This document shows, piece by piece, positions 1 through 64,000 of a DNA stretch of 64,000 nt. Numbering within the stretch: the stretch's first letter is position 1; every line of letters begins with the position of its first letter. This DNA comes from Gaoshiqia hydrogeniformans. Lineage in GTDB: Bacteria > Bacteroidota > Bacteroidia > Bacteroidales > Prolixibacteraceae. A program made the translations under genes and the position numbers. The notes under the pieces are model-generated. The model worked only from the letters and a program-made list of their open reading frames with translations, ran no database searches and had not been told where the DNA came from. The DNA is taken from positions 3,298,575-3,362,574 of the forward strand of contig NZ_CP186334.1 in the NCBI RefSeq assembly GCF_049347105.1. The letters run 5' to 3'.

Positions 1-801
1 TTTTCGTATGCGTTAAACGGCATGGTTTCATATAATACCAATAACATTGATTACATGGCTGAAGTGGCTCCCGCTCACGGTTATAATGCAAGAACAGGTC
101 GTCCGTTTGGCACCTTTATCGGACTTGTGGCAGATGGCTTCTATGATGTTACTGATTTTAATACTGACGGGTCATTGGTTGACGGAATTTCTACGCCGGC
201 TTTTGGCGCTGTTCAGCCAGGAGATATCAGGTACAAGGATCTTGACAATAACGGGATGGTCGATCAAAACGATGTCACTTCAATTGGAAAATCAATTTAT
301 CCGGAATGGACATATGCTTTCGGCGGCTCTGCCGAATTTAAAGGTTTCGATCTCAGTATTTTGTTTCAGGGAATTGCAGGCGCGTCAGTTAATTTGCTGG
401 ATAACTGGAACCAGACTGTGGCATTTGTAGATAACGGGAATGCTTATCCAATTGCCGGGGGCGCTTGGGCATATTACCCCGAAAAAAATATTGATACCCG
501 AAGTGCAGCCACTTATCCAAGGCTTACGACACAGAGTAACGCCAATAATTACCGAACGAGTTCATTCTGGATTAAAAACCGGGATTTCCTGAAAGTACGC
601 AATATTGAAGTAGGCTATAACTTTTCAAAAAACAAGAGCTTGAATCTGGATGGCATAAAAAATCTGCGAATTTATGTTAACGCCACAAACCCGTTCACTT
701 GGAGCAAATTGCTTGACGAATATAAAATGGATCCGGAAAGTATTTATGGCGGTTATCCATCGGTTAAATCTATTAATGCAGGCGTCACATTAACTTTCTA
801 A
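1..801 (+). CDS. SusC/RagA-family TonB-dependent outer membrane receptor, C-terminal part; the 5' end lies upstream of the window
   Basis: The open frame runs from the window start. The beta-barrel C-terminus ends in ...GVTLTF with a terminal aromatic residue. It is followed 20 bp later by a SusD-like lipoprotein gene. Confidence 0.85.
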   Translation, partial: FSYALNGMVSYNTNNIDYMAEVAPAHGYNARTGRPFGTFIGLVADGFYDVTDFNTDGSLVDGISTPAFGAVQPGDIRYKDLDNNGMVDQNDVTSIGKSIYPEWTYAFGGSAEFKGFDLSILFQGIAGASVNLLDNWNQTVAFVDNGNAYPIAGGAWAYYPEKNIDTRSAATYPRLTTQSNANNYRTSSFWIKNRDFLKVRNIEVGYNFSKNKSLNLDGIKNLRIYVNATNPFTWSKLLDEYKMDPESIYGGYPSVKSINAGVTLTF

Positions 802-820
802 CCATTAAACTGATAGAACT

Positions 821-2494
821 ATGAATTTAAAATATCTAAAAAGATCATTGTTCATTTTGGCAGGGCTGTCTATATTGTCCGGCTGCGACGAATTTTTGGA
901 TACAAGTTTGGATCGAAACCAAACAGCAGAAACCATAGCAACCAACCGGAGTACCCTGTGGAATTTTGGCAATGCATTTTATTCGCCAATAACTTACGGC
1001 TTCTCAATCATTGACGGTAATATTTTTGCGTCCGCATCCGATGAAGCCCAACAAACGGATGTTTCCTCCAATGTGGTCTATTTTAATAAAGGAATTATCA
1101 ATGAGAGCATTAACCCATTGTTTTACCTGTATCAGAATTATTATGAAGGAATTAGGGCGGCTAATTATTTCCTCGATTATGTGAAAGATGGAAAAGGCGA
1201 AGCGTTACTGGCGCTTAACCGAAATATTGAAACTGATATTTATTCTTATGAACGCGATGTTAACTCGTTGAACTGGTATATTGCGGAAGCTCATATTGCC
1301 CGTGCCTATTATTATGCAGAATTGATTAAAATGTATGGTGGTGTTCCTATTGTTGAAAAGACCATCGAGCAAGCAGGAGGTGAAAAAGTGACCCGATCGG
1401 ATTATGATGATGTCGTTGATTATATTGTTGATGAGATTGATACCTATAAAGGGCAATTGTCCGTCAACTGGAATGACTATGCCGACAGGAACGGACGTTT
1501 TACACTGGGCGTCGCCTTGGCAGTTAAGTCTCGGGTGTTACTTTATGCTGCCAGCCCTTTGCATAATACGAATGGCGATGTTGAGAAATGGAAAAAAGCG
1601 GCCAAGGCTGCTCACGACCTGATCGATAATGTAAACCTGAGTTATTCGCTTGCAGGCAATTACCGCGACTATTTTGTCGGGAGTAACCCGCTTATAAATA
1701 ATGAAACAATTTATGCTGTACGCAGGGCAAATTCAAATACGATGGAAGTAAATAATTATCCAATTGCAACAGCAGGCGGATATAGCGGAGTGACTCCTTC
1801 CCAAAACCTGGTTTCGGCATATGAATATATTGGCGTTCCTGATCCGGCTAACCCGTATGCAAACCGCGATCCAAGACTTGCTGCCTCTATCGTAACGAAT
1901 GGAAGCTCCTGGAATGGCCGGGTTATTGATCAAACTACAGGCGGCGCTGATGATATGTCGAACGCTAATGCCAGCCGTACCGGATATTATCTCAAAAAAT
2001 TCCTGACTGATGGTTTAAACTTGGTTCAGGGCCAGACAGCTCAACACAACTGGATTGCCTACCGTTATGGCGAGATATTGCTCAATTACGCAGAAGCAAT
2101 GAATGAAGCATATGGACCGACAGCCGTTCCGTCAGAGTTTACCATGTCGGCAAAGGATGCCCTTCAGCTTGTGCGGGATCGTGCAAGTGTGAACTTGCCT
2201 GCGATACCAGCAGATACGAAAGAAGATTTTCGTGCCGCAGTAAAACACGAACGTCGAATTGAGTTGGCTTTTGAAGATCATCGGTATTGGGACTTGCTCA
2301 GATGGAAAGATGCCGAACAAGTCCTTAATCAGCCAATTAAAGGGGTTAAAGTCATTAATAATGGTGGGAGTATCAGTTATCAGGAGTTTACAGTTACAGA
2401 ACGTAAATTTCAGCAAAGAAATTATTATCTGCCATTTCTTCGGTCTGAGATAGAAAACTCAAAAGGCACATTGACGCAAAATACAGGATATTAA
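821..2494 (+). CDS. SusD/RagB-family nutrient-binding outer membrane lipoprotein
   Basis: Lipoprotein signal (LAGLSILSGC). It is about 557 aa and sits immediately downstream of a SusC, which is the typical SusD position; the composition is TPR-like helical. Confidence 0.85.
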   Translation: MNLKYLKRSLFILAGLSILSGCDEFLDTSLDRNQTAETIATNRSTLWNFGNAFYSPITYGFSIIDGNIFASASDEAQQTDVSSNVVYFNKGIINESINPLFYLYQNYYEGIRAANYFLDYVKDGKGEALLALNRNIETDIYSYERDVNSLNWYIAEAHIARAYYYAELIKMYGGVPIVEKTIEQAGGEKVTRSDYDDVVDYIVDEIDTYKGQLSVNWNDYADRNGRFTLGVALAVKSRVLLYAASPLHNTNGDVEKWKKAAKAAHDLIDNVNLSYSLAGNYRDYFVGSNPLINNETIYAVRRANSNTMEVNNYPIATAGGYSGVTPSQNLVSAYEYIGVPDPANPYANRDPRLAASIVTNGSSWNGRVIDQTTGGADDMSNANASRTGYYLKKFLTDGLNLVQGQTAQHNWIAYRYGEILLNYAEAMNEAYGPTAVPSEFTMSAKDALQLVRDRASVNLPAIPADTKEDFRAAVKHERRIELAFEDHRYWDLLRWKDAEQVLNQPIKGVKVINNGGSISYQEFTVTERKFQQRNYYLPFLRSEIENSKGTLTQNTGY

Positions 2495-2517
2495 ATAAAA
2501 AAGAAAAAAAGATAGTT

Positions 2518-3066
2518 ATGAAAGTAAAAATAGTCTTGATGTTATTATTGATCCTTTCAATTTTTTCTGGTTGTCAGGAAGGTGACGGGGACCAGGATTA
2601 TGGATTCGCATACATTTACATGCCCCAGGCAATGGTTTCCGGTGGATTGACGAATTACTATAATGTGCCATCAGGTGGTGGCGAATACACGTACAATTTT
2701 AAAATTCAGGATGGACAGTTAAATGTGATCCTGGGAGTTTTACGCTCAGGAAAACTTGCTGATGAAGCATATCGTGTCGATATCAATGCATCTGAAACGT
2801 CTGCAGATGTATTATCTGCTGTTGGTGGGCTTGCACTGCCAACTGCGATCTATTCGTTGCCACAAAATGTGAATGTTCCTTCAGGTAAGAGCGGAGAAAC
2901 ATTCTATCTGTCACTTGATGCTGATGCGTTAATGTCTGAGGCTTATGACGGGCAAAAACTTGTATTGACCATCGGGATAAGTAATCCGACCAATTTTGAA
3001 TTAGCGGATGTGGGTACTTCTGTTGTGGTGATTATCGATGTTGATAATGTAAGAGAATTTATGTAG
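2518..3066 (+). CDS. PUL-associated surface lipoprotein of unknown function
   Basis: Lipoprotein signal (LSIFSGC) and a position directly after SusD, as for SusE/F-like accessory proteins. No recognisable catalytic motif. Confidence 0.5.
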   Translation: MKVKIVLMLLLILSIFSGCQEGDGDQDYGFAYIYMPQAMVSGGLTNYYNVPSGGGEYTYNFKIQDGQLNVILGVLRSGKLADEAYRVDINASETSADVLSAVGGLALPTAIYSLPQNVNVPSGKSGETFYLSLDADALMSEAYDGQKLVLTIGISNPTNFELADVGTSVVVIIDVDNVREFM

Positions 3067-3235
3067 TATAAAAAATAAATTAAAGGTTTTCCTAAAGGGG
3101 TATTTAGTGCCTGTTTTATGCAGTTGAGCTGAAGGCCTTTTAGGAGAATTCTTTTTTATAGATTCTAATTATCCATCAATCCGTTATAAACACGGAACTG
3201 TTGAATCTTTGTTTCTATATCAAAATGAATTTTGA

Positions 3236-4891
3236 ATGAAGAAAAGAGTTTTATTTATTTTTCTGATCGTTTTTGCGGCTTCAAGGTTGCAGGCTCAAAT
3301 CAATAAGGTGGAATTACTTTCAAAGAAAGTAGCTCAATATGATCGCGCTGATTTTTCAATAAGTTTAACCGGAACATGGGAAAACCCATATTTCCAGGAG
3401 CAGGTTGCACTCGATATGGCGCTTACTTCCCCAAGTGGAAAAGAATTGGCGCTGCCATGTTTTTATGTATCTGGTGAAAGTAGAAAAATGTCGCAGTGGG
3501 CGGCACGTTTTACCCCACAGGAGCCAGGGAAATATCAGTGCCAATTTCGTTTCAGTGAAAATGGGGAGGTCATAGATGTTTCAGACAAATTTTATTTCGA
3601 TTCGAAGCCTTCAAGACTGAAAGGCTTCCTCCACGTCAGGAACAATTGGATGCTTGAATTTGACAATGGTGTGCCTTTCAGAGGCGTAGCCTTAAACTTG
3701 TGTTGGGAATCGCGTACAAATGATGACTCAAAATTCTTCAAAGAATTGCACGAGAAACACGAAAAATACAACTACGATTATCTGGTTCCATTATTTGCCA
3801 GAAACGGGGGAAATTTTTGCCGGGTATGGATGTGTTCGTGGAATTTTCCGATCGACCGCAAAAACAATTTTAACAACCATCGGTATGTTTCGTCAGATGA
3901 GTATTTTAATCCAAGTGCAGTCGCAAAACTTGATCAGTTTGTTGAATTGTGTAAAAAAGAAAATGTGTACGTGATGCTTTGCATGGAGCAGGGCGATGTT
4001 CGGGCCGACCATAATTTCTTTGTTTCTGATGAGGCAAAAATCCGATATAAAAATCGGTTGCGCTACATTGTTGCCCGATGGGGGTACAGTCCCAATATTG
4101 CCATGTGGGAACTTTTTAACGAAATAGACAACATCCAATACCGGCAACAGGGGAAACCGATTCCTACGAAAGACATTGTGGCCTGGCATACCGAGATGAG
4201 TGAATATCTCCGGGAACTTGATCCTTTTCAGCACATCCGTACAACTTCAATTTCGCACCGCGATTTGGAAGGTTTGAATTCGATCCCCGGCATCGACATT
4301 AATCAGAAACACATCTACAAAAACACATCAGGTATTCCCGGAGAAATAGAGAAATATGAAAAAGAGTTTGGAAAACCTTACGTTATTGGCGAATTTGGTT
4401 ATGAATGGGACTGGTCAAAGAATTTCGACGAGTTTGCTGATGGGATGGACTTCGATTTCAAACGGGGCTTATGGTATGGTTTGTTCACTTCAACCCCGGT
4501 AAGCCCGATGAGTTGGTGGTGGGAATATTTTGAAGATCGTAATTTAATCCCGTATTTCCGAGGAGTACGCGAGATAAACGACCTGATGTTAAAATCAGGG
4601 AATAGCGATTTCAAAAAATTAAACGTTTATGCGGAAGGTCTGGAAACCTATGGGGTACAGTGCGGCGAAATGGTGTTTGTGTATGTGCTTAATCAATCGG
4701 ATGAAACGGTAACTTCTTCCATCCATATTGAAATGACCACGCCTGAAAAACTTAATCTAAAAAGTTTTCAGCCGTCTTCCCTTAAATCCGTTACTCAAAG
4801 AATCGTTGGTCAGTCAAATGGAGTTGTAGTTATAGGTAGTGGAAAAATAGATGCGAAGGAAGATTTGGTATTCATTTTATCAGGTAAATAA
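3236..4891 (+). CDS. secreted GH5-like (clan GH-A, DUF5060 + DUF4038-type) glycanase, putative endo-beta-mannanase
   Basis: Signal peptide. N-terminal beta-sandwich followed by a TIM-barrel region with the ELFNEID motif typical of GH-A acid/base catalysts. Lies in a mannan-type PUL. Confidence 0.55.
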   Translation: MKKRVLFIFLIVFAASRLQAQINKVELLSKKVAQYDRADFSISLTGTWENPYFQEQVALDMALTSPSGKELALPCFYVSGESRKMSQWAARFTPQEPGKYQCQFRFSENGEVIDVSDKFYFDSKPSRLKGFLHVRNNWMLEFDNGVPFRGVALNLCWESRTNDDSKFFKELHEKHEKYNYDYLVPLFARNGGNFCRVWMCSWNFPIDRKNNFNNHRYVSSDEYFNPSAVAKLDQFVELCKKENVYVMLCMEQGDVRADHNFFVSDEAKIRYKNRLRYIVARWGYSPNIAMWELFNEIDNIQYRQQGKPIPTKDIVAWHTEMSEYLRELDPFQHIRTTSISHRDLEGLNSIPGIDINQKHIYKNTSGIPGEIEKYEKEFGKPYVIGEFGYEWDWSKNFDEFADGMDFDFKRGLWYGLFTSTPVSPMSWWWEYFEDRNLIPYFRGVREINDLMLKSGNSDFKKLNVYAEGLETYGVQCGEMVFVYVLNQSDETVTSSIHIEMTTPEKLNLKSFQPSSLKSVTQRIVGQSNGVVVIGSGKIDAKEDLVFILSGK

Positions 4892-5069
4892 ATCGAGAGC
4901 CTTTTCAACGATCAGGTAAATGATCACGAGGTGAGAACGAATCAATCAGGAACCATATTGGATATTTTATGTCAAATTCTAATAATACCGAGAGCCGGGG
5001 TTATTCTAAAAGCTCATTTTTCGATTGGAATGTATTTATAAATGATAAAATAACATTAAAGTCAGGATA

Positions 5070-6371
5070 ATGAACCGTGTATTTTTGGCAGACCCGAAAA
5101 TGAAAGAGATGATTGAAAATGAAGGTGAAAAGAAGCTTACAAATTTAGGAACAACGAATATGGAATTTAAGAAAAGACTGCAAAATTTAGAAGATAGATA
5201 TCGGGCGGTTATCACTAAAAAGAATACGCCGGAAGAATTGTCGAACGGTATTTTTGTGCGCTATGAAAATCCGGTTCTGACAAGAGACCATGCTCCGGTT
5301 TTTTGGCGTTACGATTTGAATCCCGAAACCAACCCGATGTTGCTTGAACGCATTGGCATTAACGGGACATTCAATGCCGGGGCCATAAAATTCAACGGTG
5401 GATATATCCTGCTAGTGAGGGTGGAAGGTAATGACCGGAAATCATTCTTTGCAATTGCAGAAAGCCCTAATGGAATTGATAATTTCAAATTCTGGGACTT
5501 CCCAATAACATTATCTGAAAACGATGAACCAGATGTTAATGTTTACGATATGCGGTTGACTGAACATGAAGACGGATGGATTTATGGTATTTTTTGTACC
5601 GAACGCAAAGACCCCGATGCCCCTGTCGGCGATTTGTCTTCGGCTGTGGCGGCTGCGGGGATAGTCAGGACGAAAGATTTAAAAGAATGGGAACGTTTGC
5701 CCGACCTGAAATCGAAAAGTCAACAGCGGAACGTTGTGTTGCACCCCGAATTTGTTGATGGGAAATATGCGTTGTATACCCGTCCGCAAGACGGGTTTAT
5801 TGATGCTGGCAGTGGAGGGGGAGTTGGCTGGGCATTGGTTGACGATATGACCCATGCGGAAATAGAAAATGAGAAGATTATCAACTTTCGTCAGTATCAT
5901 ACCATCAAAGAGTTGAAAAATGGAGAAGGCCCTGCCCCGATCAAAACAGAAAAAGGGTGGCTTCATTTGGCCCATGGAGTCAGAGGTTGTGCTGCCGGGC
6001 TGAGGTATGTGCTTTATTTGTATATGACCGACCTGCAGGATCCATCGAAACAAATTGCCGAGCCCGCTGGATATTTTATCGCTCCCATGGGAGAAGAACG
6101 ACTCGGAGATGTATCGAATGTGTTGTTCTCGAACGGATGGATACTAGACGATGACGGCACCGTATTTATTTACTACGCTTCGTCGGATACCAGGATGCAC
6201 GTCGCAACTTCAACGATCGAAAAACTGGTCGACTATTGCCTGAACACTCCGGAAGATGGTTTGCGGTCTGCCACTTCGGTCGAAACACTTAAAAAGCAAA
6301 TTGAAAGAAATCTCGCATTAATTGCTGAAAAGGACGAAAAAAGGATTTCTTTGGAGATGAATTCCCATTGA
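5070..6371 (+). CDS. GH130 beta-1,4-mannoside phosphorylase (mannosylglucose phosphorylase-like)
   Basis: YENPVLT motif after an N-terminal helix, with a beta-propeller-like composition. It is encoded next to a GPH symporter and an AGE epimerase, as in the characterised Bacteroides mannan phosphorolytic module. Alternative starts exist at the internal Met 11 or Met 31. Confidence 0.7.
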
Positions 6372-6420
6372 TGTGGCGCTTTGCATAAGGGGAAATGAAA
6401 TAGGACAACAATTTTAAACT

Positions 6421-7797
6421 ATGACGAACGAAAAACTAAAGCTGAAAGAAAAGATCGGGTATGGATTTGGCGATGCCGCATCCTCGATGTTTTGGAAACT
6501 GTTTTCGATGTACCTGATGTTCTTTTATACCGACATATTCGGCATTTCCGCTGCTGTGGTCGGTACAATGTTCTTAATTACGCGTATCTGGGACGCCGCA
6601 TTCGATCCGGTAGTGGGAGTGATTGCCGACCGCACCAGTTCCCGATGGGGAAAATTCCGCCCGTTTTTGTTGTGGGGGGCTGTTCCCTTCGGAGCTGCCG
6701 GGGTTTTAACATTCACTACGCCTTCATTCGGCCCGTTGGGAAAGATCGTTTACGCCTACATCACCTATTCTATTATGATGATGTTGTATTCGCTGGTAAA
6801 TGTGCCATACGCATCGTTGCTTGGCGTAATGTCCGATGATGGAAAAGAACGCACGGCTTTATCATCGTACCGTATGGTTTTTGCTTTTGCCGGGAGCATT
6901 TTGGTTTTGGCCATGATCAATCCTTTGGTTGCGCTGTTTGGGGGAAACCATGCCGGACACGAATCACGGGCATGGCAGTTGTCGGTTATGGTGTTTGCCG
7001 TCATTGCGGCTGTTTTGTTTTATTTCACTTTTGCATGGACGAAAGAACGGGTAAGGCCGATCAAAGTCGACAGAGTCAGTTTGAAAAGCGATGTGAAAGA
7101 CTTGCTGGCCAACCGCCCCTGGTGGATTTTGCTTGGCTCGGGCATTGCAGCCCTCATTTTTAACTCGATCAGGGATGGAGCTGCTATCTACTATTTTAAA
7201 TACTTTGTGCAACGGCAGGATTTGGTTTCACTCTTTCTGGTGCTGGGGCAGGCTTCCAATATCATTGGGATTATTTTCGTTACCCCGTTGGCCAATCGTT
7301 TCGGGAAAAAGAGGACATACTTGTATGCAATGGCTATAGCCACAATGTTGAGTGTTGCTTTTTATTGGATGAATGCTGAAAATATAATCCTCATTATTGT
7401 GCTGCAATGTTTGATCAGCATCTGTGCCGGAAGTATTTTTCCTCTTTTATGGTCGATGTATGCCGACATTGCCGATTATTCAGAGTACAAAACAGGCCGC
7501 CGTGCAACCGGTTTGATCTTTTCTTCGTCGTCCATGTCGCAAAAATTCGGGTGGACGCTCGGTGGCGCGCTTACCGGGTGGCTCCTGGCCATTTATGGGT
7601 TCAAGGCGAATGTGGTGCAAACAGAAGAAGTGCAGTCGGGCATCCGGATGATGTTGAGTCTTTTTCCTGCAATAGGGACGATTCTTTCTGTTCTCTTTAT
7701 TTCTATCTATCCGCTGGATGAGCGCAAAATGGAAGAAATTACGGGGGCGTTGGCAGCCCAACGAGACGAAACTCCTCCACAAACAGTTACCGAATAA
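6421..7797 (+). CDS. MFS / glycoside-pentoside-hexuronide (GPH):cation symporter
   Basis: 12 predicted TM helices with the GPH signature region GYGFGDAASSMFW...DAAFDPVVG. Confidence 0.85.
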   Translation: MTNEKLKLKEKIGYGFGDAASSMFWKLFSMYLMFFYTDIFGISAAVVGTMFLITRIWDAAFDPVVGVIADRTSSRWGKFRPFLLWGAVPFGAAGVLTFTTPSFGPLGKIVYAYITYSIMMMLYSLVNVPYASLLGVMSDDGKERTALSSYRMVFAFAGSILVLAMINPLVALFGGNHAGHESRAWQLSVMVFAVIAAVLFYFTFAWTKERVRPIKVDRVSLKSDVKDLLANRPWWILLGSGIAALIFNSIRDGAAIYYFKYFVQRQDLVSLFLVLGQASNIIGIIFVTPLANRFGKKRTYLYAMAIATMLSVAFYWMNAENIILIIVLQCLISICAGSIFPLLWSMYADIADYSEYKTGRRATGLIFSSSSMSQKFGWTLGGALTGWLLAIYGFKANVVQTEEVQSGIRMMLSLFPAIGTILSVLFISIYPLDERKMEEITGALAAQRDETPPQTVTE

Positions 7798-9005
7798 TGC
7801 TAGGACAAATACTGAATAGCTTAAAAGACGAGATGAAACCTGATCTTGTCGACAATATCCTCCCATACTGGATGAACAGGATGCCTGATCGGAGTAATGG
7901 AGGTTTTTACGGACAAATAACCGGAGAAGAACAGATCATAGAGCAAGCAAACAAGGGCGGGATATTGAATGCCCGTATTCTCTGGAGTTTCTCAGCTACT
8001 TATAACGACCTGAAAAATCCGGAATATCTGGAGATGGCCAATCGCGCCTGCAATTATATCATCAATCATTTTTTTGATGAAAAACACGGTGGGACCTACT
8101 GGAGCCTCCGTTGCGACGGGCAGCCGCACGACACAAAAAAGCAGATATATTCGCAGTCTTTTTTTATTTACGCTCTGGCAGAATATTACCGCGCAACCCG
8201 ATTCAGTCAAAGCCTCGAAAAGGCTGTTGAGCTGTTTCATTTGATTGAAAAATTCAGCTTTGATAAAACCCGAAATGGTTATTTCGAGGCGTTCAGTCGT
8301 GAATGGCAGCCGCTTGAGGACCTCCGTTTGAGCGAAAAGGATGCCAATGAAAGCAAAACCATGAACACGCATTTGCACATTCTTGAAGCCTATACTAACC
8401 TGTATCGGGTATGGAAAGACAAAACGTTGGAAACTCAACTCGAAAACCTGGTTCGTTTGTTTCTCGACCGGATTGTGGATTCGGGAACTTTTCATCTGAA
8501 CTTGTTTTTTGACGATGACTGGACGTGCAAATCGAACATTATTTCCTATGGGCACGATATTGAGGCTTCGTGGCTGATTTACGAAGCAGCCGAGGTATTG
8601 GGTAAACGAGAATTACTGGAAAAAACAAAGTGGGTCTGCGAAAGGATCGTAAAGGCTTCGATGGAAGGTTTGCAGGACGACGGTAGCCTGATCTACGAAA
8701 AGGATTCAAAAACGGGGTATCTTGATGCCAACAGGCATTGGTGGGTTCAGGCAGAGGCGGTTGTCGGGTTCCTGAACATGTATGAGTTGACGCACGAAAA
8801 GGTTTATATTGAAAAAGCTTCAGCTTGCTGGCAGTATATCAAAAACAACCTGGTCGATCCCCGGAACGGGGAGTGGTTCTGGAGTATTTCCCGTGACGGC
8901 GTGGTTAATCGCAGAGACGACAAAGCCGGGTTTTGGAAATGCCCGTATCATAACTCTCGCACCTGTTTGGAAATAATTAAGAGGGTAGAAAGGTTGATCA
9001 AGTAA
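7797..9005 (+). CDS. N-acylglucosamine 2-epimerase (AGE) family protein, cellobiose/mannobiose 2-epimerase-like
   Basis: AGE-family alpha/alpha-barrel motifs. The start codon overlaps the symporter stop (TAATG), indicating translational coupling. Confidence 0.8.
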   Translation: MLGQILNSLKDEMKPDLVDNILPYWMNRMPDRSNGGFYGQITGEEQIIEQANKGGILNARILWSFSATYNDLKNPEYLEMANRACNYIINHFFDEKHGGTYWSLRCDGQPHDTKKQIYSQSFFIYALAEYYRATRFSQSLEKAVELFHLIEKFSFDKTRNGYFEAFSREWQPLEDLRLSEKDANESKTMNTHLHILEAYTNLYRVWKDKTLETQLENLVRLFLDRIVDSGTFHLNLFFDDDWTCKSNIISYGHDIEASWLIYEAAEVLGKRELLEKTKWVCERIVKASMEGLQDDGSLIYEKDSKTGYLDANRHWWVQAEAVVGFLNMYELTHEKVYIEKASACWQYIKNNLVDPRNGEWFWSISRDGVVNRRDDKAGFWKCPYHNSRTCLEIIKRVERLIK

Positions 9006-9087
9006 GCAGGGATGGAATTAATATCCGATGAGTTGATCCTCTTTGTCTTGCGTTTTTTGATACAGATGATAGGGACAGGTTTTTCCC

Positions 9088-9660
9088 TCACCTGTAAAAG
9101 TTCATCTCTTCGAGGTATTGATAGGCTTTGGGTGGAATGAAATGACGGATGTCTTTTCCGGCGGCAAGAGATTCCCGGATAAATGAGGCCGATATTTCCA
9201 TAAGCGGGGCGTTAACCAGCTGTATGTGCGGGTGAAAATCTTTTTCCTGTAAGCTACACCCGGGACGGGGATAGACCAAAATCCGGTAGTTGGCCAGAAT
9301 CTGGTCGTGGTTTTTCCATTTGTGAAAACTATCCAGGTTGTCGCCGCCCATGATCAGGAAAAACTCGTGCTTCGGGTGTTTTTCCTGTAAGTAGGCGAGC
9401 GTGTCGATGGTGTATGAAGGTTTCGGGAGCCGGAACTCGATGTCGGTCACGCGAAACCTAAAATCGTCGTGAATCGCGCGGTTTACCAATTCGAGCCGCT
9501 GGTAATCATCCAGCAGGTTCTTTTTGTTTTTATGAGGGCTGTGCGGCGAAACAACAAACCACACCTGATCAATTTCGGTGAACTCGACCATATAATTGGC
9601 AATGGCTAAATGGCCAATGTGAATGGGGTTGTATGTTCCGAAATAAAGTCCGACCTTCAT
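9088..9660 (-). CDS. nadD: nicotinate-nucleotide adenylyltransferase
   Basis: N-terminal GTYNPIHIGH (HxGH nucleotidyltransferase motif); 190 aa. Confidence 0.9.
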   Translation of the reverse strand: MKVGLYFGTYNPIHIGHLAIANYMVEFTEIDQVWFVVSPHSPHKNKKNLLDDYQRLELVNRAIHDDFRFRVTDIEFRLPKPSYTIDTLAYLQEKHPKHEFFLIMGGDNLDSFHKWKNHDQILANYRILVYPRPGCSLQEKDFHPHIQLVNAPLMEISASFIRESLAAGKDIRHFIPPKAYQYLEEMNFYR

Positions 9661-9685
9661 GGGAAAGGTGATTATTATTTGAAGT

Positions 9686-10252
9686 TTACTGCTGAATGAA
9701 ATCGGTCACCAGTTTATCGGCATTTGCCAGGGTAACCGCCAGCTCCTGGCTGATCAGGACGGTGTCGAAGTTCGGTGCAAAACTGAGTTCGTATTCGGAT
9801 TTTTGGAGCCGTTTCTCGATCACCTCGGGTGAATCGGTCGAACGCCCAACCAGGCGGTTACGCAGTTCTTCGATCGACGGCGGTTGGACAAATACCGCAA
9901 GGGCTTCATCTTTGTAGTATTTTTTGATGTTTATGCCGCCAATCACATCCACATCAAAAATAACATGCCGCCCCTTGTTCCGGATCCGGTCTACTTCCGA
10001 TTTGAGGGTTCCGTAGCAGATTCCGGGGTACACTTCTTCCCATTCCAGGAATTCATCGTTCGCAACCTTTTGTTTGAATTCTTCCGGACTTAGAAAGTAG
10101 TAGTCAACGCCGTGTGTTTCGGTGTGCCGTGGCGCCCTGCTGGTTGCCGAAATCGAAAATTCCAGGTTGAAATCCTGTTGCAGCAGGTGTTTTACAATGG
10201 TGGTTTTTCCTGCTCCCGACGGCGCTGAAAAAATGATTAACTTCCCTTTCAT
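9686..10252 (-). CDS. gmk: guanylate kinase
   Basis: P-loop SAPSGAGKTT; 188 aa, typical Gmk length. Confidence 0.9.
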   Translation of the reverse strand: MKGKLIIFSAPSGAGKTTIVKHLLQQDFNLEFSISATSRAPRHTETHGVDYYFLSPEEFKQKVANDEFLEWEEVYPGICYGTLKSEVDRIRNKGRHVIFDVDVIGGINIKKYYKDEALAVFVQPPSIEELRNRLVGRSTDSPEVIEKRLQKSEYELSFAPNFDTVLISQELAVTLANADKLVTDFIQQ

Positions 10253-10263
10253 TCCATGTGGGT

Positions 10264-11139
10264 TTACAAAACATTCAGTAATTGTTCCTTGATCCGTTCA
10301 AGAGAATCTTTCATTTGCACAACAATTCGCTGGATGTTGCTTTCGTTCGCTTTACTCCCGATGGTATTGATTTCCCGCCCGATTTCCTGAGCGATAAATC
10401 CCAGTTTCTTGCCAACATCCTGACTGCTCTCCAGCGTTTCCAGAAAATAGTCGCAATGGTTGATCAGCCGGACTTTTTCTTCATTCATATCCAGTTTTTC
10501 CAGGTAATAGATCAGTTCCTGTTCAAACCGGTTTTTGTCCATGTTCCCGTTGAGGTTGATTTCATTAAGCCCATCCAGAATGCGGGCTTTAACGTTTTCA
10601 ATGCGTTGCTCCTCAAATGGGGTAACTTGCGTTAATAATTGCTGGATATCGGCAATGTTGGCGCGAATATCGTTTTCGAGCGCTTTCCCTTCCTGTATCC
10701 TGAATTGATCCAGCGCCCGGATGACCGACCTGATCTGGGCAAAAATGTTTTCCCATTCCTGTTCATCCGGTTCTTCATAAACGGTTTTAACAGCGTCAGG
10801 AAGACGCATGACCGATTGCATGATCTTTTCGGAGACCGGCAGACCCAGGTTTTTCTGAATACTGCTTAGCTGGTTGAAATATGCCGTAACAATATTTTCA
10901 TTGATGACTGAGTTACTTTCAGTTCCCAGGTTTTCGATGTACAGCGAAAAATCAATTTTGCCCCGGAGAAGCTTCTCTGAAATTTCTTTTCGAATCACAA
11001 TGTCTTTTTCCCGGTAAAGCATAGGTAACCGCGAATTGATATCCAGTTGTTTACTGTTTAATGATTTCAATTCGAGCGTAATCTTCTTATTTCCGCTTTC
11101 AAATTCGGCTTTTCCATAGCCGGTCATCGATTTAATCAT
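10264..11139 (-). CDS. YicC-family stress-induced protein
   Basis: MTGYG N-terminus and a 291-aa YicC-like architecture; lies immediately upstream of gmk, which is the conserved yicC-gmk synteny. Confidence 0.85.
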   Translation of the reverse strand: MIKSMTGYGKAEFESGNKKITLELKSLNSKQLDINSRLPMLYREKDIVIRKEISEKLLRGKIDFSLYIENLGTESNSVINENIVTAYFNQLSSIQKNLGLPVSEKIMQSVMRLPDAVKTVYEEPDEQEWENIFAQIRSVIRALDQFRIQEGKALENDIRANIADIQQLLTQVTPFEEQRIENVKARILDGLNEINLNGNMDKNRFEQELIYYLEKLDMNEEKVRLINHCDYFLETLESSQDVGKKLGFIAQEIGREINTIGSKANESNIQRIVVQMKDSLERIKEQLLNVL

Positions 11140-11187
11140 GTGCTGATTTTTTTAATTGAGCTCAAAGGTATACCAATTTTATTTCAG

Positions 11188-11225
11188 AAAAAAGACAACC
11201 GGAATCTTCGTTGAATCCGGTTGTC
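11188..11225 (-). terminator. rho-independent terminator for the vWA gene (minus strand)
   Basis: Perfect 10-bp stem GACAACCGGA / TCCGGTTGTC at 11194-11203 and 11216-11225, with a 12-nt loop. It is flanked by an A6 run on the plus strand, which is a U-run on the minus transcript, about 40 bp downstream of the vWA stop. Confidence 0.55.
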
Positions 11226-11261
11226 CTGGAGTAATATCGTATTGGCAATAAATTGGGCGAT

Positions 11262-13106
11262 CTAATTGTGCGACCGCGCCTGACTTAAACTTTTAGTGAC
11301 TTCAATCAATCGTACAAACTCCCCGCGATAACCTTCTTCATCCTGATCACGGGCGTTTTTAGCCAGTTCTTCAACCTGCTTGTATGTTAAGGCTCCGAGG
11401 TATTCCGAATTTCGGAGCAACATGCCAAATCCGGCCACCGCTGAAGCAAAACGGATATTTTCCGAAGAATTCCTTAGCGGACTAACTTTTGCCGGAACGA
11501 TCTGATCAATCGGGTAACTTGTATCTCCGTCGGGTAATTTGTAGCGTGTTTTTACCGTCACCAGTTCATCGGTATAGTTATTTTCGGATTGCTTCCGGCT
11601 GACCTGGTATTTCAGTTCATCTGTTCCCGGAACTTTTTCTTTGGAACCGGCCGGAATTAACTCGTATAAGGCAGTTACAGAATGGCCCATGCCCATTTCA
11701 CCGGCGTCTTTTTTATCATCTTTAAAGTCTTCGTTGTTTAATAAGCGATTCTCATAGCCAATCAGCCGGTATGCTTTTACGTGTTGCGGGTTGAATTCCA
11801 GTTGCAGTTTCACATCTTTGGCCACAGTAAACAATGTGCCGCCAAACTCTTTGACCAGTACTTTACGCGCTTCCTGCAGGTTGTCGATATACGCGTAGTT
11901 TCCGTTCCCTTTGTCGGCAATGGTTTCCATCTTGTCATCTTTGTAATTGCCCATTCCAAATCCTAAGACAGTCATGAAAATGCCCGATTCTCTTTCGATT
12001 TCCACGAATCGTTCCAATTCTGAAGTACCGGATACCCCTACGTTAAAATCGCCGTCGGTAGCCAGAATGATCCGGTTATTTCCTTCCGGGATGAAGTTTT
12101 CACGGGCAATTTTGTAAGCTAGTTTCAGTCCGGCGCCGCCCGCCGTTGATCCGCCTGCTTCCAGTTTATCGATTGCTGAAAGAATGCTTTGTTTTTGATT
12201 GCCCGTTGTTGAGTTCAAGACAACTCCGGCAGCTCCGGCATACACCACGATTGCTACCCGGTCGTCGGGGCGGAGTTCGTTCACCAACAGGTTCATCGAC
12301 GATTTTACCAATGGTAATTTGTTAGGCGCTTGCATGGAGGCCGATACATCGATTAAAAACACCAGGTTCGATGATGGTAAGGCAGCTTTGTCAATTTCTT
12401 TTGCCTGAAGACCGACCATCAGCAGGTAATGATCGGAACTCCACGGACAGTGGGTCAGTTCCGTATTGATCGAGTAGGGTTTGTCTGCTTCCGGTTTTTC
12501 GTACTTGTAACTGAAGTAGTTGATCATTTCTTCAATCCTGACTGCATCAACGGGGGGCATTTGGCCCAGATTTAAAAACCGGCGTACATTGGTGTACGAT
12601 GCCTGGTCAACATCAATGGAAAAGGTCGACAGCGGATTGTTGATAACATCTTTGAAGCCGCTTTCGTGGATGGTACTGTAATTTTCGGTGTTAAATTCCG
12701 GGCGGGTATAGTAAGCCGGAGCAACGGCATACGAAACTGAGCCGGTCGTGCTTGCTCTTTTTTTTGCACCAAAACCTACCACAATACATTCATTTAAGAC
12801 CTCAGCATCTTCAACGATTATTAGTTCCTGAGTTAATATAACCGGTATAAAATTTCGGTTGTTTACCGGCAGTTTCTTTGTTTGATAACCCTTCGCTGAG
12901 AAAATAAGCGTATCAGTTCCAACGGCCTGAATACTGAAACTACCATCGGCTGTGGTCTGTGAACTGATGGATTTAAGGAGAACGCTAATAGATACCTGCG
13001 GCAAAGCCCGGCCTGTTTCGTCTGTTACTTTTCCTTTTACCGGGAGTTGCGCCATTCCGGAGATTGACAGTAAAAGCGCCAGTGTGATCATGGTTGGATT
13101 TTTCAT
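11262..13106 (-). CDS. secreted von Willebrand factor type A (vWA) domain protein with an N-terminal carboxypeptidase-regulatory-like domain
   Basis: Signal peptide. vWA MIDAS motif (DVSASM...ATDGDFN). 614 aa. Confidence 0.75.
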   Translation of the reverse strand: MKNPTMITLALLLSISGMAQLPVKGKVTDETGRALPQVSISVLLKSISSQTTADGSFSIQAVGTDTLIFSAKGYQTKKLPVNNRNFIPVILTQELIIVEDAEVLNECIVVGFGAKKRASTTGSVSYAVAPAYYTRPEFNTENYSTIHESGFKDVINNPLSTFSIDVDQASYTNVRRFLNLGQMPPVDAVRIEEMINYFSYKYEKPEADKPYSINTELTHCPWSSDHYLLMVGLQAKEIDKAALPSSNLVFLIDVSASMQAPNKLPLVKSSMNLLVNELRPDDRVAIVVYAGAAGVVLNSTTGNQKQSILSAIDKLEAGGSTAGGAGLKLAYKIARENFIPEGNNRIILATDGDFNVGVSGTSELERFVEIERESGIFMTVLGFGMGNYKDDKMETIADKGNGNYAYIDNLQEARKVLVKEFGGTLFTVAKDVKLQLEFNPQHVKAYRLIGYENRLLNNEDFKDDKKDAGEMGMGHSVTALYELIPAGSKEKVPGTDELKYQVSRKQSENNYTDELVTVKTRYKLPDGDTSYPIDQIVPAKVSPLRNSSENIRFASAVAGFGMLLRNSEYLGALTYKQVEELAKNARDQDEEGYRGEFVRLIEVTKSLSQARSHN

Positions 13107-13234
13107 GACTTAAAATTTTTGAGTTAATATTTGCAGATAGGATGCAGGCCGGAAAAGGATTCCATAAAAAATTCAGATTTTTTTATACAAAAAGATGTAC
13201 TTTTAGTCTCACACACTAAAAATATGCTGACCGT

Positions 13235-13837
13235 TTGTTCCTGAAATCGAAACATAAAACAGATCTGACAGATGAAGAAATCGTTCTTCAATATAAAAGG
13301 GGAAATGATCAGGAGTTGCTGGCTCATCTGTATGGCAGGTATGTGACGCTGGTTTTCGGACTCTGCCTGAAGTATTTTTCCGACCGGGAACAATCGAAGG
13401 ATCTGGTGATGCAAATTTTTGAAAAACTGGCTGTTGACCTACACCGGCACGAGGTCCGGCAGTTTCGAAGCTGGCTGTATGTGACCAGTAAAAATCATTG
13501 TTTGATGGAGTTGCGAAAACGGGAATCGCTGAGAAAGCGGGAAAAGGATTGGGTGGAAAAACAGGCCGGTTTTGTGGAATTTCAACATCAGACGCATCCC
13601 ATTGAAGACGGTGTGGATTTACAGTTGAACGAGGCATTGCGGGATTGTCTCAATCGCCTGAAAGAGGAACAACGGCAATGCCTGCATTGGTTTTATTACG
13701 AAAGTAAAAGCTACCGGGAAATTACCGGTTTAACCGGACTGGAAGAACAAAAAGTAAAAAGTTTGCTGCAAAACGGGAAACGAAATTTGAAAATTTGTTT
13801 GGAGAAAAAACATGTCGGCTCAGAAATCATATCATGA
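13235..13837 (+). CDS. RNA polymerase ECF-type sigma-70 factor
   Basis: Sigma-70 region 2 and region 4 (helix-turn-helix near the C-terminus); 200 aa. Confidence 0.8.
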   Translation: MFLKSKHKTDLTDEEIVLQYKRGNDQELLAHLYGRYVTLVFGLCLKYFSDREQSKDLVMQIFEKLAVDLHRHEVRQFRSWLYVTSKNHCLMELRKRESLRKREKDWVEKQAGFVEFQHQTHPIEDGVDLQLNEALRDCLNRLKEEQRQCLHWFYYESKSYREITGLTGLEEQKVKSLLQNGKRNLKICLEKKHVGSEIIS

Positions 13838-14927
13838 GGAAGAACAGATTTACAGGTATTTGAAGAATCAACTATCTGAACGGGAGAGGAATGCTTTTGA
13901 ACGTGAGTTGCAAAAAGATCCTTTTCTGGCCGAAGCTGTTGAAGGTCTGGCCAGTATGGCGGATGATTGTATTTGGAACGATCTGTCGGAGTTGAAGAAA
14001 GAAATAGTTTCCGGGAATCGTCGTAATCGCCGCATCTGGTGGTATGCTGCCGCGTCGGTTTTGTTGGTTGTCGTCAGTTCGGTTTGGTTATTTGATTTGG
14101 AGCAAAAGACATTTCAGACGATCACTCACAACCGGGAGGAGCGGGCGCCCGAAACGCAAATTCAGGAACACCGCCAGGAGCCCGCTTCGGTTCAAGCTTC
14201 CAAAGAGATCATTGCGGATTTAGCGGATGATACCGAAGAAGAGGCCCTGTTGATGCTTGAGGATGACGAAGAAACTGATCCAAGTGGTCGCAGCATTTCT
14301 CAGGGCCGGAGCGTTCTGACGGAGGATGTTTTTGTACAAGAAGAACAGAACCTGATTGTTTATGAGCTTGATCGGTCGGCTGTTCGCGCAACGGTTGGAG
14401 AGCAAAAAAATGGTTTTCAGGCACCATCGGCCGGAAGTTTAGTCAGACTGCCTGATGTGGCGGATACTTCAGATTTGACACTGAAAGGGATCGCATTAAC
14501 TGATGATCATTCCGAATCTTTTTTACGGATGGGTTCTGGTTTAGAGCCGGCGCTGGACGAGGTCGTTATTGTTGGATACGGGAACCAGAAAAAGGCCGGG
14601 AGAACCGGGGCTGTTTCTTCGGTTGTGCCCGACCGGGAAGCCATACCTTTGGTTGGTTGGGAACAATACCGAACTTATTTGGACCAGGCTTGTCGGAATG
14701 TTCCGGTTGATTCTTCGAAGAAAAAAATTGTGGTGAAAATGACATTTGTTGTGAGTGTAAACGGCCTGCCGGAGCAAATTGAGATTCTGCGCAGCGATGA
14801 TCAAACGTTTGACCGGGAGGCTATCCGGATTGTTCAACATGGCGGATTGTGGTTGCCAAAAGTGAAAGATTCGGTTCTTCAGGCAGAACAGGTGAAACTA
14901 CGCCTTGTCTTTCAGTTTAAGGAATAG
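13812..14927 (+). CDS. putative membrane anti-sigma factor with a C-terminal TonB-C-like domain
   Basis: Overlaps the sigma gene by 26 nt. Architecture is a short cytoplasmic N-terminus, one TM helix (IWWYAAASVLLVVVSSVWLF), an acidic low-complexity linker, and a C-terminal ~90 aa resembling the TonB C-terminal fold. Confidence 0.55.
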   Translation: MSAQKSYHEEEQIYRYLKNQLSERERNAFERELQKDPFLAEAVEGLASMADDCIWNDLSELKKEIVSGNRRNRRIWWYAAASVLLVVVSSVWLFDLEQKTFQTITHNREERAPETQIQEHRQEPASVQASKEIIADLADDTEEEALLMLEDDEETDPSGRSISQGRSVLTEDVFVQEEQNLIVYELDRSAVRATVGEQKNGFQAPSAGSLVRLPDVADTSDLTLKGIALTDDHSESFLRMGSGLEPALDEVVIVGYGNQKKAGRTGAVSSVVPDREAIPLVGWEQYRTYLDQACRNVPVDSSKKKIVVKMTFVVSVNGLPEQIEILRSDDQTFDREAIRIVQHGGLWLPKVKDSVLQAEQVKLRLVFQFKE

Positions 14928-14932
14928 ACGCC

Positions 14933-16117
14933 TTACGCGATTACGCCCGAGCCGATTAGTTCGTCACCATCGTACCAGGCGGCAAACTGCCCCGACGTAA
15001 TTCCGCGCTGTTCGTCTTCAAACAAGAGGTACAAGCCTTCGTCGTGCCGGTAAAGTGTAGCCTTTTCCAGTGGCTGGCGGTAGCGGATCCGCACCCGGTA
15101 GTCGCGGATTTCGCCAATGCCCATTTGTAAGTCGGTCCTGATCCAGTGGATCTCTTCGTTCGAAATGAATAGCCCTGGACGATATAAACCGGGGTGTTCG
15201 GTTCCTTCTCCCACGTAGATAATGTTTCGGGCAACGTCGGTGCCAATCACAAACAGCGGTTCGGAATGGCCGCCGATATTGAGCCCTTTTCGTTGGCCAA
15301 CGGTGTAAAAGTGGGCGCCGCGATGCTCCCCGATGATTTTTCCGTTCCAGGGCCTGTAAGGATAGTGGAAACACAGTTTTTTGAAATTAGCGGGTGACTT
15401 TTCAACCTGTTTTTTCTTATCGATAAAGGTTGAAGAAACTTCTATCACGTTTCCCGTTTTTGGTTCCAGTTGCTGCTGCAGAAAGGTGGGTAAATCCACT
15501 TTCCCCACAAAACAGATTCCCTGTGAATCTTTCCGTGTGGCCGTTGGAAGTTGTTGTTCGGCTGCAATACGGCGTACTTCGGGCTTATCGAGATGCCCGA
15601 TGGGGAAGAGGGACTTACTCAGTTGGTCCTGGTTTAGCTGGCACAGGAAATAACTTTGATCTTTGTTGTTGTCTGCGCCGGCCAGTAACTGGTAGATGGT
15701 TTTTCCGTCTTTTTGGATTTCGGTCTTTCGGCAATAATGGCCGGTCGCCACGAAATCGGCGCCGTGTTTCAGGCACTCGTCCATGAAAATATCGAACTTG
15801 ATTTCGCGGTTGCATAGTACATCCGGGTTTGGCGTGCGTCCCTTGCTGTATTCGTCGAACATATAATCAACCACGCGTTTTTTGTAATGTTCGCTGAGGT
15901 CGACGATATGGAAAGGCATATCCAGTTTTTTGGCTACCATTTCAGCAATCAGCGCATCATCTTCCCAGGTACATTGTCCGGTGAGCGTTCCGGTACGGTC
16001 GTGCCAGTTAATCATAAACAAAGCAATCACGTCATAACCCTGCTGCTTGAGCAGGTACGCCGCCACACTCGAATCCACTCCTCCCGATAAACCAATAACG
16101 ACCCGTTTCATGTGCAA
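14933..16117 (-). CDS. mnmA: tRNA-specific 2-thiouridylase
   Basis: PP-loop SGGVDSS at the N-terminus; 394 aa; MnmA-typical C-terminal domain. Confidence 0.9.
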
Positions 16118-16196
16118 TTAAATTGTGCGACAAAAGTAGAATGAAAATCGGAGATCCGCAATGTTCTGTTTCACCCTAACCGTTTCCGGTGCGATT

Positions 16197-16240
16197 CATA
16201 AAAAAAGGTACCCTTGCGTCAACCGGCAAAGATACCTTTT
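16197..16240 (-). terminator. possible rho-independent terminator for the DUF4382 operon (minus strand)
   Basis: 8-bp stem with one G.U pair (AAGGUAUC / GGUACCUU on the minus transcript) followed by a U7 run; about 70 nt beyond the stop at 16309. Confidence 0.35.
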
Positions 16241-16308
16241 GTAATTCAAAAACAGTCTCGAATAATCTCTGAAAGCTGCTTCCTTTCTTTTCTTGTCTAA
16301 TTATAATA

Positions 16309-17442
16309 TTATCCTGCTGCCGGAACAACAAGTGAAATATTAACTGTAGTTGTAGCTCCCGAAGTGACAACAACGCCGGTTTGCTCAAAGGCGGTGTAAC
16401 CTGTTGCCTGAACCCTGACAATATAGGTTCCGGGCGCGAGTCCGCTGATGGAATAACTTCCGTTTTCGCCGCTAACAGCGGTTGCAATGGCAGCGGGTAC
16501 TTCTTCTCCTTCGGCCGGTGTCGGATGAACGGCAACCGTGATGGCTTGCAGTAAAGTTTCACCGGTGCTTACAACTCCGGCGATAGTTCCCGGTGTTACA
16601 AAAGCGATATCTACGGTCGTTCCTGCGCCGACGGCCACAGTAGCACTTGCTTCAAATTTATCGAATCCTTCGATTTCACAACTGACGGTGTAAGTTCCTG
16701 CCGGTAAGCCCATCACTTTATAGTAACCGTTCTCGCCGGTTTTGGCCGAAAGGGTATCTCCGTTGTGGATAATGTCAACAATAGTGTCGACCAGGGCTTC
16801 ACCGTTGGCAGTCACGGTACCTTCAATCCAACCGGTATTGTCGATAACCGAAGCGCGGATGACCGGTTTAAAATTGAATCCTTTAATTCCGGCCGGAGTG
16901 GCAGCATTTCCCTGCATCACGAATGAACGGCTCACATCAAAATCGACCAGTACGGTTGCAAAACCACCGAATGTAACATTCAGGTCGCCTTCGATTTTAA
17001 TTTTTAAGCCGCTGCTCGATCCGCTGGGAATTTTTAAATCCATCAGAGTACCATCGGTCAGTTTTATATTGGCGCTGACGACATGTAACCGGACTTCATT
17101 ATAACTTCCGGATTCAAGTTCAATCTCTCCTAATTCTGCTGTAACACCGTTTTGCAGGTCAAGCAGGTTAAATGTTGTTTCTCCTTCAAGGTCGAACCCG
17201 ATAAAATCAGATGAGTTTACGTCTTCCTCTTCTTCGTCACCTGCTGATTTGCGGACCTCAACCCGGTCAATGGTCACATTGGCTTCTTCTACCCATTCAA
17301 ATGGGAACGGGGCGTCAGTCAGCAAAAAGCGAACGGTTCCTTTACCTTCTTTGTTAATTGACTCGTCTGTGTTACAAGCGGTAAAAACCACAGCCAGTAA
17401 GGCAATAATCAGGGCCGACATTGTTTTCATTCTTTCTTTCAT
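16309..17442 (-). CDS. DUF4382-like lipoprotein with carboxypeptidase-regulatory-like beta-sandwich repeats
   Basis: Lipoprotein signal (AVVFTAC). Repeated Gly/Thr-rich beta-sandwich segments (GTYTVSCEIEGF, GTYIVRVQATGY). Confidence 0.6.
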   Translation of the reverse strand: MKERMKTMSALIIALLAVVFTACNTDESINKEGKGTVRFLLTDAPFPFEWVEEANVTIDRVEVRKSAGDEEEEDVNSSDFIGFDLEGETTFNLLDLQNGVTAELGEIELESGSYNEVRLHVVSANIKLTDGTLMDLKIPSGSSSGLKIKIEGDLNVTFGGFATVLVDFDVSRSFVMQGNAATPAGIKGFNFKPVIRASVIDNTGWIEGTVTANGEALVDTIVDIIHNGDTLSAKTGENGYYKVMGLPAGTYTVSCEIEGFDKFEASATVAVGAGTTVDIAFVTPGTIAGVVSTGETLLQAITVAVHPTPAEGEEVPAAIATAVSGENGSYSISGLAPGTYIVRVQATGYTAFEQTGVVVTSGATTTVNISLVVPAAG

Positions 17443-17448
17443 AACTCG

Positions 17449-18327
17449 TTACTTTTTTTCGTTAACAATAATTACTTCGTTTGTTTGAAAGGAGTATTCG
17501 AGATTGAGGGAACGACACAGGATTTTGATGGCTGTTTCAGCGCTGGTAGTTTCCAGTTTTCCTGAAAAATGTTTTTGCACTGACTGGTTCAGCAAAATCC
17601 TGACTTGAAAAAAGTTTTCCAGGTCGGCAACAACATTCGAAAGCGTTTCATTTGAAAAGGTCTTTCTAAACGTCGCTGTTCCCGGATACATTTCGTCGGT
17701 ATGAACCATTGATGTTTGTCCGTCGGGTTGATAGATCATTGAATTCCCGGCCGAAATTTCCTGTGCCAGGTTTTTCGTGGTAAACATTACCTTCCCTTCA
17801 AAACAAGTTACCTTTAGTCCATTACTTGTATCCGAAACCTGAAATCTCGTTCCCAAAACGCGAACATCTCCCTTCGGTGTTCTGACAATGAACTTATCCC
17901 CTTTTTTTACCTCGAAGTAAGCTTCCCCTTGTAGCTTGATCTCTCTTTTCCACCAGTATCTTGGGTAACTGACGGCGCTGTTTTCGCTTAAAACAACGCG
18001 GGAGTGATCAGGAAGCCTGATTGCGTTAACTTGTTGAATATTTCCCTCAAATACCTTTAACGAGAAGAAAAAATGAAGAAGGAAAACCAGGACCAGAGAA
18101 GCAGCGGTTGAAATTGCGATTCGATAAACAGGACTTAGTAATATTGCTTTTGTACTGACCTGATTTTGTCGCCCTTCTTCAATTTTCTTTAATATTTTTT
18201 GCAGCACAATATTTTTATCTGTCTTCCCCGGAACTAAATAAGATCTGACTACCTGATCAATCGGACTTTCATTTTGTGTGATTACAGGTAATTCCGGATG
18301 TAGACATATATTGTTGCTGTTTAACAC
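17449..18327 (-). CDS. FecR-family anti-sigma factor / signal transducer (second copy in this locus)
   Basis: Single TM helix and a FecR domain (LPDHSRVVLSENSAV...GEAYFEV...GTRFQV). It is a paralog of the FecR at 20964..21800. Confidence 0.7.
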   Translation of the reverse strand: MLNSNNICLHPELPVITQNESPIDQVVRSYLVPGKTDKNIVLQKILKKIEEGRQNQVSTKAILLSPVYRIAISTAASLVLVFLLHFFFSLKVFEGNIQQVNAIRLPDHSRVVLSENSAVSYPRYWWKREIKLQGEAYFEVKKGDKFIVRTPKGDVRVLGTRFQVSDTSNGLKVTCFEGKVMFTTKNLAQEISAGNSMIYQPDGQTSMVHTDEMYPGTATFRKTFSNETLSNVVADLENFFQVRILLNQSVQKHFSGKLETTSAETAIKILCRSLNLEYSFQTNEVIIVNEKK

Positions 18328-18421
18328 GTTTTTAATTTGTTTACAGCATTAATATCCTTTCATCCGGAAATACCCTACCGGAAAAATCAATTTTTTTTAA
18401 ATAAAAATGTAAGTTGCTTGT

Positions 18422-20977
18422 TTACAGGCTCCTGATGTTGATGAAAAATACCGGGGTGAATTTAACGGAGGTGATATCGGTGCGGATCGAATAAGAACCG
18501 GTACTGTCGGAGATCTTAAAATAATCGACCATCAGGACGTTCTCGCGATTAAACAAGTTTAAGATAGAAAAACCGGAACTCAGGCTGAAATATTTCAACG
18601 AAAACCTTTTTATAACCGAAAGGTCTGTTTGAGCGAAATAGGGGAGCCGCCCAAACGACTGGCTGTCTGTTTCGGTAATTAAATACGGGCTGCCCGAGTG
18701 GTAGTTCAGGCTCGCGGAAAATACCCAGCTTTTATATTTCGCCATTTCAGTCCACCGGAGTTTGAGCCGTTGATCGTCAAAAGGGGGATAACTTTCGCCG
18801 TTATTGAAGACTTCAAACTGTTCCGTCGATTTGGATAATGAGGCGGATAGCATGTGGGTGAAATTACCTTTTTGATAATGAATAAGCGCGTCGAGGCCGT
18901 AAGACTCTGTTTGGCCCGGGTGCGTCACATATTCGATGAATTTTTCTTTTCCGCCGCTGACTTCAGCATAAAGGTTAATTTTCCCGCTTGTTTTTTTGTA
19001 ATAAGATTCCACATTCAGGCTAAGGCCGTTTTTTTCGTAACCGGCTCCAATCACATGCTGGCGGGCCTTCATGATGCCGTTGCCGGTAGTATCGGGTAAA
19101 AACCAAACCAGTTCACTTGTTCCCTGACTGTCGATTTTCCTGATCTGTGATAAAAACTGGTTGTAGGTTCCCCCGGAATAAAACAGGTTCAGGTCGTCGG
19201 TGGGTTTATAGCTGATCCCGTAACGCGGCTGGAGATAGAGTTTATCGGTGATGTCGGCTTTGTTGACCCGCAGACCGGCGCGTAACTGAACTTTTTCTGC
19301 CGGTTGAATGCTCTCCTGGAAATAGGCGTGCAGAATGGTCGCTTTTGAGTCGTAGTTGATCGAATCGACCGGAATATTGCCAACAGAACGCTCCGCCCGG
19401 TACAGGTAACTGACTTGGTTGGTTCTGGCCCCGAAGCCGAGTTGGTGTGTAAAACGGCCGGTTTTAAACTCCGATGACAGGCTGGCCATTAATTCTTCCA
19501 GCTGATTGTCGTCTTGGTCCAGTTCTGTTTTTCCTCCGTGTCCCTGGCTGTTTGGTAACATGCCGGCATTGCGGAGCGAAGAACGGTCCAGTTCATTATA
19601 CCCGAAGTTGAGGTGATGTTGCCAGTGGCTCCCGGCCTGATACCGCCAGTTCCCGCTGAAGCCCCGGTTTTTGCTGTCCATTTCCTGATTCCGGTAAAAA
19701 CGGGATCCTTCATTGAACAGGTAATCCTGTGTTTGCTGGTCATTACTGGTTAATACATTGAAGGAGATTTCCTGTTTTTCGGTTGGTTTCAGACTGATTT
19801 TGAGGTTCAGGTCGTCAAAATAAACAACCGGTTTCATAGTTGATTCTTCGTCTGTGGTAATTTCCTGTTCGAGGATTTGTTTGTATAAATAGTTTTCCCA
19901 AACGTCGATATACGATTTCCGGAAAGCGCCGCTGAGAGAAACGGTTTTCCCGACCGGGATATTGGCGGTGGCATTTACATTGAGCAAATTGGCCGAAAGG
20001 TCGAAGGCTGGTTTATAGTAACTGTTTTTTCCCGACAGTTCAATAATACCCGAAGTCCGTTCGCCCAGGGTGGCATCGAATGCGCCGCGCGAGACGAAAG
20101 CCTGTGAAATGTATTTGGCGTTCAGAACACTCATGCTGCCAAATAAATGGCTGGTTTCCAAAACCGGGATGCCGTCAAGCAAAATCAGGTTTTCAGAAGG
20201 CGATCCGCCGCGAATGGAAATGCCTTGGGTTTGACCGCCCAAAAAATTAACCCCGGGGATGAGACTTAGCGCGGTTACCAGGTCGCCGTCGTCGAGCCGG
20301 GGCATATTGGCGGCTTGTTTTGGGTTGAAGGCTATTTTTTCCGAGTGGTCACGCATTTCCAATACATCTTTTTCCTGTTGGTACACATTGATCGCCTCGA
20401 TGTGAAAAGCGAAAGGCGTCAATGCTATCCGGTGAAATTTTCCGGGTACCAGGCGAAGCATCGTATCCAGCCGCTGGTAACCCAGATGGCCGATTTCTAC
20501 GGCCAACTGATCCGTCTTTTCAATTTTTTCACCAAAAATACCTAATTCGTTGGTGATGGTCCCTTTGCTTGCACCAAAACCGATGTTGCAAAACAAGAGT
20601 GGTTCTCCGGTATGCTTGTCGATGACCAATCCTTCCATTCGGATAAATTCAGGAATTTTTTCGGCGACGGGAGTCGGGTTCTTATAAATGACCCAGGTAT
20701 TTTCAATCTTTTCGTAAAGGAGATGATGCTTTTTGCACAGCTCATCCAGGAACCGGCTTACCGGAATCCCTTCGTAATTCAGTTCCGGTTCAATTTCGGC
20801 GAAGTAGTCGGCATCAAAGGCAAATTGCAATTGGTATACTGCAGCCAGATTTTCCAATACCTGCCCCAGTTTTTTTCCTTTGGATTGAACCGATATTAAC
20901 TTTTCCTGACCAACTGCAAGTATTGAAATGCTTAGGAAAAACAGGAGGATAAAAATATGTGGCTTAATTCCTTTCAA
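18422..20977 (-). CDS. TonB-dependent outer membrane receptor of the transducer type, with an N-terminal signalling extension
   Basis: Signal peptide, an N-terminal STN-like extension, a plug domain (DGIPV...) and an 851-aa beta-barrel. No SusD partner, so it is not a SusC. Flanked by FecR genes. Confidence 0.85.
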   Translation of the reverse strand: MKGIKPHIFILLFFLSISILAVGQEKLISVQSKGKKLGQVLENLAAVYQLQFAFDADYFAEIEPELNYEGIPVSRFLDELCKKHHLLYEKIENTWVIYKNPTPVAEKIPEFIRMEGLVIDKHTGEPLLFCNIGFGASKGTITNELGIFGEKIEKTDQLAVEIGHLGYQRLDTMLRLVPGKFHRIALTPFAFHIEAINVYQQEKDVLEMRDHSEKIAFNPKQAANMPRLDDGDLVTALSLIPGVNFLGGQTQGISIRGGSPSENLILLDGIPVLETSHLFGSMSVLNAKYISQAFVSRGAFDATLGERTSGIIELSGKNSYYKPAFDLSANLLNVNATANIPVGKTVSLSGAFRKSYIDVWENYLYKQILEQEITTDEESTMKPVVYFDDLNLKISLKPTEKQEISFNVLTSNDQQTQDYLFNEGSRFYRNQEMDSKNRGFSGNWRYQAGSHWQHHLNFGYNELDRSSLRNAGMLPNSQGHGGKTELDQDDNQLEELMASLSSEFKTGRFTHQLGFGARTNQVSYLYRAERSVGNIPVDSINYDSKATILHAYFQESIQPAEKVQLRAGLRVNKADITDKLYLQPRYGISYKPTDDLNLFYSGGTYNQFLSQIRKIDSQGTSELVWFLPDTTGNGIMKARQHVIGAGYEKNGLSLNVESYYKKTSGKINLYAEVSGGKEKFIEYVTHPGQTESYGLDALIHYQKGNFTHMLSASLSKSTEQFEVFNNGESYPPFDDQRLKLRWTEMAKYKSWVFSASLNYHSGSPYLITETDSQSFGRLPYFAQTDLSVIKRFSLKYFSLSSGFSILNLFNRENVLMVDYFKISDSTGSYSIRTDITSVKFTPVFFINIRSL

Positions 20978-21800
20978 TTAACTGCAGTTTATTGTTTTCA
21001 ATCAGGTAGTTGAAATTCATAGCACGTGACAGGATCTGAAGAGAGACGCCGCTTTGCGCTAAATTCAGCCGGCCGGTAAAACGCTGTTCGAGCATGCTGT
21101 CGGATGCCGCCAGCGTATAACCTTCGCGTTGACAGATCAGCAGCAGGATCTCTTTTAACGGGCGGCTATGCCAGTAATAAGTCCCCTCCGGTAAATCTGA
21201 CAATACCTCCGGACTGATTTCAAAGGGGCCATCAGCCTTTTCAGTGTCAAAAGTAACGGCCTGCCCTTTTTTTAGAATAATTTCCTGTTGATGCAAACTC
21301 ACTTTTACGGAACCTTCGTAACAATCAACCCTGCCCGATTCCGGCGAATAGGCCTGAATGTTGAACGCTGTACCCAACACCTCCAGGTCTCCCCCAGGGA
21401 AACTGACACGGAAGGTTTTTCCTTTTTTTACTTCGAAAAATGCTTCACCCTTCATTCCGATGACCCGTTCGCCGTTTCGCTTCCGGTAGCTGTATGTCAA
21501 TTCGCTTCGGGTTTTTAAGGTTACCCGGCTGCTGTCGGGAAGCCAGACCAACTGACTGGGAGCAAGGTCGTTTTTTGCGAAACCGGGCTGCTCTGCCTCG
21601 CGGAACAAGGTAAAATATAACAGGACGACAGCTGCCGCAGCAACCGATGACCAGCCAATCATCCTGATCTTTGTATGCTTTGGCGCTTTATGCTCAGCTA
21701 TTTTTTTTGACAGCAGATTCCAGGCTTCCTCCTTGCTCCTGGTTTCAGGTACACGGTAGCCCTTCAGCTGTTGTTCGATATCGAATTTATTTGAGTGCAT
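20964..21800 (-). CDS. FecR-family anti-sigma factor
   Basis: TM helix plus FecR domain (LPDSSRVTLKTRSELTY...GEAFFEVKKGKTFRV...LGTAFNI). Overlaps the receptor gene start by 14 nt. Confidence 0.8.
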   Translation of the reverse strand: MHSNKFDIEQQLKGYRVPETRSKEEAWNLLSKKIAEHKAPKHTKIRMIGWSSVAAAAVVLLYFTLFREAEQPGFAKNDLAPSQLVWLPDSSRVTLKTRSELTYSYRKRNGERVIGMKGEAFFEVKKGKTFRVSFPGGDLEVLGTAFNIQAYSPESGRVDCYEGSVKVSLHQQEIILKKGQAVTFDTEKADGPFEISPEVLSDLPEGTYYWHSRPLKEILLLICQREGYTLAASDSMLEQRFTGRLNLAQSGVSLQILSRAMNFNYLIENNKLQLIERN

Positions 21801-21806
21801 ATACCT

Positions 21807-22313
21807 TTATATTTTACGCTCTACTGTTTCTTTCAATATACTCAGGGCCTTGTGCATATGTTTCTCTACGGCTTTGTTACTGATCTTCAAATCCCGCGCA
21901 ATATCCGAATACGTTAACTGATCAATACGGCTCATTAAAAAAATGGCGCGGGTTTTATCCGGGATTTTTGCGATGGCTTGCTGCAGTTTTTGATCAAATT
22001 CCTTTAACTCCATGATAAAATCAGGCGACTCGTTTTCTTGTCCCAGTACCAGGGAACTGGTAAAGTTTAAACTAATTGTCTTTCGCCGGTGGTGTTTAAA
22101 GTATTGATTTTTTGCCAGCGTGTATAACCAGGCCCTTACCGTATCTTGTCTGATTTTTGTATGTTCTTCCCAGAACGTCAGAAACACATCTTGTGTCAGG
22201 TCTTCTGCCAAATCAATATCTCCCGAAAGATAATAGATGTAGTTTCTGATATGTGTGTAATGATCATCAAATATTTTGCGAAACCAGACGGTATTGTTTT
22301 GCCTGTTTATCAT
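21807..22313 (-). CDS. RNA polymerase ECF-type sigma-70 factor
   Basis: 168 aa with sigma-70 region 2 and region 4. Forms an operon with the downstream FecR. Confidence 0.85.
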   Translation of the reverse strand: MINRQNNTVWFRKIFDDHYTHIRNYIYYLSGDIDLAEDLTQDVFLTFWEEHTKIRQDTVRAWLYTLAKNQYFKHHRRKTISLNFTSSLVLGQENESPDFIMELKEFDQKLQQAIAKIPDKTRAIFLMSRIDQLTYSDIARDLKISNKAVEKHMHKALSILKETVERKI

Positions 22314-22346
22314 GGATGCAGTTGGAATATTTTAAAATGAACTATG

Positions 22347-22354
22347 CAAATATA
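22347..22354 (-). promoter_or_regulatory. candidate Bacteroidota -7 promoter element (TAnnTTTG) for the ECF sigma gene
   Basis: Plus-strand CAAATATA is TATATTTG on the minus strand. It lies about 35 bp upstream of the minus-strand ATG at 22313. Confidence 0.25.
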
Positions 22355-22638
22355 AACATAATGGTCAAATTCTGTTTTCTTTTTTGCCGTATAAAAATCA
22401 AATGTTTCTCAAATTTTTGATAATGAAATATTTCGATCCGGAAGCCCCGGAAATGACTGACTACCGGATTAAATCTTTCTGTTAACAATCAAGAAAACAG
22501 AATTTTTATTAAAAGGTTCGGAAATTACCCATTGCCCCGGATAGGAAAGTTGTCGTTACTTAGCTGAGATATTAACAGGAACATGTTGATAGCCACCGAA
22601 AGGTGCGCATCAGGACTTAGTTATTGCGGTCAAACTAT

Positions 22639-22659
22639 CCCGGATTTCCCGGGTTTTTT
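22639..22659 (+). terminator. plus-strand terminator-like hairpin inside the divergent intergenic region
   Basis: CCCGG-ATTTC-CCGGG stem-loop followed by TTTTTT. There is no upstream plus-strand CDS; it lies about 145 bp upstream of the giant gene. Confidence 0.35.
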
Positions 22660-22685
22660 ATCAAGTTGAAATTGCGATTGATATT

Positions 22686-22701
22686 TCACATGGTCATGTG
22701 A
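22686..22701. promoter_or_regulatory. 7-bp-arm palindrome TCACATG-GT-CATGTGA; candidate operator
   Basis: Inverted repeat read directly, about 100 bp upstream of the ATG at 22803. Confidence 0.3.
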
Positions 22702-22802
22702 CTTATGAGGTATTGTTTTGGTTAAAAGAGAAATCTTTTACCGGACAGTGTATTCTCTGATGATATTAGAACTAATGTTTTATTAATCGTACATTTTGAA
22801 AA

Positions 22803-25800
22803 ATGGAAAAACTTTACCTGTGTTTTCGAACATTTCGATTCTTTCAAAAATTCCGTTTGGTATTTTTGATTGTGTTGGGCGGACTCCTGTTCAGTTCCGC
22901 TACAAGCTATGCGCAGTATAACCAGGCAGCTGTGGCTCTCGACCAGTTGCGTAATGGTTCTGCAACCAATCCTCTTCCCGACCCGAGCTGGGTAAATGGT
23001 AACCTGGGCGCTCAAAATTCTCATTATGCCGAGGGTATGTCGGTCGCATACCGTGCCGTAATGATTAAGATGCCTGTTGGCGTGGACGTTCAACTGACGT
23101 TGGAATATGATGCCAAACACAGTGGTAAACATGCCCTGGATTACCTGACACATTTCCAACGGATGGAAGACCACAGTATGTATGGTCACGATGCCGAAAT
23201 AGTTGACCCCACAAAGGGAACAGCCTTTGACGGGCAATTGATGAGTCCGACCAGTACCTGGGCGATTCCTGCTCCTCCGGGATATAACTCCGAGGTTGCC
23301 GGCATGCCGGCATCCAGCCATGCAGCTCTTCCCGGCAGCGAAATCTTGATGGCCATGTGGGGTGGTACCATTTCCGGTATTACGTATACCGACGAAAACG
23401 GTGTCGCCCATGCCGCAGATTTGGCGGTGGCTCAGTCAGCACAGAAAATTACCGTTAATTTTACAGCCGAAGCAGCCTCAGTCGTACTTGCCTGGGGCGG
23501 ACACATCGGCAGCCGGTTGGAGTGGGGATATTTCCCTGACGGAACCCCCAGGTCGGCCGGTGGAATCAGCGGTTCTCCCTATCATATGCGTATCATCGAC
23601 TGGAACCTGAATAATCTGGGAAACCAGGACCGGTCGCTTTCTGCTGACGCCGTTGCCATACCGCCTACCTGCGATGTTGTACCGGTTGATCAGTTTTGTG
23701 GCGGAAAAGTAATCACCTTCCAGGCCACTTCAGATGCCTCAAGTCCAACTTACGTATGGACTATTCTGAACAATACCTCGGGAGCTGCGTTTGTTGGCCC
23801 GACAAACGGGGCTGAAGTAACAGTGCTGTCTGAAAATCCGGGCGGATATACCCTGCACGTGGAAATTTCAGATGGACTTCTGTCGTCCGAATGTGAAACG
23901 GATGCATTGGTGAATGATGTGCCAATCTCGTTTACGCTTCCTGCTGATATTCATTTATGTCAGGATGAAGTTGGGGCAAGCCTGAGTGTGACCCTTGAAA
24001 ACATTGATGCAATCGTTGATTACCTTGCTGATCTTGAAATTAGTTTTTCGATAGATGCTGTTTTACAGCAAGATTATATAAAACTTCAAAATTATCTTGC
24101 CACCAACTTTCCGGCATTTAGCTGGAACGATTTTGTGGCGATTACCGGTGATGGAGACTTCCCGCTGATTGGCGATCTGATTGCTATGCTTGGCGGGTCG
24201 GGTAGCAAAACCATCTCCGTGTCGCTTCGTTTGCCAACAACCGGAATGACCACTGACGTTTGTGTTTTCACCGAGGAAACACAGGTTACCGTTAACGATA
24301 ACCCGCTATGCTCCATTGCCGGCGACGACTCTGTTTGCCCGGACGGGGAATTTACTTATACCTACGACGGAACGTCAGTGATAAGCACATATGCCTGGAG
24401 CGTATCAGGCGATGTAGCAATCATTGGAGGTGCTGATGGTCAATCAGTAACGGTAAAGGCTGACGCCGTTTGCGGAACATTTACCCTTTCATTGGTTGTT
24501 ACGGATGAAAACGGATGTGAAAGTAGCTGCGAAAAAATTGTAGCTATTCAAGATGAAGAGATACCGGTGATCTCAACCGAAGCAGTTGACGGATACGATT
24601 GGGGATGTAACCCCGATGAAATTCCTGTTCCTGAATTTACTGCAACAGATAATTGCGGTGACTTTACACCAAATGTAGCAACAGATGGTCCCGTTCAGGA
24701 TGCCGAAGGTTGCGGTATGAGTCAAACATGGACGGCTACTGTTGTTGATTATTGTGATAATGAGGCTGTTCCGGTAAGTATTACTTATTACTGGAAAGTC
24801 GACCTGGAAGCCCCGGTTATCACGGCCGCCAACGAAGATTCCGACTTAGGTTGTAACCCGACTGCAGAAGAAATCGAAGCAGCGCTTGGCGGCGCAACAG
24901 CTGCCGACAACTGCGATGCAGAAGTTACGGTTGAATATACCGACGGCGATGTGATGGGCGATGACTGCCTGAAGAGCCAGACCCGCACGTTCACCGCTGT
25001 TGACGAATGCGGCAACCAGGCCGAAGCCGTCACGGTTACGGTAAGCTGGAAAGTTGACCTGGAAGCCCCGGTGATCACAGCTGCGAACGAAGATTCCGAC
25101 TTAGGCTGTAACCCGACTGCAGAAGAAATCGAAGCAGCGCTTGGCGGCGCAACAGCTGCCGACAACTGCGATGCAGAAGTTACGGTTGAATATACCGACG
25201 GCGATGTGATGGGCGATGACTGCCTGAAGAGCCAGACCCGCACGTTCACCGCTGTTGACGAATGCGGCAACCAGGCCGAAGCCGTCACGGTTACGGTAAG
25301 CTGGAAAGTTGACCTGGAAGCCCCGGTGATCACAGCTGCGAACGAAGATTCCGACTTAGGCTGTAACCCGACTGCAGAAGAAATCGAAGCAGCGCTTGGC
25401 GGCGCAACAGCTGCCGACAACTGCGATGCAGAAGTTACGGTTGAATATACCGACGGCGATGTGATGGGCGATGACTGCCTGAAGAGCCAGACCCGCACGT
25501 TCACCGCTGTTGACGAATGCGGCAACCAGGCCGAAGCCGTCACGGTTACGGTAAGCTGGAAAGTCGATCTGGAAGCCCCGGTCATCACAGCTGCGAACGA
25601 AGATTCCGACTTAGGCTGTAACCCGACTGCAGAAGAAATCGAAGCAGCGCTTGGCGGCGCAACAGCTGCCGACAACTGCGATGCAGAAGTTACGGTTGAA
25701 TATACCGACGGCGATGTGATGGGCGATGACTGCCTGAAGAGCCAGACCCGCACCTTCACGGCTGTTGACGAATGCGGCAACCAGGCCGAAGCCGTCACCG

Positions 25801-28800
25801 TTACGGTAAGCTGGAAAGTTGATCTGGAAGCCCCGGTGATCACAGCTGCGAACGAAGATTCCGACTTAGGCTGTAACCCGACTGCGGAAGAAATCGAAGC
25901 AGCGCTTGGCGGCGCAACAGCTGCCGACAACTGCGATGCAGAAGTTACGGTTGAATATACCGACGGCGATGTAACAGGCGATGACTGCCTGAAGAGCCAG
26001 ACCCGCACCTTCACGGCTGTTGACGAATGCGGCAACCAGGCCGAAGCCGTCACGGTTACGGTAAGCTGGAAAGTCGATCTGGAAGCCCCGGTGATCACAG
26101 CCGCGAACGAAGATTCCGACTTAGGCTGTAACCCGACTGCGGAAGAAATCGAAGCAGCGCTTGGCGGCGCAACAGCTGCCGACAACTGCGATGCAGAAGT
26201 TACGGTTGAATATACCGACGGCGATGTAACAGGCGATGACTGCCTGAAGAGCCAGACCCGCACCTTCACGGCTGTTGACGAATGCGGCAACCAGGCCGAA
26301 GCCGTCACGGTTACGGTAAGCTGGAAAGTCGATCTGGAAGCCCCGGTGATCACAGCCGCGAACGAAGATTCCGACTTAGGCTGTAACCCGACTGCGGAAG
26401 AAATCGAAGCAGCGCTTGGCGGCGCAACAGCTGCCGACAACTGCGATGCAGAAGTTACGGTTGAATATACCGACGGCGATGTGATGGGCGATGATTGCCT
26501 GAAGAGCCAGACCCGCACCTTCACGGCTGTTGACGAATGCGGCAACCAGGCCGAAGCCGTCACCGTTACGGTAAGCTGGAAAGTCGATCTGGAAGCCCCG
26601 GTGATCACAGCCGCGAACGAAGATTCCGACTTAGGCTGTAACCCGACTGCAGAAGAAATCGAAGCAGCGCTTGGCGGCGCAACAGCTGCCGACAACTGCG
26701 ATGCAGAAGTTACGGTTGAATATACCGACGGCGATGTGATGGGCGATGATTGCCTGAAGAGCCAGACCCGCACGTTCACCGCTGTTGACGAATGCGGCAA
26801 CCAGGCCGAAGCCGTCACAGTTACGGTAAGCTGGAAAGTTGATCTGGAAGCACCGGTCATCACGGCCGCCAACGAAGATTCAGACCTGGGTTGTAACCCG
26901 ACTGCAGAAGAAATCGAAGCAGCGCTTGGCGGCGCAACAGCTGCCGACAACTGCGATGCAGAAGTTACGGTTGAATATACCGACGGCGATGTGATGGGCG
27001 ATGACTGCCTGAAGAGCCAGACCCGCACCTTCACGGCTGTTGACGAATGCGGCAACCAGGCCGAAGCCGTCACTGTTACGGTAAGCTGGAAAGTTGATCT
27101 GGAAGCACCGGTCATCACGGCCGCCAACGAAGATTCCGACTTAGGCTGTAACCCGACTGCAGAAGAAATCGAAGCAGCGCTTGGCGGCGCAACAGCTGCC
27201 GACAACTGCGATGCAGAAGTTACGGTTGAATATACCGACGGCGATGTGATGGGCGATGATTGCCTGAAGAGCCAGACCCGCACGTTCACCGCTGTTGACG
27301 AATGCGGCAACCAGGCCGAAGCCGTCACTGTTACGGTAAGCTGGAAAGTTGATCTGGAAGCCCCGGTTATCACAGCCGCGAACGAAGATTCCGACTTAGG
27401 CTGTAACCCGACTGCAGAAGAAATCGAAGCAGCGCTTGGCGGCGCAACAGCTGCCGACAACTGCGATGCAGAAGTTACGGTTGAATATACCGACGGCGAT
27501 GTAATGGGCGATGACTGCCTGAAGAGCCAGACCCGCACGTTCACCGCTGTTGACGAATGCGGCAACCAGGCCGAAGCCGTCACGGTTACGGTAAGCTGGA
27601 AAGTTGACCTGGAAGCCCCGGTGATCACAGCTGCGAACGAAGATTCAGACCTGGGTTGTAACCCGACTGCAGAAGAAATCGAAGCAGCGCTTGGCGGCGC
27701 AACAGCTGCCGACAACTGCGATGCAGAAGTTACGGTTGAATATACCGACGGCGATGTGATGGGCGATGACTGCCTGAAGAGCCAGACCCGCACCTTCACG
27801 GCTGTTGACGAATGCGGCAACCAGGCCGAAGCCGTCACGGTTACGGTAAGCTGGAAAGTTGATCTGGAAGCACCGGTCATCACAGCTGCGAACGAAGATT
27901 CAGACCTGGGTTGTAACCCGACTGCGGAAGAAATCGAAGCAGCGCTTGGCGGCGCAACAGCTGCCGACAACTGCGATGCAGAAGTTACGGTTGAATATAC
28001 CGACGGCGATGTAACAGGCGATGACTGCCTGAAGAGCCAGACCCGCACCTTCACGGCTGTTGACGAGTGCGGCAACCAGGCCGAAGCCGTCACTGTTACG
28101 GTAAGCTGGAAAGTTGATCTGGAAGCACCGGTCATCACGGCCGCCAACGAAGATTCCGACTTAGGCTGTAACCCGACTGCAGAAGAAATCGAAGCAGCGC
28201 TTGGCGGCGCAACAGCTGCCGACAACTGCGATGCAGAAGTTACGGTTGAATATACCGACGGCGATGTGATGGGCGATGATTGCCTGAAGAGCCAGACCCG
28301 CACGTTCACCGCTGTTGACGAGTGCGGCAACCAGGCCGAAGCAGTAACGGTTACGGTAAGCTGGAAAGTTGACCTGGAAGGACCTGTGATCGAATGTCCT
28401 GACGATATCTATGTTGCCGGATGCGAATTAGCGCCATTCATTGAATTGCCTATAGCAACAGACAACTGCGATGGAGCTGTGGAAGTTACCGCTTCCCGTT
28501 CAGATGGTTTGGAATTGAACGACCCGTTTGCAGAGGGTATAACCACCATCACGTTCACCGCAGTTGATGAATGTGGTAATAATTCAACTGAATGTGTGGT
28601 CAATGTAACCGTTGATCCATGTGAGCCGAACTGTGAAACTGCTTATGGTATGCTGGAAGGCGGTTCAGTTTGCTTCCTTAATGATGGATTCAATCGATGG
28701 GGCTGGACAAACTCAATTTCCGAAGAAGGGGAATATTCAATGCCTCTTTACGCCGGAGCAGCCCAATGTAATCCTGATAAGGGCGAACTGGTCGGTAGGG

Positions 28801-29429
28801 TTGAAGTCACTTATTCAGGAAGTACGCTGACGGTTCAGTACCTAACCGATCCGGGTTATTCGATGAGTGAGGTCCATTTGTACGTCGGATGTGATAAATA
28901 TCCGCTCGCGAAGAACGGAAAAGAAACCGTCGCTCCCGGACAATATACTCATAATGCAGGAAGTCTGAATAAGGTGAATAATTACACGGTTGAATTTACA
29001 AATGTGGAAGGACCTGTTTGGGTAATTGCCCACGCAGTAACCTGTGATGTAAATGGTGCCGGCATGGTCTCCGTTACGGAAATGGGGGTTGACTGTGGCG
29101 GGTTTGCATCGGAAGCAGAACAGCCTGTTGTAGAAGCCACCGAAGATTTATCCGGAAAAGATAATAAACCTGTAAAGATCAAAGCTTTCCCGACACCGTT
29201 CGACAAGAGTGTCAGATTTGAATTTGTACCAAACCAGGATGGTGAGGCACAGATTGGAATCTATAACTTACTCGGAAGTAAGGTTGGGGATGCCCTTAAC
29301 GAAATAGTTTACAAAGGAAGAACCTACTCTGTTGAATTTGACGGTTCCGGGTTACCCGCAGGCGTCTATTATTATCGATTCGTGTTAAATAACCAAACGC
29401 TTACAGGAAAAGTAATTAAAAATAAGTAA
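22803..29429 (+). CDS. giant secreted multi-repeat adhesin-like protein with a T9SS (Por) C-terminal sorting domain and 14 tandem HYR-like repeats
   Basis: 2208-aa ORF with an N-terminal signal peptide (LLFSSATSYAQ). Contains Cys-containing Ig/PKD-like modules and a central array of 85-aa repeats with HYR-type motifs (APVIT...GCNP...ATAADNCD...TFTAVDECGN). The C-terminus (...GVYYYRFVLNNQTLTGKVIKNK) matches the T9SS CTD pattern. A strong terminator follows. Confidence 0.9.
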   Translation: MEKLYLCFRTFRFFQKFRLVFLIVLGGLLFSSATSYAQYNQAAVALDQLRNGSATNPLPDPSWVNGNLGAQNSHYAEGMSVAYRAVMIKMPVGVDVQLTLEYDAKHSGKHALDYLTHFQRMEDHSMYGHDAEIVDPTKGTAFDGQLMSPTSTWAIPAPPGYNSEVAGMPASSHAALPGSEILMAMWGGTISGITYTDENGVAHAADLAVAQSAQKITVNFTAEAASVVLAWGGHIGSRLEWGYFPDGTPRSAGGISGSPYHMRIIDWNLNNLGNQDRSLSADAVAIPPTCDVVPVDQFCGGKVITFQATSDASSPTYVWTILNNTSGAAFVGPTNGAEVTVLSENPGGYTLHVEISDGLLSSECETDALVNDVPISFTLPADIHLCQDEVGASLSVTLENIDAIVDYLADLEISFSIDAVLQQDYIKLQNYLATNFPAFSWNDFVAITGDGDFPLIGDLIAMLGGSGSKTISVSLRLPTTGMTTDVCVFTEETQVTVNDNPLCSIAGDDSVCPDGEFTYTYDGTSVISTYAWSVSGDVAIIGGADGQSVTVKADAVCGTFTLSLVVTDENGCESSCEKIVAIQDEEIPVISTEAVDGYDWGCNPDEIPVPEFTATDNCGDFTPNVATDGPVQDAEGCGMSQTWTATVVDYCDNEAVPVSITYYWKVDLEAPVITAANEDSDLGCNPTAEEIEAALGGATAADNCDAEVTVEYTDGDVMGDDCLKSQTRTFTAVDECGNQAEAVTVTVSWKVDLEAPVITAANEDSDLGCNPTAEEIEAALGGATAADNCDAEVTVEYTDGDVMGDDCLKSQTRTFTAVDECGNQAEAVTVTVSWKVDLEAPVITAANEDSDLGCNPTAEEIEAALGGATAADNCDAEVTVEYTDGDVMGDDCLKSQTRTFTAVDECGNQAEAVTVTVSWKVDLEAPVITAANEDSDLGCNPTAEEIEAALGGATAADNCDAEVTVEYTDGDVMGDDCLKSQTRTFTAVDECGNQAEAVTVTVSWKVDLEAPVITAANEDSDLGCNPTAEEIEAALGGATAADNCDAEVTVEYTDGDVTGDDCLKSQTRTFTAVDECGNQAEAVTVTVSWKVDLEAPVITAANEDSDLGCNPTAEEIEAALGGATAADNCDAEVTVEYTDGDVTGDDCLKSQTRTFTAVDECGNQAEAVTVTVSWKVDLEAPVITAANEDSDLGCNPTAEEIEAALGGATAADNCDAEVTVEYTDGDVMGDDCLKSQTRTFTAVDECGNQAEAVTVTVSWKVDLEAPVITAANEDSDLGCNPTAEEIEAALGGATAADNCDAEVTVEYTDGDVMGDDCLKSQTRTFTAVDECGNQAEAVTVTVSWKVDLEAPVITAANEDSDLGCNPTAEEIEAALGGATAADNCDAEVTVEYTDGDVMGDDCLKSQTRTFTAVDECGNQAEAVTVTVSWKVDLEAPVITAANEDSDLGCNPTAEEIEAALGGATAADNCDAEVTVEYTDGDVMGDDCLKSQTRTFTAVDECGNQAEAVTVTVSWKVDLEAPVITAANEDSDLGCNPTAEEIEAALGGATAADNCDAEVTVEYTDGDVMGDDCLKSQTRTFTAVDECGNQAEAVTVTVSWKVDLEAPVITAANEDSDLGCNPTAEEIEAALGGATAADNCDAEVTVEYTDGDVMGDDCLKSQTRTFTAVDECGNQAEAVTVTVSWKVDLEAPVITAANEDSDLGCNPTAEEIEAALGGATAADNCDAEVTVEYTDGDVTGDDCLKSQTRTFTAVDECGNQAEAVTVTVSWKVDLEAPVITAANEDSDLGCNPTAEEIEAALGGATAADNCDAEVTVEYTDGDVMGDDCLKSQTRTFTAVDECGNQAEAVTVTVSWKVDLEGPVIECPDDIYVAGCELAPFIELPIATDNCDGAVEVTASRSDGLELNDPFAEGITTITFTAVDECGNNSTECVVNVTVDPCEPNCETAYGMLEGGSVCFLNDGFNRWGWTNSISEEGEYSMPLYAGAAQCNPDKGELVGRVEVTYSGSTLTVQYLTDPGYSMSEVHLYVGCDKYPLAKNGKETVAPGQYTHNAGSLNKVNNYTVEFTNVEGPVWVIAHAVTCDVNGAGMVSVTEMGVDCGGFASEAEQPVVEATEDLSGKDNKPVKIKAFPTPFDKSVRFEFVPNQDGEAQIGIYNLLGSKVGDALNEIVYKGRTYSVEFDGSGLPAGVYYYRFVLNNQTLTGKVIKNK
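24791..28360 (+). repeat. 14 tandem copies of a 255-bp (85-codon) near-identical in-frame repeat inside the giant gene
   Basis: The unit boundary CTGGAAAG recurs at 24791, 25046, 25301, and so on to 28361, exactly 255 nt apart. Copies differ at a few mostly synonymous sites plus one Met/Thr site. Copies 2 and 3 (25046..25555) are 100% identical. Confidence 0.95.
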
Positions 29430-29445
29430 GCTGTGGTTTGAAAGG

Positions 29446-29476
29446 GAGGGTGTCCATCGGACACCCTTTTTTTTTG
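29446..29476 (+). terminator. rho-independent terminator of the giant gene
   Basis: AGGGTGTCC-ATC-GGACACCCT stem followed by T9, located 17 bp after the stop codon. Confidence 0.7.
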
Positions 29477-29552
29477 TCAACAAATTATTATGTCACTTGT
29501 TTAAGAGCGGTTGATTACAACTTAATTCAGGATAAATCATCAACTTTGTGAC

Positions 29553-30521
29553 ATGTCATCCCTAAAAAGGCGTTTTTCAGGTACGGTATTTCTGGCAATT
29601 ATTGCCTGTTTGCTTTGGTCATCGGCCTTTGTTGGTGTAAAGATCGGATTGAAATACCATTCACCTTTTCAGTTTGCAGGGCTGCGGTTTATTATTTCGG
29701 GTTTGATGCTTATTTTCTATTTCAATAACAGCAGAGATTATTGGAAAGAAGTTCGGCTGAACTGGCGTTTTGTAATGTTGATAGCGGGTTTGCAGACCGT
29801 TATTCAGTACATGTTTTTTTACGCGGGAATCAGTTTGTTGCCGGCGTCAGTTTCTGCCATGATCATTGGTTCGTCTCCCTTGTTTATTTCTATGGTCTCG
29901 CATTTCAGTTCTTATAACGACAAAATGGACGGGATGAAAACCTTCAGTATTTTATTCGGAGTGGCGGGAGTGGCCGTTATTAGTTTTGGAAGAAGTGAAC
30001 TGCCTTCGGGATTGCAGATTAGTTTGTTGGGCGTGGTTTTACTGTTGATGAATAATGTGACATCGGGAGTGGCGAATGTTTTGGTGGCGAAGAAACCCGA
30101 CGGAATTTCGCCGGTGGTGCTTAGCTCTTCTTCTTTGCTGATTGGCGGGATTGTGTTGACTTTAATTTCTGTTCCCATCGAAGGTTATGGTTTGAAAGCA
30201 GTTTCTGCCGAATATTTTGTTGCATTGGCTTGGTTGAGTTTTCTTTCGGCGGCGGCTTTCGGCATTTGGTTTACCCTGCTCCAACGCCCCGGCGTAAAAG
30301 TATCCGGTCTCAATTCATGGAAATTCCTGATACCCGTTTCCGGAGCGGTGTTGAGCTGGCTTATCCTGCCTGATGAACAGCCGGATTGGGTCGCTGTATC
30401 CGGCATGCTGGTGATTGCCTCGTCCTTATTTATGATGAATTATTCCAACCGGAGAGCTTCCGGCTTACTGCCTCAACCGGTTCCTGTATCTGCAAAAAAA
30501 GAAGTTTTCGATCAGAAATAG
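29553..30521 (+). CDS. DMT-superfamily (EamA-like) transporter
   Basis: 10 predicted TM helices in two EamA-like halves; 322 aa. Confidence 0.8.
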   Translation: MSSLKRRFSGTVFLAIIACLLWSSAFVGVKIGLKYHSPFQFAGLRFIISGLMLIFYFNNSRDYWKEVRLNWRFVMLIAGLQTVIQYMFFYAGISLLPASVSAMIIGSSPLFISMVSHFSSYNDKMDGMKTFSILFGVAGVAVISFGRSELPSGLQISLLGVVLLLMNNVTSGVANVLVAKKPDGISPVVLSSSSLLIGGIVLTLISVPIEGYGLKAVSAEYFVALAWLSFLSAAAFGIWFTLLQRPGVKVSGLNSWKFLIPVSGAVLSWLILPDEQPDWVAVSGMLVIASSLFMMNYSNRRASGLLPQPVPVSAKKEVFDQK

Positions 30522-30610
30522 CGATATACTCCTGTTTGTTTTTTGCCCGACCGGTATTGGAAAAGCAGTGTTGTGTTGTTCAACACTTGAATCTATTTTT
30601 TTAATATAAT

Positions 30611-31273
30611 TTGTATTTTGCCATTGGAAAGAAAAAGTTAATTCGTAATTTTAACAAAACTATTATTCCAACACCCGTTATGATACTATCCATCTTTCCG
30701 GTTTGGGAGGAACTTAACCTGCTCGAACAAATCTATTGGATCTTTACGATTCCGTCTACCTTAATTTTTCTTGTGATGCTTGTTTCAACGGTTATCGGAG
30801 CAGATGTGGATGCCGATGTTGGAACTGATTTTGACGCGTCTCTTGCCGATGGTGACAGTATTCCGTTTCAGTTTTTATCGTTGAAGAATATTGTTGCATT
30901 CTTTGCTATGTTTGGTTGGTCGGGCCTGGGGTTTATCCATGCCGGAATGGCCGTTTGGCTGATTATATTATTATCTGTTTTATGTGGTTTTCTTATGATG
31001 TTCGCCATGGCTGCATTGTTTTATTTCATGTCGAAGCTGTCAGAAACCGGCAATTTGAGGATGAAAAATGCAATCGGAAAACTTGGTGAAGTTTATTTAA
31101 CCATACCGGCAAAGCAAGGAGGTCTGGGAAAAGTTCAGATGACCATCCAGGGAACACTCCAGACCCTTGACGCCATGACCAATGATGTCGAACCCATTGT
31201 GACCTCATCCATCATTCAGGTGGTTGATGTGATTGATGATCAGATTCTCCTGGTAAAACGATATTCCAACTAA
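30611..31273 (+). CDS. NfeD/YqiJ-like membrane protein (partner of flotillin)
   Basis: N-terminal TM helices, an acidic DVDADVGTDFDASLADGD segment and a C-terminal OB-like soluble domain. Lies immediately upstream of an SPFH/flotillin gene, as in yqiJK. The true start may be the Met at 30680. Confidence 0.6.
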   Translation: MYFAIGKKKLIRNFNKTIIPTPVMILSIFPVWEELNLLEQIYWIFTIPSTLIFLVMLVSTVIGADVDADVGTDFDASLADGDSIPFQFLSLKNIVAFFAMFGWSGLGFIHAGMAVWLIILLSVLCGFLMMFAMAALFYFMSKLSETGNLRMKNAIGKLGEVYLTIPAKQGGLGKVQMTIQGTLQTLDAMTNDVEPIVTSSIIQVVDVIDDQILLVKRYSN

Positions 31274-31292
31274 AAATCAAAAATAACCAGCT

Positions 31293-32708
31293 ATGGACAA
31301 TTACTTTGTGATTATGGTCAGCCTCGCTGCCCTGTTCTTGTTTATGATTATCGTGGCCATGACGAAACGGTATAAGCGTTGCCCGTCCGACCGCATTCTT
31401 GTTGTTTACGGTAAAGTAGGAAAGGGGATCAACAGCGAATCCCGTTCCGCAAAATGTATTCACGGGGGCGCTGCCTTCATTTGGCCGATTATTCACGCCT
31501 ATGAATTTCTTGATCTGACACCGATTTCGATCGAGATTAATTTGAGAAGCGCTTTGAGTAAACAAAACATTCGTGTTGATGTTCCTTCCCGTTTCACGGT
31601 TGGTATTTCTACCGAACCAAGTGTTATGACCAACGCAGCGGAACGTTTGCTGGGACTTTCTCAGGAAACGATCAGTAACCTGGCAAAAGATATTATTTTC
31701 GGCCAGCTGCGTTTGGTGGTTGCCACCATGGAGATTGAAGAGATTAACAGTAACCGCGATAAGTTTCTGGCTGCCGTGTCGTCAAATGTAGAAGCGGAAC
31801 TCAAAAAAATCGGCTTGAAACTGATCAACGTGAATGTGACCGACATCAATGACGAATCGGGTTATATTGAGGCATTGGGTAAAGAAGCCGCGGCAAAGGC
31901 GATCAATGATGCCAAGAAAAGTGTTGCTGAAAAGAACCGCGATGGTGAAATCGGACAAGCGGATGCCCACCAGGAACAACGTGTTCAGGTAGCCCGGGCC
32001 GATGCTACTGCCGTTGAAGGTGAAAATATAGCCAAAGTAACCATCGCCAATTCCGATGCAGAGCGACGCGAAAAAGAAGCTGAAGCCACACGTAAAGCGA
32101 TTGCCGCCGAGAAAGTGAAACAGGCACAGGCGCTCGAAGAAGCTTACGCGGCCGAGCGTGCAGCCGAATTGGTGCGTGCTGATCGCGATAAAGCGACTCA
32201 AACGGCGAATATTGTGGTGCCGGCTGAGATCGATAAGCAGAAAGTTGAAATTGACGCCGAAGCTTTGGCCGAACAAATCCGGCGCCATGCAAAGGGCGAG
32301 GCCGATGCCATCTATATGAAAATGGAAGCCCAGGCCAAAGGGATTTACGAAATCCTGAGCAAACAGGCCGAAGGTTTCGATATGTTGGTGAAAGCCGCCG
32401 GAAATAATTCGAAAGATGCGGTAATGATGATGATTGCCGATAAGTTGCCCGAATTGGTAAAAACCCAGGTGGAAGCAATCAAAAACATTAAAATTGATAA
32501 AGTCACCGTTTGGGAAACCGGAAACGGCAAAGACGGAAAAACGTCGACGGCCAATTTTATGCAAGGCATGTTGGGAGCTATTCCGCCATTGGATGATATT
32601 TTTAAAACGGCCGGGCTGGAACTGCCTGATTACTTAAAAGGAAAGACTGCTTCCGTTGAAAAAACAGCGAAATCTGAAGAAAAACAGATAAGGAAAACGG
32701 ATGAATAA
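31293..32708 (+). CDS. flotillin-like SPFH/band-7 protein (YqiK-like)
   Basis: N-terminal TM helix, an SPFH domain, and a long Ala/Glu-rich coiled-coil (EAEATRKAIAAEKVKQAQALEEAYAAERAAE); 471 aa. Confidence 0.85.
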   Translation: MDNYFVIMVSLAALFLFMIIVAMTKRYKRCPSDRILVVYGKVGKGINSESRSAKCIHGGAAFIWPIIHAYEFLDLTPISIEINLRSALSKQNIRVDVPSRFTVGISTEPSVMTNAAERLLGLSQETISNLAKDIIFGQLRLVVATMEIEEINSNRDKFLAAVSSNVEAELKKIGLKLINVNVTDINDESGYIEALGKEAAAKAINDAKKSVAEKNRDGEIGQADAHQEQRVQVARADATAVEGENIAKVTIANSDAERREKEAEATRKAIAAEKVKQAQALEEAYAAERAAELVRADRDKATQTANIVVPAEIDKQKVEIDAEALAEQIRRHAKGEADAIYMKMEAQAKGIYEILSKQAEGFDMLVKAAGNNSKDAVMMMIADKLPELVKTQVEAIKNIKIDKVTVWETGNGKDGKTSTANFMQGMLGAIPPLDDIFKTAGLELPDYLKGKTASVEKTAKSEEKQIRKTDE

Positions 32709-32733
32709 TCTGTCTTACAGGATTTGATTTTGG

Positions 32734-32764
32734 AAGGGTAGCCCTGGGTTACCCTTTTATTTTG
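32734..32764 (+). terminator. possible terminator after the flotillin gene
   Basis: AAGGGTA-GCCCTGGGT-TACCCTT stem-loop followed by TTATTTTG. Confidence 0.4.
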
Positions 32765-32870
32765 AAATAAATTTAACCATTTGGTTAAATTTTTTGGTTA
32801 ATTTGCTTGCCTGTTAAAAACAGATGCCGTATATTTGACCACATGATTTAACCATTTAGTTAAAATAGCT

Positions 32871-33482
32871 ATGGATTTAAAAAAAGACAATACCGAGGAA
32901 AAAATACTGGATGCCGCCACAACGGTATTTGTACGCAAAGGCATGGATGGAGCCCGCATGCAGGAAATAGCCGATGAGGCAAAAATCAATAAAGCCTTAT
33001 TACATTACTATTTCAGGAGTAAAGACAAGCTGTTTGACGCTATCTTTAGCAAAATCATCAGTTTTGCTTTTCCTAAAATCGGTCAGATCTTGCAATCGGA
33101 TATCGATTTTAAATCGAAGGTAGAACAAGCTATTGACACCTACCTCGACTTGTTGCTAAAGTATCCTTATTTGCCCGGATTTATTCTGAAAGAGGTGAAC
33201 CGGGATCCTAGCGTTTTCTTCAAATTGGTGATTAAACATGGTTTTAGTCCAAAACCCATTTTTAAAATCATCTCGGAAGCGATGGACCGGGGCGAAATTA
33301 TCCGGATGAAACCGGAACACCTGGTGGTCAACGTGATTAGCTTGTGCGTATTCCCTTTTGCAGGTAAACCGGTCATCAGCTTTGTTGCTTTCGATGAGGA
33401 TAAAGAAGCCACACGGGCTTTTCTTGAAGAACGGAAAGAAGAAGTCAAACGATTTGTACTCAGGGCCATTGAACCCAGATAA
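32871..33482 (+). CDS. TetR/AcrR-family transcriptional regulator
   Basis: N-terminal TetR helix-turn-helix (ILDAATTVFVRKGMDGARMQEIADEAKINKALLHYYF); 203 aa. Confidence 0.85.
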   Translation: MDLKKDNTEEKILDAATTVFVRKGMDGARMQEIADEAKINKALLHYYFRSKDKLFDAIFSKIISFAFPKIGQILQSDIDFKSKVEQAIDTYLDLLLKYPYLPGFILKEVNRDPSVFFKLVIKHGFSPKPIFKIISEAMDRGEIIRMKPEHLVVNVISLCVFPFAGKPVISFVAFDEDKEATRAFLEERKEEVKRFVLRAIEPR

Positions 33483-33493
33483 ACACGAAAACA

Positions 33494-34750
33494 ATGATCA
33501 GAAAACAATTATTTCTGTGGTTTTTGTTGCCGGTACAATTGCTGGCACAGGAACCGGTGAGTTTAAGCGATTGCCGGGAATGGGCGCGGGAGCAACATCC
33601 TTTTTTGAAACAGCAGGAGCTTTACCGGCAGATGACTGAACTGAAACTGGCAAACAACGAAACCGGTTATCTGCCGCAAATCGGCCTGAATGCCCAGGCC
33701 ACCTACCAGTCTGATGTAACGCGCGTCGGGATTTCACTCCCCGGTGTCAGTATTCCGGAAGTCTCAAAAGATCAATACAAAATGTACCTGGATGTGCGTC
33801 AGCATATTTGGGATGGCGGACTGACCAAAGCCAATGAGCGCCTCGAAACTGCTCAGGAGGCAACCAACCTGCAGGGAGTCGAGGTGGAATTGTACCAGGT
33901 GAACGAACAGGTGAATTATTTGTTTTTTACCAGTTTCGTTCTTCAGCAAAACCTGGAGGTTCTGGCTAAAAAGAAGGAAACCCTGGAGGCCGGCAAACGA
34001 CAGGCCGAATCGGGCGTCAAACATGGCATGGTGCTGGCTTCCGATCTGGATCTGCTGCTTGCCGAACTGATCAAGGTGAAGCAGCAACAAATTGAATTGC
34101 AGTCGAACCGGGAAACTGTTCATTCAGCGCTGGCCATCCTGACGGGGAAACAGCCAGCTGATCTTCAAAATCTGGCAATTGAACCAGCTGAGCCGGTTTT
34201 TGACCGTCCGGTAAGCCGTCCCGAGTTAAATCTGTTTGATAAGCAGACGGACTTGCTGGATGCGGCATCTGATTTACTTCAGAAAAAACGTAATCCCCGT
34301 TTGTTTGGTTTTGGACAGGCCGGTTACGGACGCCCCGGCTTAAATATGCTGAATGATGCGTTTGATACTTATTACCTGGTTGGCCTGGGATTGAACTGGA
34401 CTGTATTTGACTGGAAAAATACCAAACGCGACAAGGAGATGATCCGCCTGCAGCAGCAAATAGTTCAAACTCAACAACAACAATTTGAACGCCAGGTGAA
34501 TATTGCGCTCGACAGCGAATCGCGCAAGATCAGGCAATTAAAAGATATACTCGAAAGTGACCGGGAGCTGATTGAACTGCAGGAGCGGATTACGAAAAGT
34601 TCCGCCTCAAAGCTTGAAAACGGAGCCATAACCATGTCAGATTATCTTCAGGACCTCAATGCGGAAGCGGCCGCCCGGATCACTTTCGAAACACATAAGG
34701 TGCAGTTGGAAGCTGCTAAAATTAATTATCAAAACATACAAGGTAACTAA
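33494..34750 (+). CDS. TolC-family outer membrane efflux protein
   Basis: Signal peptide and a two-repeat coiled-coil/beta-barrel OEP architecture; 418 aa. Confidence 0.8.
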   Translation: MIRKQLFLWFLLPVQLLAQEPVSLSDCREWAREQHPFLKQQELYRQMTELKLANNETGYLPQIGLNAQATYQSDVTRVGISLPGVSIPEVSKDQYKMYLDVRQHIWDGGLTKANERLETAQEATNLQGVEVELYQVNEQVNYLFFTSFVLQQNLEVLAKKKETLEAGKRQAESGVKHGMVLASDLDLLLAELIKVKQQQIELQSNRETVHSALAILTGKQPADLQNLAIEPAEPVFDRPVSRPELNLFDKQTDLLDAASDLLQKKRNPRLFGFGQAGYGRPGLNMLNDAFDTYYLVGLGLNWTVFDWKNTKRDKEMIRLQQQIVQTQQQQFERQVNIALDSESRKIRQLKDILESDRELIELQERITKSSASKLENGAITMSDYLQDLNAEAAARITFETHKVQLEAAKINYQNIQGN

Positions 34751-34752
34751 CA

Positions 34753-35667
34753 TTGAAAAACAGAAAAATGAAACTTCAATATGTGGTTGTACTGGCATTG
34801 GTCGCGCTGATGTCGTGCAAAGGGAAAGATGACAAATCGGACGCTTACGGCAATTTTGAAACCGATGAGACGATTGTTTCTGCCGAACAGGCGGGAAAGC
34901 TGATCAGCTTTGGGCTTCGCCTGGGTAGCCAGGTTGAAAAAGATGAACTTCTGGCGGTAGTGGATACCAGTCAGTTGAGCCTTCAGTTGAAACAGGCGGA
35001 AGCGCAACTGCAGGCCGTGGCGATAAAAAAAATCAGTGTCCGGGCGCAGTCGGAGGTTTTGCAGGAGCAAATCAGCAACCTGAAAATCCAGCAGGACCGT
35101 GTTCATAAACTATTTGCCGATCAGGCGGCAACCCGGCAGCAGGTAGACGATGTAGACGGGCAGATGCGCGTACTGGAAAAACAGTTGGAAAGTCTGAATA
35201 CACAATTTAAAACCATCGACAGTGAGATGGTTGTGCTGTCGGCCCAGTGGGATATTCTAAAAAATCAACTGGAAAAATGTCTGGTTACCAGTCCGATGAG
35301 CGGGGTGGTACTTGAAAAATATGTGGAGCCGGGCGAGTTGGTTTCGCCCGGCAAGGCGATTGTCAAACTTGGAAACCTGACCGAACTGGATCTGCGCGTT
35401 TATGTCAGCGGGGCCCAGTTGCCCCATCTTAAACTTGGGCAAGAGGTAAACGTGTTGATTGATAGTGATAAACGTGATAATCAGGTGATGACTGGTGTTG
35501 TGAACTGGATTTCACCGGAAGCTGAGTTTACACCCAAGATCATTCAAACCAAAGAAGAAAGGATAAAATTGGTGTATGCGGTAAAAGTGAAGGTGAAAAA
35601 TGACGGGCGCCTGAAAATCGGCATGCCGGGCGAAATCCGGTTCGTGAGCAGTGGTCTGTCGCAGTGA
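34753..35667 (+). CDS. HlyD-family periplasmic adaptor (membrane fusion protein)
   Basis: Lipoprotein-like N-terminus, a long coiled-coil and a C-terminal beta-barrel region; follows TolC by 3 bp. Confidence 0.8.
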   Translation: MKNRKMKLQYVVVLALVALMSCKGKDDKSDAYGNFETDETIVSAEQAGKLISFGLRLGSQVEKDELLAVVDTSQLSLQLKQAEAQLQAVAIKKISVRAQSEVLQEQISNLKIQQDRVHKLFADQAATRQQVDDVDGQMRVLEKQLESLNTQFKTIDSEMVVLSAQWDILKNQLEKCLVTSPMSGVVLEKYVEPGELVSPGKAIVKLGNLTELDLRVYVSGAQLPHLKLGQEVNVLIDSDKRDNQVMTGVVNWISPEAEFTPKIIQTKEERIKLVYAVKVKVKNDGRLKIGMPGEIRFVSSGLSQ

Positions 35668-35748
35668 GCGGTTGCAGATGCTGAATGTTAACTGCTGGTA
35701 GGCAGCAGCCCTTTAATCTGAAATCTGGAATTTGAAATTTGGAACCTA

Positions 35749-36660
35749 ATGATCGAAGTCAAAAACATATCAAAGTCCTACAACAAAACCACGGCTTTGA
35801 AAGATATTTCTTTCGAAGTGAAACAAGGCGAATTGTTTGGGTTGATCGGGCCGGATGGCGCCGGAAAAACCACACTGATGCGGATCCTGATGACGCTCCT
35901 TCTTCCGGATCAGGGCAAAGCCGAAATGGCTGGTCTCGACGTCATAACCGACTACAAAAAAATCCGGAGCCTGGTGGGTTATATGCCCGGCCGTTTTTCG
36001 CTTTACCAGGATTTGACGGTGGAGGAAAACCTGGAGTTTTTTGCCACCGTGTTTGGTACCACCATTGCCGAAAATTACGAGCTGATCAGGGATATTTACG
36101 TTCAGATTGAGCCGTTTAAAGCGCGTTTGGCCGGTAAACTTTCAGGAGGAATGAAACAGAAACTGGCTCTTTCGTGCGCACTGATCCATAAGCCCGAAAT
36201 TTTGATACTCGACGAACCGACTACCGGCGTGGATGCCGTTTCGCGCATGGAATTCTGGGAAATGCTGAAAAAGCTCCGCAAACAGGGAATTACCGTTTTG
36301 GTTTCGACACCTTACATGGACGAAGCCAGTCTGTGCGACCGGGTGGCGTTGATGCAAAAAGGACAAATACTGAGTATCGACAGCCCGGCCCGGATCGTGG
36401 AAACTTACAAACGAAAGCTGCTTGCCGCCCGATCAGCGGATATGCCGCGACTGATCAACGATTTGCGGGCCTGGGAAAAGGTGGGCACGGCATACGCTTT
36501 TGGACAGTTTATGCACGTTACGCCCAAAGATGACAGCCTGGAAGCCGTGGAACTGGAGCGCTACCTGATGGGACGACAACATGAAAAACTGCAGGTGTAT
36601 GAAATTTCGCCAGGCATCGAAGATGTTTTTATGGCGCTGATGAGGGAGAGTGGTGGTTAA
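35749..36660 (+). CDS. ABC transporter ATP-binding protein
   Basis: Walker A GPDGAGKTT, signature LSGGMKQKL, Walker B ILILDEPT. Confidence 0.9.
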   Translation: MIEVKNISKSYNKTTALKDISFEVKQGELFGLIGPDGAGKTTLMRILMTLLLPDQGKAEMAGLDVITDYKKIRSLVGYMPGRFSLYQDLTVEENLEFFATVFGTTIAENYELIRDIYVQIEPFKARLAGKLSGGMKQKLALSCALIHKPEILILDEPTTGVDAVSRMEFWEMLKKLRKQGITVLVSTPYMDEASLCDRVALMQKGQILSIDSPARIVETYKRKLLAARSADMPRLINDLRAWEKVGTAYAFGQFMHVTPKDDSLEAVELERYLMGRQHEKLQVYEISPGIEDVFMALMRESGG

Positions 36661-36708
36661 CTCTGTGGTCTCCGTGGTTAAAACTGGAAAATATTAAATA
36701 GAACAAAA

Positions 36709-37455
36709 ATGGATCAACAAACCCCGGTAATAAAGGTCAAAGATCTTGTCAAAAAGTTTGGCGCTTTCGTGGCAAACGATCACCTGAACTTCGAGGTTCA
36801 TAAAGGCGAAATTTTTGGTTTCCTGGGAGCGAATGGCGCCGGAAAAACCACCGCCATGCGTATTCTTTGTGGGCTGTCAAGTCCAACTTCAGGAGAAATA
36901 ATGGTTGGAGGTTTTGATGTTTATAAACAAACAGAGCAAATTAAGCGGAACATCGGCTATATGAGTCAAAAATTTTCGTTGTACGAAGACATGACTATTG
37001 CCGAAAATATCCGCTTCTATGCCGGTATTTATGGTATTTCAACAAAACAGCGAAAAGAAAAGGAAGAAATTCTGTTGAAAAAATTGCAACTCGAAACCGA
37101 ACGCAATAAACTGATTGCCTCACTGCCTTTGGGCTGGAAACAAAAGCTGGCTTTCTCGGTAGCGCTCTTTCACGATCCGCAGATTGTTTTTCTGGACGAA
37201 CCGACCGGAGGCGTCGACCCGATCACCCGCCGGCAGTTTTGGGATTTCATTTACGAAGCGGCTGCCGAAGGGAAAACCATCTTTGTAACCACCCACTACA
37301 TGGACGAAGCCGAATACTGCGATCGCGTGTCGATCATGGTGGATGGCCGCATCGCCGCTCTCGACACACCCGAAAACCTGAAAAAGCAGTTTGCTTCAAA
37401 CGATATGAACGGGGTATTTCTGAAGCTGGCGAGAGGAGTCGTGAGTCGTGAGTAA
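36709..37455 (+). CDS. ABC transporter ATP-binding protein
   Basis: Walker A GANGAGKTT and Walker B VFLDEPTGGVD. Confidence 0.9.
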   Translation: MDQQTPVIKVKDLVKKFGAFVANDHLNFEVHKGEIFGFLGANGAGKTTAMRILCGLSSPTSGEIMVGGFDVYKQTEQIKRNIGYMSQKFSLYEDMTIAENIRFYAGIYGISTKQRKEKEEILLKKLQLETERNKLIASLPLGWKQKLAFSVALFHDPQIVFLDEPTGGVDPITRRQFWDFIYEAAAEGKTIFVTTHYMDEAEYCDRVSIMVDGRIAALDTPENLKKQFASNDMNGVFLKLARGVVSRE

Positions 37456-37719
37456 CGAGTCGTGAGTATTTTCATTGAATGAACGTTTTAACCAAAAACA
37501 AATAATCATGAATAATTTTAAAGAATTAAAAGTTTGGCAGAAGGCAATAGAACTTGTCACGGACATGTACAAAAACACACAATCTCAATCAAACAGATTT
37601 TGATTTGCTGACTTCAGATTTGGATGAAATACAACGAATGCTGACAGGGCGGCAAAAAACTTTAAAGTAAGAAGCAAATGTTGCAGGTACAATCTCGCAA
37701 CTCGCAACTCGCTACTCAC
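37436..37719. repeat. intergenic element with a GTGAGT-rich arm (37436-37468) and a complementary ACTCGC/ACTCAC-rich arm (37693-37719) flanking an inserted gene remnant
   Basis: The (GAGTCGTGAGT) units are complementary to the (ACTCGCAACTCGC...ACTCAC) units, allowing G.U pairs. A compact version of the same element occurs at 38839..38881. Confidence 0.4.
37508..37669 (+). pseudogene. decayed four-helix-bundle protein gene (rRNA intervening-sequence-type, S23p-like) with an internal deletion/frameshift
   Basis: Translation MNNFKELKVWQKAIELVTDMYKNT... matches the conserved N-terminus of four-helix-bundle proteins, then terminates after 31 codons. A C-terminal-like remnant ...LDEIQRMLTGRQKTLK lies in another frame, ending at 37669. 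Confidence 0.55.
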
Positions 37720-37737
37720 AACCCGTAACTCAAGACA

Positions 37738-38844
37738 ATGAAACGTTTCTTCGGATTTGTAAAAAAAGAATTTTATCACATCTTCCGCGATGTGCGGACC
37801 ATGATTATCCTGTTTGGGATACCCGTTGCCCAGCTTTTGCTGTTTGGAACGGTGATTACCAACGAGATCAAAGATGTGCACATCGCGGTCTGCGACCAGT
37901 CGAAAGATGAAGTCACCCGCGAAATTACCAACAAGATTTTGTCGTCAGGTTATTTTTTTATGGATCAGTACCTCGAAAGTACAGCGGATATTGAGGCCAT
38001 CTTTAAAAAAGGAAAAGTAAAAGAGGTGCTGGTTTTTGAACCGGACTTCGCCCGAAACCTCGAACGCGACGGCAAGGCAGCCGTGCAGGTGATCGCCGAT
38101 GCGTCTGATCCCAACCTGGGGAAAATGCTGGCCGCTTATACCACGGGCATTATCAACGATTATATGCTGAAAGAGATGGGCGAATTGCACATGCCCATGC
38201 AGATTAAACCGGAGGTACGCATGTTTTACAACGAAGAGCTGAAGTCGGTTTATCTGTTTGTGCCCGGAATTATGGCCATGATCCTGATGCTGATCTCCGC
38301 CATGATGACCTCCATATCCATCACCCGGGAAAAAGAGCTGGGTACCATGGAGATTCTGCTGGTGTCGCCGTTGCGCCCGGTACAGATCATCCTTGGCAAA
38401 GTGGCGCCCTACCTGGGTTTATCTGTTATCAATGCCTTGATTATTTTGTTGATTGGCCACTTCGTATTTGGCGTCCCCATTCACGGGAGTTGGTTTTTGT
38501 TGATGGCGGAGAGTATCCTGTTTATCCTGATGGCGCTGTGTTTGGGTATTCTGATCTCCTCGGTTGCCAAAAACCAAATGGTGGCCATGTTTATCTCCAT
38601 GATTGCGCTGATGTTGCCAACGATCCTGCTGTCGGGATTTATCTTCCCGATCGAAAACATGCCTTATCCATTGCAGCTTTTGTCGAATATCATGCCGCCG
38701 CGCTGGTTCATTGTCATCCTGAAAAACATCATGCTGAAAGGCGCCGGCTTCCTGTACGTGTGGAAAGAAAGCCTGATCCTGCTGGGCATGGCAGCGGTTT
38801 TTACCGCGATTGCCGTGAGAAAATTTAAAACGAGACTTGAGTAG
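37738..38844 (+). CDS. ABC-2 family transporter permease
   Basis: N-terminal TM helix, a large periplasmic loop, and then 5 TM helices (ABC2_membrane_3 type); 368 aa. Confidence 0.85.
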   Translation: MKRFFGFVKKEFYHIFRDVRTMIILFGIPVAQLLLFGTVITNEIKDVHIAVCDQSKDEVTREITNKILSSGYFFMDQYLESTADIEAIFKKGKVKEVLVFEPDFARNLERDGKAAVQVIADASDPNLGKMLAAYTTGIINDYMLKEMGELHMPMQIKPEVRMFYNEELKSVYLFVPGIMAMILMLISAMMTSISITREKELGTMEILLVSPLRPVQIILGKVAPYLGLSVINALIILLIGHFVFGVPIHGSWFLLMAESILFILMALCLGILISSVAKNQMVAMFISMIALMLPTILLSGFIFPIENMPYPLQLLSNIMPPRWFIVILKNIMLKGAGFLYVWKESLILLGMAAVFTAIAVRKFKTRLE

Positions 38845-38881
38845 TGAGTGGTGAGTAGTTGAACTCGAAACTCGCGATTCG
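38839..38881. repeat. intergenic hairpin element, (GTGAGT)n arm plus (ACTCGN)n arm
   Basis: GAGTAGTGAGTGGTGAGTAG - TTG - AACTCGAAACTCGCGATTCG. The two arms pair, with G.U wobbles, directly between the two permease genes. The left arm also encodes the permease stop region. Confidence 0.4.
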
Positions 38882-38901
38882 TAACCCGAAACCTTAAAAA
38901 G

Positions 38902-40020
38902 ATGAAAACTATCCGATACATTCTTCAAAAAGAATTCATCCAGGTATTCCGAAACAAAACCATGTTACCCATGATCTTTGTGTTGCCGCTGGTGCAAATG
39001 CTGATCCTGGTGTTTGCAGCAACCTACGATTTGAAAAACGTGGATATTTATGTGGTTGACCAGGATCTGTCGGCAACTTCGCGCGAACTGACAGGCAAAT
39101 TTGAAGGTTCGCCGTTTTTTCGCTTGCACGACGCGTCGTTTGATCTGCAGGATGCCGAGAACAGTTTCAAAAAAGAAGAGGCGGATTTTGTGTTGGTGAT
39201 TCCGCAGGGTTTTGAACGTTCGTTGGTCCGTGAAGAAGAGGCTAGAGTGCAGCTGCTGATCAACGCGATTGATGGTAGTAAAGCCTCACTGATTTATTCC
39301 TACACCCTGGGGATCCTTTCGGGATTCAACAAGTCGGTGATTGCCGAATGGAAAGGTCTGCCCGAATTTAACCCACCCAGGCGAATCGAGGTGAAAGACA
39401 GCTATTGGTACAATCCCGAACTGGATTACAAGTGGTACATGGCGCCGGGCATCCTGGCTATTTTGGTAACGATTATCGGCATGTTTTTGTCGGGCATGAA
39501 CCTGGTGCGCGAAAAGGAAATCGGCACCATTGAGCAACTCAACGTGACTCCCATTAAAAAGTACCAGTTTATTTTGGGTAAGCTGGCGCCGTTCCTGGTC
39601 ATTGCTTTGTTCGACCTGGCTTTTGGGCTGATTATTGCCCGCGTGGTTTTCGACCTTCCCATCATGGGCAGCCTGCCTTTGCTGTTTGGTTTTGCTGCCC
39701 TTTACCTGGTTGGCGTACTTGGTCTGGGACTGTTTATTTCGACGGTTACCGAAACCCAGCAGCAAGTAATGTTTGTAACCTTCTTCTTTATGATGATTTT
39801 CATCCTGATGGGCGGCATATTCACCCCGGTCGAAAGTATGCCTCATTGGGCGCAATGGCTCGACCGTATCAACCCAATCTACTATTTTATGCGGATTATG
39901 CGCATGGTTGTGCTGAAAGGCTCCGGTTTTTCCGATTTATTGGATGAATTTGTTTCACTGACCGTGATTGGTGTCTCGTTCTTAAGTCTGGCCATCTGGC
40001 GCTACCGGAAAACGAGTTGA
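38902..40020 (+). CDS. ABC-2 family transporter permease
   Basis: Paralog of the preceding permease with the same topology; 372 aa. Confidence 0.85.
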   Translation: MKTIRYILQKEFIQVFRNKTMLPMIFVLPLVQMLILVFAATYDLKNVDIYVVDQDLSATSRELTGKFEGSPFFRLHDASFDLQDAENSFKKEEADFVLVIPQGFERSLVREEEARVQLLINAIDGSKASLIYSYTLGILSGFNKSVIAEWKGLPEFNPPRRIEVKDSYWYNPELDYKWYMAPGILAILVTIIGMFLSGMNLVREKEIGTIEQLNVTPIKKYQFILGKLAPFLVIALFDLAFGLIIARVVFDLPIMGSLPLLFGFAALYLVGVLGLGLFISTVTETQQQVMFVTFFFMMIFILMGGIFTPVESMPHWAQWLDRINPIYYFMRIMRMVVLKGSGFSDLLDEFVSLTVIGVSFLSLAIWRYRKTS

Positions 40021-40086
40021 CCGAAAGGTAAAAGCACCTTATTTTGGTGGTTTTCGTATATATTCCTGTTAAGAAGAAAGGAGGGA

Positions 40087-40452
40087 ATGATGATACCGGT
40101 TATTGAGGGAACGCAATTCGGGATGATTACGATCTCGGGCAGACAATATAATTATGATGTGCTGATCCGCCTGAACGGGCAGATTGAAAAACGGAAAAAG
40201 AAATTATCGAAGGAGAAATACGGAACCTCGCATAAAATTTCGTTGGAAGAAGCAGTTACTATTTATGAGCCAGGAGCAAAACAACTCATTATTGGTACTG
40301 GTCAGATTGGCTATGTAAAGCTTTCAGAAGAGGCAGCTTCGTTTTTTAAGCAAAAGAATTGTCAGGTACGACTGGTTGATACCCTGCAGGCGGTTCACGT
40401 ATGGAATGCCGCTGAAGGAAAAGTAATCGGAATGTTCCATGTTACCTGCTGA
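40087..40452 (+). CDS. small conserved hypothetical protein (possibly Mth938-like fold)
   Basis: 121-aa ORF with protein-like composition and no signal peptide. The family guess is weak. Confidence 0.45.
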   Translation: MMIPVIEGTQFGMITISGRQYNYDVLIRLNGQIEKRKKKLSKEKYGTSHKISLEEAVTIYEPGAKQLIIGTGQIGYVKLSEEAASFFKQKNCQVRLVDTLQAVHVWNAAEGKVIGMFHVTC

Positions 40453-40470
40453 CTATTTTTTACTTAAAAC

Positions 40471-41784
40471 CACTAGTGTCCCATTAAAATCGGGACGTAT
40501 TAATAATTAAACAAATTTGGCTCATTAAGGCTAAAACGTTCTTTGTCATTTTGAAATTTAGTTCTATCAAATAGGTCTCGAAGATTAGTTTTATCTGTTA
40601 AAGATATGCTCAATCTGCAAGACCTCATATGTGCTTCTATCAAGTTGCATGTCCTTTTGGACGATTGCCACCAAGCAGTAAGTGCACATGGCAGCGTAGA
40701 TTTGAATCCGAACAGCATTTTCAGTAGTACCCCAAAACTTTTTGATTTTCAGATGTTGCTTTAACCATTTGAAGAACAGCTCGACTTGCCAGCGGTTCTT
40801 GTAAAGTTCAGCAACCTGCAATGCAGAAATGTGCATTGCATTGGTCAAGAATACAAGCTCACGCTTTTGTTCTTCATCCCAATATCTGACCAATCTAAGA
40901 TGCTCTGGATAGTATTGCTTAGGATAAAACCCAGTCAATTCAATTGTTACATCTGAAAGCACGTTCTTGGGCAATCTTCGTTTCCATTTGATCATCTTGC
41001 ATTGTAGATTCTTTTTGGCTCTTAAAACATAGAAAGCTCCTATTTGATGAATCTTATACAACATCTTGAAGTGATTATATGCACGGTCAAATATGTAATA
41101 TGAGCCTGATTCATAAGGGATCTCTTTCATGGCAGTAGAGTCGTGAACAGATGCTTCAGTGATATGGAAAAATGCAGGTATCTGTGTCTCCACATCGTAT
41201 AATGCATGTACTTTGATTCCACCTTTTTTCTTACGGAACTTCGCCCACCAGAATACCGAAAGGCATAAGTCAATTGTCGTTGAATCAAAAGCATAGACAT
41301 TGCCTTCAAGCTTGAAGATGTCAGCAACGCGTTTCTGCCTGGCTTCGTTTACCAGATAGTAAGCATACTCTTCAAAGATGTGATAGTCCCTGTCTTGATT
41401 GGCTCTGGCCAGTGATGATTTTGAAATGTTCTTGCCCAATCCCAAATGATAAGATTTGGAGTGATGAGCATCAAGTGCGACGATCAAATCTCTAAGACTT
41501 TCACGATTTGACAATTGCCCGAACATCAGAGATAGCAATTGATTCCAACAAGTGAAATGCTTCACGTATTTGTCGCCATTGTATTTGGCAACAATACGAT
41601 TGAATTTGCTTCGATTCAGAAACGAGACCAGTTGAGCGAAAACGTATTTGTCTTGATACATATGCAATCAGAATAATCTGATGCAAAACTAAAAATTCAA
41701 GTCCGTTCGCTCGAAAAATGGATACAACTAACTAAATTTCAAATACATCAAAGAACTTTTTTAGTTTTTAATGGGACGGTAATG
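40471..41784 (-). mobile_element. IS4-family insertion sequence (1314 bp), apparently intact, flanked by 9-bp direct repeats
   Basis: A single DDE transposase ORF. Terminal inverted repeats begin CA...GTCCCATTAAAA (left 40471-40490; reverse complement at the right end 41765-41784). There is an additional subterminal inverted repeat of about 40 bp (40531-40568 versus 41721-41765). An identical 9-bp ACTTAAAAC sequence lies at 40462-40470 and 41785-41793. Confidence 0.75.
40591..41667 (-). CDS. IS4-family DDE transposase
   Basis: 358-aa ORF with IS4-type DDE-domain composition (…YAFDSTTIDL…, …DRAYNHF…) lying between the inverted repeats. Confidence 0.85.
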   Translation of the reverse strand: MHMYQDKYVFAQLVSFLNRSKFNRIVAKYNGDKYVKHFTCWNQLLSLMFGQLSNRESLRDLIVALDAHHSKSYHLGLGKNISKSSLARANQDRDYHIFEEYAYYLVNEARQKRVADIFKLEGNVYAFDSTTIDLCLSVFWWAKFRKKKGGIKVHALYDVETQIPAFFHITEASVHDSTAMKEIPYESGSYYIFDRAYNHFKMLYKIHQIGAFYVLRAKKNLQCKMIKWKRRLPKNVLSDVTIELTGFYPKQYYPEHLRLVRYWDEEQKRELVFLTNAMHISALQVAELYKNRWQVELFFKWLKQHLKIKKFWGTTENAVRIQIYAAMCTYCLVAIVQKDMQLDRSTYEVLQIEHIFNR

Positions 41785-41831
41785 ACTTAAAACATAGAAT
41801 TCAGTAAAACCATTTCATATTTTTTTGGCAT

Positions 41832-42482
41832 ATGCTCATCATTTTTTCTAATTTTAACCGGGAAGAATGTGATCAAGTTGCGCCGGAATTTCTTATATTT
41901 ATTTCAGTCTGTCAGTTATTTCCTATGAGCGTACCCGATGAGAAGATCTTGATAAACGCATTGAAGCAAAGTGACAAGAATGCATTTGATGCAATCTATT
42001 ACAGATGTCACAAAAAGCTTTTTGCTTTCTCATTGAAATTTCTGAAAGACCGGGACGAAACGGAAGATCTGATCCAGAAAGTGTTTACCATTTTGTGGGA
42101 ACGCCGGTTGCATCTGGATGAAAATAAGTCGGTTGAAGGCTATCTTTTTCGGATCGTGCGGAACGAGATTTACGATATTTTAAAACTTCGGGCCATCCGC
42201 GGGCATTACAGCGATTATGTGGTTAACAGCCAGGAGGCAGATTTAGATGAGCTGGAAAAAAAGAAGATAATTGAGCAGGTTTTTCAGTTGGTTGATCATT
42301 TGCCTGAGCGGCGCGCTCAAATTTTCCGGATGAGTAAAGAAGAAGGATTAACTTACAGGCAGATTGCCGAAATTCTGCAGATCTCCGAAAATACGGTGGA
42401 TACCCAGATCCGCCACAGCCTCGATTATTTAAGAAAAGAAATGCACAAACTCAGGCTGATCATCCTGAGCATTCTCCCCTGA
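41832..42482 (+). CDS. RNA polymerase ECF-type sigma-70 factor (PUL regulator)
   Basis: Sigma-70 regions 2 and 4. Followed by FecR and a SusC with an N-terminal extension. The likely true start is the Met at 41925. Confidence 0.85.
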   Translation: MLIIFSNFNREECDQVAPEFLIFISVCQLFPMSVPDEKILINALKQSDKNAFDAIYYRCHKKLFAFSLKFLKDRDETEDLIQKVFTILWERRLHLDENKSVEGYLFRIVRNEIYDILKLRAIRGHYSDYVVNSQEADLDELEKKKIIEQVFQLVDHLPERRAQIFRMSKEEGLTYRQIAEILQISENTVDTQIRHSLDYLRKEMHKLRLIILSILP

Positions 42483-42576
42483 ATTCTTATTTTCTTCAGA
42501 ACCTCAAAAAAATAACTTTCCCTTTCACGGAAAGAAACGCTTTTCAGGTATTCTTCATTGTAGAATCACGAATACC

Positions 42577-43686
42577 ATGCAAAAGAAGAAGGAAATAAAA
42601 GAGCTCCTGGAACGGTTTTCTTTTGGGAAAATCAGTAAAGCCGAGCGAAAAATTGTATTCGATTTCTTTAATGATCCTGAGAATGAACCCCTTGTTTATG
42701 ACTGGATCGGCGAGAAATGGAATGAAACAGGTGCGGACGAATTAACGGCTGAATTTTCGTCGGCCGACTTACTCAACCGGATTCATCGGAAAATTGAACA
42801 GCAAAAACAGTCGGGAGTATCTGTGCTGAAAAAAGGAAATGCACGTTTGAGCCGAATTGCAAAAGTCGCGTTGCGTTATGCAGCGGTATGCCTGCTTGCC
42901 TGGGGCGCCCAATGGTATTGGCTGACACAGCTGTCTGAAAGCGCCGGATCACAAAGCTCTTACAACGAAATTGTTGTGCCGCACGGTTCAAAATCGATGA
43001 TCGTGTTGGGCGACAGTACCAAAGTATGGTTGAACGCCGGCGCCAGGTTTCGTTATCCAACCAATTTTGAACAAAAAGGAAGGGAAATTTTTCTCGAAGG
43101 GGAAGCTTATTTCGAAGTCCAAAAGGATGAACACCGCCCTTTTTTAGTCAACATGAACGGCATGAATATTAAAGTGCACGGAACCAAATTCAATGTCAGG
43201 GCCTATGCCGGAGATACCCGGATCGAAACGGCCCTGCTGGAAGGTTCGATCGAAGTGATCGGGGTAAAATCAGCGCAGGGCAACGACGATAATTTATTTC
43301 TTAAGCCGGGTCAGAAGCTGGTGCTGTTTAAGGAGATTAACCAAGATGATGCGATTTCGGATCATCAGGGAAACCGTTTTGGCGATTCGGCCCCGGTTAA
43401 AATAGCACGTGCAGAACTGACGAACCTGCTTAGCGCCGAAAACGAAATTGCCTGGTGTGCGGATAAGCTGGTATTTGAACGGCAACGGTTTGATGAAGTG
43501 AAAACCAAACTGGAACGCTGGTACGGCGTAACCATTGATATACAGGATTCGTCGGTCTTGAACTACCGGTTTACGGGAACCTTTGACCAGGAAACTTTTG
43601 AACAGGCCATTGGCGCCTTAAAACATGCCGCCTCGTTCGAATATGAATTAAATAAGAAACACGTGATCATTAGAAAAAACAAATAA
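42577..43686 (+). CDS. FecR-family anti-sigma factor
   Basis: TM helix, a FecR domain and a C-terminal DUF4974-like region; 369 aa. Confidence 0.85.
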   Translation: MQKKKEIKELLERFSFGKISKAERKIVFDFFNDPENEPLVYDWIGEKWNETGADELTAEFSSADLLNRIHRKIEQQKQSGVSVLKKGNARLSRIAKVALRYAAVCLLAWGAQWYWLTQLSESAGSQSSYNEIVVPHGSKSMIVLGDSTKVWLNAGARFRYPTNFEQKGREIFLEGEAYFEVQKDEHRPFLVNMNGMNIKVHGTKFNVRAYAGDTRIETALLEGSIEVIGVKSAQGNDDNLFLKPGQKLVLFKEINQDDAISDHQGNRFGDSAPVKIARAELTNLLSAENEIAWCADKLVFERQRFDEVKTKLERWYGVTIDIQDSSVLNYRFTGTFDQETFEQAIGALKHAASFEYELNKKHVIIRKNK

Positions 43687-43818
43687 ACGAACTTAAAAAT
43701 AGCGCCTATGTAAAAACTAAGCCTAACTAAAAAGTAGGGACCAACGAATGCACCACCATTCCCCGGTCCCCGTGTGTAAATTAATTCCAGATAAAAATTA
43801 TTAACACGTATCAATTCT

Positions 43819-46800
43819 ATGAAAAAAAATTATTACGTACAAGGGAGAGATGCATTAATTTCTCTCTCCGGAAAAATTTTATTAGTCATGAAACTAACTA
43901 TCGGAATGATCTTATTTTTTGTGTTTCAGGCTACCGCGGTCATTTCCCAGAACACGGTCGCAACCATAAATGTAAAAAACCTGGAAATGGACCGGTTCTT
44001 TACGGAAATTGAACGGCAAACCTCCGTGAAATTTCTTTACCGCTACGAGAATATTGAAGGGAAACGGGTCAGCGTTAACATGGAGAATGCAACCGTTGAT
44101 GAGCTTCTTGAAATGGCGCTTCAGGGCAAAGGGCTCGATTTCAGTAAAATGGGGCATAACCTGATCGTTATTTCCTCAGTAGCCGGTTCCGAACCATCCG
44201 CATCGATGCAAAGCAGGAGAGTAACGGGTAAGGTGACGATCGAATCCGGGCTGCCTTTGCCCGGAGTAGGCATTTCGATCCAGGGAACCACGACCGGAAC
44301 AATCTCCGACGGAGAGGGAAACTATAGTCTGGTGGTTCCGAACGACCAGGCTGTTCTTCACTTTTCATTTATCGGTTATACCCCGCAGGATATTCAGGTA
44401 GGAAGCCAAACAATCATAAATGTGGTGATGGTTGAAGAAAAACTGGCGATTGAAGAAGTGGTTGTTACGGCGCTGGGTATCGAAAAAAGTAAAAAGAGTC
44501 TGACCTATTCAACCCAGCAGGTCGATATCAACAGCCTGACGGCGATCAAAGATGTTAGCCTGGGGAACGCACTGGCCGGTAAAATCGCAGGAGTTTCCAT
44601 TACTGCCTCCACCGGGGCCAGCGGTGTTTCCGGAGATCCGCGTATCATCATCCGCGGCGACCGTACCATCAACGGGGTCGCTCAGCCCCTGGTGGTGGTT
44701 GACGGGATTCAGATGGGAACCAGCGGAGGCGAACTTTCGGGAATTAATCCCGATGATGTGCAAAGCATAAATGTGCTGAAAGGCCCTGCCGCTTCCGCCC
44801 TTTACGGATCAAACGCTCAAAACGGCGTAATTGTGGTGACTACAAAGAAAGGTAAAGCCGGAGCTGCAAAAATAGAAGTCAATTCTGTGACTACTTTCGA
44901 CTTGCCGTATCTGTATCCTGAGTTTCAAAACGAATATTCACAGGGAACCGGCGGCGCTTTTAATGCACAGGAGTTTGTGAAAAGCTGGGGGGTAAAAATG
45001 ACCGGGCAAACCGTGGTCGACTGGACAGGGAAAGAAACCAAGCTCTTGCCGCAACGCAATAATGTGAAGGATTTTTTCCGGACCGGAAATAATTTCACCA
45101 ACAGCTTTTCGTATAGTACCGGAACAGAGAAATCAACCACCTATTTTTCATACAGCAACACGGTGGCTCAGGGCGTTTTGGAAGATAACAGACTGACCCG
45201 GCACAATTTTAACATGCGTTTGAATACCGAACTGCTGAAAAACCTGAACATGGATTTTAAGATTACTTATTACCGCCAGCACCTGAACGACAAGCCGGTT
45301 ACCGGCGACGACTTGTTCAGCCCCATGTTCCAGTTGCTGAAAATGCCACGTAGTATCCGGACCGACGATATTAAAGCGGCTTCGTATTATGATAATGAAT
45401 TCTCGTTGAAACAATTAACCTGGGCTCCGGGCGCTACAGAAGTGGTGAACCCCTACTGGTCTGAAAAAGGTTACGAAGCGCCGGCTACTACCAACCGGGT
45501 AAACACCTTTTTGACCTTGCGCTACGATTTTGCCAGCTGGTTATATGTCCAGTTAAGAGGTGGAATGAATATCGCCAATAACGATGAAGAACGAAAAACC
45601 TATTGGGATACGCAGTATATTAACTCCGGACAAGGAAACTATTACACCAGGTTTGGCAAAAATCAAAATATCAACGGCGACGTTTTGCTGGTATTCAACA
45701 AAGAACTGGTAAAAAACCTGCGGTTGAATTTGAACCTGGGGGCCGAAATAAAAGATTCGCAGGCCCGGAGTATGGAATCGAACTCCAACGGGCTGACTGC
45801 GGAAAATAAATTTGCGTTGAGTTATGCCAAAAGTTTGGTCAGCACCGATGCCGAATCGCGCATTCAGCGTCAGTCTGTTTACGGGATGGGGCAACTAAGT
45901 TACCGTGATTTGTTATTTCTGGATGTCACGGCCCGGAACGACTGGAGCTCGACCCTGCCTGCGCCACATGATTATTTTTACCCTTCCGTTGGTTTAACTG
46001 CCGTAGTTTCCGATATGTTGACCTTACCGGAATTGATCTCTTTTGCCAAACTGCGCGGTTCTTATGCCGAAGTCGGTAACGGCGCCGGTTTTGCCCAGAT
46101 TTATAATACATACTCTGCCGCTGCAACGGGGCCGGTGGGAACATTCTATCCTTCAGGAACGAGAATGCCGATCGACCTGATTCCCGAAAAAACCAAATCA
46201 TGGGAGGCCGGAGGTGAAATCCGGTTTATGGATAACCGACTGGGGATTGACTTTACCTGGTACAAATCGAACACACTCAATCAGTTGATCCTGGTTGTTA
46301 CGCCTGCTACTTCAGGTTACAGCCAAAGCTGGATCAACTGCGGGAACATTCAAAACAAGGGGATTGAAGTGATGGTTAACGCCATACCTGTAAAAACTTC
46401 CGACTTTGACTGGTCAATTGATTTGAATTTCTCGAAGAACAAGAATAAGGTGGTTGAGTTGACCGATATCCAAAAGGAATATGAGGTTAGTTCGCCGAAC
46501 CTGTCACTTGGACAAACCTGGGCAATTGTAGGCAAACCGTTTGGCGAAATCTATACCTACGGTTATGTGAAAAATGACGCGGGGAAAATTATTGTTGATT
46601 CAAGCGGACTGCCAAAGATTGATTATTCGAACACGCCGACCCCCAATACATACCTGGGGAATTTTAATTATGACTGGCAAAGCGGGATGACCAACAATTT
46701 GCGTTATAAAAACTGGAATTTGACTTTCCTGATCGACCTGAATTATGGCGGGGTCCGGCAATCGGCTACCGAAGCCATGATGCTGGAAACCGGAACAAGC

Positions 46801-47193
46801 AAGGCTTCTCTCTTTGGCCGTGAAGGAGGTATCCTGATCGATGGTGTCAAAGATTCAGACGGAACGCCGAATGACATCCGGGTGGATGCCCAGACCTACG
46901 CTGCCGCCCTTGGCGGGCGCATCAGCAACGGGGCCGGAGAACCGTTTAGCCACGAGGCCACCAACTCGCGTTTGCGGGAGTTTTCAGTAGGTTACACGAT
47001 CCCGTTACGGAGCAATATGGTGAAATTGCTGAGGGTTTCCGCAGTAGGGCGTAACCTGTTTTACATCTATAACGGCTGTTCCTGGTTCGATCCCGATGTG
47101 ACTTATGATGTTGACCGGAACGGACAGGGAGCAGAAAGCGCCTTTTTGCCGGGTATGCGTACCGTGGGTGTTAATGTCCGGTTTACTTTATAA
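43819..47193 (+). CDS. SusC/RagA-family TonB-dependent receptor with an N-terminal anti-sigma-signalling (STN) extension
   Basis: 1124 aa containing a carboxypeptidase-regulatory domain, a plug domain and a beta-barrel. The C-terminus ends ...VRFTL. Followed by SusD. Confidence 0.9.
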   Translation: MKKNYYVQGRDALISLSGKILLVMKLTIGMILFFVFQATAVISQNTVATINVKNLEMDRFFTEIERQTSVKFLYRYENIEGKRVSVNMENATVDELLEMALQGKGLDFSKMGHNLIVISSVAGSEPSASMQSRRVTGKVTIESGLPLPGVGISIQGTTTGTISDGEGNYSLVVPNDQAVLHFSFIGYTPQDIQVGSQTIINVVMVEEKLAIEEVVVTALGIEKSKKSLTYSTQQVDINSLTAIKDVSLGNALAGKIAGVSITASTGASGVSGDPRIIIRGDRTINGVAQPLVVVDGIQMGTSGGELSGINPDDVQSINVLKGPAASALYGSNAQNGVIVVTTKKGKAGAAKIEVNSVTTFDLPYLYPEFQNEYSQGTGGAFNAQEFVKSWGVKMTGQTVVDWTGKETKLLPQRNNVKDFFRTGNNFTNSFSYSTGTEKSTTYFSYSNTVAQGVLEDNRLTRHNFNMRLNTELLKNLNMDFKITYYRQHLNDKPVTGDDLFSPMFQLLKMPRSIRTDDIKAASYYDNEFSLKQLTWAPGATEVVNPYWSEKGYEAPATTNRVNTFLTLRYDFASWLYVQLRGGMNIANNDEERKTYWDTQYINSGQGNYYTRFGKNQNINGDVLLVFNKELVKNLRLNLNLGAEIKDSQARSMESNSNGLTAENKFALSYAKSLVSTDAESRIQRQSVYGMGQLSYRDLLFLDVTARNDWSSTLPAPHDYFYPSVGLTAVVSDMLTLPELISFAKLRGSYAEVGNGAGFAQIYNTYSAAATGPVGTFYPSGTRMPIDLIPEKTKSWEAGGEIRFMDNRLGIDFTWYKSNTLNQLILVVTPATSGYSQSWINCGNIQNKGIEVMVNAIPVKTSDFDWSIDLNFSKNKNKVVELTDIQKEYEVSSPNLSLGQTWAIVGKPFGEIYTYGYVKNDAGKIIVDSSGLPKIDYSNTPTPNTYLGNFNYDWQSGMTNNLRYKNWNLTFLIDLNYGGVRQSATEAMMLETGTSKASLFGREGGILIDGVKDSDGTPNDIRVDAQTYAAALGGRISNGAGEPFSHEATNSRLREFSVGYTIPLRSNMVKLLRVSAVGRNLFYIYNGCSWFDPDVTYDVDRNGQGAESAFLPGMRTVGVNVRFTL

Positions 47194-47217
47194 TGTAAAA
47201 TTCTAAATCCCAAGAAG

Positions 47218-48846
47218 ATGAAAAAATATATAACAACTTATTCGTTTGTACTGATCCTTTTGTTGTTTGCCGGAATGTGCGTCCTTCATTCCTGTACGGA
47301 TGATTTTACGGAATACAATACGGATAAATCTAAAATGATGGCCGTAGGGCCAAAGCAAATGGCCGGCTTATTCTCCCGTACCCAAATGGAAGGAATCAAC
47401 TGGTTAACTACCGACAACTACAGTCGTATCTCAAGTACCATGGCTAACCACTTTGCCGGTTATATTGTTTGCGGAATTTCTAACCAGGAAACAAATATCA
47501 TGAATACCGGCTGGCAAAATACCGGGTTTAGCCGGATTTATTCCAGCGCTTACCCGCCTCTTCAAAGTGTCTTTGATGTGTCGCGGAATGGCATAAATGA
47601 TGCCGCTTACAATGTGGGATTGATCTGGAAGGTATTTTTACTGCACCGCATGACCGATCTTTGGGGGCCTGTTCCCTATTCAAAAGCGGGCAGCGGCGAG
47701 GCCGTGGTTCCTTACGAAAGCCAGAGAGATGTTTATTACATGATGTTTGACGACCTGAACAATGCCGTTACTGCCTTGAACGGCCTGTTGCAAAAAACAC
47801 CGGGATTGAATGTATTTGGCGCCGGCGATATGATCTACAACGGCGATGTTGCCAAATGGGTGAAACTGGCCAATACCATGCGCCTTCGTTTGGCCATACG
47901 TATTTCCAATGTGGATGCATCAAAAGCGCAGGCTGAAGCCGAAACTGCTGTGCAATTGGGGACGCTGGAAACCAATGCTGACGATGCTTTGCTGGCAGTA
48001 AACAGATGGACCAGCGGCGGCAACGGAATGCCCCGCATGGAGTCGTTCTACCAGGATGTGATGAGCGCCAGCATGGAAAGTTTGCTGAAAGGCTACAACG
48101 ATCCCCGCATGCAGGAATTTTTCTCTCCGGTCGATCCTGTTAATATCACCGATGCTTTCCCCGATGAATTAAAAACAAATGCGGGTGGATATCACGGGAT
48201 GGCCAACGGCAGCGAGCCTATTTATTTTCCTTATTTCAGAGCGTATTCGAAGTATGGTCCACGCTTTAAAGACGGCAACCAGTTGGTGACGCCGGTCAAT
48301 ATCATGAATGCTTCGGAAGCCTGGTTCCTGAAAGCCGAAGGCGCCTGGAGAGGCTGGAATATGGGGAGCGGCACCGCCCAGTCGTTTTACGAAAAAGGGA
48401 TTGAAATCTCTATCAAACAATGGAGGGGAACAACCTTTTCATCCACAGCAATTACTGATTATATTAACGGAACGACCACCCCGGTGGCTCCGGGAAATTA
48501 CCCGTATAACGATCCGCCGATGACGAACATCCCGGTAAAATTTTCAACCGACAAAACAACCCAGTACGAGCAGATTATCACGCAGAAATGGCTGGCATTG
48601 TTCCCCATCAGTGTTGAAGCTTTCGCTGAATACCGGAGAACACGTTTGCCAAAAATTTATATGAAGAAGTATTCGGCCAATGCCAATGTCAATCCGGCAA
48701 ACGGGCAAATCGTAACCCGGCTTCCATTTACGACAGGAGAGAAAACTTCTCAGCCCGACGAAGTTGAAAAAGCCGTTCAGTTGCTTGGAGGACCCGACCT
48801 GGAAACCACCCCTCTGTGGTGGGATGTGAATAACAACGGGAATTAG
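47218..48846 (+). CDS. SusD/RagB-family lipoprotein
   Basis: Lipoprotein signal (VLHSC); 542 aa, helical TPR-like composition; lies immediately after SusC. Confidence 0.85.
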   Translation: MKKYITTYSFVLILLLFAGMCVLHSCTDDFTEYNTDKSKMMAVGPKQMAGLFSRTQMEGINWLTTDNYSRISSTMANHFAGYIVCGISNQETNIMNTGWQNTGFSRIYSSAYPPLQSVFDVSRNGINDAAYNVGLIWKVFLLHRMTDLWGPVPYSKAGSGEAVVPYESQRDVYYMMFDDLNNAVTALNGLLQKTPGLNVFGAGDMIYNGDVAKWVKLANTMRLRLAIRISNVDASKAQAEAETAVQLGTLETNADDALLAVNRWTSGGNGMPRMESFYQDVMSASMESLLKGYNDPRMQEFFSPVDPVNITDAFPDELKTNAGGYHGMANGSEPIYFPYFRAYSKYGPRFKDGNQLVTPVNIMNASEAWFLKAEGAWRGWNMGSGTAQSFYEKGIEISIKQWRGTTFSSTAITDYINGTTTPVAPGNYPYNDPPMTNIPVKFSTDKTTQYEQIITQKWLALFPISVEAFAEYRRTRLPKIYMKKYSANANVNPANGQIVTRLPFTTGEKTSQPDEVEKAVQLLGGPDLETTPLWWDVNNNGN

Positions 48847-48883
48847 TTGTCTGAATTACCAACTAACTGTAACCATGATAAAA

Positions 48884-48920
48884 AACCTGACAGGCCCCAA
48901 AAACCTGTCAGGTTTATTTC
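48884..48920 (+). terminator. rho-independent terminator after susD
   Basis: 11-bp stem AACCTGACAGG / CCTGTCAGGTT with a 9-nt loop, followed by TATTT. Confidence 0.6.
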
Positions 48921-48980
48921 AACGTAACCGGCGTCGGTGATGACGCTGGCTTTAAATAATTTTCAGAAAATTGAACAACG

Positions 48981-50840
48981 ATGAAACTAAAAATCTGCCT
49001 GTCCGGGCTGTTTCTGCTTTTTGCCCTGTTGTTGGGTGCACAGCCTATCGATTTTGTCGTAAAACCTTATCTGCAGCAGCTAACCGACAGTTCATTCCGG
49101 TTGCTGTGGGAAACTTCGCTGCCCGGGCGAGGCGCTGTAAAATTTGGCGAAGCCGAATTTAATGTCCTTCAACCCGATCTCAACCAACTTTTTCAGGAGC
49201 AAAAATCAGATACTTTTCACCGGGTGGTGGTAAACGGCTTAAAAGCCGGGGGGCGCTATTTCTACCAGGCCGTCACGATCGGCGAAAAAAAAGATACCCT
49301 GTGGGGGCCGGTAACACCGCTTCATATTCCTGATTACGGGCAAATGCCGGTATCGTTTACCGTGGTGGGCGATACACAGGGAAATCCCAGGGTGTGGGGA
49401 CGAATTGCCGGTCTGATGCAACGCGAACGGCCTTCGTTTGTGATTCATGCCGGCGATCTGGTTCAGTACGGACCGCACAAAGACGACTGGACGGATGAAT
49501 TTTTCAAACCCGCTGCTGAATTGTTTCGCTTTTGCCCGCTTTATCCAACCATCGGCAATCATGAAATGAACCATGACTGGTTTTACCGGTATCTCGACCT
49601 GCCCGATCCGGAGTGGTTTTATACCGTGAAAAAAGGGGAGGTGCTTTTTATTTTCGTCAATACCAACAAAGACATTCTTCCCGGTTCGGAGCAGTACAGC
49701 CGCCTGCAGCAGATTTTGGCCGCTTCGCCCGAAACCTGGAAAGTGATGATTCACCATCACCCGGTTTATACCTCCGATGAAAAAGCGTATGGAAATAGCT
49801 GGTTTCAGCGGCAGCATCACGGCGACCCCAACCACATGCACCTGAAAAAACTGTACGAAACTTATGGCGTAGATGTGGTTCTGAACGGACACGTCCACCT
49901 GTACGAACGAACCTGGCCCATTGCCAACGATCGCATTGATTTTGAAAACGGTGTGCAGTATATCAGCCTGGGCGGGGGCGGGGGCAGCCTCGATCCGGCG
50001 GTGGCAAACCGAAACTGGTACATGGTCAAAACACGCAGTTCGCATCATTTTCTGAGCGTAAAGATCGCCGGCAACCGTTTTTTTGCCGAAGCCATCGACA
50101 CGTCGGGCATTATTTTCGACTCGTGGACGATTGAAAAAAATGCCGGTTATAAGCGGTTGAATGCTCCTTTGATTACAGAAACCAAACAATATTTCATCGA
50201 TTCAACAACGGTCAGTCTTCACAACCTGAATGGCAGGGGCGAATTGGTGTATCAATTGTCTGAAGGCGAGTTGAATGCCGGCACGAAGGAGACGGTCAAC
50301 CTTCATTTAAACGAAAGCCTTACCCTTTCAGCTTTTGTGAGCGATGAAGATCAAAAGAGCTGCATAGCTGAAAAGACTTTTGTCAAATTACCGGTTTTTC
50401 AGTCGGTTAAAAAGGCGACCAGGGGAGTTACTGCCGCGTATTTTGAAGGCGACTGGACTGCCCTGCCCGATTTCGCCAAACTAAAACCTTTAAAAACATT
50501 CCAATCCGATTCTGTAAGCCTGCAAAACATCCAACCCCGCGCGCAAGACCATTTTGCCGTGCGCTTTACCGGAAGTTTTTCCGTTCCCGAAACAGCCGTC
50601 TATCGCTTTCTGTTGCAATCGTTCGATGGCAGCAAGTTGTTTATCGACGAAAAAGAAGTTATCAGCAATGATGGCATTCACTACGAAATCAGCAAAGAAA
50701 ACTTTATCGGTTTGGAGAAAGGGCTGCATGCCTTCGAAATTCAGTATTTCGATTTTGTCAGGCGTGAAACCTTGAATGTTTGGATTGGGCGGAGCAAGGA
50801 AAAGATGCTGAATTTTAATAAATTCATCGTCTCTAACTAA
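48981..50840 (+). CDS. secreted calcineurin-like metallophosphoesterase (purple-acid-phosphatase-like) fused to a C-terminal PA14-like domain
   Basis: Signal peptide, an N-terminal FN3-like region, and the metallophosphatase motifs GDTQG, HAGDLVQYG, GNHE and GHVH. The C-terminal ~150 aa are PA14-like (AVYRFLLQSFDGSKLFIDEKEV). Confidence 0.75.
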   Translation: MKLKICLSGLFLLFALLLGAQPIDFVVKPYLQQLTDSSFRLLWETSLPGRGAVKFGEAEFNVLQPDLNQLFQEQKSDTFHRVVVNGLKAGGRYFYQAVTIGEKKDTLWGPVTPLHIPDYGQMPVSFTVVGDTQGNPRVWGRIAGLMQRERPSFVIHAGDLVQYGPHKDDWTDEFFKPAAELFRFCPLYPTIGNHEMNHDWFYRYLDLPDPEWFYTVKKGEVLFIFVNTNKDILPGSEQYSRLQQILAASPETWKVMIHHHPVYTSDEKAYGNSWFQRQHHGDPNHMHLKKLYETYGVDVVLNGHVHLYERTWPIANDRIDFENGVQYISLGGGGGSLDPAVANRNWYMVKTRSSHHFLSVKIAGNRFFAEAIDTSGIIFDSWTIEKNAGYKRLNAPLITETKQYFIDSTTVSLHNLNGRGELVYQLSEGELNAGTKETVNLHLNESLTLSAFVSDEDQKSCIAEKTFVKLPVFQSVKKATRGVTAAYFEGDWTALPDFAKLKPLKTFQSDSVSLQNIQPRAQDHFAVRFTGSFSVPETAVYRFLLQSFDGSKLFIDEKEVISNDGIHYEISKENFIGLEKGLHAFEIQYFDFVRRETLNVWIGRSKEKMLNFNKFIVSN

Positions 50841-50850
50841 ATCAAATGTT

Positions 50851-53511
50851 ATGAAACCATCACTTGTATTTTGTATTGTTTTGTTTCTTTTATTCACCGG
50901 TTGCACCCTTCAGAAAGAGGTGGCCGTTTACGACCTGACCTGTGAAAATCTTGAAAACCCGTTGGGGATTGCGACCGGCACGCCGCGTTTTGGCTGGAAA
51001 ATCCGGAGCAGGCTAAACGGCACGGAGCAAACCGCTTACCAGGTGATGGTGGCCGGCGATCCTGCTCTTTTGCATAAAAACAAGGCCGATCTTTGGGATT
51101 CCGGAAAGATTTCATCTTCAGAAAGTATTTGGGTCCCGTTTGCCGGGAAAGCCCTGGCCCCGGGAACGCCTGCCTGGTGGAAAGTGCGTGTGTGGGACGC
51201 TGCCGGAAATGTTTCGGACTGGAGTCCGCTTGCACAATTTAGCATTGGCTTATTAAATGAAGAAGACTGGCAGGCCGAATACATCGGTTTTCCGACTGAC
51301 GCGGGCTACAGAGAGTGCCCCCAGTTCCGGCAATCCTTTCAGGCATATCAAAAGGGCGAAAAATTGCTGCTTCATGTCAATTCGCTGGGTTATCACGAAG
51401 TTTACCTGAACGGTGAAAAGGTGGGCGAAGGTGTGCTCAGCCCGGCTGTTTCACAGTTTGATAAACGTTCGCACACAATCACCTACGATGTGTCGCCTTT
51501 TGTAAAGAAAGGCCAAAACGAACTGTTGTTGTGGCTGGGAAGCGGCTGGTACACCGAAGGTTTGCCGGGTGTGGCCCACAATGGCCCCTTGGTGAAAGCG
51601 CAGCTGGAGCGTTTTTCCAAAGGGATTCGCGAAATTGTTCTCTTCACCGGATCAAACTGGCTTGGCAGGAAAAGCGCCTACACGCGGCAGGGCAACTGGA
51701 GGCCGCATCAGTTTGGCGGCGAAATACTGGACGGGACGATGGCAAAGAGCGACTTAAACCCAGAAAATCAGCCGGAAAGAAGCTGGTCTCCTGTTTCGGT
51801 TGTAACGGTTCCCGCGCATCAGGTAAGTCCGCAAATGGTCGAGTTGAATAAGATCACCGAAGTGCTGAAACCAGTTGAAATCAGCCAGGCCGGTAAAGAC
51901 ACATTTTTGGTTGATATGGGAAAATGCCTGACCGGCTGGACGGAGGTTCGTTTCCCGAAACTGCAAAAGTCGCAGGAAATCGTGCTGGAATATGCCGATC
52001 ACCTGGATAAAAACGGCAACCTGGCCAAGCAGCGGCAAACCGACCGCTATATTGCATCAGGCGAAGAATCGGAAATCTTCAAAAATAAGTTCAATTACCA
52101 CGCTTACCGCTACCTGCGTATTTCGAATTTAACCGAGGCACCTTCACCCGAAAACATCACGGCTTACCTGATCCATACGGGCTACAGGCAGGCTTCCGGC
52201 TTTAGCTGTTCCGATCCCGACTTAAACCAGATTCACGACATGCTGTTTTATACGCTCTGTTGCCTGAGCCTTGGAGGCGACCTGGTGGATTGCCCGCACA
52301 TCGAGCGGCTGGGCTACGGCGGCGACGGAAATGCTTCCACCGTAACGGCGCAAACCATGTTCAACCTGGGGCCGCTTTATACCAACTGGCTGCAGGCCTG
52401 GGCCGACTGTGTGCGCGACGACGGCGGGATGCCGCATACCGCGCCCAATCCGTATCCTGCAGGCGGCGGTCCGTACTGGTGCGGGTTTATCATCACCGCT
52501 TCGTGGCAAACATTTTTGAATTACGGCGACACGCTTCTTCTGAAAAAACATTACCCGGTGATGCAAAAATGGCTGGGCTACGTCGATCAACACACTGTTG
52601 ACGGGCTTCTGAAACGCTGGCCCGACACCGATTACCGGGGCTGGTACCTCGGCGACTGGGCAACGCCCACCGGGATCGATCAAACCGCCGAAGCTTCGGT
52701 AAACGTGGTGAATAACTCGTTTGTCGCCGTTTGTTTGGATAACATGCAGAAAATTGCCCGTGTTCTCGGTAAACCGGAAGATGAAAAGATGTATGCAGCC
52801 CAAAAAGAACAACTTCAGCGAAAAATTCATGAAACCTGTTTTGACGGTTCAAATTTTACATACGGAACCGGAACACAAATCGACCTTGCTTTTCCGATGA
52901 TTGCCGGGGTGGTTCCCGAAGACCAACAGGAAGAGGTGAAAAAGTCTCTTTTTCATGAAACAGAAATCAACCGGAACGGGCATTTCGCCTGTGGTTTGGT
53001 GGGTTTGCCGGTAATTACAGAATGGGCCGTTAAAAATCAGGCCGCCGGATGGATGTATTCGATGCTGAAAAAGCGCGGGTATCCGGGATACCTCTACATG
53101 ATCGACAATGGCGCCACCACCACCTGGGAACACTGGAACGGCGACCGCAGTCGTATTCACAACTGTTACAACGGCATTGGTTCCTGGTTTTATCAGGCGG
53201 TTGGCGGAATTTGTCCGGCCGAAGATGTCCCGGCCTGGCGAAAAGTCCGCATCCAACCGCAAATCCCCGAAGGAGTGACCTGGGCCAAAACATACAAGGA
53301 AACCCCTTTTGGGAAACTGTCGGTAAACTGGAACCTGGTGGAAAACAGGCTGGAGATGGAGCTTGAAATCCCGGTGGGAACGGAGGCAGAGATTGTTCTC
53401 CCCGAAGGAGAGAAAAAATATACCCTCGATGGCGCTGAAAAAGAACTTCAGCAAGAAGCGAATGGCGTAATACTGAAAAGCGGGACGTATAAAATCAGTT
53501 ATAAAATTTAG
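50851..53511 (+). CDS. GH78 alpha-L-rhamnosidase
   Basis: Characteristic rhamnosidase N-terminus (NPLGI...PRFGWKI...TAYQV.V...LWDSGKI) and an 886-aa multi-domain length with an (alpha/alpha)6 region. Confidence 0.8.
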   Translation: MKPSLVFCIVLFLLFTGCTLQKEVAVYDLTCENLENPLGIATGTPRFGWKIRSRLNGTEQTAYQVMVAGDPALLHKNKADLWDSGKISSSESIWVPFAGKALAPGTPAWWKVRVWDAAGNVSDWSPLAQFSIGLLNEEDWQAEYIGFPTDAGYRECPQFRQSFQAYQKGEKLLLHVNSLGYHEVYLNGEKVGEGVLSPAVSQFDKRSHTITYDVSPFVKKGQNELLLWLGSGWYTEGLPGVAHNGPLVKAQLERFSKGIREIVLFTGSNWLGRKSAYTRQGNWRPHQFGGEILDGTMAKSDLNPENQPERSWSPVSVVTVPAHQVSPQMVELNKITEVLKPVEISQAGKDTFLVDMGKCLTGWTEVRFPKLQKSQEIVLEYADHLDKNGNLAKQRQTDRYIASGEESEIFKNKFNYHAYRYLRISNLTEAPSPENITAYLIHTGYRQASGFSCSDPDLNQIHDMLFYTLCCLSLGGDLVDCPHIERLGYGGDGNASTVTAQTMFNLGPLYTNWLQAWADCVRDDGGMPHTAPNPYPAGGGPYWCGFIITASWQTFLNYGDTLLLKKHYPVMQKWLGYVDQHTVDGLLKRWPDTDYRGWYLGDWATPTGIDQTAEASVNVVNNSFVAVCLDNMQKIARVLGKPEDEKMYAAQKEQLQRKIHETCFDGSNFTYGTGTQIDLAFPMIAGVVPEDQQEEVKKSLFHETEINRNGHFACGLVGLPVITEWAVKNQAAGWMYSMLKKRGYPGYLYMIDNGATTTWEHWNGDRSRIHNCYNGIGSWFYQAVGGICPAEDVPAWRKVRIQPQIPEGVTWAKTYKETPFGKLSVNWNLVENRLEMELEIPVGTEAEIVLPEGEKKYTLDGAEKELQQEANGVILKSGTYKISYKI

Positions 53512-53517
53512 CAGGAG

Positions 53518-54594
53518 ATGGTTCGGACTTGGGGTTTGATTTTTCTTTTCGCAGTTGGCTTTCGTTTTTTTCCGGCAGCGCAGGAAATTGTGCCGGAGGA
53601 AGTGATGCAGCAAATTTATGAAGAAATAAAAGCGCCTCACAAATATGGACTGGTGCTGGTTCCCGCAGAAGGTAAAATGGTGGACAGTCCAAGTGTTTTT
53701 CGCTTTAAACGGGCTTGGTACATGGCCTACATTGTTTTTGATGGAAAAGGCTACGAAACCTGGTTGGCCAAAAGCAACGATTTGCTGAACTGGGAAACGC
53801 TCGGGAAAATCATGTCGTTTACCGAAGCTGGCTGGGATGCCAGTCAGAAAGCCGGATACATTGCCCTGCAGGATTATGAATGGGGCGGTTCGTACAAAGT
53901 CCGGAAATACAACAGAAAATACTGGATGTCGTACCTCGGCGGGGCAAGCAGCGGGTACGAAGCCGGTGTGTTGGGCATCGGGATGGCTTTTTCGAAAAAA
54001 TTAAGCCGGCCAAACGAGTGGCAACGCTTGGAGCAGCCGGTGATTTCGGCCAACGACGATGATGTGCGCTGGTACGATCATCAAACCATCTACAAAAGCA
54101 CCGTCATTCAGGATAAACAAAAATCGCTTGGCCACCCTTTTGTGATGTTTTACAATGCCAAAGGCAGCGACAAAGCCAACGGAAAAGCAGAGGCGGAGCG
54201 GATTGTTATGGCTGTTTCCGACGATATGCTTCACTGGAAACGTTTTGGCGAGACGCCGGTGATTGATCACCAGAAAGGCATTTCGGGTGACGCCTTTATC
54301 ACCAAAATCGGCGATCTGTGGGTGATGTTTTATTTCGGCGCGTTTTGGAAACCCGGCGCGTTCGATCGTTTTGCCTGTTCGTACGATCTGGTCAACTGGA
54401 CCCGCTGGGAAGGCGACGATTTGATCAGCCCGTCGGAAGACTATGACAGCCGGTATGCACACAAACCATTTGAAATTAAAAACAAAGGGGTGATTTACCA
54501 TTTTTATTGTGCCGTCGATGATAAGGAAAACCGGGGGATTGCTGTCGCTACCTCAATCGATTTGGGGAAAAGCAAGCTTCGGTTTCAGAAATAA
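53518..54594 (+). CDS. secreted beta-propeller glycoside-hydrolase-like protein (GH43/GH32/GH117-clan fold; family uncertain)
   Basis: Signal peptide and a beta-strand-rich composition with repeated W/Y-containing blades; located inside a glycosidase cluster. Confidence 0.45.
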   Translation: MVRTWGLIFLFAVGFRFFPAAQEIVPEEVMQQIYEEIKAPHKYGLVLVPAEGKMVDSPSVFRFKRAWYMAYIVFDGKGYETWLAKSNDLLNWETLGKIMSFTEAGWDASQKAGYIALQDYEWGGSYKVRKYNRKYWMSYLGGASSGYEAGVLGIGMAFSKKLSRPNEWQRLEQPVISANDDDVRWYDHQTIYKSTVIQDKQKSLGHPFVMFYNAKGSDKANGKAEAERIVMAVSDDMLHWKRFGETPVIDHQKGISGDAFITKIGDLWVMFYFGAFWKPGAFDRFACSYDLVNWTRWEGDDLISPSEDYDSRYAHKPFEIKNKGVIYHFYCAVDDKENRGIAVATSIDLGKSKLRFQK

Positions 54595-54631
54595 GCAAAA
54601 ATTTTACGTGAACAACTAAACCAAACATACC

Positions 54632-55753
54632 ATGAAAAAATTTTTGACCATTCTCATTTTTGCAGCTTTTGCAGGCATCACTACTTTTGGACAGACATCA
54701 GGCACGATCATCATGGACGAGGTGGTGCGCGTTCCGGCCCGGCACGAAATCGCCTTGCCCGATATTCCCGGCTACAAAACCCTGAAGTGCGATTTCCACG
54801 TTCATACCGTATTTTCGGATGGCGTGGTGTGGCCGACTTTACGGGTCGATGAGGCCTGGGAAGACGGGCTCGACGCCATCGCCATCACCGATCACATTGA
54901 AGGGCACCCGAAAAAACTTCCCGGACAAAATCACCAGTCGTACGAAATTGCTTTGCCCGTGGCCAAAGCCAAAAATATCATCCTGGTAAAAGGCGGTGAA
55001 ATTTCACGCGGTATGCCTCCCGGCCATTTAAATGCCATTTTTGTAACCGATGTGAATGCACTGAATCTCCCCGACTGGATGGAAGCCATTGGCGAAGCAA
55101 TTCGCCAGGGCGGTTTTGTGATGTGGAACCATCCCGGTTGGCGCAAACAGCAGCCCGAAATAACCCGATGGATGGCCGAACACGAAGCCATCTGGCAAAA
55201 AGGCTGGATGCACGGTATTGAAGTTTTCAACGAAAAAGAATGGTACCCCGAAGCCCTGCAGTGGGCGCAGGATAAAAACCTGGCCATCATTGGTAACTCC
55301 GACATTCACGACGCCTATAAAAAACGCTATCACACCGAACGGTTTCCAATCCGCCCGGTTACGCTGGTTTTTGCCAAAGAACGTACCGAAGAATCGCTGA
55401 AAGAAGCCATGTTTGCCCGTCGTACCGCCACGCTTTTCTTTAATAAACTGGTGGGGCCGAAGGAGCTGGTTGACCCCCTTGTACAGCAATCCATCAGCGT
55501 ATCGGATCCCTTTTTGTACGATGGCGGGTTCATCTATTTTGAGGTGAAAAATTCGTCCGACATCGAATTTACGCTGCTGAAAACCGGGAACGACGATTCG
55601 GGCCTTCCTGAAAAAAACATTCTGCCTCGCCAAAGCACGGTCGTCGCCCGTGTAAAACAGGAAAAAGGACAAGTCCGCACGTATTCTTTTAAACTCGAGA
55701 ATGTGCTGACCGGAGTAGAACAATACGGCGAATATTTCATTAGCATCAAATAG
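54632..55753 (+). CDS. secreted PHP-domain metal-dependent phosphoesterase
   Basis: Signal peptide. PHP motif CDFHVHTVFSDG, with further His/Asp metal ligands (ITDHIEG, GNSDIHD). Confidence 0.6.
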   Translation: MKKFLTILIFAAFAGITTFGQTSGTIIMDEVVRVPARHEIALPDIPGYKTLKCDFHVHTVFSDGVVWPTLRVDEAWEDGLDAIAITDHIEGHPKKLPGQNHQSYEIALPVAKAKNIILVKGGEISRGMPPGHLNAIFVTDVNALNLPDWMEAIGEAIRQGGFVMWNHPGWRKQQPEITRWMAEHEAIWQKGWMHGIEVFNEKEWYPEALQWAQDKNLAIIGNSDIHDAYKKRYHTERFPIRPVTLVFAKERTEESLKEAMFARRTATLFFNKLVGPKELVDPLVQQSISVSDPFLYDGGFIYFEVKNSSDIEFTLLKTGNDDSGLPEKNILPRQSTVVARVKQEKGQVRTYSFKLENVLTGVEQYGEYFISIK

Positions 55754-55758
55754 AACAA

Positions 55759-58700
55759 ATGAAGAAAATTTTGCTTCAGACCGGTATTATTTTGTTTTTA
55801 TTATTGCACGGATTTTTGCCAAAGGTCGCTGCAATCCGTTTTACCCCGCTTTATCCGGTTGGTAACTCAATTTCGCTGAACGGAATTTGGAAATTCAAAT
55901 ACATTCCTTCGAGCATGATTGGCCCCGATTCGATGTTTTATCCCGAGGGTTTTGAGGTTTCAAAATGGGACCATATAAAAGTCCCCGGACACTGGGAACT
56001 TCAGGGTTTTGCCGAACCCAAATACAAGTCGGTGGACGAGGGTACCGGCCTTTACCGTACCACTTTTACAGTGCCGGAATCGTTTCGTGAACGACAGGTT
56101 TTTATCCGGTTTGAAGGAGTCCAATATGCTTACGAAGTGTATGTAAACGGACAAAAAGCCGGCGAGTGGAGTAGTTCGTACAATGCAGCCAGTTTTAATA
56201 TCACGGATTTGGTGCAGCCCGGAAAAGAGAATACGTTGGCAGTAAGGGTTTCAACCCGTTCCAAAGGATATCAGTTCGACCTTAACGACTGCTGGGCTTT
56301 GTCGGGTATTTTTCGGGATGTGACCCTTTTCAGTACGCCGGATTTGCATATCGATGATTTCACGGTACAGACTTTTTTGAACAACGACCGGTCGGCCAAC
56401 ATAAGAATCGCTGTCAAACTTCAGGATGAGAAAAAAGAAATTTCAGGAAGTTATGTATTGAAGGCGATATTGAATTCTCCGGAAGGAAAAGTTGTTCAGG
56501 AAAAATCATGGGTGGCTCAAACAGAAAACAGCGCCGAATTGACTGTCAATTTTCCTGAATTGTGGACTGCCGAAACGCCGGCGTTGTATTCTCTTGCGCT
56601 TTCATTACTGAAGGATGGCAACGAAATACAGCGCGTCAATCAGAAAGTGGGCATCCGGGAAGTCAAAATCGACGGCACCGTTTTGAAGCTGAACGGGAAA
56701 GCTCTCAAGCTGCGCGGTGTCGATCACCACGACCTGGTGCCGGAAACCGGCAGGACACTCAGCAGGGAACAGATTCTGAACGATTTGTTGCTGATGAAAA
56801 GGGCGAATATCAATTTTGTTCGCACCTCGCATTATCCATCCGACCGCCGGACGCTGGATGTGTGCGACAGCCTGGGCTTTTATGTGATTTGCGAGGTTCC
56901 TTTCGGCTTTGGGAACAGCTTTCTGGAAGATTCAAGCTATCAGAATATACTTTTAACACGTGCCAAGGCAACCTTGTTACGCGATAAAAACCATCCTTCG
57001 GTAATTTTGTGGAGCTTGGGAAATGAAAATCCGGTAACACCGATAACCAATATTACTGCCCAATATGTAAAAACAACCGATCCAACACGTCCGGTCTGTT
57101 ATCCTCAAATGGGTTCGTATTTCAACGAGAATTATCAAAACATCCCCGATTACATGGATGTTTACGCTCCACATTACCGTGATGCTGAATGGGTAAAAAG
57201 CTTTGCTAAGGAAACCAACCGCCCGGTAATCATGACCGAGTACGCCCACGCGCTGGGCCTGGCTTTTGGCAATATGGCCAGTATCTGGAAAGAAATGTTC
57301 CGCAACGAAGCGTTTGCCGGCGGCGCAGTGTGGCATTTTCACGATCAGGGAATTCTGCGGAAAGCTGAAAAACCGGTCGATACCAGTCAACTGGCTTACG
57401 ATGTGTGGATTGATTCGCTGAATTATTACAACACCACCCTCGATGGCGCCGATGGCATTGTGTATGCCGACCGTACTCCTCAAACCGACTATTGGCAGGT
57501 GCGAAAAGTTTATTCGCCGGTGCAGGTGATTGAAAAGGAGATCAACGTCGTTCAGGGGAAACAGGAAGTGAATGTTACGGTTTATAATCAGTACGATTTT
57601 ACCAACCTGAATACGCTGTCCGGAACCTGGGAATTGTTCCGCAACCGTGAAGTAATTCAGCAGGGCGGGTTAAAAATAAACTGCGCGCCACACGATACCG
57701 TCCGTGTTTCTATCCCCTGTACTATTGCCGAAAATCCTGAAAATGCCGTTTGGCTGCTCCGGCTCCGCTTCAGCGACCCCGACAGGATCCCGGTGTTTGA
57801 ACATACCATCCGGTTGTCAACCGAAAATCAGATGGAAGCTATTTTTAAAGCAATCCGGGAAGGACTGCCTGTAAAACATGTGAAAATCAGCGGTGAAGAC
57901 AACGAAACAATCCTCAAAACAAAAGATTTTATCTGCACCATCCACGACGGTACCATGCCGGTGTCGCTGGTTTCCCGAAAACGAAAAGCAGAATTGCTGA
58001 ACAGCGAAATTTATGTCCGCACAGGACGTATCCCGCAAATGGCCGATGTAACAGTCAGGGACAGGTTTTTCCCCGAAACCGGCGATTATTATTGGGAACC
58101 GCATCTGCTAAAATCCTCGCGGACCGCCGTTTCTGAAACAAAAAACACCACAGACGAATATCAGGTATTGGCAAATAAAACATTCAGAAGGGGCGAGAAT
58201 TTTCCGGGACAAAAAATAGAAGCCGGATTTTTGTATACCCTCAAAAACAACGGGATATTGGAACTCAATTATAACTTATCTCCCGAGAACTGTACCGGAT
58301 TTTTTCTTGAAGCCGGAGTTTCGCTGATCCTGCCTGCGACAACCGATCAGTTCTTATGGTTGGGCGACGGGCCGTATGTTTCGTATCCCGAAAAGAACGA
58401 ACTGAACGATTTTGGAATCCACCAGATTCATAAAGAAGACCTGAATTTCAAAGGAAACCGCACCAATGTAGAGATCGCTGTTCTTACTGACCGTAAAGGA
58501 AATGGATTGGCCCTGCTGGGCGATCAGAAAAATATTTCAGTCGAACTACGGAACAATCAGGTCGTGGTAAGCCACAATTCAATAGTATCCGGAGTGGGCA
58601 ATAAAAAGAACATGCCTACGCCTGTTTTTCCGGCGAACGATATTTCTTCTATCAGCGGGAAACTCGAAATTATTCCGTTGGTTGAAGGCCGGTGGCCGGA

Positions 58701-58785
58701 AAAGCTGAAGGAAATTTTCGGGGCGGAAATAAAGCCGGTTATTCCGTTCAAACCATTTTATTACAGTTACGATACCAGTTATTAG
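55759..58785 (+). CDS. GH2-family glycoside hydrolase (beta-galactosidase/beta-mannosidase-like)
   Basis: Signal peptide, a GH2 sugar-binding N-terminal domain and a TIM barrel with the acid/base motif WSLGNE; 1008 aa. Confidence 0.8.
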   Translation: MKKILLQTGIILFLLLHGFLPKVAAIRFTPLYPVGNSISLNGIWKFKYIPSSMIGPDSMFYPEGFEVSKWDHIKVPGHWELQGFAEPKYKSVDEGTGLYRTTFTVPESFRERQVFIRFEGVQYAYEVYVNGQKAGEWSSSYNAASFNITDLVQPGKENTLAVRVSTRSKGYQFDLNDCWALSGIFRDVTLFSTPDLHIDDFTVQTFLNNDRSANIRIAVKLQDEKKEISGSYVLKAILNSPEGKVVQEKSWVAQTENSAELTVNFPELWTAETPALYSLALSLLKDGNEIQRVNQKVGIREVKIDGTVLKLNGKALKLRGVDHHDLVPETGRTLSREQILNDLLLMKRANINFVRTSHYPSDRRTLDVCDSLGFYVICEVPFGFGNSFLEDSSYQNILLTRAKATLLRDKNHPSVILWSLGNENPVTPITNITAQYVKTTDPTRPVCYPQMGSYFNENYQNIPDYMDVYAPHYRDAEWVKSFAKETNRPVIMTEYAHALGLAFGNMASIWKEMFRNEAFAGGAVWHFHDQGILRKAEKPVDTSQLAYDVWIDSLNYYNTTLDGADGIVYADRTPQTDYWQVRKVYSPVQVIEKEINVVQGKQEVNVTVYNQYDFTNLNTLSGTWELFRNREVIQQGGLKINCAPHDTVRVSIPCTIAENPENAVWLLRLRFSDPDRIPVFEHTIRLSTENQMEAIFKAIREGLPVKHVKISGEDNETILKTKDFICTIHDGTMPVSLVSRKRKAELLNSEIYVRTGRIPQMADVTVRDRFFPETGDYYWEPHLLKSSRTAVSETKNTTDEYQVLANKTFRRGENFPGQKIEAGFLYTLKNNGILELNYNLSPENCTGFFLEAGVSLILPATTDQFLWLGDGPYVSYPEKNELNDFGIHQIHKEDLNFKGNRTNVEIAVLTDRKGNGLALLGDQKNISVELRNNQVVVSHNSIVSGVGNKKNMPTPVFPANDISSISGKLEIIPLVEGRWPEKLKEIFGAEIKPVIPFKPFYYSYDTSY

Positions 58786-58809
58786 TCAAATAAATTAAAA
58801 CCTGGGAAT

Positions 58810-60858
58810 ATGAACGTTACAGAAAAAATAGGCTCATTCAGACAGGCTCTTCGGTGGGTAGTTGCTGTCTTATTTTTGTTTTCCTGTTCGCCCCAAAAAC
58901 CAAGTTCGGAAAATGAAGCGGAAAAACAAACCTTGCGCCGCAGCGACAGTTTTTTTGGTTTGCACTTCGATTTTCATGCAAACAAAAACGACAGTACTGT
59001 CGGGAAAACGTTTACCGCAGAAATGATCGACAGCCTGCTGACGATGGTTCAGCCCGATTATATCCAGGTTGATTGCAAGGGGCATCCCGGTATTTCGAGC
59101 TACCCGACAAAGGTGGGAAACGCCGCCCCGGGATTTGTGAAAGATCCGCTGAAAATATGGCGCGAAGTGACCCGTAAGCATAAGGTGGCGCTGTTTGTCC
59201 ACTACTCGGGCGTGTGGGACGATGCCTCGGCGGAAAAACACCCGGAATGGATGGCGCTGAACGCTGAAGGGAAAAAAATTGGTGGCAGAATATCGGTGAA
59301 AGGCCCGTATGTTGACAGCCTGCTGATTCCGCAGTTTAAGGAGCTGATTGACAATTACGATATCGATGGTTGCTGGATCGACGGCGAATGCTGGGCGTTG
59401 CAGGCGGATTACAGCCCGAAAATGATCAGCGCCTTTCGCGCCGAAACCGGCATCCGGCAAATTCCAAAATCATTCTCCGATCCGGGCGGTTACGAGTTCA
59501 ACGAATTTAACCGGAAGGCCTTCCGGCAGTATGTGGCGCATTACACCGACGTATTACACCGCTACAATCCCGAATTTCAGGTCACCAGCAACTGGGCGTT
59601 TTCGTCGCACATGCCTGAACCGGTTGACATTAACATCGATTTTATTTCGGGCGATTTTAGCCATGTGAACAGCGTGTACAGCGGTTTTTTCGAGTCGCGT
59701 TGCATCGCGCCGCAGGGAAAGCCCTGGGATCTGATGGCCTGGAGTTTTGCTTACAACTTTAACACCGGGGTGCCAATCACCAAATCGGCGGCACAGTTAA
59801 AACAATTGGCTGCCACCGTAATGTCGATGGGCGGCGGTTATCAGGTTTATTTTCAGCAAAACCGCGATGCTTCACCGCAACCCTGGCAATTTGGTTTAAT
59901 GAAGGAAGTGGCCGGATTTTGCCGCGAACGCCAGCCGTTCTGCCAGAATGCAAAACCGGTTCCGCAGGTTGCCCTGCTCTATTCTTCTGAAAATTATAAG
60001 AAATTCACCCGCGGGATTTACTCAAATTCTTCGGTAAACGAACCGCTGCGCGGAATGCTGAATCTGCTCCTGAACGGACAGAACGCCGTGGAAATACTGA
60101 TGGAGCACCACCTGAAAGGAAGGATGCTGGAGTATCCGTTGATTGTGATTCCGGAATGCCGTTACCTGGCCGATGATTTTAAAACTGAATTACTTGCGTA
60201 TGTGGAGAATGGCGGCAATCTGCTGGTGGTGGGTGCCGGCGCGACAGCTTTGTTTACCGATGCCCTGAACGTTGAATTTTCAGACACAGCAGTGTCAACC
60301 CAGTTTTTGGCATACAAGAACGAAATGGCCGGCATCAATACGCTGTTTCAGCCGGTTAAACTGAAGGAGGGCGCCACCGCCTTCGGGTCTCGGTATCCCG
60401 CTTCCGATTTGCGTTTTCCGTCGTCGCCGGCTGCTTCGGTTGCCTCTTATGGGAAAGGTAAAATAGCCGGTGTTTATCTCGATATTTCAAAGAAATACAA
60501 CGAAACCGCCAACCCGGTTTACCGCGATTTTGTCGGTTCCATTGTCCGCGAACTTTTTCCTGCTCCGGTTGCCGGGGTGAAAGGTTCGGCGAATGTGGCG
60601 GTTACCGTTAACCGGTTGGGCGTAAAACTGGCCGTCAACCTGATTAATACCTCGGGCGACCATTCCAACGAAAAAGTGGCCCGTTACGATGAAATTCCTG
60701 CCGTCGGTCCGCTCTCTGTGAAAATCAGGACGGAAAAAGCGCCGCGGAAACTTTTGCTCCAGCCTGAAAATCTCGCACTGGATTTTACCTTTTCCAACGG
60801 AGTAGTGGAGACCACTGTCGACCGGCTTGTCATTCATTCTATTCTTGTTTTGGATTAA
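58810..60858 (+). CDS. divergent TIM-barrel glycoside hydrolase, GH29-like (alpha-L-fucosidase-like) by motif arrangement
   Basis: Lipoprotein-like N-terminus. The segments FGLHFDFH...DYIQVDCKGHPGISSYPTKVG...YDIDGCWIDGECW parallel the GH29 blocks (FGLFIHWG...KHHDGF..WPS...DxxWFDG.W) but are strongly diverged. Confidence 0.4.
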   Translation: MNVTEKIGSFRQALRWVVAVLFLFSCSPQKPSSENEAEKQTLRRSDSFFGLHFDFHANKNDSTVGKTFTAEMIDSLLTMVQPDYIQVDCKGHPGISSYPTKVGNAAPGFVKDPLKIWREVTRKHKVALFVHYSGVWDDASAEKHPEWMALNAEGKKIGGRISVKGPYVDSLLIPQFKELIDNYDIDGCWIDGECWALQADYSPKMISAFRAETGIRQIPKSFSDPGGYEFNEFNRKAFRQYVAHYTDVLHRYNPEFQVTSNWAFSSHMPEPVDINIDFISGDFSHVNSVYSGFFESRCIAPQGKPWDLMAWSFAYNFNTGVPITKSAAQLKQLAATVMSMGGGYQVYFQQNRDASPQPWQFGLMKEVAGFCRERQPFCQNAKPVPQVALLYSSENYKKFTRGIYSNSSVNEPLRGMLNLLLNGQNAVEILMEHHLKGRMLEYPLIVIPECRYLADDFKTELLAYVENGGNLLVVGAGATALFTDALNVEFSDTAVSTQFLAYKNEMAGINTLFQPVKLKEGATAFGSRYPASDLRFPSSPAASVASYGKGKIAGVYLDISKKYNETANPVYRDFVGSIVRELFPAPVAGVKGSANVAVTVNRLGVKLAVNLINTSGDHSNEKVARYDEIPAVGPLSVKIRTEKAPRKLLLQPENLALDFTFSNGVVETTVDRLVIHSILVLD

Positions 60859-60883
60859 ATTGAAAACTAAATAGTTAATAACC

Positions 60884-61798
60884 ATGAAAAAATATTCTTC
60901 CCTTTTATTGACGGCCATTTTGTTGGTCGTTGCGGCAACAGCAATCGGTCTGGAGTCAGTTGCCAAAACAAAAAAAATACCGCATGTTTTGATCATCGGT
61001 ATTGATGGGCTGGGTGCCCACGGGCTTGAAATGGCGAATACGCCGCATCTCGATGAATTGATGAAAAACGGATCATACTCGCTTACTGCCCGTACAATTA
61101 TGCCCAGTAGCAGCGGGCCGGCCTGGAGTTCGATGATTACCGGAACAACTGTTGAACGGCACGGGGTGGGCAACAACGGCTGGACGGTTGGCAACAAAGC
61201 ACTGGAACCGGTTTACAAGGGGAAATACAACATGTTCCCCACTATTTTTGGAGAGATCCGTGATCATTCCCCGGAGGCTGTTATTGGCGCCATTTATCAC
61301 TGGAAAAGTTTTGGCAATTTTATAGAACCTGGGGTTTGTAACCTCAGTATTCCCTGCGAGTCGGAAGAAGAAGCGACCCAAAAAACCTGTGATTTACTGA
61401 AAGAAAAACGTCCGAACTTTACATTTATCCATCTCGATTTGGTTGATCATGGCGGTCATCACGGCGGCTATCGTTCCGAAGAATATGCCCGGTCAATTGA
61501 AAAAGCTGACAGTTTGGTTGGGGTACTCATCGGCCAGCTCCGGGAAATTAACATGTTTGAGCAAACCGTTGTTTTTGTGGTTTCCGATCATGGCGGCCTC
61601 GAGAAAAAACACGGAGGATTGAGTCCAGATGAAATGATTGTTCCTTTCATCATTTCGGGGAAAGGAGTTAAAAAAGGATACAAAATTGAACACCCGTCTT
61701 TTACTTACGACCTGGCGCCAACCGTGGCCTGGCTGTTTGGATTTGAACTGAACGAATGGGTAACGGGCAAACCTCTTAAAAATGTCTTCTCAAAATAA
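60884..61798 (+). CDS. secreted alkaline-phosphatase-superfamily phosphodiesterase (NPP / type I phosphodiesterase-like)
   Basis: Signal peptide and metal-site motifs IIGIDGLG and VVSDHGG; 304 aa. Confidence 0.75.
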   Translation: MKKYSSLLLTAILLVVAATAIGLESVAKTKKIPHVLIIGIDGLGAHGLEMANTPHLDELMKNGSYSLTARTIMPSSSGPAWSSMITGTTVERHGVGNNGWTVGNKALEPVYKGKYNMFPTIFGEIRDHSPEAVIGAIYHWKSFGNFIEPGVCNLSIPCESEEEATQKTCDLLKEKRPNFTFIHLDLVDHGGHHGGYRSEEYARSIEKADSLVGVLIGQLREINMFEQTVVFVVSDHGGLEKKHGGLSPDEMIVPFIISGKGVKKGYKIEHPSFTYDLAPTVAWLFGFELNEWVTGKPLKNVFSK

Positions 61799-61816
61799 CG
61801 TTAAAATCATCATGCC

Positions 61817-64000
61817 ATGTTCAGGTTAATCCGAAATAGATTCTTTCATGTTTTACTGCTGACATTCTTTTTTACTTTCGGGGAGTCATATGCCTCCGGT
61901 CTTTTGATAAAGGCAGATGTTTCATGCAAAATTTGGTGGGCTGGAACGACTTGCAAAGTCATGCGCGACGATCCGGTTCCTGCCAAAAATGGGAAAATCA
62001 TTCTTCAGTCGGCCCAAAACGAATTCGAAAGTTTCCAGCTTGTTTTGTCGCCCAAAGCAGATATGGAGGACATTTCGGTTGCAGTAACTGGTTTTACAAC
62101 TAAAAGTGGGCAAACAGTTCCTGCTGAAAATATTACCGTCCGTAAAGTGGAATATGTTCATATTGCCAAACCGTCGGGTACTCGCCACCAAGCCGGCTGG
62201 TATCCCGACCCGCTACCGCTGTTGGAAAAAACGTTCAGTGCAAAAGCCGGAATGAATACGCCAATCCTGATTTCGGTAAAAGTTCCAAAAGATGCGGCTC
62301 CCGGGGTTTATTCCGCACATATCAGTCTGAAATCGGCTGCCTGGGAAACGACTGTTCCTGTCGAACTGAAGGTATGGGATTTTACTTTGCCTGACTCTCC
62401 GTCCATGCGTTCCGCTTTTGGTTTGTATTCCGACCAAATCAGAACTTACCATAATCTCAGCAACGATGATGAACTGAAGCAGGTGTTGGATTTGTATTAT
62501 CAATCGTTCAGGGATTACCGAATCTCGCCGCAACAGTTTTTCGACCAATATCCCATTGAAAAAACGGTGAAAGGTGTTTGGTGGAAGGGCGGCACATTCG
62601 ATCCCGACACGGTTTTTGCAGGTAAATATTCGTACCAGGTAACCGGCAATAATCCCGGTATGCCTGCCGAACTGATCGAAGTAAACCCGGAAAAACCTTA
62701 CTGGCTGAAATGGCAGGCCAAAACATTCAGTGAGGGACAGGAATACCTGGTAACCGTCAAAAGTTACACTGCCGATAAAAAAGTAATTCCCTGGCAGCTT
62801 CAGGGAATGTTTTATACCGGCAGCGCCCGGTGGAAAACAGACAGCCTTTTTCTTGATCCGGTGAACCCGCTTGTTTACGAAGATATGGTTTTGTCGCGCC
62901 CGATGCCTAAAAACACCCGGTATGCGAGTGTTCAGCTTTTTTCGGTAAAGCCCGACGAAAGCGGGAGCAAAAGCGGAACCGCGTGGTTCGACAATGTGCA
63001 GTTTGTGGACGTTGCTACGGGAGAGAACCTTTTGCCTGAGGGCGATTTTGAGCATAACATCGATGACCTGCAAATGGAAATTGATTTTTCAGAATTTGAT
63101 GTGGCCGCCCGCAGATACCTGGACGAATTTGGGTTTACCGGCTTTCGGGTGAAAATTCCGGAACTGAGGCCGGGGCCGTTTATCAACCGGAAAACCGGCT
63201 GGTTCGCGGGGTTTGTCAATGGCACCGCGGAATACGAAAAATTGATCACGCTTTACCTGAAAGGTTTTCAGGATCATCTGGAAACCAACGGCTGGCTTGG
63301 GAAAGAGTACCTTTACTGGGTTGACGAACCCAAACACGAAGATTACGGTTTTGTGCGCGAAGGCATGGAAACGATTCACAAAGCCGCGCCCAAACTGACC
63401 CGTCTGATCACCGAAAACAATCCGGGGCCCGAAATCATGGATGTGACCGAGATCGGCTGTCCGGTATTGGCCAAGTTCGATCCGGTAAAGTCGAAAGTTT
63501 GGATTGCCAACGGACGACAAATGTGGTCGTACCTGATGACCTGGCCCAAAGCACCTCATGTCAACCTGTTTATCGATTCCGATGCCATGAATTTGCGGAT
63601 GTGGTTGTGGATGTCGTACCGCTACCGGTTGACCGGGATCCTGGTTTGGAGTTCGAATGTTTGGAATACCAAAAGTTGCTCGCCGCCGGGAGTTTTGCAG
63701 AATATATGGGACGACCCGATGACCTACATGAGCGGAAGCCTGACAACGCCGGGAGCAGCAGCAGAATACGGCAACGGCGACGGCATGTTCTTTTATCCGC
63801 CCAACCGCGACCCGAACAATGACAAAACAAAATACATGACCGGCCCGGTTCCTTCACTCCGGCTTGAAATTATGCGCGAAGGAATTGATGATTACGATTA
63901 CATGATGTTATTGGAAGATTGTATCAGAAATGCCCGGCCCGATCAGCAGAACCTGGTCAAAAAAGCAAAACAGGTGTTGAACTTCGGCACCGAAGTATTT
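61817..64000 (+). CDS. large secreted glycoside-hydrolase-like protein (DUF4091/GH123-like guess), 3' end beyond the window
   Basis: Uninterrupted protein-like frame of about 728 codons from the ATG at 61817 to the window end. It has a signal peptide (LLLTFFFTFGESYA) and Trp-rich conserved blocks. It is not in the supplied ORF track because no stop codon falls within the window. Confidence 0.5.
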   Translation, partial: MFRLIRNRFFHVLLLTFFFTFGESYASGLLIKADVSCKIWWAGTTCKVMRDDPVPAKNGKIILQSAQNEFESFQLVLSPKADMEDISVAVTGFTTKSGQTVPAENITVRKVEYVHIAKPSGTRHQAGWYPDPLPLLEKTFSAKAGMNTPILISVKVPKDAAPGVYSAHISLKSAAWETTVPVELKVWDFTLPDSPSMRSAFGLYSDQIRTYHNLSNDDELKQVLDLYYQSFRDYRISPQQFFDQYPIEKTVKGVWWKGGTFDPDTVFAGKYSYQVTGNNPGMPAELIEVNPEKPYWLKWQAKTFSEGQEYLVTVKSYTADKKVIPWQLQGMFYTGSARWKTDSLFLDPVNPLVYEDMVLSRPMPKNTRYASVQLFSVKPDESGSKSGTAWFDNVQFVDVATGENLLPEGDFEHNIDDLQMEIDFSEFDVAARRYLDEFGFTGFRVKIPELRPGPFINRKTGWFAGFVNGTAEYEKLITLYLKGFQDHLETNGWLGKEYLYWVDEPKHEDYGFVREGMETIHKAAPKLTRLITENNPGPEIMDVTEIGCPVLAKFDPVKSKVWIANGRQMWSYLMTWPKAPHVNLFIDSDAMNLRMWLWMSYRYRLTGILVWSSNVWNTKSCSPPGVLQNIWDDPMTYMSGSLTTPGAAAEYGNGDGMFFYPPNRDPNNDKTKYMTGPVPSLRLEIMREGIDDYDYMMLLEDCIRNARPDQQNLVKKAKQVLNFGTEVF

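Follow-up and report, generated by a model that had tools for sequence, protein, structure and literature searches.

The window, a 64,000-nucleotide stretch of the Gaoshiqia hydrogeniformans genome, contains an efflux operon in which genes for TetR, an outer-membrane efflux protein, HlyD, two ABC ATPases and two ABC-2 permeases follow one another (Table 1). The element considered here (37436-37737) is flanked by an ABC ATPase gene and an ABC-2 permease gene and does not lie in helix 9, 25 or 45 of 23S rRNA; no rRNA match was found in 35500-40200, and an Rfam scan of the operon gave nothing relevant. No integron integrase was found in the operon or its neighbours. The single transposase gene of the window (40591-41667) is of an ordinary IS4 type and lies outside the operon. 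An exact-sequence lookup of the permease matched the same contig alone and thus offered no polymorphic site.

Table 1. Genes and repeat features of the efflux operon (positions in the window).
Feature	Position	Strand	Basis or remark
TetR gene	32871-33482		
Outer-membrane efflux protein gene	33494-34750		
HlyD gene	34753-35667		
Solo heptamer array AATCTGA/AATTTGA	35715..35744	+	Tandem Repeats Finder, sequence
ABC ATPase 1 gene	35749-36660		
3′-arm-type remnant GTGGTTAACTCTGTGGTCTCCGTGGTTAAAA	36652..36683	+	Sequence, motif census
ABC ATPase 2 gene	36709-37455		TAA stop 37453-37455
5′ arm, tandem heptamers GAGTCGT x4.6	37436..37467	+	Tandem Repeats Finder, inverted repeat, folds
A/T-rich leader between 5′ arm and cassette ATG	37468..37507	+	Sequence
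N-terminal remnant of four-helix-bundle gene	37508..37582	+	Profile matches, alignment; ATG 37508; MNNFKELKVWQKAIELVTDMYKNTQ
C-terminal remnant, other frame	37583..37670	+	Profile matches, alignment; ...NQTDFDLLTSDLDEIQRMLTGRQKTLK and stop
3′ arm, tandem heptamers CTCGCAA/ACTCNNN x5.4	37694..37731	+	Tandem Repeats Finder, inverted repeat, folds
ABC-2 permease 1 gene	37738-38844		
ORF-less hairpin, permease 1/permease 2 junction	38832..38892	+	Inverted repeat, Tandem Repeats Finder, fold
ABC-2 permease 2 gene	38902-40020		

The earlier note had claimed a truncated four-helix-bundle gene in 37436-37737, and this is borne out by profile matches at both ends and by an intact orthologue. The N-terminal remnant, MNNFKELKVWQKAIELVTDMYKNTQ, matches positions 1-26 of NF008911 (E 6e-6) and positions 1-22 of PF05635 (E 1e-3); after 37582 the open frame continues, no longer in register, until the stop at 37601-37603, giving an ORF of 31 aa. 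The C-terminal remnant, ...FDLLTSDLDEIQRMLTGRQKTLK with its stop at 37668-37670, aligns with the final ~30 positions of both TIGR02436 and PF05635. Alignment with intact orthologues reveals a single internal deletion of ~191 nt at 37582/37583, which removes profile positions ~27 to 74 of the family and accounts for both reading frames of the remnant. The joined remnant (54 aa) scores below both family cut-offs (26.4 bits against 33.8 for PF05635, and 21.7 against 24 for TIGR02436), and an uninterrupted ORF of ~110-130 aa with all four helices is absent. Judged from its profile matches and alignment, the element belongs to the four-helix-bundle family (PF05635/TIGR02436, "23S rRNA IVS protein", Avd-like) as a pseudogene, not as a member protein. 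The leader upstream of its ATG contains a TTAACC motif (37488-37493) that is also found in the leaders of related cassettes in the relatives L002, L009 and L010.

The remnant is bracketed by two heptamer arrays, each with at least three head-to-tail copies, with GAGTNNN units in the 5′ array and complementary NNNACTC units in the 3′ array. The 5′ arm takes in the final six codons of ABC ATPase 2 together with its stop, and the 3′ arm ends 6 nt upstream of the ATG of permease 1. Repeat arms do lie where the earlier note had placed them, but the left one, described as a three-fold 11-mer, is in reality a heptamer array, and the 11-mer GAGTCGTGAGT is present three times because the heptamer copies overlap. 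The arms make up a 32-nt inverted repeat with 75% Watson-Crick pairing and could form an interrupted stem of ~26-34 bp with 226 nt looped out. Folding agrees with the predicted pairing between them: the arms alone, joined by a short linker, reach -38.5 kcal/mol (z -6.6), as good a value being obtained in 0 of 200 shuffles, and the predicted stem has at least 26 inter-arm base pairs at -31.7 to -38.5 kcal/mol, as in the stems of intervening sequences (IVSs; ~20-30 bp). The minimum free energy structure of the whole 321-nt region also pairs the arms, yet its z is just -1.7 relative to shuffles.

Further repeats lie at other junctions of the operon. Arms placed back to back at the next junction had been claimed at 38839..38881; they are indeed present, in a hairpin spanning 38832-38892 with GAGTNNN units at 38832-38859 and ACTCNNN-like units at 38862-38892, which folds at -17.9 kcal/mol (z -2.1 to -2.5). 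The orthologous ORF-less hairpin of L002, the closest relative, folds at -9.8 kcal/mol (z 0.2), a stability no better than that of shuffles, and this instability would fit neutral decay at least as well as retained function. The array at 35715-35744, which ends 4 nt upstream of the ATPase 1 start codon and shows no significant fold, resembles a 3′ arm that has no convincing partner. The remnant at 36652-36683 provides the stop codon of ATPase 1 and is of the ...CTCTGTGGTTAA type, the 3′ arm type beside GxxExxY genes in relatives.

In L002, an intact 117-aa four-helix-bundle gene is found at the same junction as the remnant. It scores above all cut-offs (PF05635, 150 bits; TIGR02436, 141.6; NF008911, 148), matches PDB 2gsc with E 3e-28, and was used as the query for the homologue search in place of the 54-aa joined remnant, with which no protein was retrieved, its sequence sharing too few words for a hit. 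The intercistronic junctions of 80 orthologous operons contain 33 intact genes, 29 encoding four-helix-bundle proteins and four encoding GxxExxY proteins. Repeat arrays flank all 33, and arms are present in 53 of the 72 genes of an independent metagenome set, so that the expectation of intact homologues between arm pairs holds in both collections. Arm complementarity, scored by local alignment of one flank with the reverse complement of the other, exceeds the 95th percentile of 150 control genes in 23 of the 33 intact cassettes; RNAduplex on 110-nt flanks was dropped as too noisy, because shuffles already gave -25 to -35 kcal/mol. Period-7 arrays occur at 68 of 294 operon junctions against 38 of 2000 random segments, and arrays with at least three copies number 74 at period 7 against 22 at period 6 and 26 at period 8. 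Intact cassettes are ~450-500 nt in size; the upstream stop codon lies -12 to +20 nt from the start of the 5′ arm, the 3′ arm ends at a median of 6 nt before the next ATG, and in the metagenome set the upstream neighbour gene is co-oriented with the cassette in 32 cases against 3. The same architecture is common to MAGs labelled Actinomycetota, Acidobacteriota and Alphaproteobacteria and also appears in Flavobacterium and Cytophaga. Intact cassettes are present in cultured strains as well, for example three in the operon of Tangfeifania diversioriginum DSM 27063 (L014), with Draconibacterium aestuarii and Sunxiuqinia as further candidates. With Rfam, no rRNA was detected in the surroundings of 20 metagenome cassettes without neighbouring ORFs. 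Occupancy of individual junctions is patchy across the 80 operons.

The heptamer cores vary among cassettes (GAGT, CAGT, TAGT, AAGC, GAGC, AAGT, GGGT and others), and despite this variation the two arms of each cassette remain complementary, with a median inter-arm pairing of 23-27 bp at -29 to -34 kcal/mol. In the element between the first and second permease genes of L010 (PERM1>PERM2), the core shifts along the array and the opposite arm mirrors the shift. Among arm mismatches, G.U is not enriched over A.C (56 against 57 in the orthologous operons and 66 against 78 in the metagenome set) and about two-thirds are transversions; complementarity therefore resides mainly in the 4-nt core of each heptamer and bears no RNA-specific signature. 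Register-specific complementarity also came out positive in a block-permutation test, but this outcome is given no weight, since the way the alignment is chosen and arrays with a true period of 14 both bias the test. The arms also show a strong chirality, G-rich on the 5′ side and C-rich on the 3′ side in 51 cases against 2 in the metagenome set, which is not predicted from pairing alone. The 5′ arms close 1.9-2.3 reading frames with stop codons against 1.1-1.2 for the 3′ arms, and all three are closed in just 19 of 53, a distribution that only weakly suggests three-frame stops as the reason for period 7 and arm chirality. The subfamily of the four-helix-bundle protein correlates with the core type.

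What is copied and what decays can be read from a few loci. L020 carries two copies at adjacent junctions, with 96% identical proteins and with DNA homology extending from the 5′ arm to the 3′ arm; the arms and the gene are therefore the copied unit, in line with the suggestion of the earlier note that these small genes travel as stem-loop cassettes. The same cassette type is also found at different junctions. A non-systematic look at the places where arms meet genes revealed no evident target-site duplication, and the arm sequences differ from cassette to cassette, unlike the conserved terminal repeats by which a MITE is recognised. In Sunxiuqinia elliptica (L003), whose permease is 86% identical, the junction of the remnant is reduced to arm fragments within a spacer of 60 nt. 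Elsewhere the arms have persisted longer than the ORF, as in the window remnant, L005 (215 nt) and L013 (175 nt), and 20 ORF-less or decayed junction elements of <350 nt still score at least 26 for arm complementarity. These comparisons show cassettes decaying by internal deletion, first to remnants and then to bare hairpins like that at 38832-38892.

The element at 37436-37737 is thus probably a dead small-gene cassette whose stem, as the inferred part of this reading, would form in the transcript like that of an rRNA IVS. A complete cassette consists of a 5′ heptamer array, a short A-rich leader, a four-helix-bundle gene of ~117 aa and a reverse-complementary 3′ heptamer array; it is presumably promoter-less and stands in sense orientation, after the stop codon of one operon gene and before the start codon of the next, and in the window its stem can place the stop of the ATPase gene and the start of the permease gene side by side at its base. 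By analogy, the stem may form as RNA in the operon transcript and act like that of a 23S rRNA IVS, holding both flanks together and being a likely substrate of RNase III, with the predicted cuts within the arms, and for these reasons the insertion would be tolerable to the host. It is on this analogy that we infer mRNA processing in this operon by the cassette stem, and any such effect of the window remnant would be a leftover rather than a selected function. G.U pairs no commoner than A.C and an orthologous hairpin in decay weaken the earlier note's suggestion that the remnant may direct processing or differential stability of the operon transcript, as they do the RNA part of the present reading, against which the marginal fold of the whole 321-nt region and the arm chirality count too.

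The likeness to rRNA IVSs pointed out in the earlier note turns out to be stronger than claimed, since the Coxiella IVS, too, has tandem heptamers. This IVS is 428 nt long and contains a sense-orientation S23p ORF, which is under reductive evolution, and a 28-bp terminal stem that is cut by RNase III; its 5′ stem region carries GACAGAT heptamers in tandem, variable in copy number, and the first copy is the RNase III cleavage site (PMC4990558). The 23S rRNA IVSs with an S23p ORF (Coxiella burnetii, Leptospira, Xanthomonas and Brucella) share the protein family PF05635 with the cassettes. Both are of similar size and have a sense ORF without its own promoter (putative here) that is prone to decay, a terminal stem of ~25-30 bp, and heptamers of variable copy number in the 5′ stem region. 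The cassettes differ in having a protein-coding operon as host, a site between stop and start codons, and long heptamer arrays in both arms. RNase III excision without religation has been demonstrated for rRNA IVSs alone (PMC4990558), and, as Rfam found no rRNA match at the operon or at the 20 metagenome cassettes, the link to rRNA IVSs rests on the literature.

The arrays also resemble the STRR of cyanobacteria and the TAACTGA repeats of Beggiatoaceae, Cyanobacteria and some Bacteroidetes, which have a period of 7, lie in intergenic regions near start codons, vary in copy number in 7-nt steps and are phylogenetically patchy; (TAACTGA)n itself is found upstream of the permease gene in L067. 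STRR and TAACTGA were described as direct repeats with neither partner nor gene, whereas in the cassettes an intact or decayed gene is enclosed by arrays that complement each other. For the TAACTGA repeats, a translation regulator has been proposed; MacGregor (2015; PMC4679880) found such repeats near start codons and reports just one inverted set. Heptamer repeats beside start codons in Cyanobacteria, Beggiatoaceae and Bacteroidota are without an accepted explanation.

Several other systems share single traits with the cassettes. The L002 orthologue matches Avd of diversity-generating retroelements weakly (bAvd PF22296, 26 bits against a cut-off of 40; NF033474 DGR Avd, 32.7 bits against 80) and the fold, like that of 2gsc, is a pentameric four-helix bundle, but neither a reverse transcriptase nor template or variable repeats, as at Avd loci, lie near the cassette. 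Correia/NEMIS of Neisseria and enterobacterial ERIC form hairpins in mRNA from transcribed intergenic spacers; RNase III cleaves those of Correia, and ERIC alters the stability of the flanking mRNA. These elements are conserved in sequence and non-coding, in contrast to the free arm sequence, internal periodicity and enclosed gene of the cassettes. Integron cassettes are promoter-less small ORFs co-oriented with host transcription, with an attC site conserved in structure and not in sequence. However, attC stands on a single side of the ORF and is recombined by an adjacent integrase, and the cassettes are arrayed, whereas here the ORF has arms at either end, integrase genes are absent nearby and the cassettes are scattered across operons; an integron gene cassette is ruled out by the repeats on both sides and by an operon and neighbours devoid of integrase.

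It is also conceivable, if rather doubtful, that the arms act in DNA alone, as terminal inverted repeats or as an attC-like folded single-strand site, with mRNA pairing being incidental. A duplication unit that spans arm to arm, the presence of one cassette type at different junctions, and a structure conserved while its sequence is not, as in attC, would all be accommodated, and G.U not in excess over A.C is what complementarity set in DNA and then decaying should leave. On the other hand, neither recombinase nor transposase is associated, the IS4-type gene being outside the operon, and the sequences are too diverse for a single sequence-specific enzyme. Constraints at the transcript level are suggested by an orientation that is strictly sense and by ends that fit stop and start codons exactly, and the homologous rRNA IVSs are cleaved as RNA (PMC4990558).

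Alternatively, the arrays could be single-stranded binding sites for a protein, either a translation regulator or the four-helix-bundle protein itself, which controls translation of the next gene, complementarity being secondary. This seems unlikely, because dozens of cores each have their own complement across the gene and the core change in the PERM1>PERM2 element of L010 is mirrored in the other arm. It would nevertheless suit the position of the 3′ arrays at a median of 6 nt from the next start codon, the solo arrays without partner (35715-35744 and (TAACTGA)n of L067), the conserved 4-nt core with its free 3-nt spacer, and the earlier sighting of such repeats directly upstream of start codons (MacGregor, 2015; PMC4679880). 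The correlation between protein subfamily and core type could be cited for it as well, but would follow just as readily if whole cassettes share a common descent.

Quite improbable is a host regulatory stem-loop, selected for segmentation of the operon mRNA and for a difference in stability between ATPase and permease messages, with the gene as a passenger. Arms do outlast the ORF, as this would require, in the window, in L005 and L013 and in the 20 elements of <350 nt, but decay also reduces them to single arrays and finally removes them: L003 retains just its 60-nt spacer with arm fragments, the L002 orthologue of the 38832-38892 hairpin is no more stable than shuffles, and junction occupancy is patchy across the 80 operons. 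A chance mix of low-complexity repeats with a spurious short ORF, for which the z of -1.7 for the whole-region fold and the sub-threshold HMM scores of the remnant might speak, is hardly credible and is refuted by the alignment and scores of the intact orthologue at the same junction, by the z of -6.6 for the arms alone, and by the arms of the metagenome set, the architecture recurring in >80 independent cassettes.

Returning to the dead cassette with an IVS-like stem, a broader and tentative reading is that four-helix-bundle and GxxExxY genes are the cargo of a widespread class of selfish "intervening sequences of transcripts", promoter-less and bracketed by complementary repeat arms, which might colonise any highly transcribed spacer, be it an rRNA helix or an operon junction, be looped out or excised as RNA by way of the arm stem, and leave orphan heptamer arrays (STRR, TAACTGA) behind. 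In this broader reading, the nuclease-like GxxExxY genes have an arm type of their own. Our literature search found no paper linking four-helix-bundle or GxxExxY genes to heptamer arms.

For the window itself the consequence is modest, namely one pseudogene plus three more repeat remnants within an otherwise ordinary ABC efflux operon. For the family, three loose ends are perhaps one phenomenon: the origin and mobility of 23S rRNA IVSs, the small genes of unassigned function annotated by the thousands as "four helix bundle protein" and "GxxExxY protein" throughout bacterial genomes, and the heptamer repeats. If true, the broad selfish reading would give a source for orphan heptamer arrays that have been without explanation since 1990. 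Should the cassettes undergo processing at the RNA level, parasitic inserts would cut or restructure many operons of these phyla at their gene junctions, with consequences for how operons are annotated, how transcripts are modelled and in what ratios subunits are expressed.

ATPase 2 and permease 1 of a seven-gene efflux operon on the + strand (see the table) are separated by a 282-nt spacer, which contains the remnant and with it the features that the earlier note had listed. Its N-terminus, starting at the ATG at 37508 (MNNFKELKVWQKAIELVTDMYKNTQ...), matched the first 22-26 positions of PF05635, TIGR02436 and NF008911 in profile searches, and its C-terminus in a second frame (...FDLLTSDLDEIQRMLTGRQKTLK*), which ends at 37670, matched the three profiles over their last ~30 positions. 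The closest relative, L002, carries an intact 117-aa gene exactly at this junction. The encoded protein scores 150 bits against PF05635 (cut-off 33.8), 141.6 bits against TIGR02436 and 148 bits against NF008911 (cut-off 137), shows weak, below-threshold matches to bAvd and DGR Avd, and is similar to the Xanthomonas four-helix-bundle protein in PDB 2gsc (five chains; E 3e-28). DNA alignment with L002 and with the loci L026, L007 and L006 places a single internal deletion of ~191 nt at 37582/37583, which accounts for the frame change. The truncated four-helix-bundle gene with its other-frame C-terminal remnant, and with it the observation at 37436-37737 as a whole, is thus confirmed; judging from this alignment and the single deletion, the element is a pseudogene of an orthologous cassette (5′ arm, gene and 3′ arm), which is ordinary in itself.

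The two arms of the remnant form a 32-nt inverted repeat with 75% Watson-Crick pairs, and the pairing proposed in the earlier note is predicted by RNA folding. They are paired in the minimum-energy fold of the 321-nt region, which itself barely beats shuffles (z -1.7); folded alone with a short linker, they reach -38.5 kcal/mol (z -6.6; 0/200 shuffles equally good). ATPase 2 ends inside the 5′ arm, which covers its last six codons plus the stop, and the permease 1 ATG is located 6 nt past the end of the 3′ arm. The claim that the same arms recur back to back at the next junction also held, as a bare hairpin; Rfam gave no match for this hairpin or for the remnant element. Cassette-type debris, namely a solo array, a GGTTAA-type arm providing the ATPase 1 stop codon, the remnant and the bare hairpin, was found at 4/4 junctions of the window operon, and HMM searches found no four-helix-bundle or GxxExxY gene elsewhere in the window. 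The IS4-type transposase gene close downstream of the operon, beyond a DUF498 gene, has no association with cassettes. Farther upstream, a 2208-aa ORF with ~14 near-identical 85-aa repeats probably encodes a very large surface protein.

Features of the window, with strand where applicable
Feature	Position	Strand	Remarks
2208-aa ORF	22803-29429	+	
Repeat within the 2208-aa ORF	24791-28391		255-bp unit x 14.1, 97% identity
TetR regulator	32871-33482	+	
Outer-membrane efflux protein	33494-34750	+	
HlyD-type adaptor	34753-35667	+	
Solo heptamer array	35715-35744		AATCTGA/AATTTGA; ends 4 nt before ATPase 1 ATG
ABC ATPase 1	35749-36660	+	
GGTTAA-type arm	36652-36683		GTGGTTAACTCTGTGGTCTCCGTGGTTAAAA stretch; resembles 3′ arm of GxxExxY cassettes
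ABC ATPase 2	36709-37455	+	
5′ arm of remnant	37436-37467		GAGTCGT x 4.6; Tandem Repeats Finder, period 7
3′ arm of remnant	37694-37731		CTCGCAA x 5.4; Tandem Repeats Finder, period 7
ABC-2 permease 1	37738-38844	+	
Bare hairpin	38832-38892		both repeat types back to back; -17.9 kcal/mol, z about -2.3
ABC-2 permease 2	38902-40020	+	
DUF498 gene	40087-40452		between operon and transposase gene
IS4-type transposase gene	40591-41667	-	DDE_Tnp_1 + DUF4372, 358 aa, TTG start

Eighty orthologous operons were identified through the permease protein, mostly from Prolixibacteraceae and other Bacteroidota, the closest being those of a Prolixibacteraceae MAG (87%) and Sunxiuqinia elliptica (86%). When the five operon genes were mapped onto each locus, gaps of 450-600 nt appeared at many junctions, containing co-oriented ORFs of 112-132 aa that start with MNNFKELKVWQKA... 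or MDFKELIVYQKAF.... An HMM built from these ORFs detected 29 four-helix-bundle genes in the 80 loci, and a second one detected 4 GxxExxY genes (TIGR04256/PF13366). All 33 genes are preceded by a tandem array and followed by a complementary one; arm complementarity, scored by aligning the upstream flank to the reverse complement of the downstream flank, exceeded the 95th percentile of 150 control genes in 23/33. Among arrays with at least three copies, 74 have period 7, 22 period 6 and 26 period 8, and period-7 arrays occur at 68/294 operon junctions vs 38/2000 random 120-nt segments; in these genomes the 7-nt period is genuine. The repeat core varies between cassettes (GAGT, CAGT, TAGT, AAGC, GAGC, AAGT, GGGT, GTAC and others, with CAGT/ACTG arms the commonest here), and despite this variation both arms within any single cassette match. 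Intact genes are thus found between complementary arms, and comparative evidence reaching far beyond one window supports the earlier note's suggestion that these small genes travel as stem-loop cassettes.

A metagenome scan with a subfamily alignment served as an independent sample, in which arms were above the control threshold in 53/72 genes and period-7 arrays were present in 48/63, with arms of up to 80 nt such as (GTTCACA/GTTCGTA)n in L116 and (CCGGATA)n in L161. Cassettes of the same build were found in Flavobacterium, between MarR and fadB, and in Cytophaga. MAGs labelled Actinomycetota, Acidobacteriota and Alphaproteobacteria carry, respectively, (CCAGATG)n / (CATCTGG)n arms, an (AATCAGA)n array, and GTCAGTT / ACTGACA arms between ABC permease and ABC ATPase genes. 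For the predicted stems, medians are 23-27 inter-arm bp and -29 to -34 kcal/mol. In the flanks of L113 2001-2360 the arms are (GGGACTA)n and (CCCTAAT)n; the latter, (TTAGGGA)n on the opposite strand, resembles eukaryotic telomere repeats, probably by coincidence.

Cassette proteins group mainly by junction, which indicates old insertions that were inherited vertically. Exceptions are copies at two adjacent junctions in L020 (96% identical) and a pair in L009 (85%). In both pairs, DNA homology starts in the 5′ arm and stops in the 3′ arm, with unrelated outer flanks; therefore, arms and gene move or convert together. Protein subfamily follows arm type: MDFKEL... proteins have CAGT/ACTG arms at three different junctions, MNNFKEL... 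proteins have GAGT or TAGT arms, and GxxExxY genes have AACCACAGAG / CTCTGTGGTTAA arms with a period of about 10-11. At the ATPase 1 > ATPase 2 junction of L026 (7640-8790; 1154 nt), a 170-aa ORF lies between a CAGT-type 5′ arm and the four-helix-bundle gene, and the 3′ side has first a CAGT-type and then a GGTTAA-type arm, suggesting nested or successive insertions at one junction; similar mixtures occur in L017 and L004. Separately, G+C-rich inverted repeats (e.g., GCCCCTCCCAAACCCTCCCC ... GGGGAGGGGTTGGGGGAGGC) around ~60-120 nt of A-rich sequence form another class of intercistronic elements at some junctions, HlyD > ATPase 1 and others, in L015, L019, L026, L010 and L007. In L028, L039 and L058 the permease match spans ~1530-1590 nt instead of 1104 nt; re-mapping suggests that the extra length comes from weak hits of the paralogous second permease merged into one match, not from an insertion within the gene.

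Junctions display every stage of decay, from full cassettes (about 480 nt) through the window remnant (282 nt), L005 ATPase 1 > ATPase 2 (215 nt, MDFKGLLDYKKAF still legible) and L013 permease 1 > permease 2 (175 nt) to bare hairpins (60-100 nt) and single arrays. The L005 element (9000-9180) is a second, independent decayed four-helix-bundle cassette, with ATGGATTTCAAGGGATTATTGGATTATAAAAAGGCGTTC (MDFKGLLDYKKAF) and then a truncated tail between CAGT-type arm fragments. The counterpart of the 38832-38892 hairpin in L002 does not fold more stably than shuffles, and nothing but pieces of arms is left between ATPase 2 and permease 1 in S. elliptica; the remnants therefore resemble debris in decay and not elements that the host maintains.

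Placement of the heptamer-type elements is tight: the upstream stop codon lies -12 to +20 nt from the 5′ arm start, within the arm in 8/13, and the next ATG follows the 3′ arm end by a median of 6 nt. Of the upstream neighbors in the metagenome set, 32 share the strand of the cassette and 3 lie on the other one. We read the cassette as having no recognizable promoter of its own and as probably dependent on the host transcript. The arms are also chiral, with G exceeding C in the 5′ arm in 37/45 elements of the operon set, and with G>C in the 5′ arm and C>G in the 3′ arm in 51/53 metagenome cassettes (p 3e-13). Since both strands of an inverted repeat read alike, the asymmetry is real. Pairing alone does not predict it, and stop-codon content, higher in 5′ than in 3′ arms, explains it only in part. 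This stop-codon bias, together with the position of the G-poor 3′ arm next to a start codon, hints at insulation of upstream translation and a favorable downstream leader, but just 19/53 5′ arms stop all three frames.

Each cassette combines complementary arms with an exact fit between stop codon and start codon in the sense orientation. Within the operon transcript the arms would pair, looping out the insert and joining the two cistrons at the stem base; the stem of a 23S rRNA intervening sequence (IVS) keeps two rRNA fragments together in a similar manner. The published Coxiella IVS strengthens this picture: it is a 428-nt element with a sense-oriented S23p (four-helix-bundle) ORF undergoing reductive evolution, a 28-bp terminal stem cut by RNase III at mid-stem, and tandem GACAGAT heptamers of strain-dependent copy number in its 5′ region, the RNase III site being at the first repeat (PMC4990558). 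Because the mRNA-borne cassettes share with it gene family, size, orientation, stem, heptamers and decay, RNase III cleavage of the arms is, by analogy, their most likely biochemical fate. If pairing were maintained in RNA, G.U should be over-represented among arm mismatches; no such excess was seen in the operon set (56 G.U vs 57 A.C and 217 transversions) or the metagenome set (66 vs 78 and 198). Mismatch proportions are those expected for unconstrained positions, and in each heptamer the complementarity falls mainly on a 4-nt core. A serious rival is that the arms act in DNA, through recombination or hairpin formation on single strands. The two roles are compatible, and RNA processing is plausible by homology, with one sequence-based test, that of G.U pairs, negative.

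The closest known system, the 23S rRNA IVS with an S23p ORF, differs from the window element in location, its defining feature; the element is therefore IVS-like in working and not an IVS. It also qualifies as an intergenic tandem heptamer repeat. In Beggiatoaceae, Cyanobacteria and five Bacteroidetes, TAACTGA repeats were described immediately before start codons, with a translational role proposed, no transfer mechanism found and no gene linked (MacGregor, 2015; PMC4679880), and a Nostoc preprint left the heptamer role open. As L067 carries (TAACTGA)n before a permease gene and CAGT/ACTG arms are the commonest, orphan arrays of this kind could be cassette footprints. Full-text searches of the literature, with most subscription journals and database family descriptions outside their coverage, returned no paper tying four-helix-bundle or GxxExxY genes to flanking heptamer arrays. 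As a class, the cassettes seem to be a so far undescribed variant of the rRNA intervening sequence that crosses phyla.

Follow-up and report, generated by a model that had tools for sequence, protein, structure and literature searches.

A recent IS4-family insertion with a frameshifted transposase gene beside a PUL regulator of Gaoshiqia sp. Z1-71

An insertion sequence situated upstream of a regulatory gene raises the questions of whether it arrived recently, whether it can still move and whether it has altered the expression of its neighbour. Such a case is found in Gaoshiqia sp. Z1-71 (G. hydrogeniformans, Prolixibacteraceae), where, within the 64-kb stretch of DNA that was analysed (the window), the initial annotation described an IS4-family element next to the ECF sigma gene of a SusC/SusD locus and regarded it as recent, intact and probably still mobile. 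The locus was found to hold an ordinary, recent insertion of a very common Bacteroidota IS4-family element near a sugar-utilisation (PUL) regulator. The explanation preferred here, to which a probability of about 0.8 is given as a whole, is that this IS4 element bears a 2-bp deletion, is probably mobilised in trans, and through its insertion probably has a small effect on the PUL.

The complete insertion sequence spans positions 40471 to 41784 (minus strand) and is 1314 bp in length, as had been proposed, with boundaries identical to those of two contigs consisting of the IS only, L003 (1314 bp) and L002, both of which show 100% identity to it. It has a GC content of 37.9%, compared to 46.5% for the window. 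The element ends are CA...TG, and the terminal inverted repeats are 19 bp long with 16 of the 19 positions identical. These are CACTAGTGTCCCATTAAAA (40471-40489, plus strand) at the 3’ end of the transposase gene, a repeat pattern seen at more than 119 genome loci, and CATTACCGTCCCATTAAAA (41766-41784, on the minus strand) at its 5’ end. A small conserved hairpin, GTCCC-N9-GGGAC (40478-40496), follows the terminal repeat CACTAGTGTCCCATTAAAA. The additional subterminal inverted repeats of the initial annotation were also identified, at about 31-32 bp rather than about 40 bp, with the left repeat AAAACGTTCTTTGTCATTTTGAAATTTAGTT (40533-40563, plus strand), invariant in relatives, pairing with the right repeat (41730-41761, plus strand) over approximately 27 matches and one indel. 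Contigs of the two flanks (L001 and L004) end 27 and 29 nt inside the element ends; together with the IS-only contigs, this is how a multi-copy repeat would be expected to assemble. A search of Rfam with positions 39900-42600 returned no match at E<=1, and a literature search for the terminal sequence returned an unrelated match only.

The transposase gene (40591-41661, minus strand) encodes a protein of 356 aa (WP_423126649.1) with DUF4372 and DDE_Tnp_1 domains (PF14294 and PF01609) and a C-terminus truncated by a frameshift. The PF01609 match scored 118.6 bits and covered profile positions 5-200 of 200, while NF033592 (transpos_IS4_1), with a cut-off of 115, scored 284.3 bits. The 358 aa previously assigned to this protein depend on a TTG start; the start used by the family and by RefSeq is the ATG at 41661, giving 356 aa. 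Residues D126, D192 and E294, along with Y287-R290-E294-K301, were invariant among 17 aligned elements, the Y-(2)-R-(3)-E-(6)-K motif thus being complete and accompanied by the D, D, E triad. It is this complete motif that separates IS4 from IS701, ISH3 and IS1634 (PMC2266710). The IS4 family is further marked by 5’-CA repeats at the ends and by target duplications of about 8-13 bp, and here the CA...TG ends are accompanied by a duplication of 9 bp. On these sequence features the element, whose DDE transposase is of the YREK type, is placed in the IS4 family, the domains, NF033592 score and motif all agreeing with the family first assigned to it. A sequence search against solved structures in the PDB gave chance matches only (E>0.3). 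A motif scan identified TAGTTTTG (41684-41691, minus strand), which lies 23 nt before the ATG of the transposase gene, matches the -7 consensus of Bacteroides (TAnnTTTG, as quoted in PMC4747536) exactly and is likely to be the promoter of that gene.

DNA and protein alignments located a 2-bp deletion between positions 40613 and 40614 (minus strand), where CAGA--TTGAGC is found compared to CAGATCTTGAG or CAGATATTGAG in relatives. Through the shifted frame, five unrelated residues take the place of the conserved C-terminal 37, and the product has 356 aa. An out-of-frame remnant coding for the conserved C-terminal tail LSISLTDKTNLRDLFDRTKFQNDKERFSLNEPNLFNY and its stop codon is retained at 40500-40613 (minus strand), as the C-terminal part of an ORF in the +1 frame (40500-40718). 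Intact copies have this tail in frame, and it is identical to that of an intact 387-aa transposase, P0187, of the same genome. Transposases of the aligned relatives are 385-396 aa in length, and among 7705 homologues at E<=1e-100 nearly all of the best 120 have 387 aa, so that the full-length ORF expected of an autonomous copy is not present in this one. The tail is conserved across elements as distant as 74% nt identity, with a pN/pS of 0.15 compared to 0.11 for the core, and is under purifying selection. The copy derives from an intact 1316-bp element encoding 387 aa through the 2-bp deletion. The ORF had been described as uninterrupted and intact; it is indeed open, but with this frameshift it cannot be called intact. 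Despite the deletion, both element ends and the catalytic D-D-E/YREK residues are preserved, and no inactivating substitution, which would have counted against the initial view, was found at D126, D192 or E294. An AlphaFold2 model of the C-terminal tail, built from a shallow alignment of 28 sequences, was unusable (mean pLDDT of 46.6).

Further copies, which the initial annotation had suggested looking for, were recorded in the same genome. The truncated form of 356 aa is present in at least three copies (XQW71395, XQW71435 and XQW71462) and the intact form of 387 aa (WP_423126395.1) in at least two (XQW71132 and XQW73089). Residues 1-351 are the same in both forms, and the +1 frame of the window encodes the tail of the intact form. 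An identical copy of 1314 bp was also identified in metagenome ERZ27315057 with a different flank (GTTT vs AAGT). One 100%-identical IS-only contig came from a short-read assembly with the same insertion and another from a different sample, and the short-read (Logan) IS contig follows the deleted variant. Intact ends, at least three identical proteins in the genome and a 100% copy with a different flank are the marks of recent movement, and the recent age claimed for the insertion is upheld by the identity to the IS-only contigs, including that of another sample. The claim that the copy is probably still mobile does not stand in the autonomous sense, the 37 conserved C-terminal residues having been lost. 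As truncated and intact sister copies share a genome and are identical over residues 1-351, the copy is taken to be recent and probably trans-mobilised, and for its movement it would probably rely on the intact sister copies of this genome. The truncated form has most likely spread, and can most likely still move, through transposase supplied in trans by the intact 387-aa copies, and the 1314-bp copy would thus behave as a largely non-autonomous element.

At the insertion site, the element is bracketed by a perfect 9-bp direct repeat, ACTTAAAAC, at 40462-40470 (left) and 41785-41793 (right). This sequence is present exactly twice in the window, both copies directly adjoining the element, and the target-site duplication initially described was thereby corroborated. 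DDE transposition brought the element into this AT-rich 9-mer, which lies in the spacer separating a DUF498 gene from the ECF-sigma gene, and repair of the staggered cut at ACTTAAAAC produced the duplication. The DUF498 gene (DUF498/MTH938-NDUFAF3 family, PF04430; 40087-40452, plus strand, 121 aa) is the last before the insertion. Comparison with relatives lacking the IS, which had also been proposed, revealed the same two flanking genes directly adjacent at about 95% nt identity (loci L124 and L137). Since these IS-free relatives have a different, unalignable spacer of 126 bp at the insertion position, the pre-insertion state is reconstructed, as ...CTATTTTTTACTTAAAACATAGAATTC..., and not observed. 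JGI metagenomes were scanned twice for the predicted empty site, with a 24-mer spanning the junction and with a 25-mer taken from the right flank, and both scans gave 0 matches. The 126-bp spacer was considered as a possible repeat or MITE, which was rejected, no other copy being found in the window or in the fetched loci. A 14-nt identity shared by 41021-41034 and 41786-41799 suggested that the AT-rich spacer around the insertion might be left over from an earlier IS copy; this was also rejected, since shuffled sequences reached the local-alignment score in 32% of cases and natural AT-rich 56-mers in 20 of 52.

On the other side of the element lies the PUL. The ECF sigma factor (probable true CDS at 41925-42482, plus strand, 185 aa; TIGR02985, 135.8 bits) is followed by a FecR-type anti-sigma factor with FecR and FecR_C domains (42577-43686, plus strand), a SusC with an N-terminal STN extension (43819-47193; STN at 29.7 bits, Plug) and a SusD-like protein (47218-48846), and then by GH78 and GH2. 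This is the gene order of a PUL controlled by an ECF sigma/anti-sigma pair through trans-envelope signalling, and the context was as initially described; so was the orientation of the element away from the sigma gene, the transposase gene being divergent on the minus strand. The distance of 47 bp between element and sigma gene had been counted from the start of the longest ORF (41832), and sigma homologues of 185-187 aa begin at the position of M32, which is the ATG at 41925. By comparison with these homologues the gene most likely starts at 41925, the ORF from 41832 being an upstream over-extension, which would place the IS 140 bp upstream of the sigma gene. A candidate native sigma promoter, TTTG (41824-41827)-N21-TAATTTTA (41849-41856), was identified by motif scan on the plus strand at 41824-41856, with the IS 31 bp upstream of it and the last base of its -7 motif off consensus. 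A block of 110 bp upstream of the sigma gene, which includes the TAATTTTA motif, is untouched and approximately 99% conserved in IS-free relatives. The sigma-facing end of the IS holds an outward motif, TTTC-N21-TAGTTTTT, that extends to 41769, leaving 15 bp to the IS boundary, and has one mismatch per element to -33 TTTG and -7 TAnnTTTG. These promoter assignments are motif matches only. A scan for sigma-70-type promoters and terminators, a type of scan unsuited to Bacteroidota, gave no more matches than shuffled sequence.

Were the 9-mer a chance repeat, the element could be an old, fixed relic. At least two copies of the AT-rich ACTTAAAAC occur somewhere in 21 of 100 shuffles of the window, and the exact empty site was missing from both metagenome scans, but both copies stand exactly at the CA/TG termini, which by chance has a probability of about 6e-6. 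Because perfect 9-bp duplications are also present at the same CA/TG junctions in 19 of 24 related full-length elements (10/13 and 9/11), the 9-mer is not ascribed to chance. Copies of 100% identity elsewhere and the absence of the IS between the same two genes in close relatives speak against an old relic, and this reading is effectively refuted already, with next to no probability left to it. It is also conceivable that the 356-aa transposase works without its C-terminal tail, so that the copy transposes by itself. The intact catalytic residues and inverted repeats would agree with this, as would the three or more identical truncated copies in the genome, the identical copy at a different site in another sample and the short-read contig of the deleted variant. 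The recorded copies of the truncated form are at least as many as those of the intact form, and both these counts and the Logan contig fit a still-active truncated transposase; the deletion could also spread from copy to copy by gene conversion, with no transposition involved, and all of this detracts from mobilisation in trans. Autonomy is, however, difficult to reconcile with the 387-aa length of nearly all of the best 120 homologues, with the conservation of the tail down to 74% nt identity and the purifying selection on it, and with the presence of intact helper copies in this genome. The best-studied transposase of the IS4 family, that of Tn5, requires its C-terminal helix to form the synaptic complex, which likewise argues against autonomy, although homology of the present tail to this helix is not established here. 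An autonomously active copy is consequently judged to be unlikely, and the probable dependence of the truncated copy on its intact sisters is retained.

Regarding the sigma gene, the insertion might rewire the PUL, either through an outward IS promoter or by displacing the native promoter or operator, with sigma/anti-sigma expression and PUL induction changed as a result. The arrangement is similar to that of IS-borne promoters in Bacteroides, in which an IS on the other strand immediately precedes cfiA, nim or erm and brings a promoter (PMC6927303). The imperfect outward motif close to the IS end and the removal by the IS of any read-through from the upstream operon also favour such rewiring. 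However, both hexamer-equivalents of the outward motif are off consensus, and the sequence upstream of the 110-bp block is not conserved at all in IS-free relatives. The better motif, TTTG-N21-TAATTTTA, sits downstream of the IS within the conserved block, for which reason the native core promoter appears untouched. Rewiring of the PUL is therefore also regarded as improbable. With this block left intact, the effect of the insertion on PUL regulation would most likely be small, while the sigma gene would be separated from upstream read-through transcription and any far-upstream sites; a regulatory effect is possible but unsupported. A broader reading, by which the 356-aa variant is functional and still binds the IS ends (self-sufficient, or a regulator or competitor of the 387-aa enzyme) and/or the IS end feeds transcription into the ECF-sigma gene, is decidedly doubtful. 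If transcription from the IS end did occur, the rhamnosidase/GH2 PUL would be partly constitutive in strain Z1-71.

Under the preferred explanation of a deleted, probably trans-mobilised copy with little effect on the PUL, the significance of the locus is small, being that of one more recent insertion of a very widespread Bacteroidota IS4 element beside a PUL regulator. It is already known that IS elements commonly insert within or near susC/susD loci (PMC10592638). For annotation, the transposase should be flagged as frameshifted and the sigma start placed, probably, at 41925, and claims of regulatory rewiring require transcript mapping. A single genome with both intact copies and copies carrying the 2-bp deletion provides a simple natural test of whether transposition requires the conserved tail.

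Related elements of 1316-1318 bp, labelled as IS4 family transposase, are found in chromosomes of gut Bacteroides and Parabacteroides and on their plasmids of approximately 98 kb (for example NZ_AP019726.1 and NZ_CP072215.1), as well as in many other Bacteroidota. They share with the element of the window the same 19-bp termini, the subterminal repeats, the 9-bp target-site duplication and the 387-aa architecture, at 74-93% nt identity, with no copy retrieved from other genomes exceeding 93% and the relatives listed by a scan of a genome collection reaching 92% at most. The window element differs from them by its 2-bp deletion. A MITE-like derivative of 214 bp with the same ends was observed in a Rikenellaceae MAG (L057).

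Among described groups, IS4Sa (ISfinder; De Palmenaer et al. 2008, PMC2266710) is tabulated with ends CA------T, a length of 1150-1750 bp and direct repeats of 8-10 bp (Table 1 of that study), to which the ends CACTAGTGT and CATTACCGT, the 1314 bp and the 9-bp duplication of this element conform. DDE_Tnp_1 with the full YREK motif, 5’-CA termini with T at position 9 and a single ORF are likewise shared; the N-terminal DUF4372 domain and the frameshifted 3’ end of this copy are differences. An IS4Sa-type placement fits, on the tabulated descriptors only. The activation of cfiA, nim and erm genes by outward promoters of IS1186/IS1168, IS942, IS4351 and IS612-615 in Bacteroides fragilis resembles this locus in having an IS shortly upstream of a gene and on the opposite strand. 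Those elements come from other families or lineages, and outward promoters have been demonstrated in them, whereas the present IS has an imperfect outward motif, and a conserved native promoter-like block remains between it and the gene. With trans-mobilised non-autonomous IS derivatives (defective copies and MITEs), the copy has in common intact ends, a defective transposase gene and intact masters. IS4-family transposases such as those of Tn5 and IS10 act preferentially in cis, making mobilisation in trans less efficient. As the defect of the window copy is a C-terminal truncation only, residual activity is possible.

Comparison of the borders of the 1314-bp element (40471-41784) showed that the window contains exactly two copies of ACTTAAAAC (40462-40470 and 41785-41793), both abutting the element termini, as described in the initial annotation. 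The termini, CACTAGTGTCCCATTAAAA and, on the other strand, CATTACCGTCCCATTAAAA, agree at 16 of 19 positions. The further inverted repeats reported beneath them do exist as a subterminal pair (40533-40563 and 41730-41761), though somewhat shorter (approximately 31-32 bp) than the roughly 40 bp proposed. The chance of a 9-mer repeat lying at exactly these junctions was approximately 6e-6 given the local base composition, and relatives of the element showed perfect 9-bp duplications at identical CA/TG junctions (10 of 13 in one set, 9 of 11 in another), their 9-mers being AT-rich (27% GC). The window 9-mer therefore represents a true target-site duplication rather than a coincidental repeat. A GTCCC-N9-GGGAC hairpin (40478-40496), which is kept in relatives and overlaps the terminal repeat only at the 3' end of the transposase gene, could be an additional transposase-binding site or a barrier to transcription. 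The 14-mer CTTAAAACATAGAA within the element (41021-41034) is identical to 41786-41799, comprising 8 nt of the right duplication and the following 6 nt of flank; local-alignment tests against shuffles and natural AT-rich 56-mers gave no significance, and this identity is probably due to chance.

The minus-strand ORF of the element matches DUF4372 and DDE_Tnp_1, and scored 284 bits with the NCBIfam IS4 model NF033592 (cut-off 115). Alignment of the transposase with those of 16 related elements revealed D126, D192 and E294 to be invariant, with no inactivating substitution among them, as was the Y287-(2)-R290-(3)-E294-(6)-K301 motif, and assignment to the IS4 family was thus correct. Full-length relatives are 1310-1318 bp in size with 74-93% nucleotide identity, and plasmids of Bacteroides and Parabacteroides carry copies of approximately 80% identity under the plain annotation 'IS4 family transposase'. 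When one genome per species was scanned for the degenerate terminal 19-mer, at least 119 loci were identified, the matches listed including Bacteroidales, Marinilabiliales, Flavobacteriales and Sphingobacteriales. This IS family is very large, and the element is an ordinary representative of it.

Contigs L022, L073, L055 and L084 also have the terminal pattern, and their MAGs bear the labels Patescibacteria, Rickettsiales, Erysipelotrichaceae and Clostridia. That of Erysipelotrichaceae (L055) includes a full-length copy of 80% identity with a perfect 9-bp duplication. These are either mis-binned Bacteroidota contigs or cases of transfer beyond the phylum. Two contigs consist of the element only, namely one of 1318 bp in Parabacteroides distasonis NM39_I3 (NODE_122, L071; coverage 7966, where chromosomal contigs of this assembly have approximately 515-597) and one of 1316 bp in Bacteroidaceae HV4-6-C5C (NODE_56, L012; coverage 3059). 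Such very high coverage implies that, in some gut strains, a genome has about ten copies or more. Furthermore, a Rikenellaceae MAG (JBCQUO010000013.1, L057) has a 214-bp MITE-like element (7121-7334) with the same 19-bp termini, the subterminal motif and an internal hairpin, bordered by ATCATTCAC and ACCATTCAC (8 of 9 positions identical); it resembles a miniature, non-autonomous derivative of the IS family.

The transposase ORF of the window copy is not intact, contrary to its initial description. It encodes 356 aa from the ATG at 41661 (the 358 aa first reported being counted from an upstream TTG), while transposases of relatives are 385-396 aa, mostly 387. A protein search returned 7705 homologues at E<=1e-100, and nearly all of the best 120 were of 387 aa, among them some that share 95-98% identity with the query. 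In the DNA alignment, the window lacks 2 bp between 40613 and 40614, reading CAGA--TTGAGC where relatives have CAGATCTTGAG or CAGATATTGAG. This deletion swaps the conserved C-terminal 37 aa (LSISLTDKT.LRDLF..TKFQNDKERF.LNEPNLFN.) for EHIFNR, with the lost tail persisting undamaged in the +1 frame (40500-40613, the end of ORF 40500..40718). Among 11 distinct 387-aa relatives, the tail had a pN/pS of 0.15, compared with 0.11 in the core, and it is thus a functional part of the transposase. Elsewhere in the window, the ORF list includes a very long plus-strand ORF of 2208 aa (22803-29429), with an ORF of 1180 aa on the opposite strand.

In the 5.69-Mb genome of the host, identified by exact sequence matching as Gaoshiqia sp. 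Z1-71 (G. hydrogeniformans; Prolixibacteraceae, Marinilabiliales), the 356-aa protein (WP_423126649.1) corresponds to at least three GenBank proteins (XQW71395, XQW71435 and XQW71462). From accession numbering we infer XQW71435 to be the window copy, as it falls between XQW71434 (DUF498) and XQW71437 (FecR). The same genome encodes a 387-aa form (WP_423126395.1) as at least two proteins (XQW71132 and XQW73089). Residues 1-351 of this form are identical to those of the window protein, and its C-terminus is exactly the tail that the window encodes out of frame. The window copy is therefore a recent 2-bp-deletion derivative, with the intact form coexisting in the same cell. Together with the recovery of the 1314 bp at 100% identity in other samples, this bears out the recent insertion initially claimed. 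The accession numbers of the three recorded truncated copies are close together and would place these within approximately 70 genes of each other, which hints at local hopping or regional duplication, although the clustering may be an artefact of which accessions are recorded, there being at least three.

The deleted form is present at no fewer than three loci in Z1-71, and another sample has it at a different site; it either moved after the deletion arose or was passed on by gene conversion. For its movement, the most likely mechanism would be that the intact transposase mobilises it in trans; the main rival to this is that the truncated 356-aa protein keeps residual activity. The short-read Logan assembly DRR398238 has this insertion too. 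Its contigs with exact copies of the flanking proteins run into the element ends, the left one ending 27 nt and the right one beginning 29 nt inside, with the element forming a separate contig of exactly 1314 bp (100% identity). Such breaks are the signature of a repeat with several different flanks in the genome, not of a polymorphic site that is filled or empty. In a second sample (ENA ERZ27315057), the same 1314 bp (100% identity) adjoins a flank of GTTT versus AAGT. The window element is frameshifted and is probably a non-autonomous copy of a very common IS.

Regarding the neighbouring ECF sigma gene, the ORF of 216 aa that begins at 41832 is over-extended. Homologues (51-71% identity) are of 185-197 aa and begin at the position of M32, corresponding to ATG 41925, so that the element ends 140 bp from the probable start codon and not 47 bp as first measured. 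In two metagenome contigs of a close relative (L124 and L137; approximately 95% nucleotide identity in coding sequence), the DUF498 and sigma genes are adjacent without the element, and therefore an IS-free allele exists at the level of gene order, but the exact empty site of the window lineage was not found in two metagenome scans. Homology to these contigs is perfect until 3 nt beyond the DUF498 stop codon and resumes with one mismatch in approximately 110 bp, from about 41816 down to the sigma ATG. Their intervening sequence (440-568 in L124, the same in L137) could not be aligned with window 40453-40470 and 41794-41815; their spacer is 126 bp, GC-rich and hairpin-forming (MFE -41.7 kcal/mol), as opposed to approximately 41 AT-rich bp in the window once the element is subtracted. 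Neither the window nor the fetched loci contain a further copy of the 126-bp spacer.

The conserved block holds TTTG (41824-27), N21 and TAATTTTA (41849-56), with the element 31 bp upstream, and this motif is near the Bacteroides -33/-7 promoter consensus TTTG/TAnnTTTG (as quoted in PMC4747536). The sigma-facing end of the element has only an imperfect outward motif (TTTC-N21-TAGTTTTT). An exact TAGTTTTG lies on the opposite strand (41691-41684) at a position well suited to a transposase promoter, for which it is a candidate. The downstream locus is a typical sigma/anti-sigma-controlled polysaccharide-utilisation locus, encoding a FecR anti-sigma factor, SusC with an STN extension, SusD, a metallophosphoesterase-PA14 protein, a GH78 rhamnosidase, GH2 and further genes. 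An effect of the insertion on its regulator is conceivable and would probably be small.

By the descriptors that De Palmenaer et al. 2008 tabulate (PMC2266710), namely size, CA------T ends and 9-bp duplication, the element fits the IS4Sa subgroup. Insertions in or near susC/susD loci have already been documented as frequent in Bacteroidia, with at least one IS4-family element at such loci favouring intergenic sites (PMC10592638). In the classical cases of IS-activated cfiA, nim and erm, the IS lies on the opposite strand (PMC6927303); the window element has this same orientation, and a regulatory effect is possible for that reason.

Follow-up and report, generated by a model that had tools for sequence, protein, structure and literature searches.

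A phosphoesterase-rich PUL of Gaoshiqia hydrogeniformans that probably targets glycans with phosphate esters

A single operon for regulation, uptake and eight secreted enzymes

We analyzed a window of 64,000 nucleotides from Gaoshiqia hydrogeniformans (the window is this whole stretch of DNA, and all positions refer to it). Twelve genes lie at 41832-64000, all on the + strand and tightly packed, and we read them as a single operon. The first four encode an ECF sigma factor, the FecR-type anti-sigma factor, an STN-bearing SusC and SusD, and the next eight encode secreted enzymes. Three of these enzymes are phosphoesterases; they come from unrelated superfamilies, and in all three the metal site is intact. 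Pfam, NCBIfam and PDB comparisons, from which the genes were assigned, bear out the same inventory as proposed by a first, sequence-only reading. That reading had also placed signal peptides on all of the enzymes. Indeed, when the translations were inspected by eye, a hydrophobic signal sequence was present at the N-terminus of all eight, and lipoprotein lipoboxes were present in the GH78 enzyme (LFTGC) and in a 682-amino-acid GHL6/GH151-like protein (LFSC).

Beyond the first enzyme, the enzyme genes are separated by only 5-37 nt, and a scan for intergenic terminator-like sites found none inside the enzyme block. Independent expression of the phosphoesterases had been named as counter-evidence; as far as can be judged from the DNA, there is no sign of it. 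The 134-nt gap between SusD and the first phosphoesterase gene contains a hairpin with a perfect 15-bp stem (48883..48915, no strand assigned), which could act in attenuation or in stabilizing the RNA.

Immediately upstream, an IS4-type DDE transposase gene (40591..41667, - strand; Pfam DDE_Tnp_1 and DUF4372) bounds the locus on the left and has no role in its function; GC content is down to 38% across 40001-42000. On the right, the window stops within the locus, which almost certainly extends beyond base 64000, because in the closest relative (L002) the genes for the GH2, NPP-like and GH123-like enzymes are followed by GH92. A GH92 alpha-mannosidase is probably encoded just outside the window in Gaoshiqia as well.

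The ECF-type sigma factor (41832..42482, + strand; Pfam Sigma70_r2 and Sigma70_r4_2) also heads the homologous loci, so its position is conserved. It is followed on the same strand by the FecR-type anti-sigma factor (42577..43686; Pfam FecR and FecR_C) and by a SusC/RagA TonB-dependent transporter (43819..47193; 625.6 bits against TIGR04056, cut-off 368). The transporter has an N-terminal STN signalling domain (Pfam, 29.7 bits, cut-off 28.4) along with CarbopepD_reg_2/CarboxypepD_reg and Plug domains. The SusD-like lipoprotein (47218..48846, + strand) is of the PF12741 type (Pfam SusD-like, E = 3.7e-109). Control by an ECF sigma factor, an anti-sigma factor and an STN-containing SusC would fit substrate-specific induction.

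Three unrelated phosphoesterases

The first enzyme (48981..50840, + strand) is a metallophosphoesterase related to purple acid phosphatases (PAPs) and PhoD, and it carries a PA14 domain; we refer to it as MPE-PA14. It comprises an FN3-like N-domain, the catalytic domain (Pfam Metallophos, 70.5 bits), a beta domain and, at the C-terminus, PA14 (60.1 bits). The best Foldseek matches of its AF2 model (pLDDT 90) were lupin PPD1, wheat PAP phytase, kidney-bean PAP, and PhoD. MPE-PA14 has in common with plant-type PAPs, PPD1 and PhoD the FN3-like and catalytic domains and the metal-ligand motifs GDxxG, GD, GNHE, H and GHxH, but the identity is only ~18%, the tyrosine spacing of the PAP motif GDxxY is changed (GDLVQY), and the beta domain, the PA14 domain and the bacterial PUL setting are additional. 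Residues D131, D159, N193, H194, H259, H304 and H306 are invariant across 42 homologues. The family is small: at E<=1e-30 it numbers 176 proteins among 5.8 billion. That PA14 is fused to the putative phosphatase is an argument that the enzyme recognizes glycans. Promiscuity, on the other hand, is notorious among PAP-like and AP-superfamily enzymes.

The second phosphoesterase (54632..55753, + strand) is a secreted PHP-family protein that ends in an Ig-like domain. We assign it to the 3E38/Sb-PDE family (PDB 3E38, E = 4.4e-88), and a homologue that is 65% identical carries the NCBI name "Sb-PDE family phosphodiesterase". None of the nine ligands of the trinuclear site varies in any of 113 homologues. 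Both characterized members of the family (Sb-PDE, No-PDE) are true phosphodiesterases (PMC5460133, PMC11656708), and their architecture is that of the Gaoshiqia protein and 3E38: a signal peptide, a PHP domain in which the nine ligands are complete, and a beta domain at the C-terminus. This makes the Gaoshiqia protein a candidate phosphodiesterase. However, the characterized enzymes act on xenobiotic flame-retardant diesters in Sphingomonadaceae (PMC5460133, PMC11656708), whereas the Gaoshiqia protein is encoded in a glycan-utilization operon; and they are only about 30-36% identical to the rest of the family.

The third (60884..61798, + strand) is a minimal, NPP-like member of the alkaline phosphatase superfamily (PF01663; Pfam Phosphodiest, 110.5 bits) with a serine nucleophile. 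In Foldseek, its AF2 model (pLDDT 95) matched NPPs (ENPP5, ENPP7, Xac NPP) as well as S1 sulfatases, with identities of 13-18% and a TMq near 0.75, so by fold it is as distant from the sulfatases as from the NPPs. D41, H192, D235, H236 and H243 are invariant, and conservation is 90% or higher at S77, D185 and D188. Three NPP-like relatives (P0308, P0310 and P0311) also carry fused modules of the glycan-binding type, PA14 or Fn3_assoc.

Five glycosidases

The remaining enzymes, all on the + strand, are glycosidases. The GH78 alpha-L-rhamnosidase lipoprotein (50851..53511) has five Pfam rhamnosidase domains and matches PDB 6I60 (E = 9.5e-102). Next to it is a protein of 358 amino acids (53518..54594) that had been described only as a beta-propeller glycosidase. 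The propeller, which is five-bladed, stands, and the protein can now be placed more precisely as a GH137 homologue: it matches NCBIfam NF049877 over positions 11-359 (E = 4e-144) and the N-domain of BT0996 (PDB 5MT2/5MUI) over its whole length (E = 2.4e-110). It is thus a candidate beta-L-arabinofuranosidase.

The GH2 enzyme (55759..58785) resembles LacZ-type beta-galactosidases (Pfam GH2 N, middle and C domains, LacZ_4, and Bgal_small_N; 505 bits against NF052611, below the cut-off of 999). The 682-amino-acid TIM-barrel lipoprotein (58810..60858), with a GH42M-like middle domain, had been labeled GH29-like, but it is closer to GH151/GHL6. Its Pfam matches are all below the curated cut-offs (GHL6, 29.6; Alpha_L_fucos, 25.1; GH42M, 21.8), and residues 50-191 match the GH151 fucosidase 6TVK (E = 3.4e-9), so it is possibly alpha-L-fucosidase-like. 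Finally, a GH123-like protein, formerly DUF4091, runs from 61817 to the window end at 64000 (Pfam GH123_cat, 76.1 bits, and GH123 N-terminal domains). It is similar to the beta-N-acetylgalactosaminidases 8K2J/8K2F (E = 3e-24), and its D503-E504-P lines up with the DEP of 8K2J. As full-length homologues have 758-776 amino acids, we read it as truncated by about 30 amino acids.

Phosphoesterases are the conserved core of related loci

We compared about 30 related loci, 15 of which are informative in that each has at least 4 kb of downstream sequence. MPE-PA14 lies directly behind SusC/SusD in 14 of these 15. Its partners are GH92 (8 loci), GH123-like (7), NPP-like (6), PHP (4), GH78 (4), and GH137 (3), and their order is shuffled between loci. 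As the same combination of genes recurs, reshuffled, in roughly 20 independent loci from MAGs and metagenomes, it goes beyond chance. The cluster is conserved among sediment Bacteroidota, and one cultured carrier is Mariniphaga sediminis (GCA_003573545.1).

A second phosphoesterase is present in nearly every related locus, and L008 reaches four families (MPE, PHP, NPP and EEP); L029 adds GDPD and EEP; L014 and L024 each have an extra Metallophos, and L028 an extra PAP-like enzyme. In Flavitalea, a phosphoesterase is fused to Fn3_assoc/CHB_HEX_C and PA14. This pattern of recurrence implies that the phosphoesterases are core and the rhamnosidase is accessory, and from these comparisons the core of the family appears to be MPE-PA14, GH123-like, GH92, and NPP-like or other phosphoesterases. 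The proposal of a phosphorylated, rhamnose-containing target therefore holds in part. Because they share an operon and recur jointly across genera, the phosphoesterases are integral to the PUL, but rhamnose is not supported as a defining residue, as GH78 is in only 4 of the 15 informative loci.

The glycosidase content varies strongly from locus to locus, so a single glycan is not implied. The accessory genes of the relatives (YhhN, which is in three loci, GDPD, PIG-L/CE14, EEP, and PhnW/PhnX) point at least equally to head-group-decorated or lipid-linked glycoconjugates as to the conceivable targets of the first reading, namely rhamnose wall polymers of Gram-positive bacteria, teichoic acids and phosphomannan.

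Comparison with known systems and alternative explanations

The gene content, the packing of the operon, the conserved catalytic sites, and the recurrence of the partners in shuffled order are established, and from them we infer that the locus probably serves glycans or glycoconjugates with phosphate-ester substituents or phosphodiester bridges. There is experimental precedent in MAN-PUL1-3 of Bacteroides thetaiotaomicron, where the phosphatases BT3783 and BT2630 act with the GH92 enzyme BT2629 on phosphorylated mannan (Cuskin et al. 2015, PMC4978465). In these SusCD-based yeast alpha-mannan PULs, a secreted phosphatase and exo-glycosidases including GH92 remove the mannose-1-phosphate and phosphate decorations (PMC4978465). 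Relatives of the Gaoshiqia locus also contain GH92 and, in L008 and L029, an EEP-fold enzyme. However, the yeast-mannan PULs have a defined substrate and are dominated by GH76, GH125, GH99, GH38 and GH92, whereas GH76, GH125 and GH99 are lacking here. Furthermore, phosphatases of a single family (EEP fold) are a minor accessory in the yeast-mannan PULs, while MPE-PA14 is the invariant signature gene of loci that have three to four unrelated families.

Two relatives in which no recognizable glycosidase was found keep another explanation alive: SusCD and the phosphoesterases might serve mainly to obtain phosphate from organophosphorus compounds, for example nucleic acids, sugar phosphates or the head groups of lipids, in response to phosphate limitation, with the glycosidases as add-ons that clear sugars for phosphate access. 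L031 has SusCD, MPE-PA14, YhhN and a distant PHP protein, and L030 has SusCD, MPE-PA14 and an unknown protein, so the module can exist apart from glycan depolymerization. Both resemble the Pus type, as do L009 and L010, in which more distant PHP homologues lie in SusCD loci with phosphoesterases and without CAZymes. This is the pattern of the PusCD systems of Flavobacterium (Lidbury et al. 2021, PMC8115612) and of 576 CAZyme-less susC/D loci with PF00149 or PF01663 (Lapebie et al. 2019, PMC6499787), which share with the Gaoshiqia locus SusC/D-like transporters and periplasmic phosphomono- or diesterases of the same Pfam families. One relative also has PhnW and PhnX, a phosphorus-yielding pathway. 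In contrast, the described Pus clusters have no CAZymes and are induced by phosphate depletion (PMC8115612). The Gaoshiqia operon has at least five glycosidases, its ECF sigma/FecR/STN-SusC regulation looks substrate-specific and not Pho-type, and the fused PA14 domain speaks for a glycan. We consider it unlikely that phosphorus acquisition is the main function, but the two explanations are not mutually exclusive.

It is quite improbable that the locus instead targets plant pectin or arabinogalactan side chains like RG-II chain B (beta-L-Araf, alpha-L-Rha, beta-Gal and fucose), with the "phosphoesterases" either recruited to non-phosphate chemistry (other esters, or sulfate) or irrelevant passengers. 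In the RG-II PUL of B. thetaiotaomicron, reportedly described by Ndeh and colleagues in 2017, BT0996 is said to be a GH137/GH2 protein and BT1001 a GH78. The Gaoshiqia locus likewise has a GH137 homologue, very close to BT0996, beside GH78 (as do L003 and L011), plus GH2 and the fucosidase-like enzyme. This module plausibly removes a beta-L-Araf/alpha-L-Rha cap. Other chemistry might be suggested by the NPP-like fold, equidistant from sulfatases, and by a match of the PHP protein to the CehA/McbA metallohydrolase model (67.4 bits, short of the cut-off of 80). However, the trinuclear site of the PHP protein is fully conserved, and the NPP-like enzyme retains its ligands for two metals and reads SGPAW, without the arginine of the sulfatase motif C/S-x-P-x-R. 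A well-known non-phosphorylated glycan had been named as possible counter-evidence, but the match to RG-II is only superficial: Pfam found neither the other RG-II-specific families nor a pectate lyase in the window, and the family core is GH123-like, GH92 and phosphoesterases, with GH78 and GH137 as accessories. GH92 is not known to have a role in pectin, and with the GH123-like partners it makes a poor fit. We know of no phosphoesterases in the RG-II system.

Least credible is the scavenging of extracellular DNA, RNA or nucleotides imported via SusCD: although PF00149 and PF01663 loci have been so interpreted (PMC6499787), NPP and PPD1 relatives hydrolyze nucleotides, and PUL-like ribose-utilization systems can target nucleosides (10.1101/574913), Pfam and NCBIfam identified no nuclease, nucleoside hydrolase or ribokinase in the locus within the window, the NPP-like enzyme falls about 100 residues short of the aligned bacterial NPP cores and has GPAW for their FPNH motif, and the PA14 fusions and constant company of glycosidases would be left unexplained.

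If the targets are indeed phosphate-ester glycans, then SusD and SusC would capture and import substrate fragments, and the STN domain of SusC would signal to FecR to free the sigma factor, as suggested by the domain architecture and by established knowledge of ECF-type PULs. Based on family biochemistry and the intact metal sites, the PHP (Sb-PDE-family) and minimal AP-superfamily enzymes would remove the alcohol or head-group side of phosphodiesters, or cleave sugar-1-phosphate bridges. The PAP/PhoD-like metallophosphoesterase, tethered to the glycan by PA14, would take off the remaining phosphate. The exo-glycosidases would next strip the exposed sugars: beta-L-Araf (GH137), alpha-L-Rha (GH78), beta-Gal (GH2), a fucose-like residue (GH151-like), beta-HexNAc (GH123-like), and alpha-Man, by the GH92 that is probably encoded just beyond the window. 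Beyond yeast mannan, we know of no characterized cluster of this kind for phosphate-ester glycans. Jointly with this interpretation, we think that the region is probably a member of a small, conserved, ECF-sigma-controlled PUL family of the Prolixibacteraceae, with outliers in the Saprospiraceae and Chitinophagaceae.

A PUL with three types of phosphoesterase

From position 41832 to the end of the window, our ORF listing and our Pfam, NCBIfam, and PDB sequence searches reveal a single array of plus-strand genes. The array begins with an ECF sigma factor, a FecR-type anti-sigma factor, a SusC/RagA protein with an N-terminal STN domain, and a SusD-like protein. These are followed by a metallophosphoesterase of 619 amino acids with PA14 as its C-terminal domain (48981-50840; MPE-PA14), a GH78 protein, a 358-aa propeller protein (53518-54594), and a 373-aa PHP-domain protein (54632-55753). 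The array continues with a LacZ-type GH2, a 682-aa TIM-barrel protein (58810-60858), a 304-aa protein of the alkaline-phosphatase superfamily (PF01663; 60884-61798), and a GH123_cat protein (the former DUF4091), whose gene is truncated by the window end.

This array is a PUL, with adjacent susC- and susD-like genes, co-oriented CAZymes, and a dedicated ECF sigma/anti-sigma/STN regulator. The SusC protein matches TIGR04056 (625.6 bits), and the SusD-like gene begins 24 nt on (Pfam SusD-like, E = 3.7e-109). In Pfam, the regulators show Sigma70_r2 and r4_2, FecR and FecR_C, and STN (29.7 bits vs. a cut-off of 28.4). The GH78, GH137-like, GH2, GH123-like, and GH151/GHL6-like genes are all on the same strand, and the gaps between enzyme genes are 5-37 nt. 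By inspection, 8 of the 8 enzymes start with a signal sequence, and the GH78 and 682-aa proteins have a lipoprotein lipobox. The sequence-only reading had described a PUL that combines glycosidases with three types of phosphoesterase, and it had assigned signal peptides to the enzymes. Given the searches, the gene spacing, and the signal sequences, both descriptions are correct.

We did not find a terminator-like site between the genes of the enzyme block. The sole strong hairpin has a perfect 15-bp stem (AAACCTGACAGG...CCTGTCAGGTTT; 48883-48915) and lies in the 134-nt gap between the SusD and phosphoesterase genes, where it could act in attenuation or could make the susCD transcript more stable than that of the enzyme genes. 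A scan for sigma-70 promoters was uninformative (19 sites vs. 22 expected); Bacteroidota promoters deviate from that consensus.

Directly upstream of the PUL is an IS4-type DDE transposase (40591-41667, minus strand), with a dip in GC content to 38%. Transposases (ISL3, IS110, and DUF772) also flank homologous PULs from other genomes (L026, 230-2093; L008, 20357-21128; and L029, 1798-3135). This hints that this type of PUL is mobile or lies in plastic regions.

Two other features of the window are separate from this locus. Positions 821-9005 hold the tail of a second, unrelated PUL, with a SusD (821-2494), a DUF5060/GH5-like protein (3236-4891), a GH130 (5070-6371), an MFS sugar transporter (6421-7797), and a GlcNAc-2-epimerase-fold protein (7797-9005). 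This gene set is the classic one of a beta-mannan or manno-oligosaccharide system. Also, a 2208-aa ORF (22803-29429) combines HYR, PKD, and InlK_D3 repeats with a C-terminal sorting domain of the T9SS, and it probably encodes a secreted adhesin built of repeats. The stretch that holds it is raised in GC content (52-57% vs. about 45% around it), and a 1180-aa shadow ORF is present on the opposite strand.

The phosphoesterases

The structural model of MPE-PA14 (pLDDT 90) contains an FN3-like domain, the catalytic domain, a beta domain, and PA14, which spans residues 480-619 or so. In Foldseek searches, its closest folds were those of plant purple acid phosphatases (PAPs), the diphosphonucleotide phosphatase/phosphodiesterase PPD1, and PhoD, and the matches to PPD1, wheat phytase, and kidney-bean PAP had E values of 1e-18 to 8e-21. 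The model thus predicts a PAP-type FN3-like N-terminal domain along with a metallophosphoesterase fold. The Pfam match to Pur_ac_phosph_N is weak (21.4 bits vs. a cut-off of 30). The PAP pattern comprises seven metal ligands, spread over the motifs GDxG, GDxxY, GNH(D/E), VxxH, and GHxH. In MPE-PA14, D131, D159, N193, H259, H304, and H306 are invariant among homologues; the tyrosine of GDxxY is shifted by one residue (GDLVQY) and is less than 90% conserved in a wider alignment.

The PHP-domain protein is closely related to PDB 3E38 (E = 4e-88), and a homologue that is 65% identical bears the NCBI name "Sb-PDE family phosphodiesterase." Using the nine-ligand pattern for the trinuclear site of this family (PMC11656708), we found H56, H58, D63, H88, E123, H132, H167, D224, and H226 in every one of 113 homologues. 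Within the Sb-PDE/3E38 family, selective phosphodiesterase activity has been shown for Sb-PDE and No-PDE only, and no function has been assigned to the other members, 3E38 among them (PMC5460133, PMC11656708). Conservation does not extend to the residues of the substrate pocket, even for No-PDE vs. 3E38 (PMC11656708).

The model of the PF01663 protein (pLDDT 95) shows a minimal core of the alkaline-phosphatase superfamily. In a fold search it was equidistant from NPPs and sulfatases (13-18% identity, TMq about 0.75). The two-metal site of the superfamily is present: D41, H192, D235, H236, and H243 are invariant, and conservation reaches 90% or more for D185 and D188. NPPs have a threonine nucleophile in the motif T-F-P-N-H. 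The corresponding motif here is instead S77-G-P-A-W, and the protein has 304 amino acids vs. about 380 for the bacterial NPP core. It does not combine a threonine nucleophile in T-F-P-N-H with nucleotide-binding inserts, as an NPP proper does. We refer to it as NPP-like. It is unlikely to be a sulfatase because of its set of two-metal ligands and because it does not have the arginine of C/S-x-P-x-R. Three homologues (P0308, P0310, and P0311; 42-44% identical) are fused to Fn3_assoc and CHB_HEX_C modules. P0310 also carries a PA14 module, which parallels the PA14 fusion of the metallophosphoesterase.

The glycosidases

The sequence-only reading had listed a "beta-propeller glycosidase." The protein is indeed a propeller, and its label can be refined to GH137-like: it matches the N-terminal domain of BT0996, a GH137 beta-L-arabinofuranosidase, at E = 4e-144 (NCBIfam NF049877), and its residues 20-358 match the crystal structures of that domain at E = 2.4e-110. 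This full-length homology to the sole characterised member of GH137 makes the propeller a candidate beta-L-arabinofuranosidase. The 682-aa protein had been described as GH29-like, and we relabel it as GH151/GHL6-like. Every Pfam match was below threshold (for Alpha_L_fucos, 25.1 bits vs. a cut-off of 25.2), and among solved structures the closest is the GH151 fucosidase 6TVK (E = 3.4e-9), in an alignment that spans residues 50-191 only (about 140 residues). Finally, the GH123-like protein matches GH123_cat in Pfam (76.1 bits vs. a cut-off of 23.1), and its D503-E504-P aligns with the DEP of the beta-N-acetylgalactosaminidase 8K2J. We take this Asp-Glu pair to be catalytic in GH123. With both the catalytic domain and the Asp-Glu pair, this protein is predicted to be a glycosidase.

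Related loci

We gathered about 30 loci around homologues of MPE-PA14 and the PHP protein, using species-representative genomes, metagenomes, and exact-sequence look-ups. We mapped the proteins of the window and some additional neighbours onto these loci and annotated the other genes. MPE-PA14 proteins form a small family, with 176 members at E ≤ 1e-30 among 5.8 billion proteins. The window derives from a member of Prolixibacteraceae. One Logan contig holds identical sequence, and the relatives from MAGs are 64-71% identical. We also sought exact matches to the NPP-like and 682-aa proteins, with the aim of reaching beyond base 64000, and these look-ups returned no match. Despite the failed look-up, the gene for the 682-aa protein, at least, is present on the identical Logan contig (L001, 44 kb), at its fetched edge. 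The failures for the products of 58810-60858 and 60884-61798 may reflect a gap in the index or a small sequence difference downstream.

In 14 of the 15 informative loci (those for which 4 kb or more of sequence lies downstream), MPE-PA14 is encoded behind a SusC/SusD pair, usually with an ECF sigma factor and FecR at the head. The partner genes recur in shuffled order: GH92 is found in 8 of these 15 loci, GH123-like in 7, NPP-like in 6, PHP and GH78 in 4 each, and GH137 in 3. Rarer partners are SGNH esterase, BNR/sialidase-like, GH2, GH151-like, GH31, GH95, GH3, and melibiase. GH137 and GH78 are adjacent in the window and in two related loci (L003 and L011). Nearly every locus encodes at least one further phosphoesterase. 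For example, L008 combines MPE, PHP, and NPP-like enzymes with one of the EEP fold; L029 adds GDPD and EEP; L014 and L024 have a second Metallophos protein; and L028 has a second PAP-like enzyme. The phosphoesterases are thus no passengers but form the conserved core of this type of locus, with the glycosidases as a variable periphery.

Proposed function

The most economical model for the locus has three steps. First, the diesterase-type enzymes (PHP and alkaline-phosphatase family) would remove a distal alcohol or head group or would open sugar-1-phosphate bridges. Second, the PAP/PhoD-like enzyme, tethered by its PA14 domain, would take off the remaining phosphate. Third, exo-glycosidases would break down the exposed glycan. 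In this organism, these would include GH137 and GH78, as a module for a beta-L-Araf/alpha-L-Rha cap; other sugars of the glycan would be beta-Gal, a fucose-like residue, beta-HexNAc, and probably alpha-Man. We infer all of these steps from the families of the proteins, the intactness of their active sites, and the neighbouring genes. The best support goes to the general idea of the sequence-only reading, namely a target glycan that bears phosphodiester or phosphomonoester groups. Its emphasis on rhamnose and its named candidates, such as rhamnose-rich Gram-positive wall polysaccharides and fungal phosphomannan, are not supported because GH78 is an accessory gene.

The closest experimental precedent is the degradation of yeast mannan, in which two phosphatases, BT3783 and BT2630, work on phosphorylated mannan together with BT2629, a GH92 enzyme (PMC4978465). 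That alpha-mannan PUL relies on GH76, GH125, GH99, and GH38 as its backbone enzymes (PMC4978465), but Pfam identified none of these in the window locus or in the related loci that we scanned. Its GH92 and its EEP sugar phosphatase do not lie inside the window, which ends before the position of GH92 in the related locus L002, and we predict GH92 as the next gene beyond the window. Both do occur among the related loci, EEP in L008 and L029.

The strongest alternative is that the locus acquires phosphate, like the phosphate utilisation systems (Pus) of Flavobacterium. These are induced by phosphate depletion and combine a SusCD-like pair with phosphomono- and diesterases, without CAZy-type hydrolases (PMC8115612). 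Furthermore, 576 susC/D loci without CAZymes contain PF00149 or PF01663 (PMC6499787). The window locus does have Metallophos, PHP, and PF01663 proteins downstream of SusCD, and two of the related loci have no recognisable glycosidase, which favours this alternative: L031 (Draconibacterium) encodes SusCD, MPE-PA14, a YhhN-family protein, and a distant PHP, and L030 (Flavitalea) encodes SusCD, MPE-PA14, and one protein of no assigned family. More distant PHP homologues are also found in loci of SusCD plus phosphoesterases. However, the phosphoesterase genes of the window are interspersed with at least five genes for glycosidases, and the PA14 fusions and the ECF/STN regulation also argue against phosphate acquisition as the sole explanation. 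The ECF/FecR regulator suggests that a substrate controls the locus. The two readings overlap.

Side chains of RG-II or pectin are suggested as the target by the presence of GH137, GH78, and GH2 together. The remaining enzymes for RG-II are GH138-143, GH127, GH106, GH95, GH28, PL1, and others. Pfam found none of those named among the ORFs of the window, and GH92, the GH123-like protein, and the phosphoesterase core do not fit either, so we reject this explanation. Scavenging of nucleic acids is a further reading, for which the window locus lacks any nuclease or nucleoside-processing gene.

Returning to phosphorylated glycans as the target, some accessory genes of the related loci bear on what kind of glycan this might be. 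Between its GH137 gene and its GH3/BNR/GH151-like genes, L017 encodes PhnX (phosphonoacetaldehyde hydrolase; 13215-14021; TIGR01422, 324 bits vs. a cut-off of 220) and PhnW (2-aminoethylphosphonate transaminase; 14481-15593; NF010006, 518 bits vs. a cut-off of 296), both above their NCBIfam equivalog cut-offs. We did not find PhnW or PhnX elsewhere in the window or the 25 loci that we searched, so this lead to phosphonates rests on one locus. A YhhN-family membrane protein lies inside three PULs (L006, 14508-15209; L029, 13527-14240; and L031, 11919-12620), and in L031 it is directly 3' of the MPE-PA14 gene. YhhN is a lysoplasmalogenase family (PMC9052158), is unusual in PULs, and suggests a lipid-linked substrate. 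L028 encodes a PIG-L/CE14 deacetylase. Some recurrent proteins are orphans. A protein of about 590-620 amino acids, with an N-terminal RRSF motif that resembles a twin-arginine export signal, is 57-65% identical across five PULs, including one from Saprospiraceae (L006, 15302-17074; L005, 20399-21859; L012, 8486-10348; L014, 14233-16092; and L029, 15885-17753). This protein has no match in Pfam, in NCBIfam, or among PDB sequences. Recurrent orphans, including unk590, unk556, unk563, unk416, and unk366, had no significant matches in Pfam; nor did unk590, unk416, and unk366 in NCBIfam, or unk590 among PDB sequences.

The PhnWX, YhhN, GDPD, EEP, and CE14 proteins point at least as much to glycoconjugates that bear head groups or are linked to lipids. 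A bolder proposal, which we think is probably wrong, is that PULs with MPE-PA14 are the first dedicated catabolic system for glycoconjugates that bear phosphate or phosphonate head groups or are linked to lipids via phosphate. It draws on PhnW and PhnX in L017, YhhN in L006, L029, and L031, GDPD and EEP in L029, EEP in L008, and PIG-L/CE14 in L028. The substrates would be glycans with phosphoethanolamine, phosphocholine, glycerol-phosphate, or 2-aminoethylphosphonate, such as GPI/GIPC-type anchors, lipoteichoic-acid-like polymers, phosphono-glycans of protists or invertebrates, or microbial exopolymers esterified with phosphonates. The PHP enzymes of the 3E38 clade and the minimal alkaline-phosphatase-family enzymes would then be the long-sought hydrolases that free the head group from the sugar, and the PAP-PA14 enzyme would clear the residual phosphate. 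If so, the 3E38 clade would gain a natural function.

Significance

Bacteroidota break down complex carbohydrates mainly by way of PULs, and to our knowledge, nearly all of the characterised PULs target neutral, acidic, or sulfated glycans. Glycans with phosphate esters are abundant in microbial and eukaryotic biomass, where they occur as phosphomannans and teichoic-acid-like polymers, as the head groups of GPI/GIPC, and as glycans that carry phosphoethanolamine, phosphocholine, or phosphonate. How environmental heterotrophs break them down is little understood; the process links the carbon cycle of sediments to their phosphorus cycle.

We found no published description of the MPE-PA14 type of PUL in the literature that we searched, which was covered incompletely, so this absence is not proof of novelty. 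The type combines known concepts (PULs, phosphatases within PULs, and Pus systems), and its interest is limited by the thousands of PULs of unassigned specificity. If it merely scavenges phosphate, with accessory glycosidases, then it would extend the Pus concept and would be less remarkable. It also brings together a conserved signature enzyme, a family of diesterases without a natural function, several proteins of no recognisable family, and, in a single locus, a link to phosphonate catabolism. Its cultured carriers are Mariniphaga sediminis, with the locus at QWET01000001.1, 65214-87100, and Membranihabitans maritimus, with the locus at JAJSLW010000001.1, 185048-206979. A conserved family of PULs with a predicted glycan-tethered phosphatase at its core is a concrete and testable entry point into the breakdown of phosphate-ester glycans.
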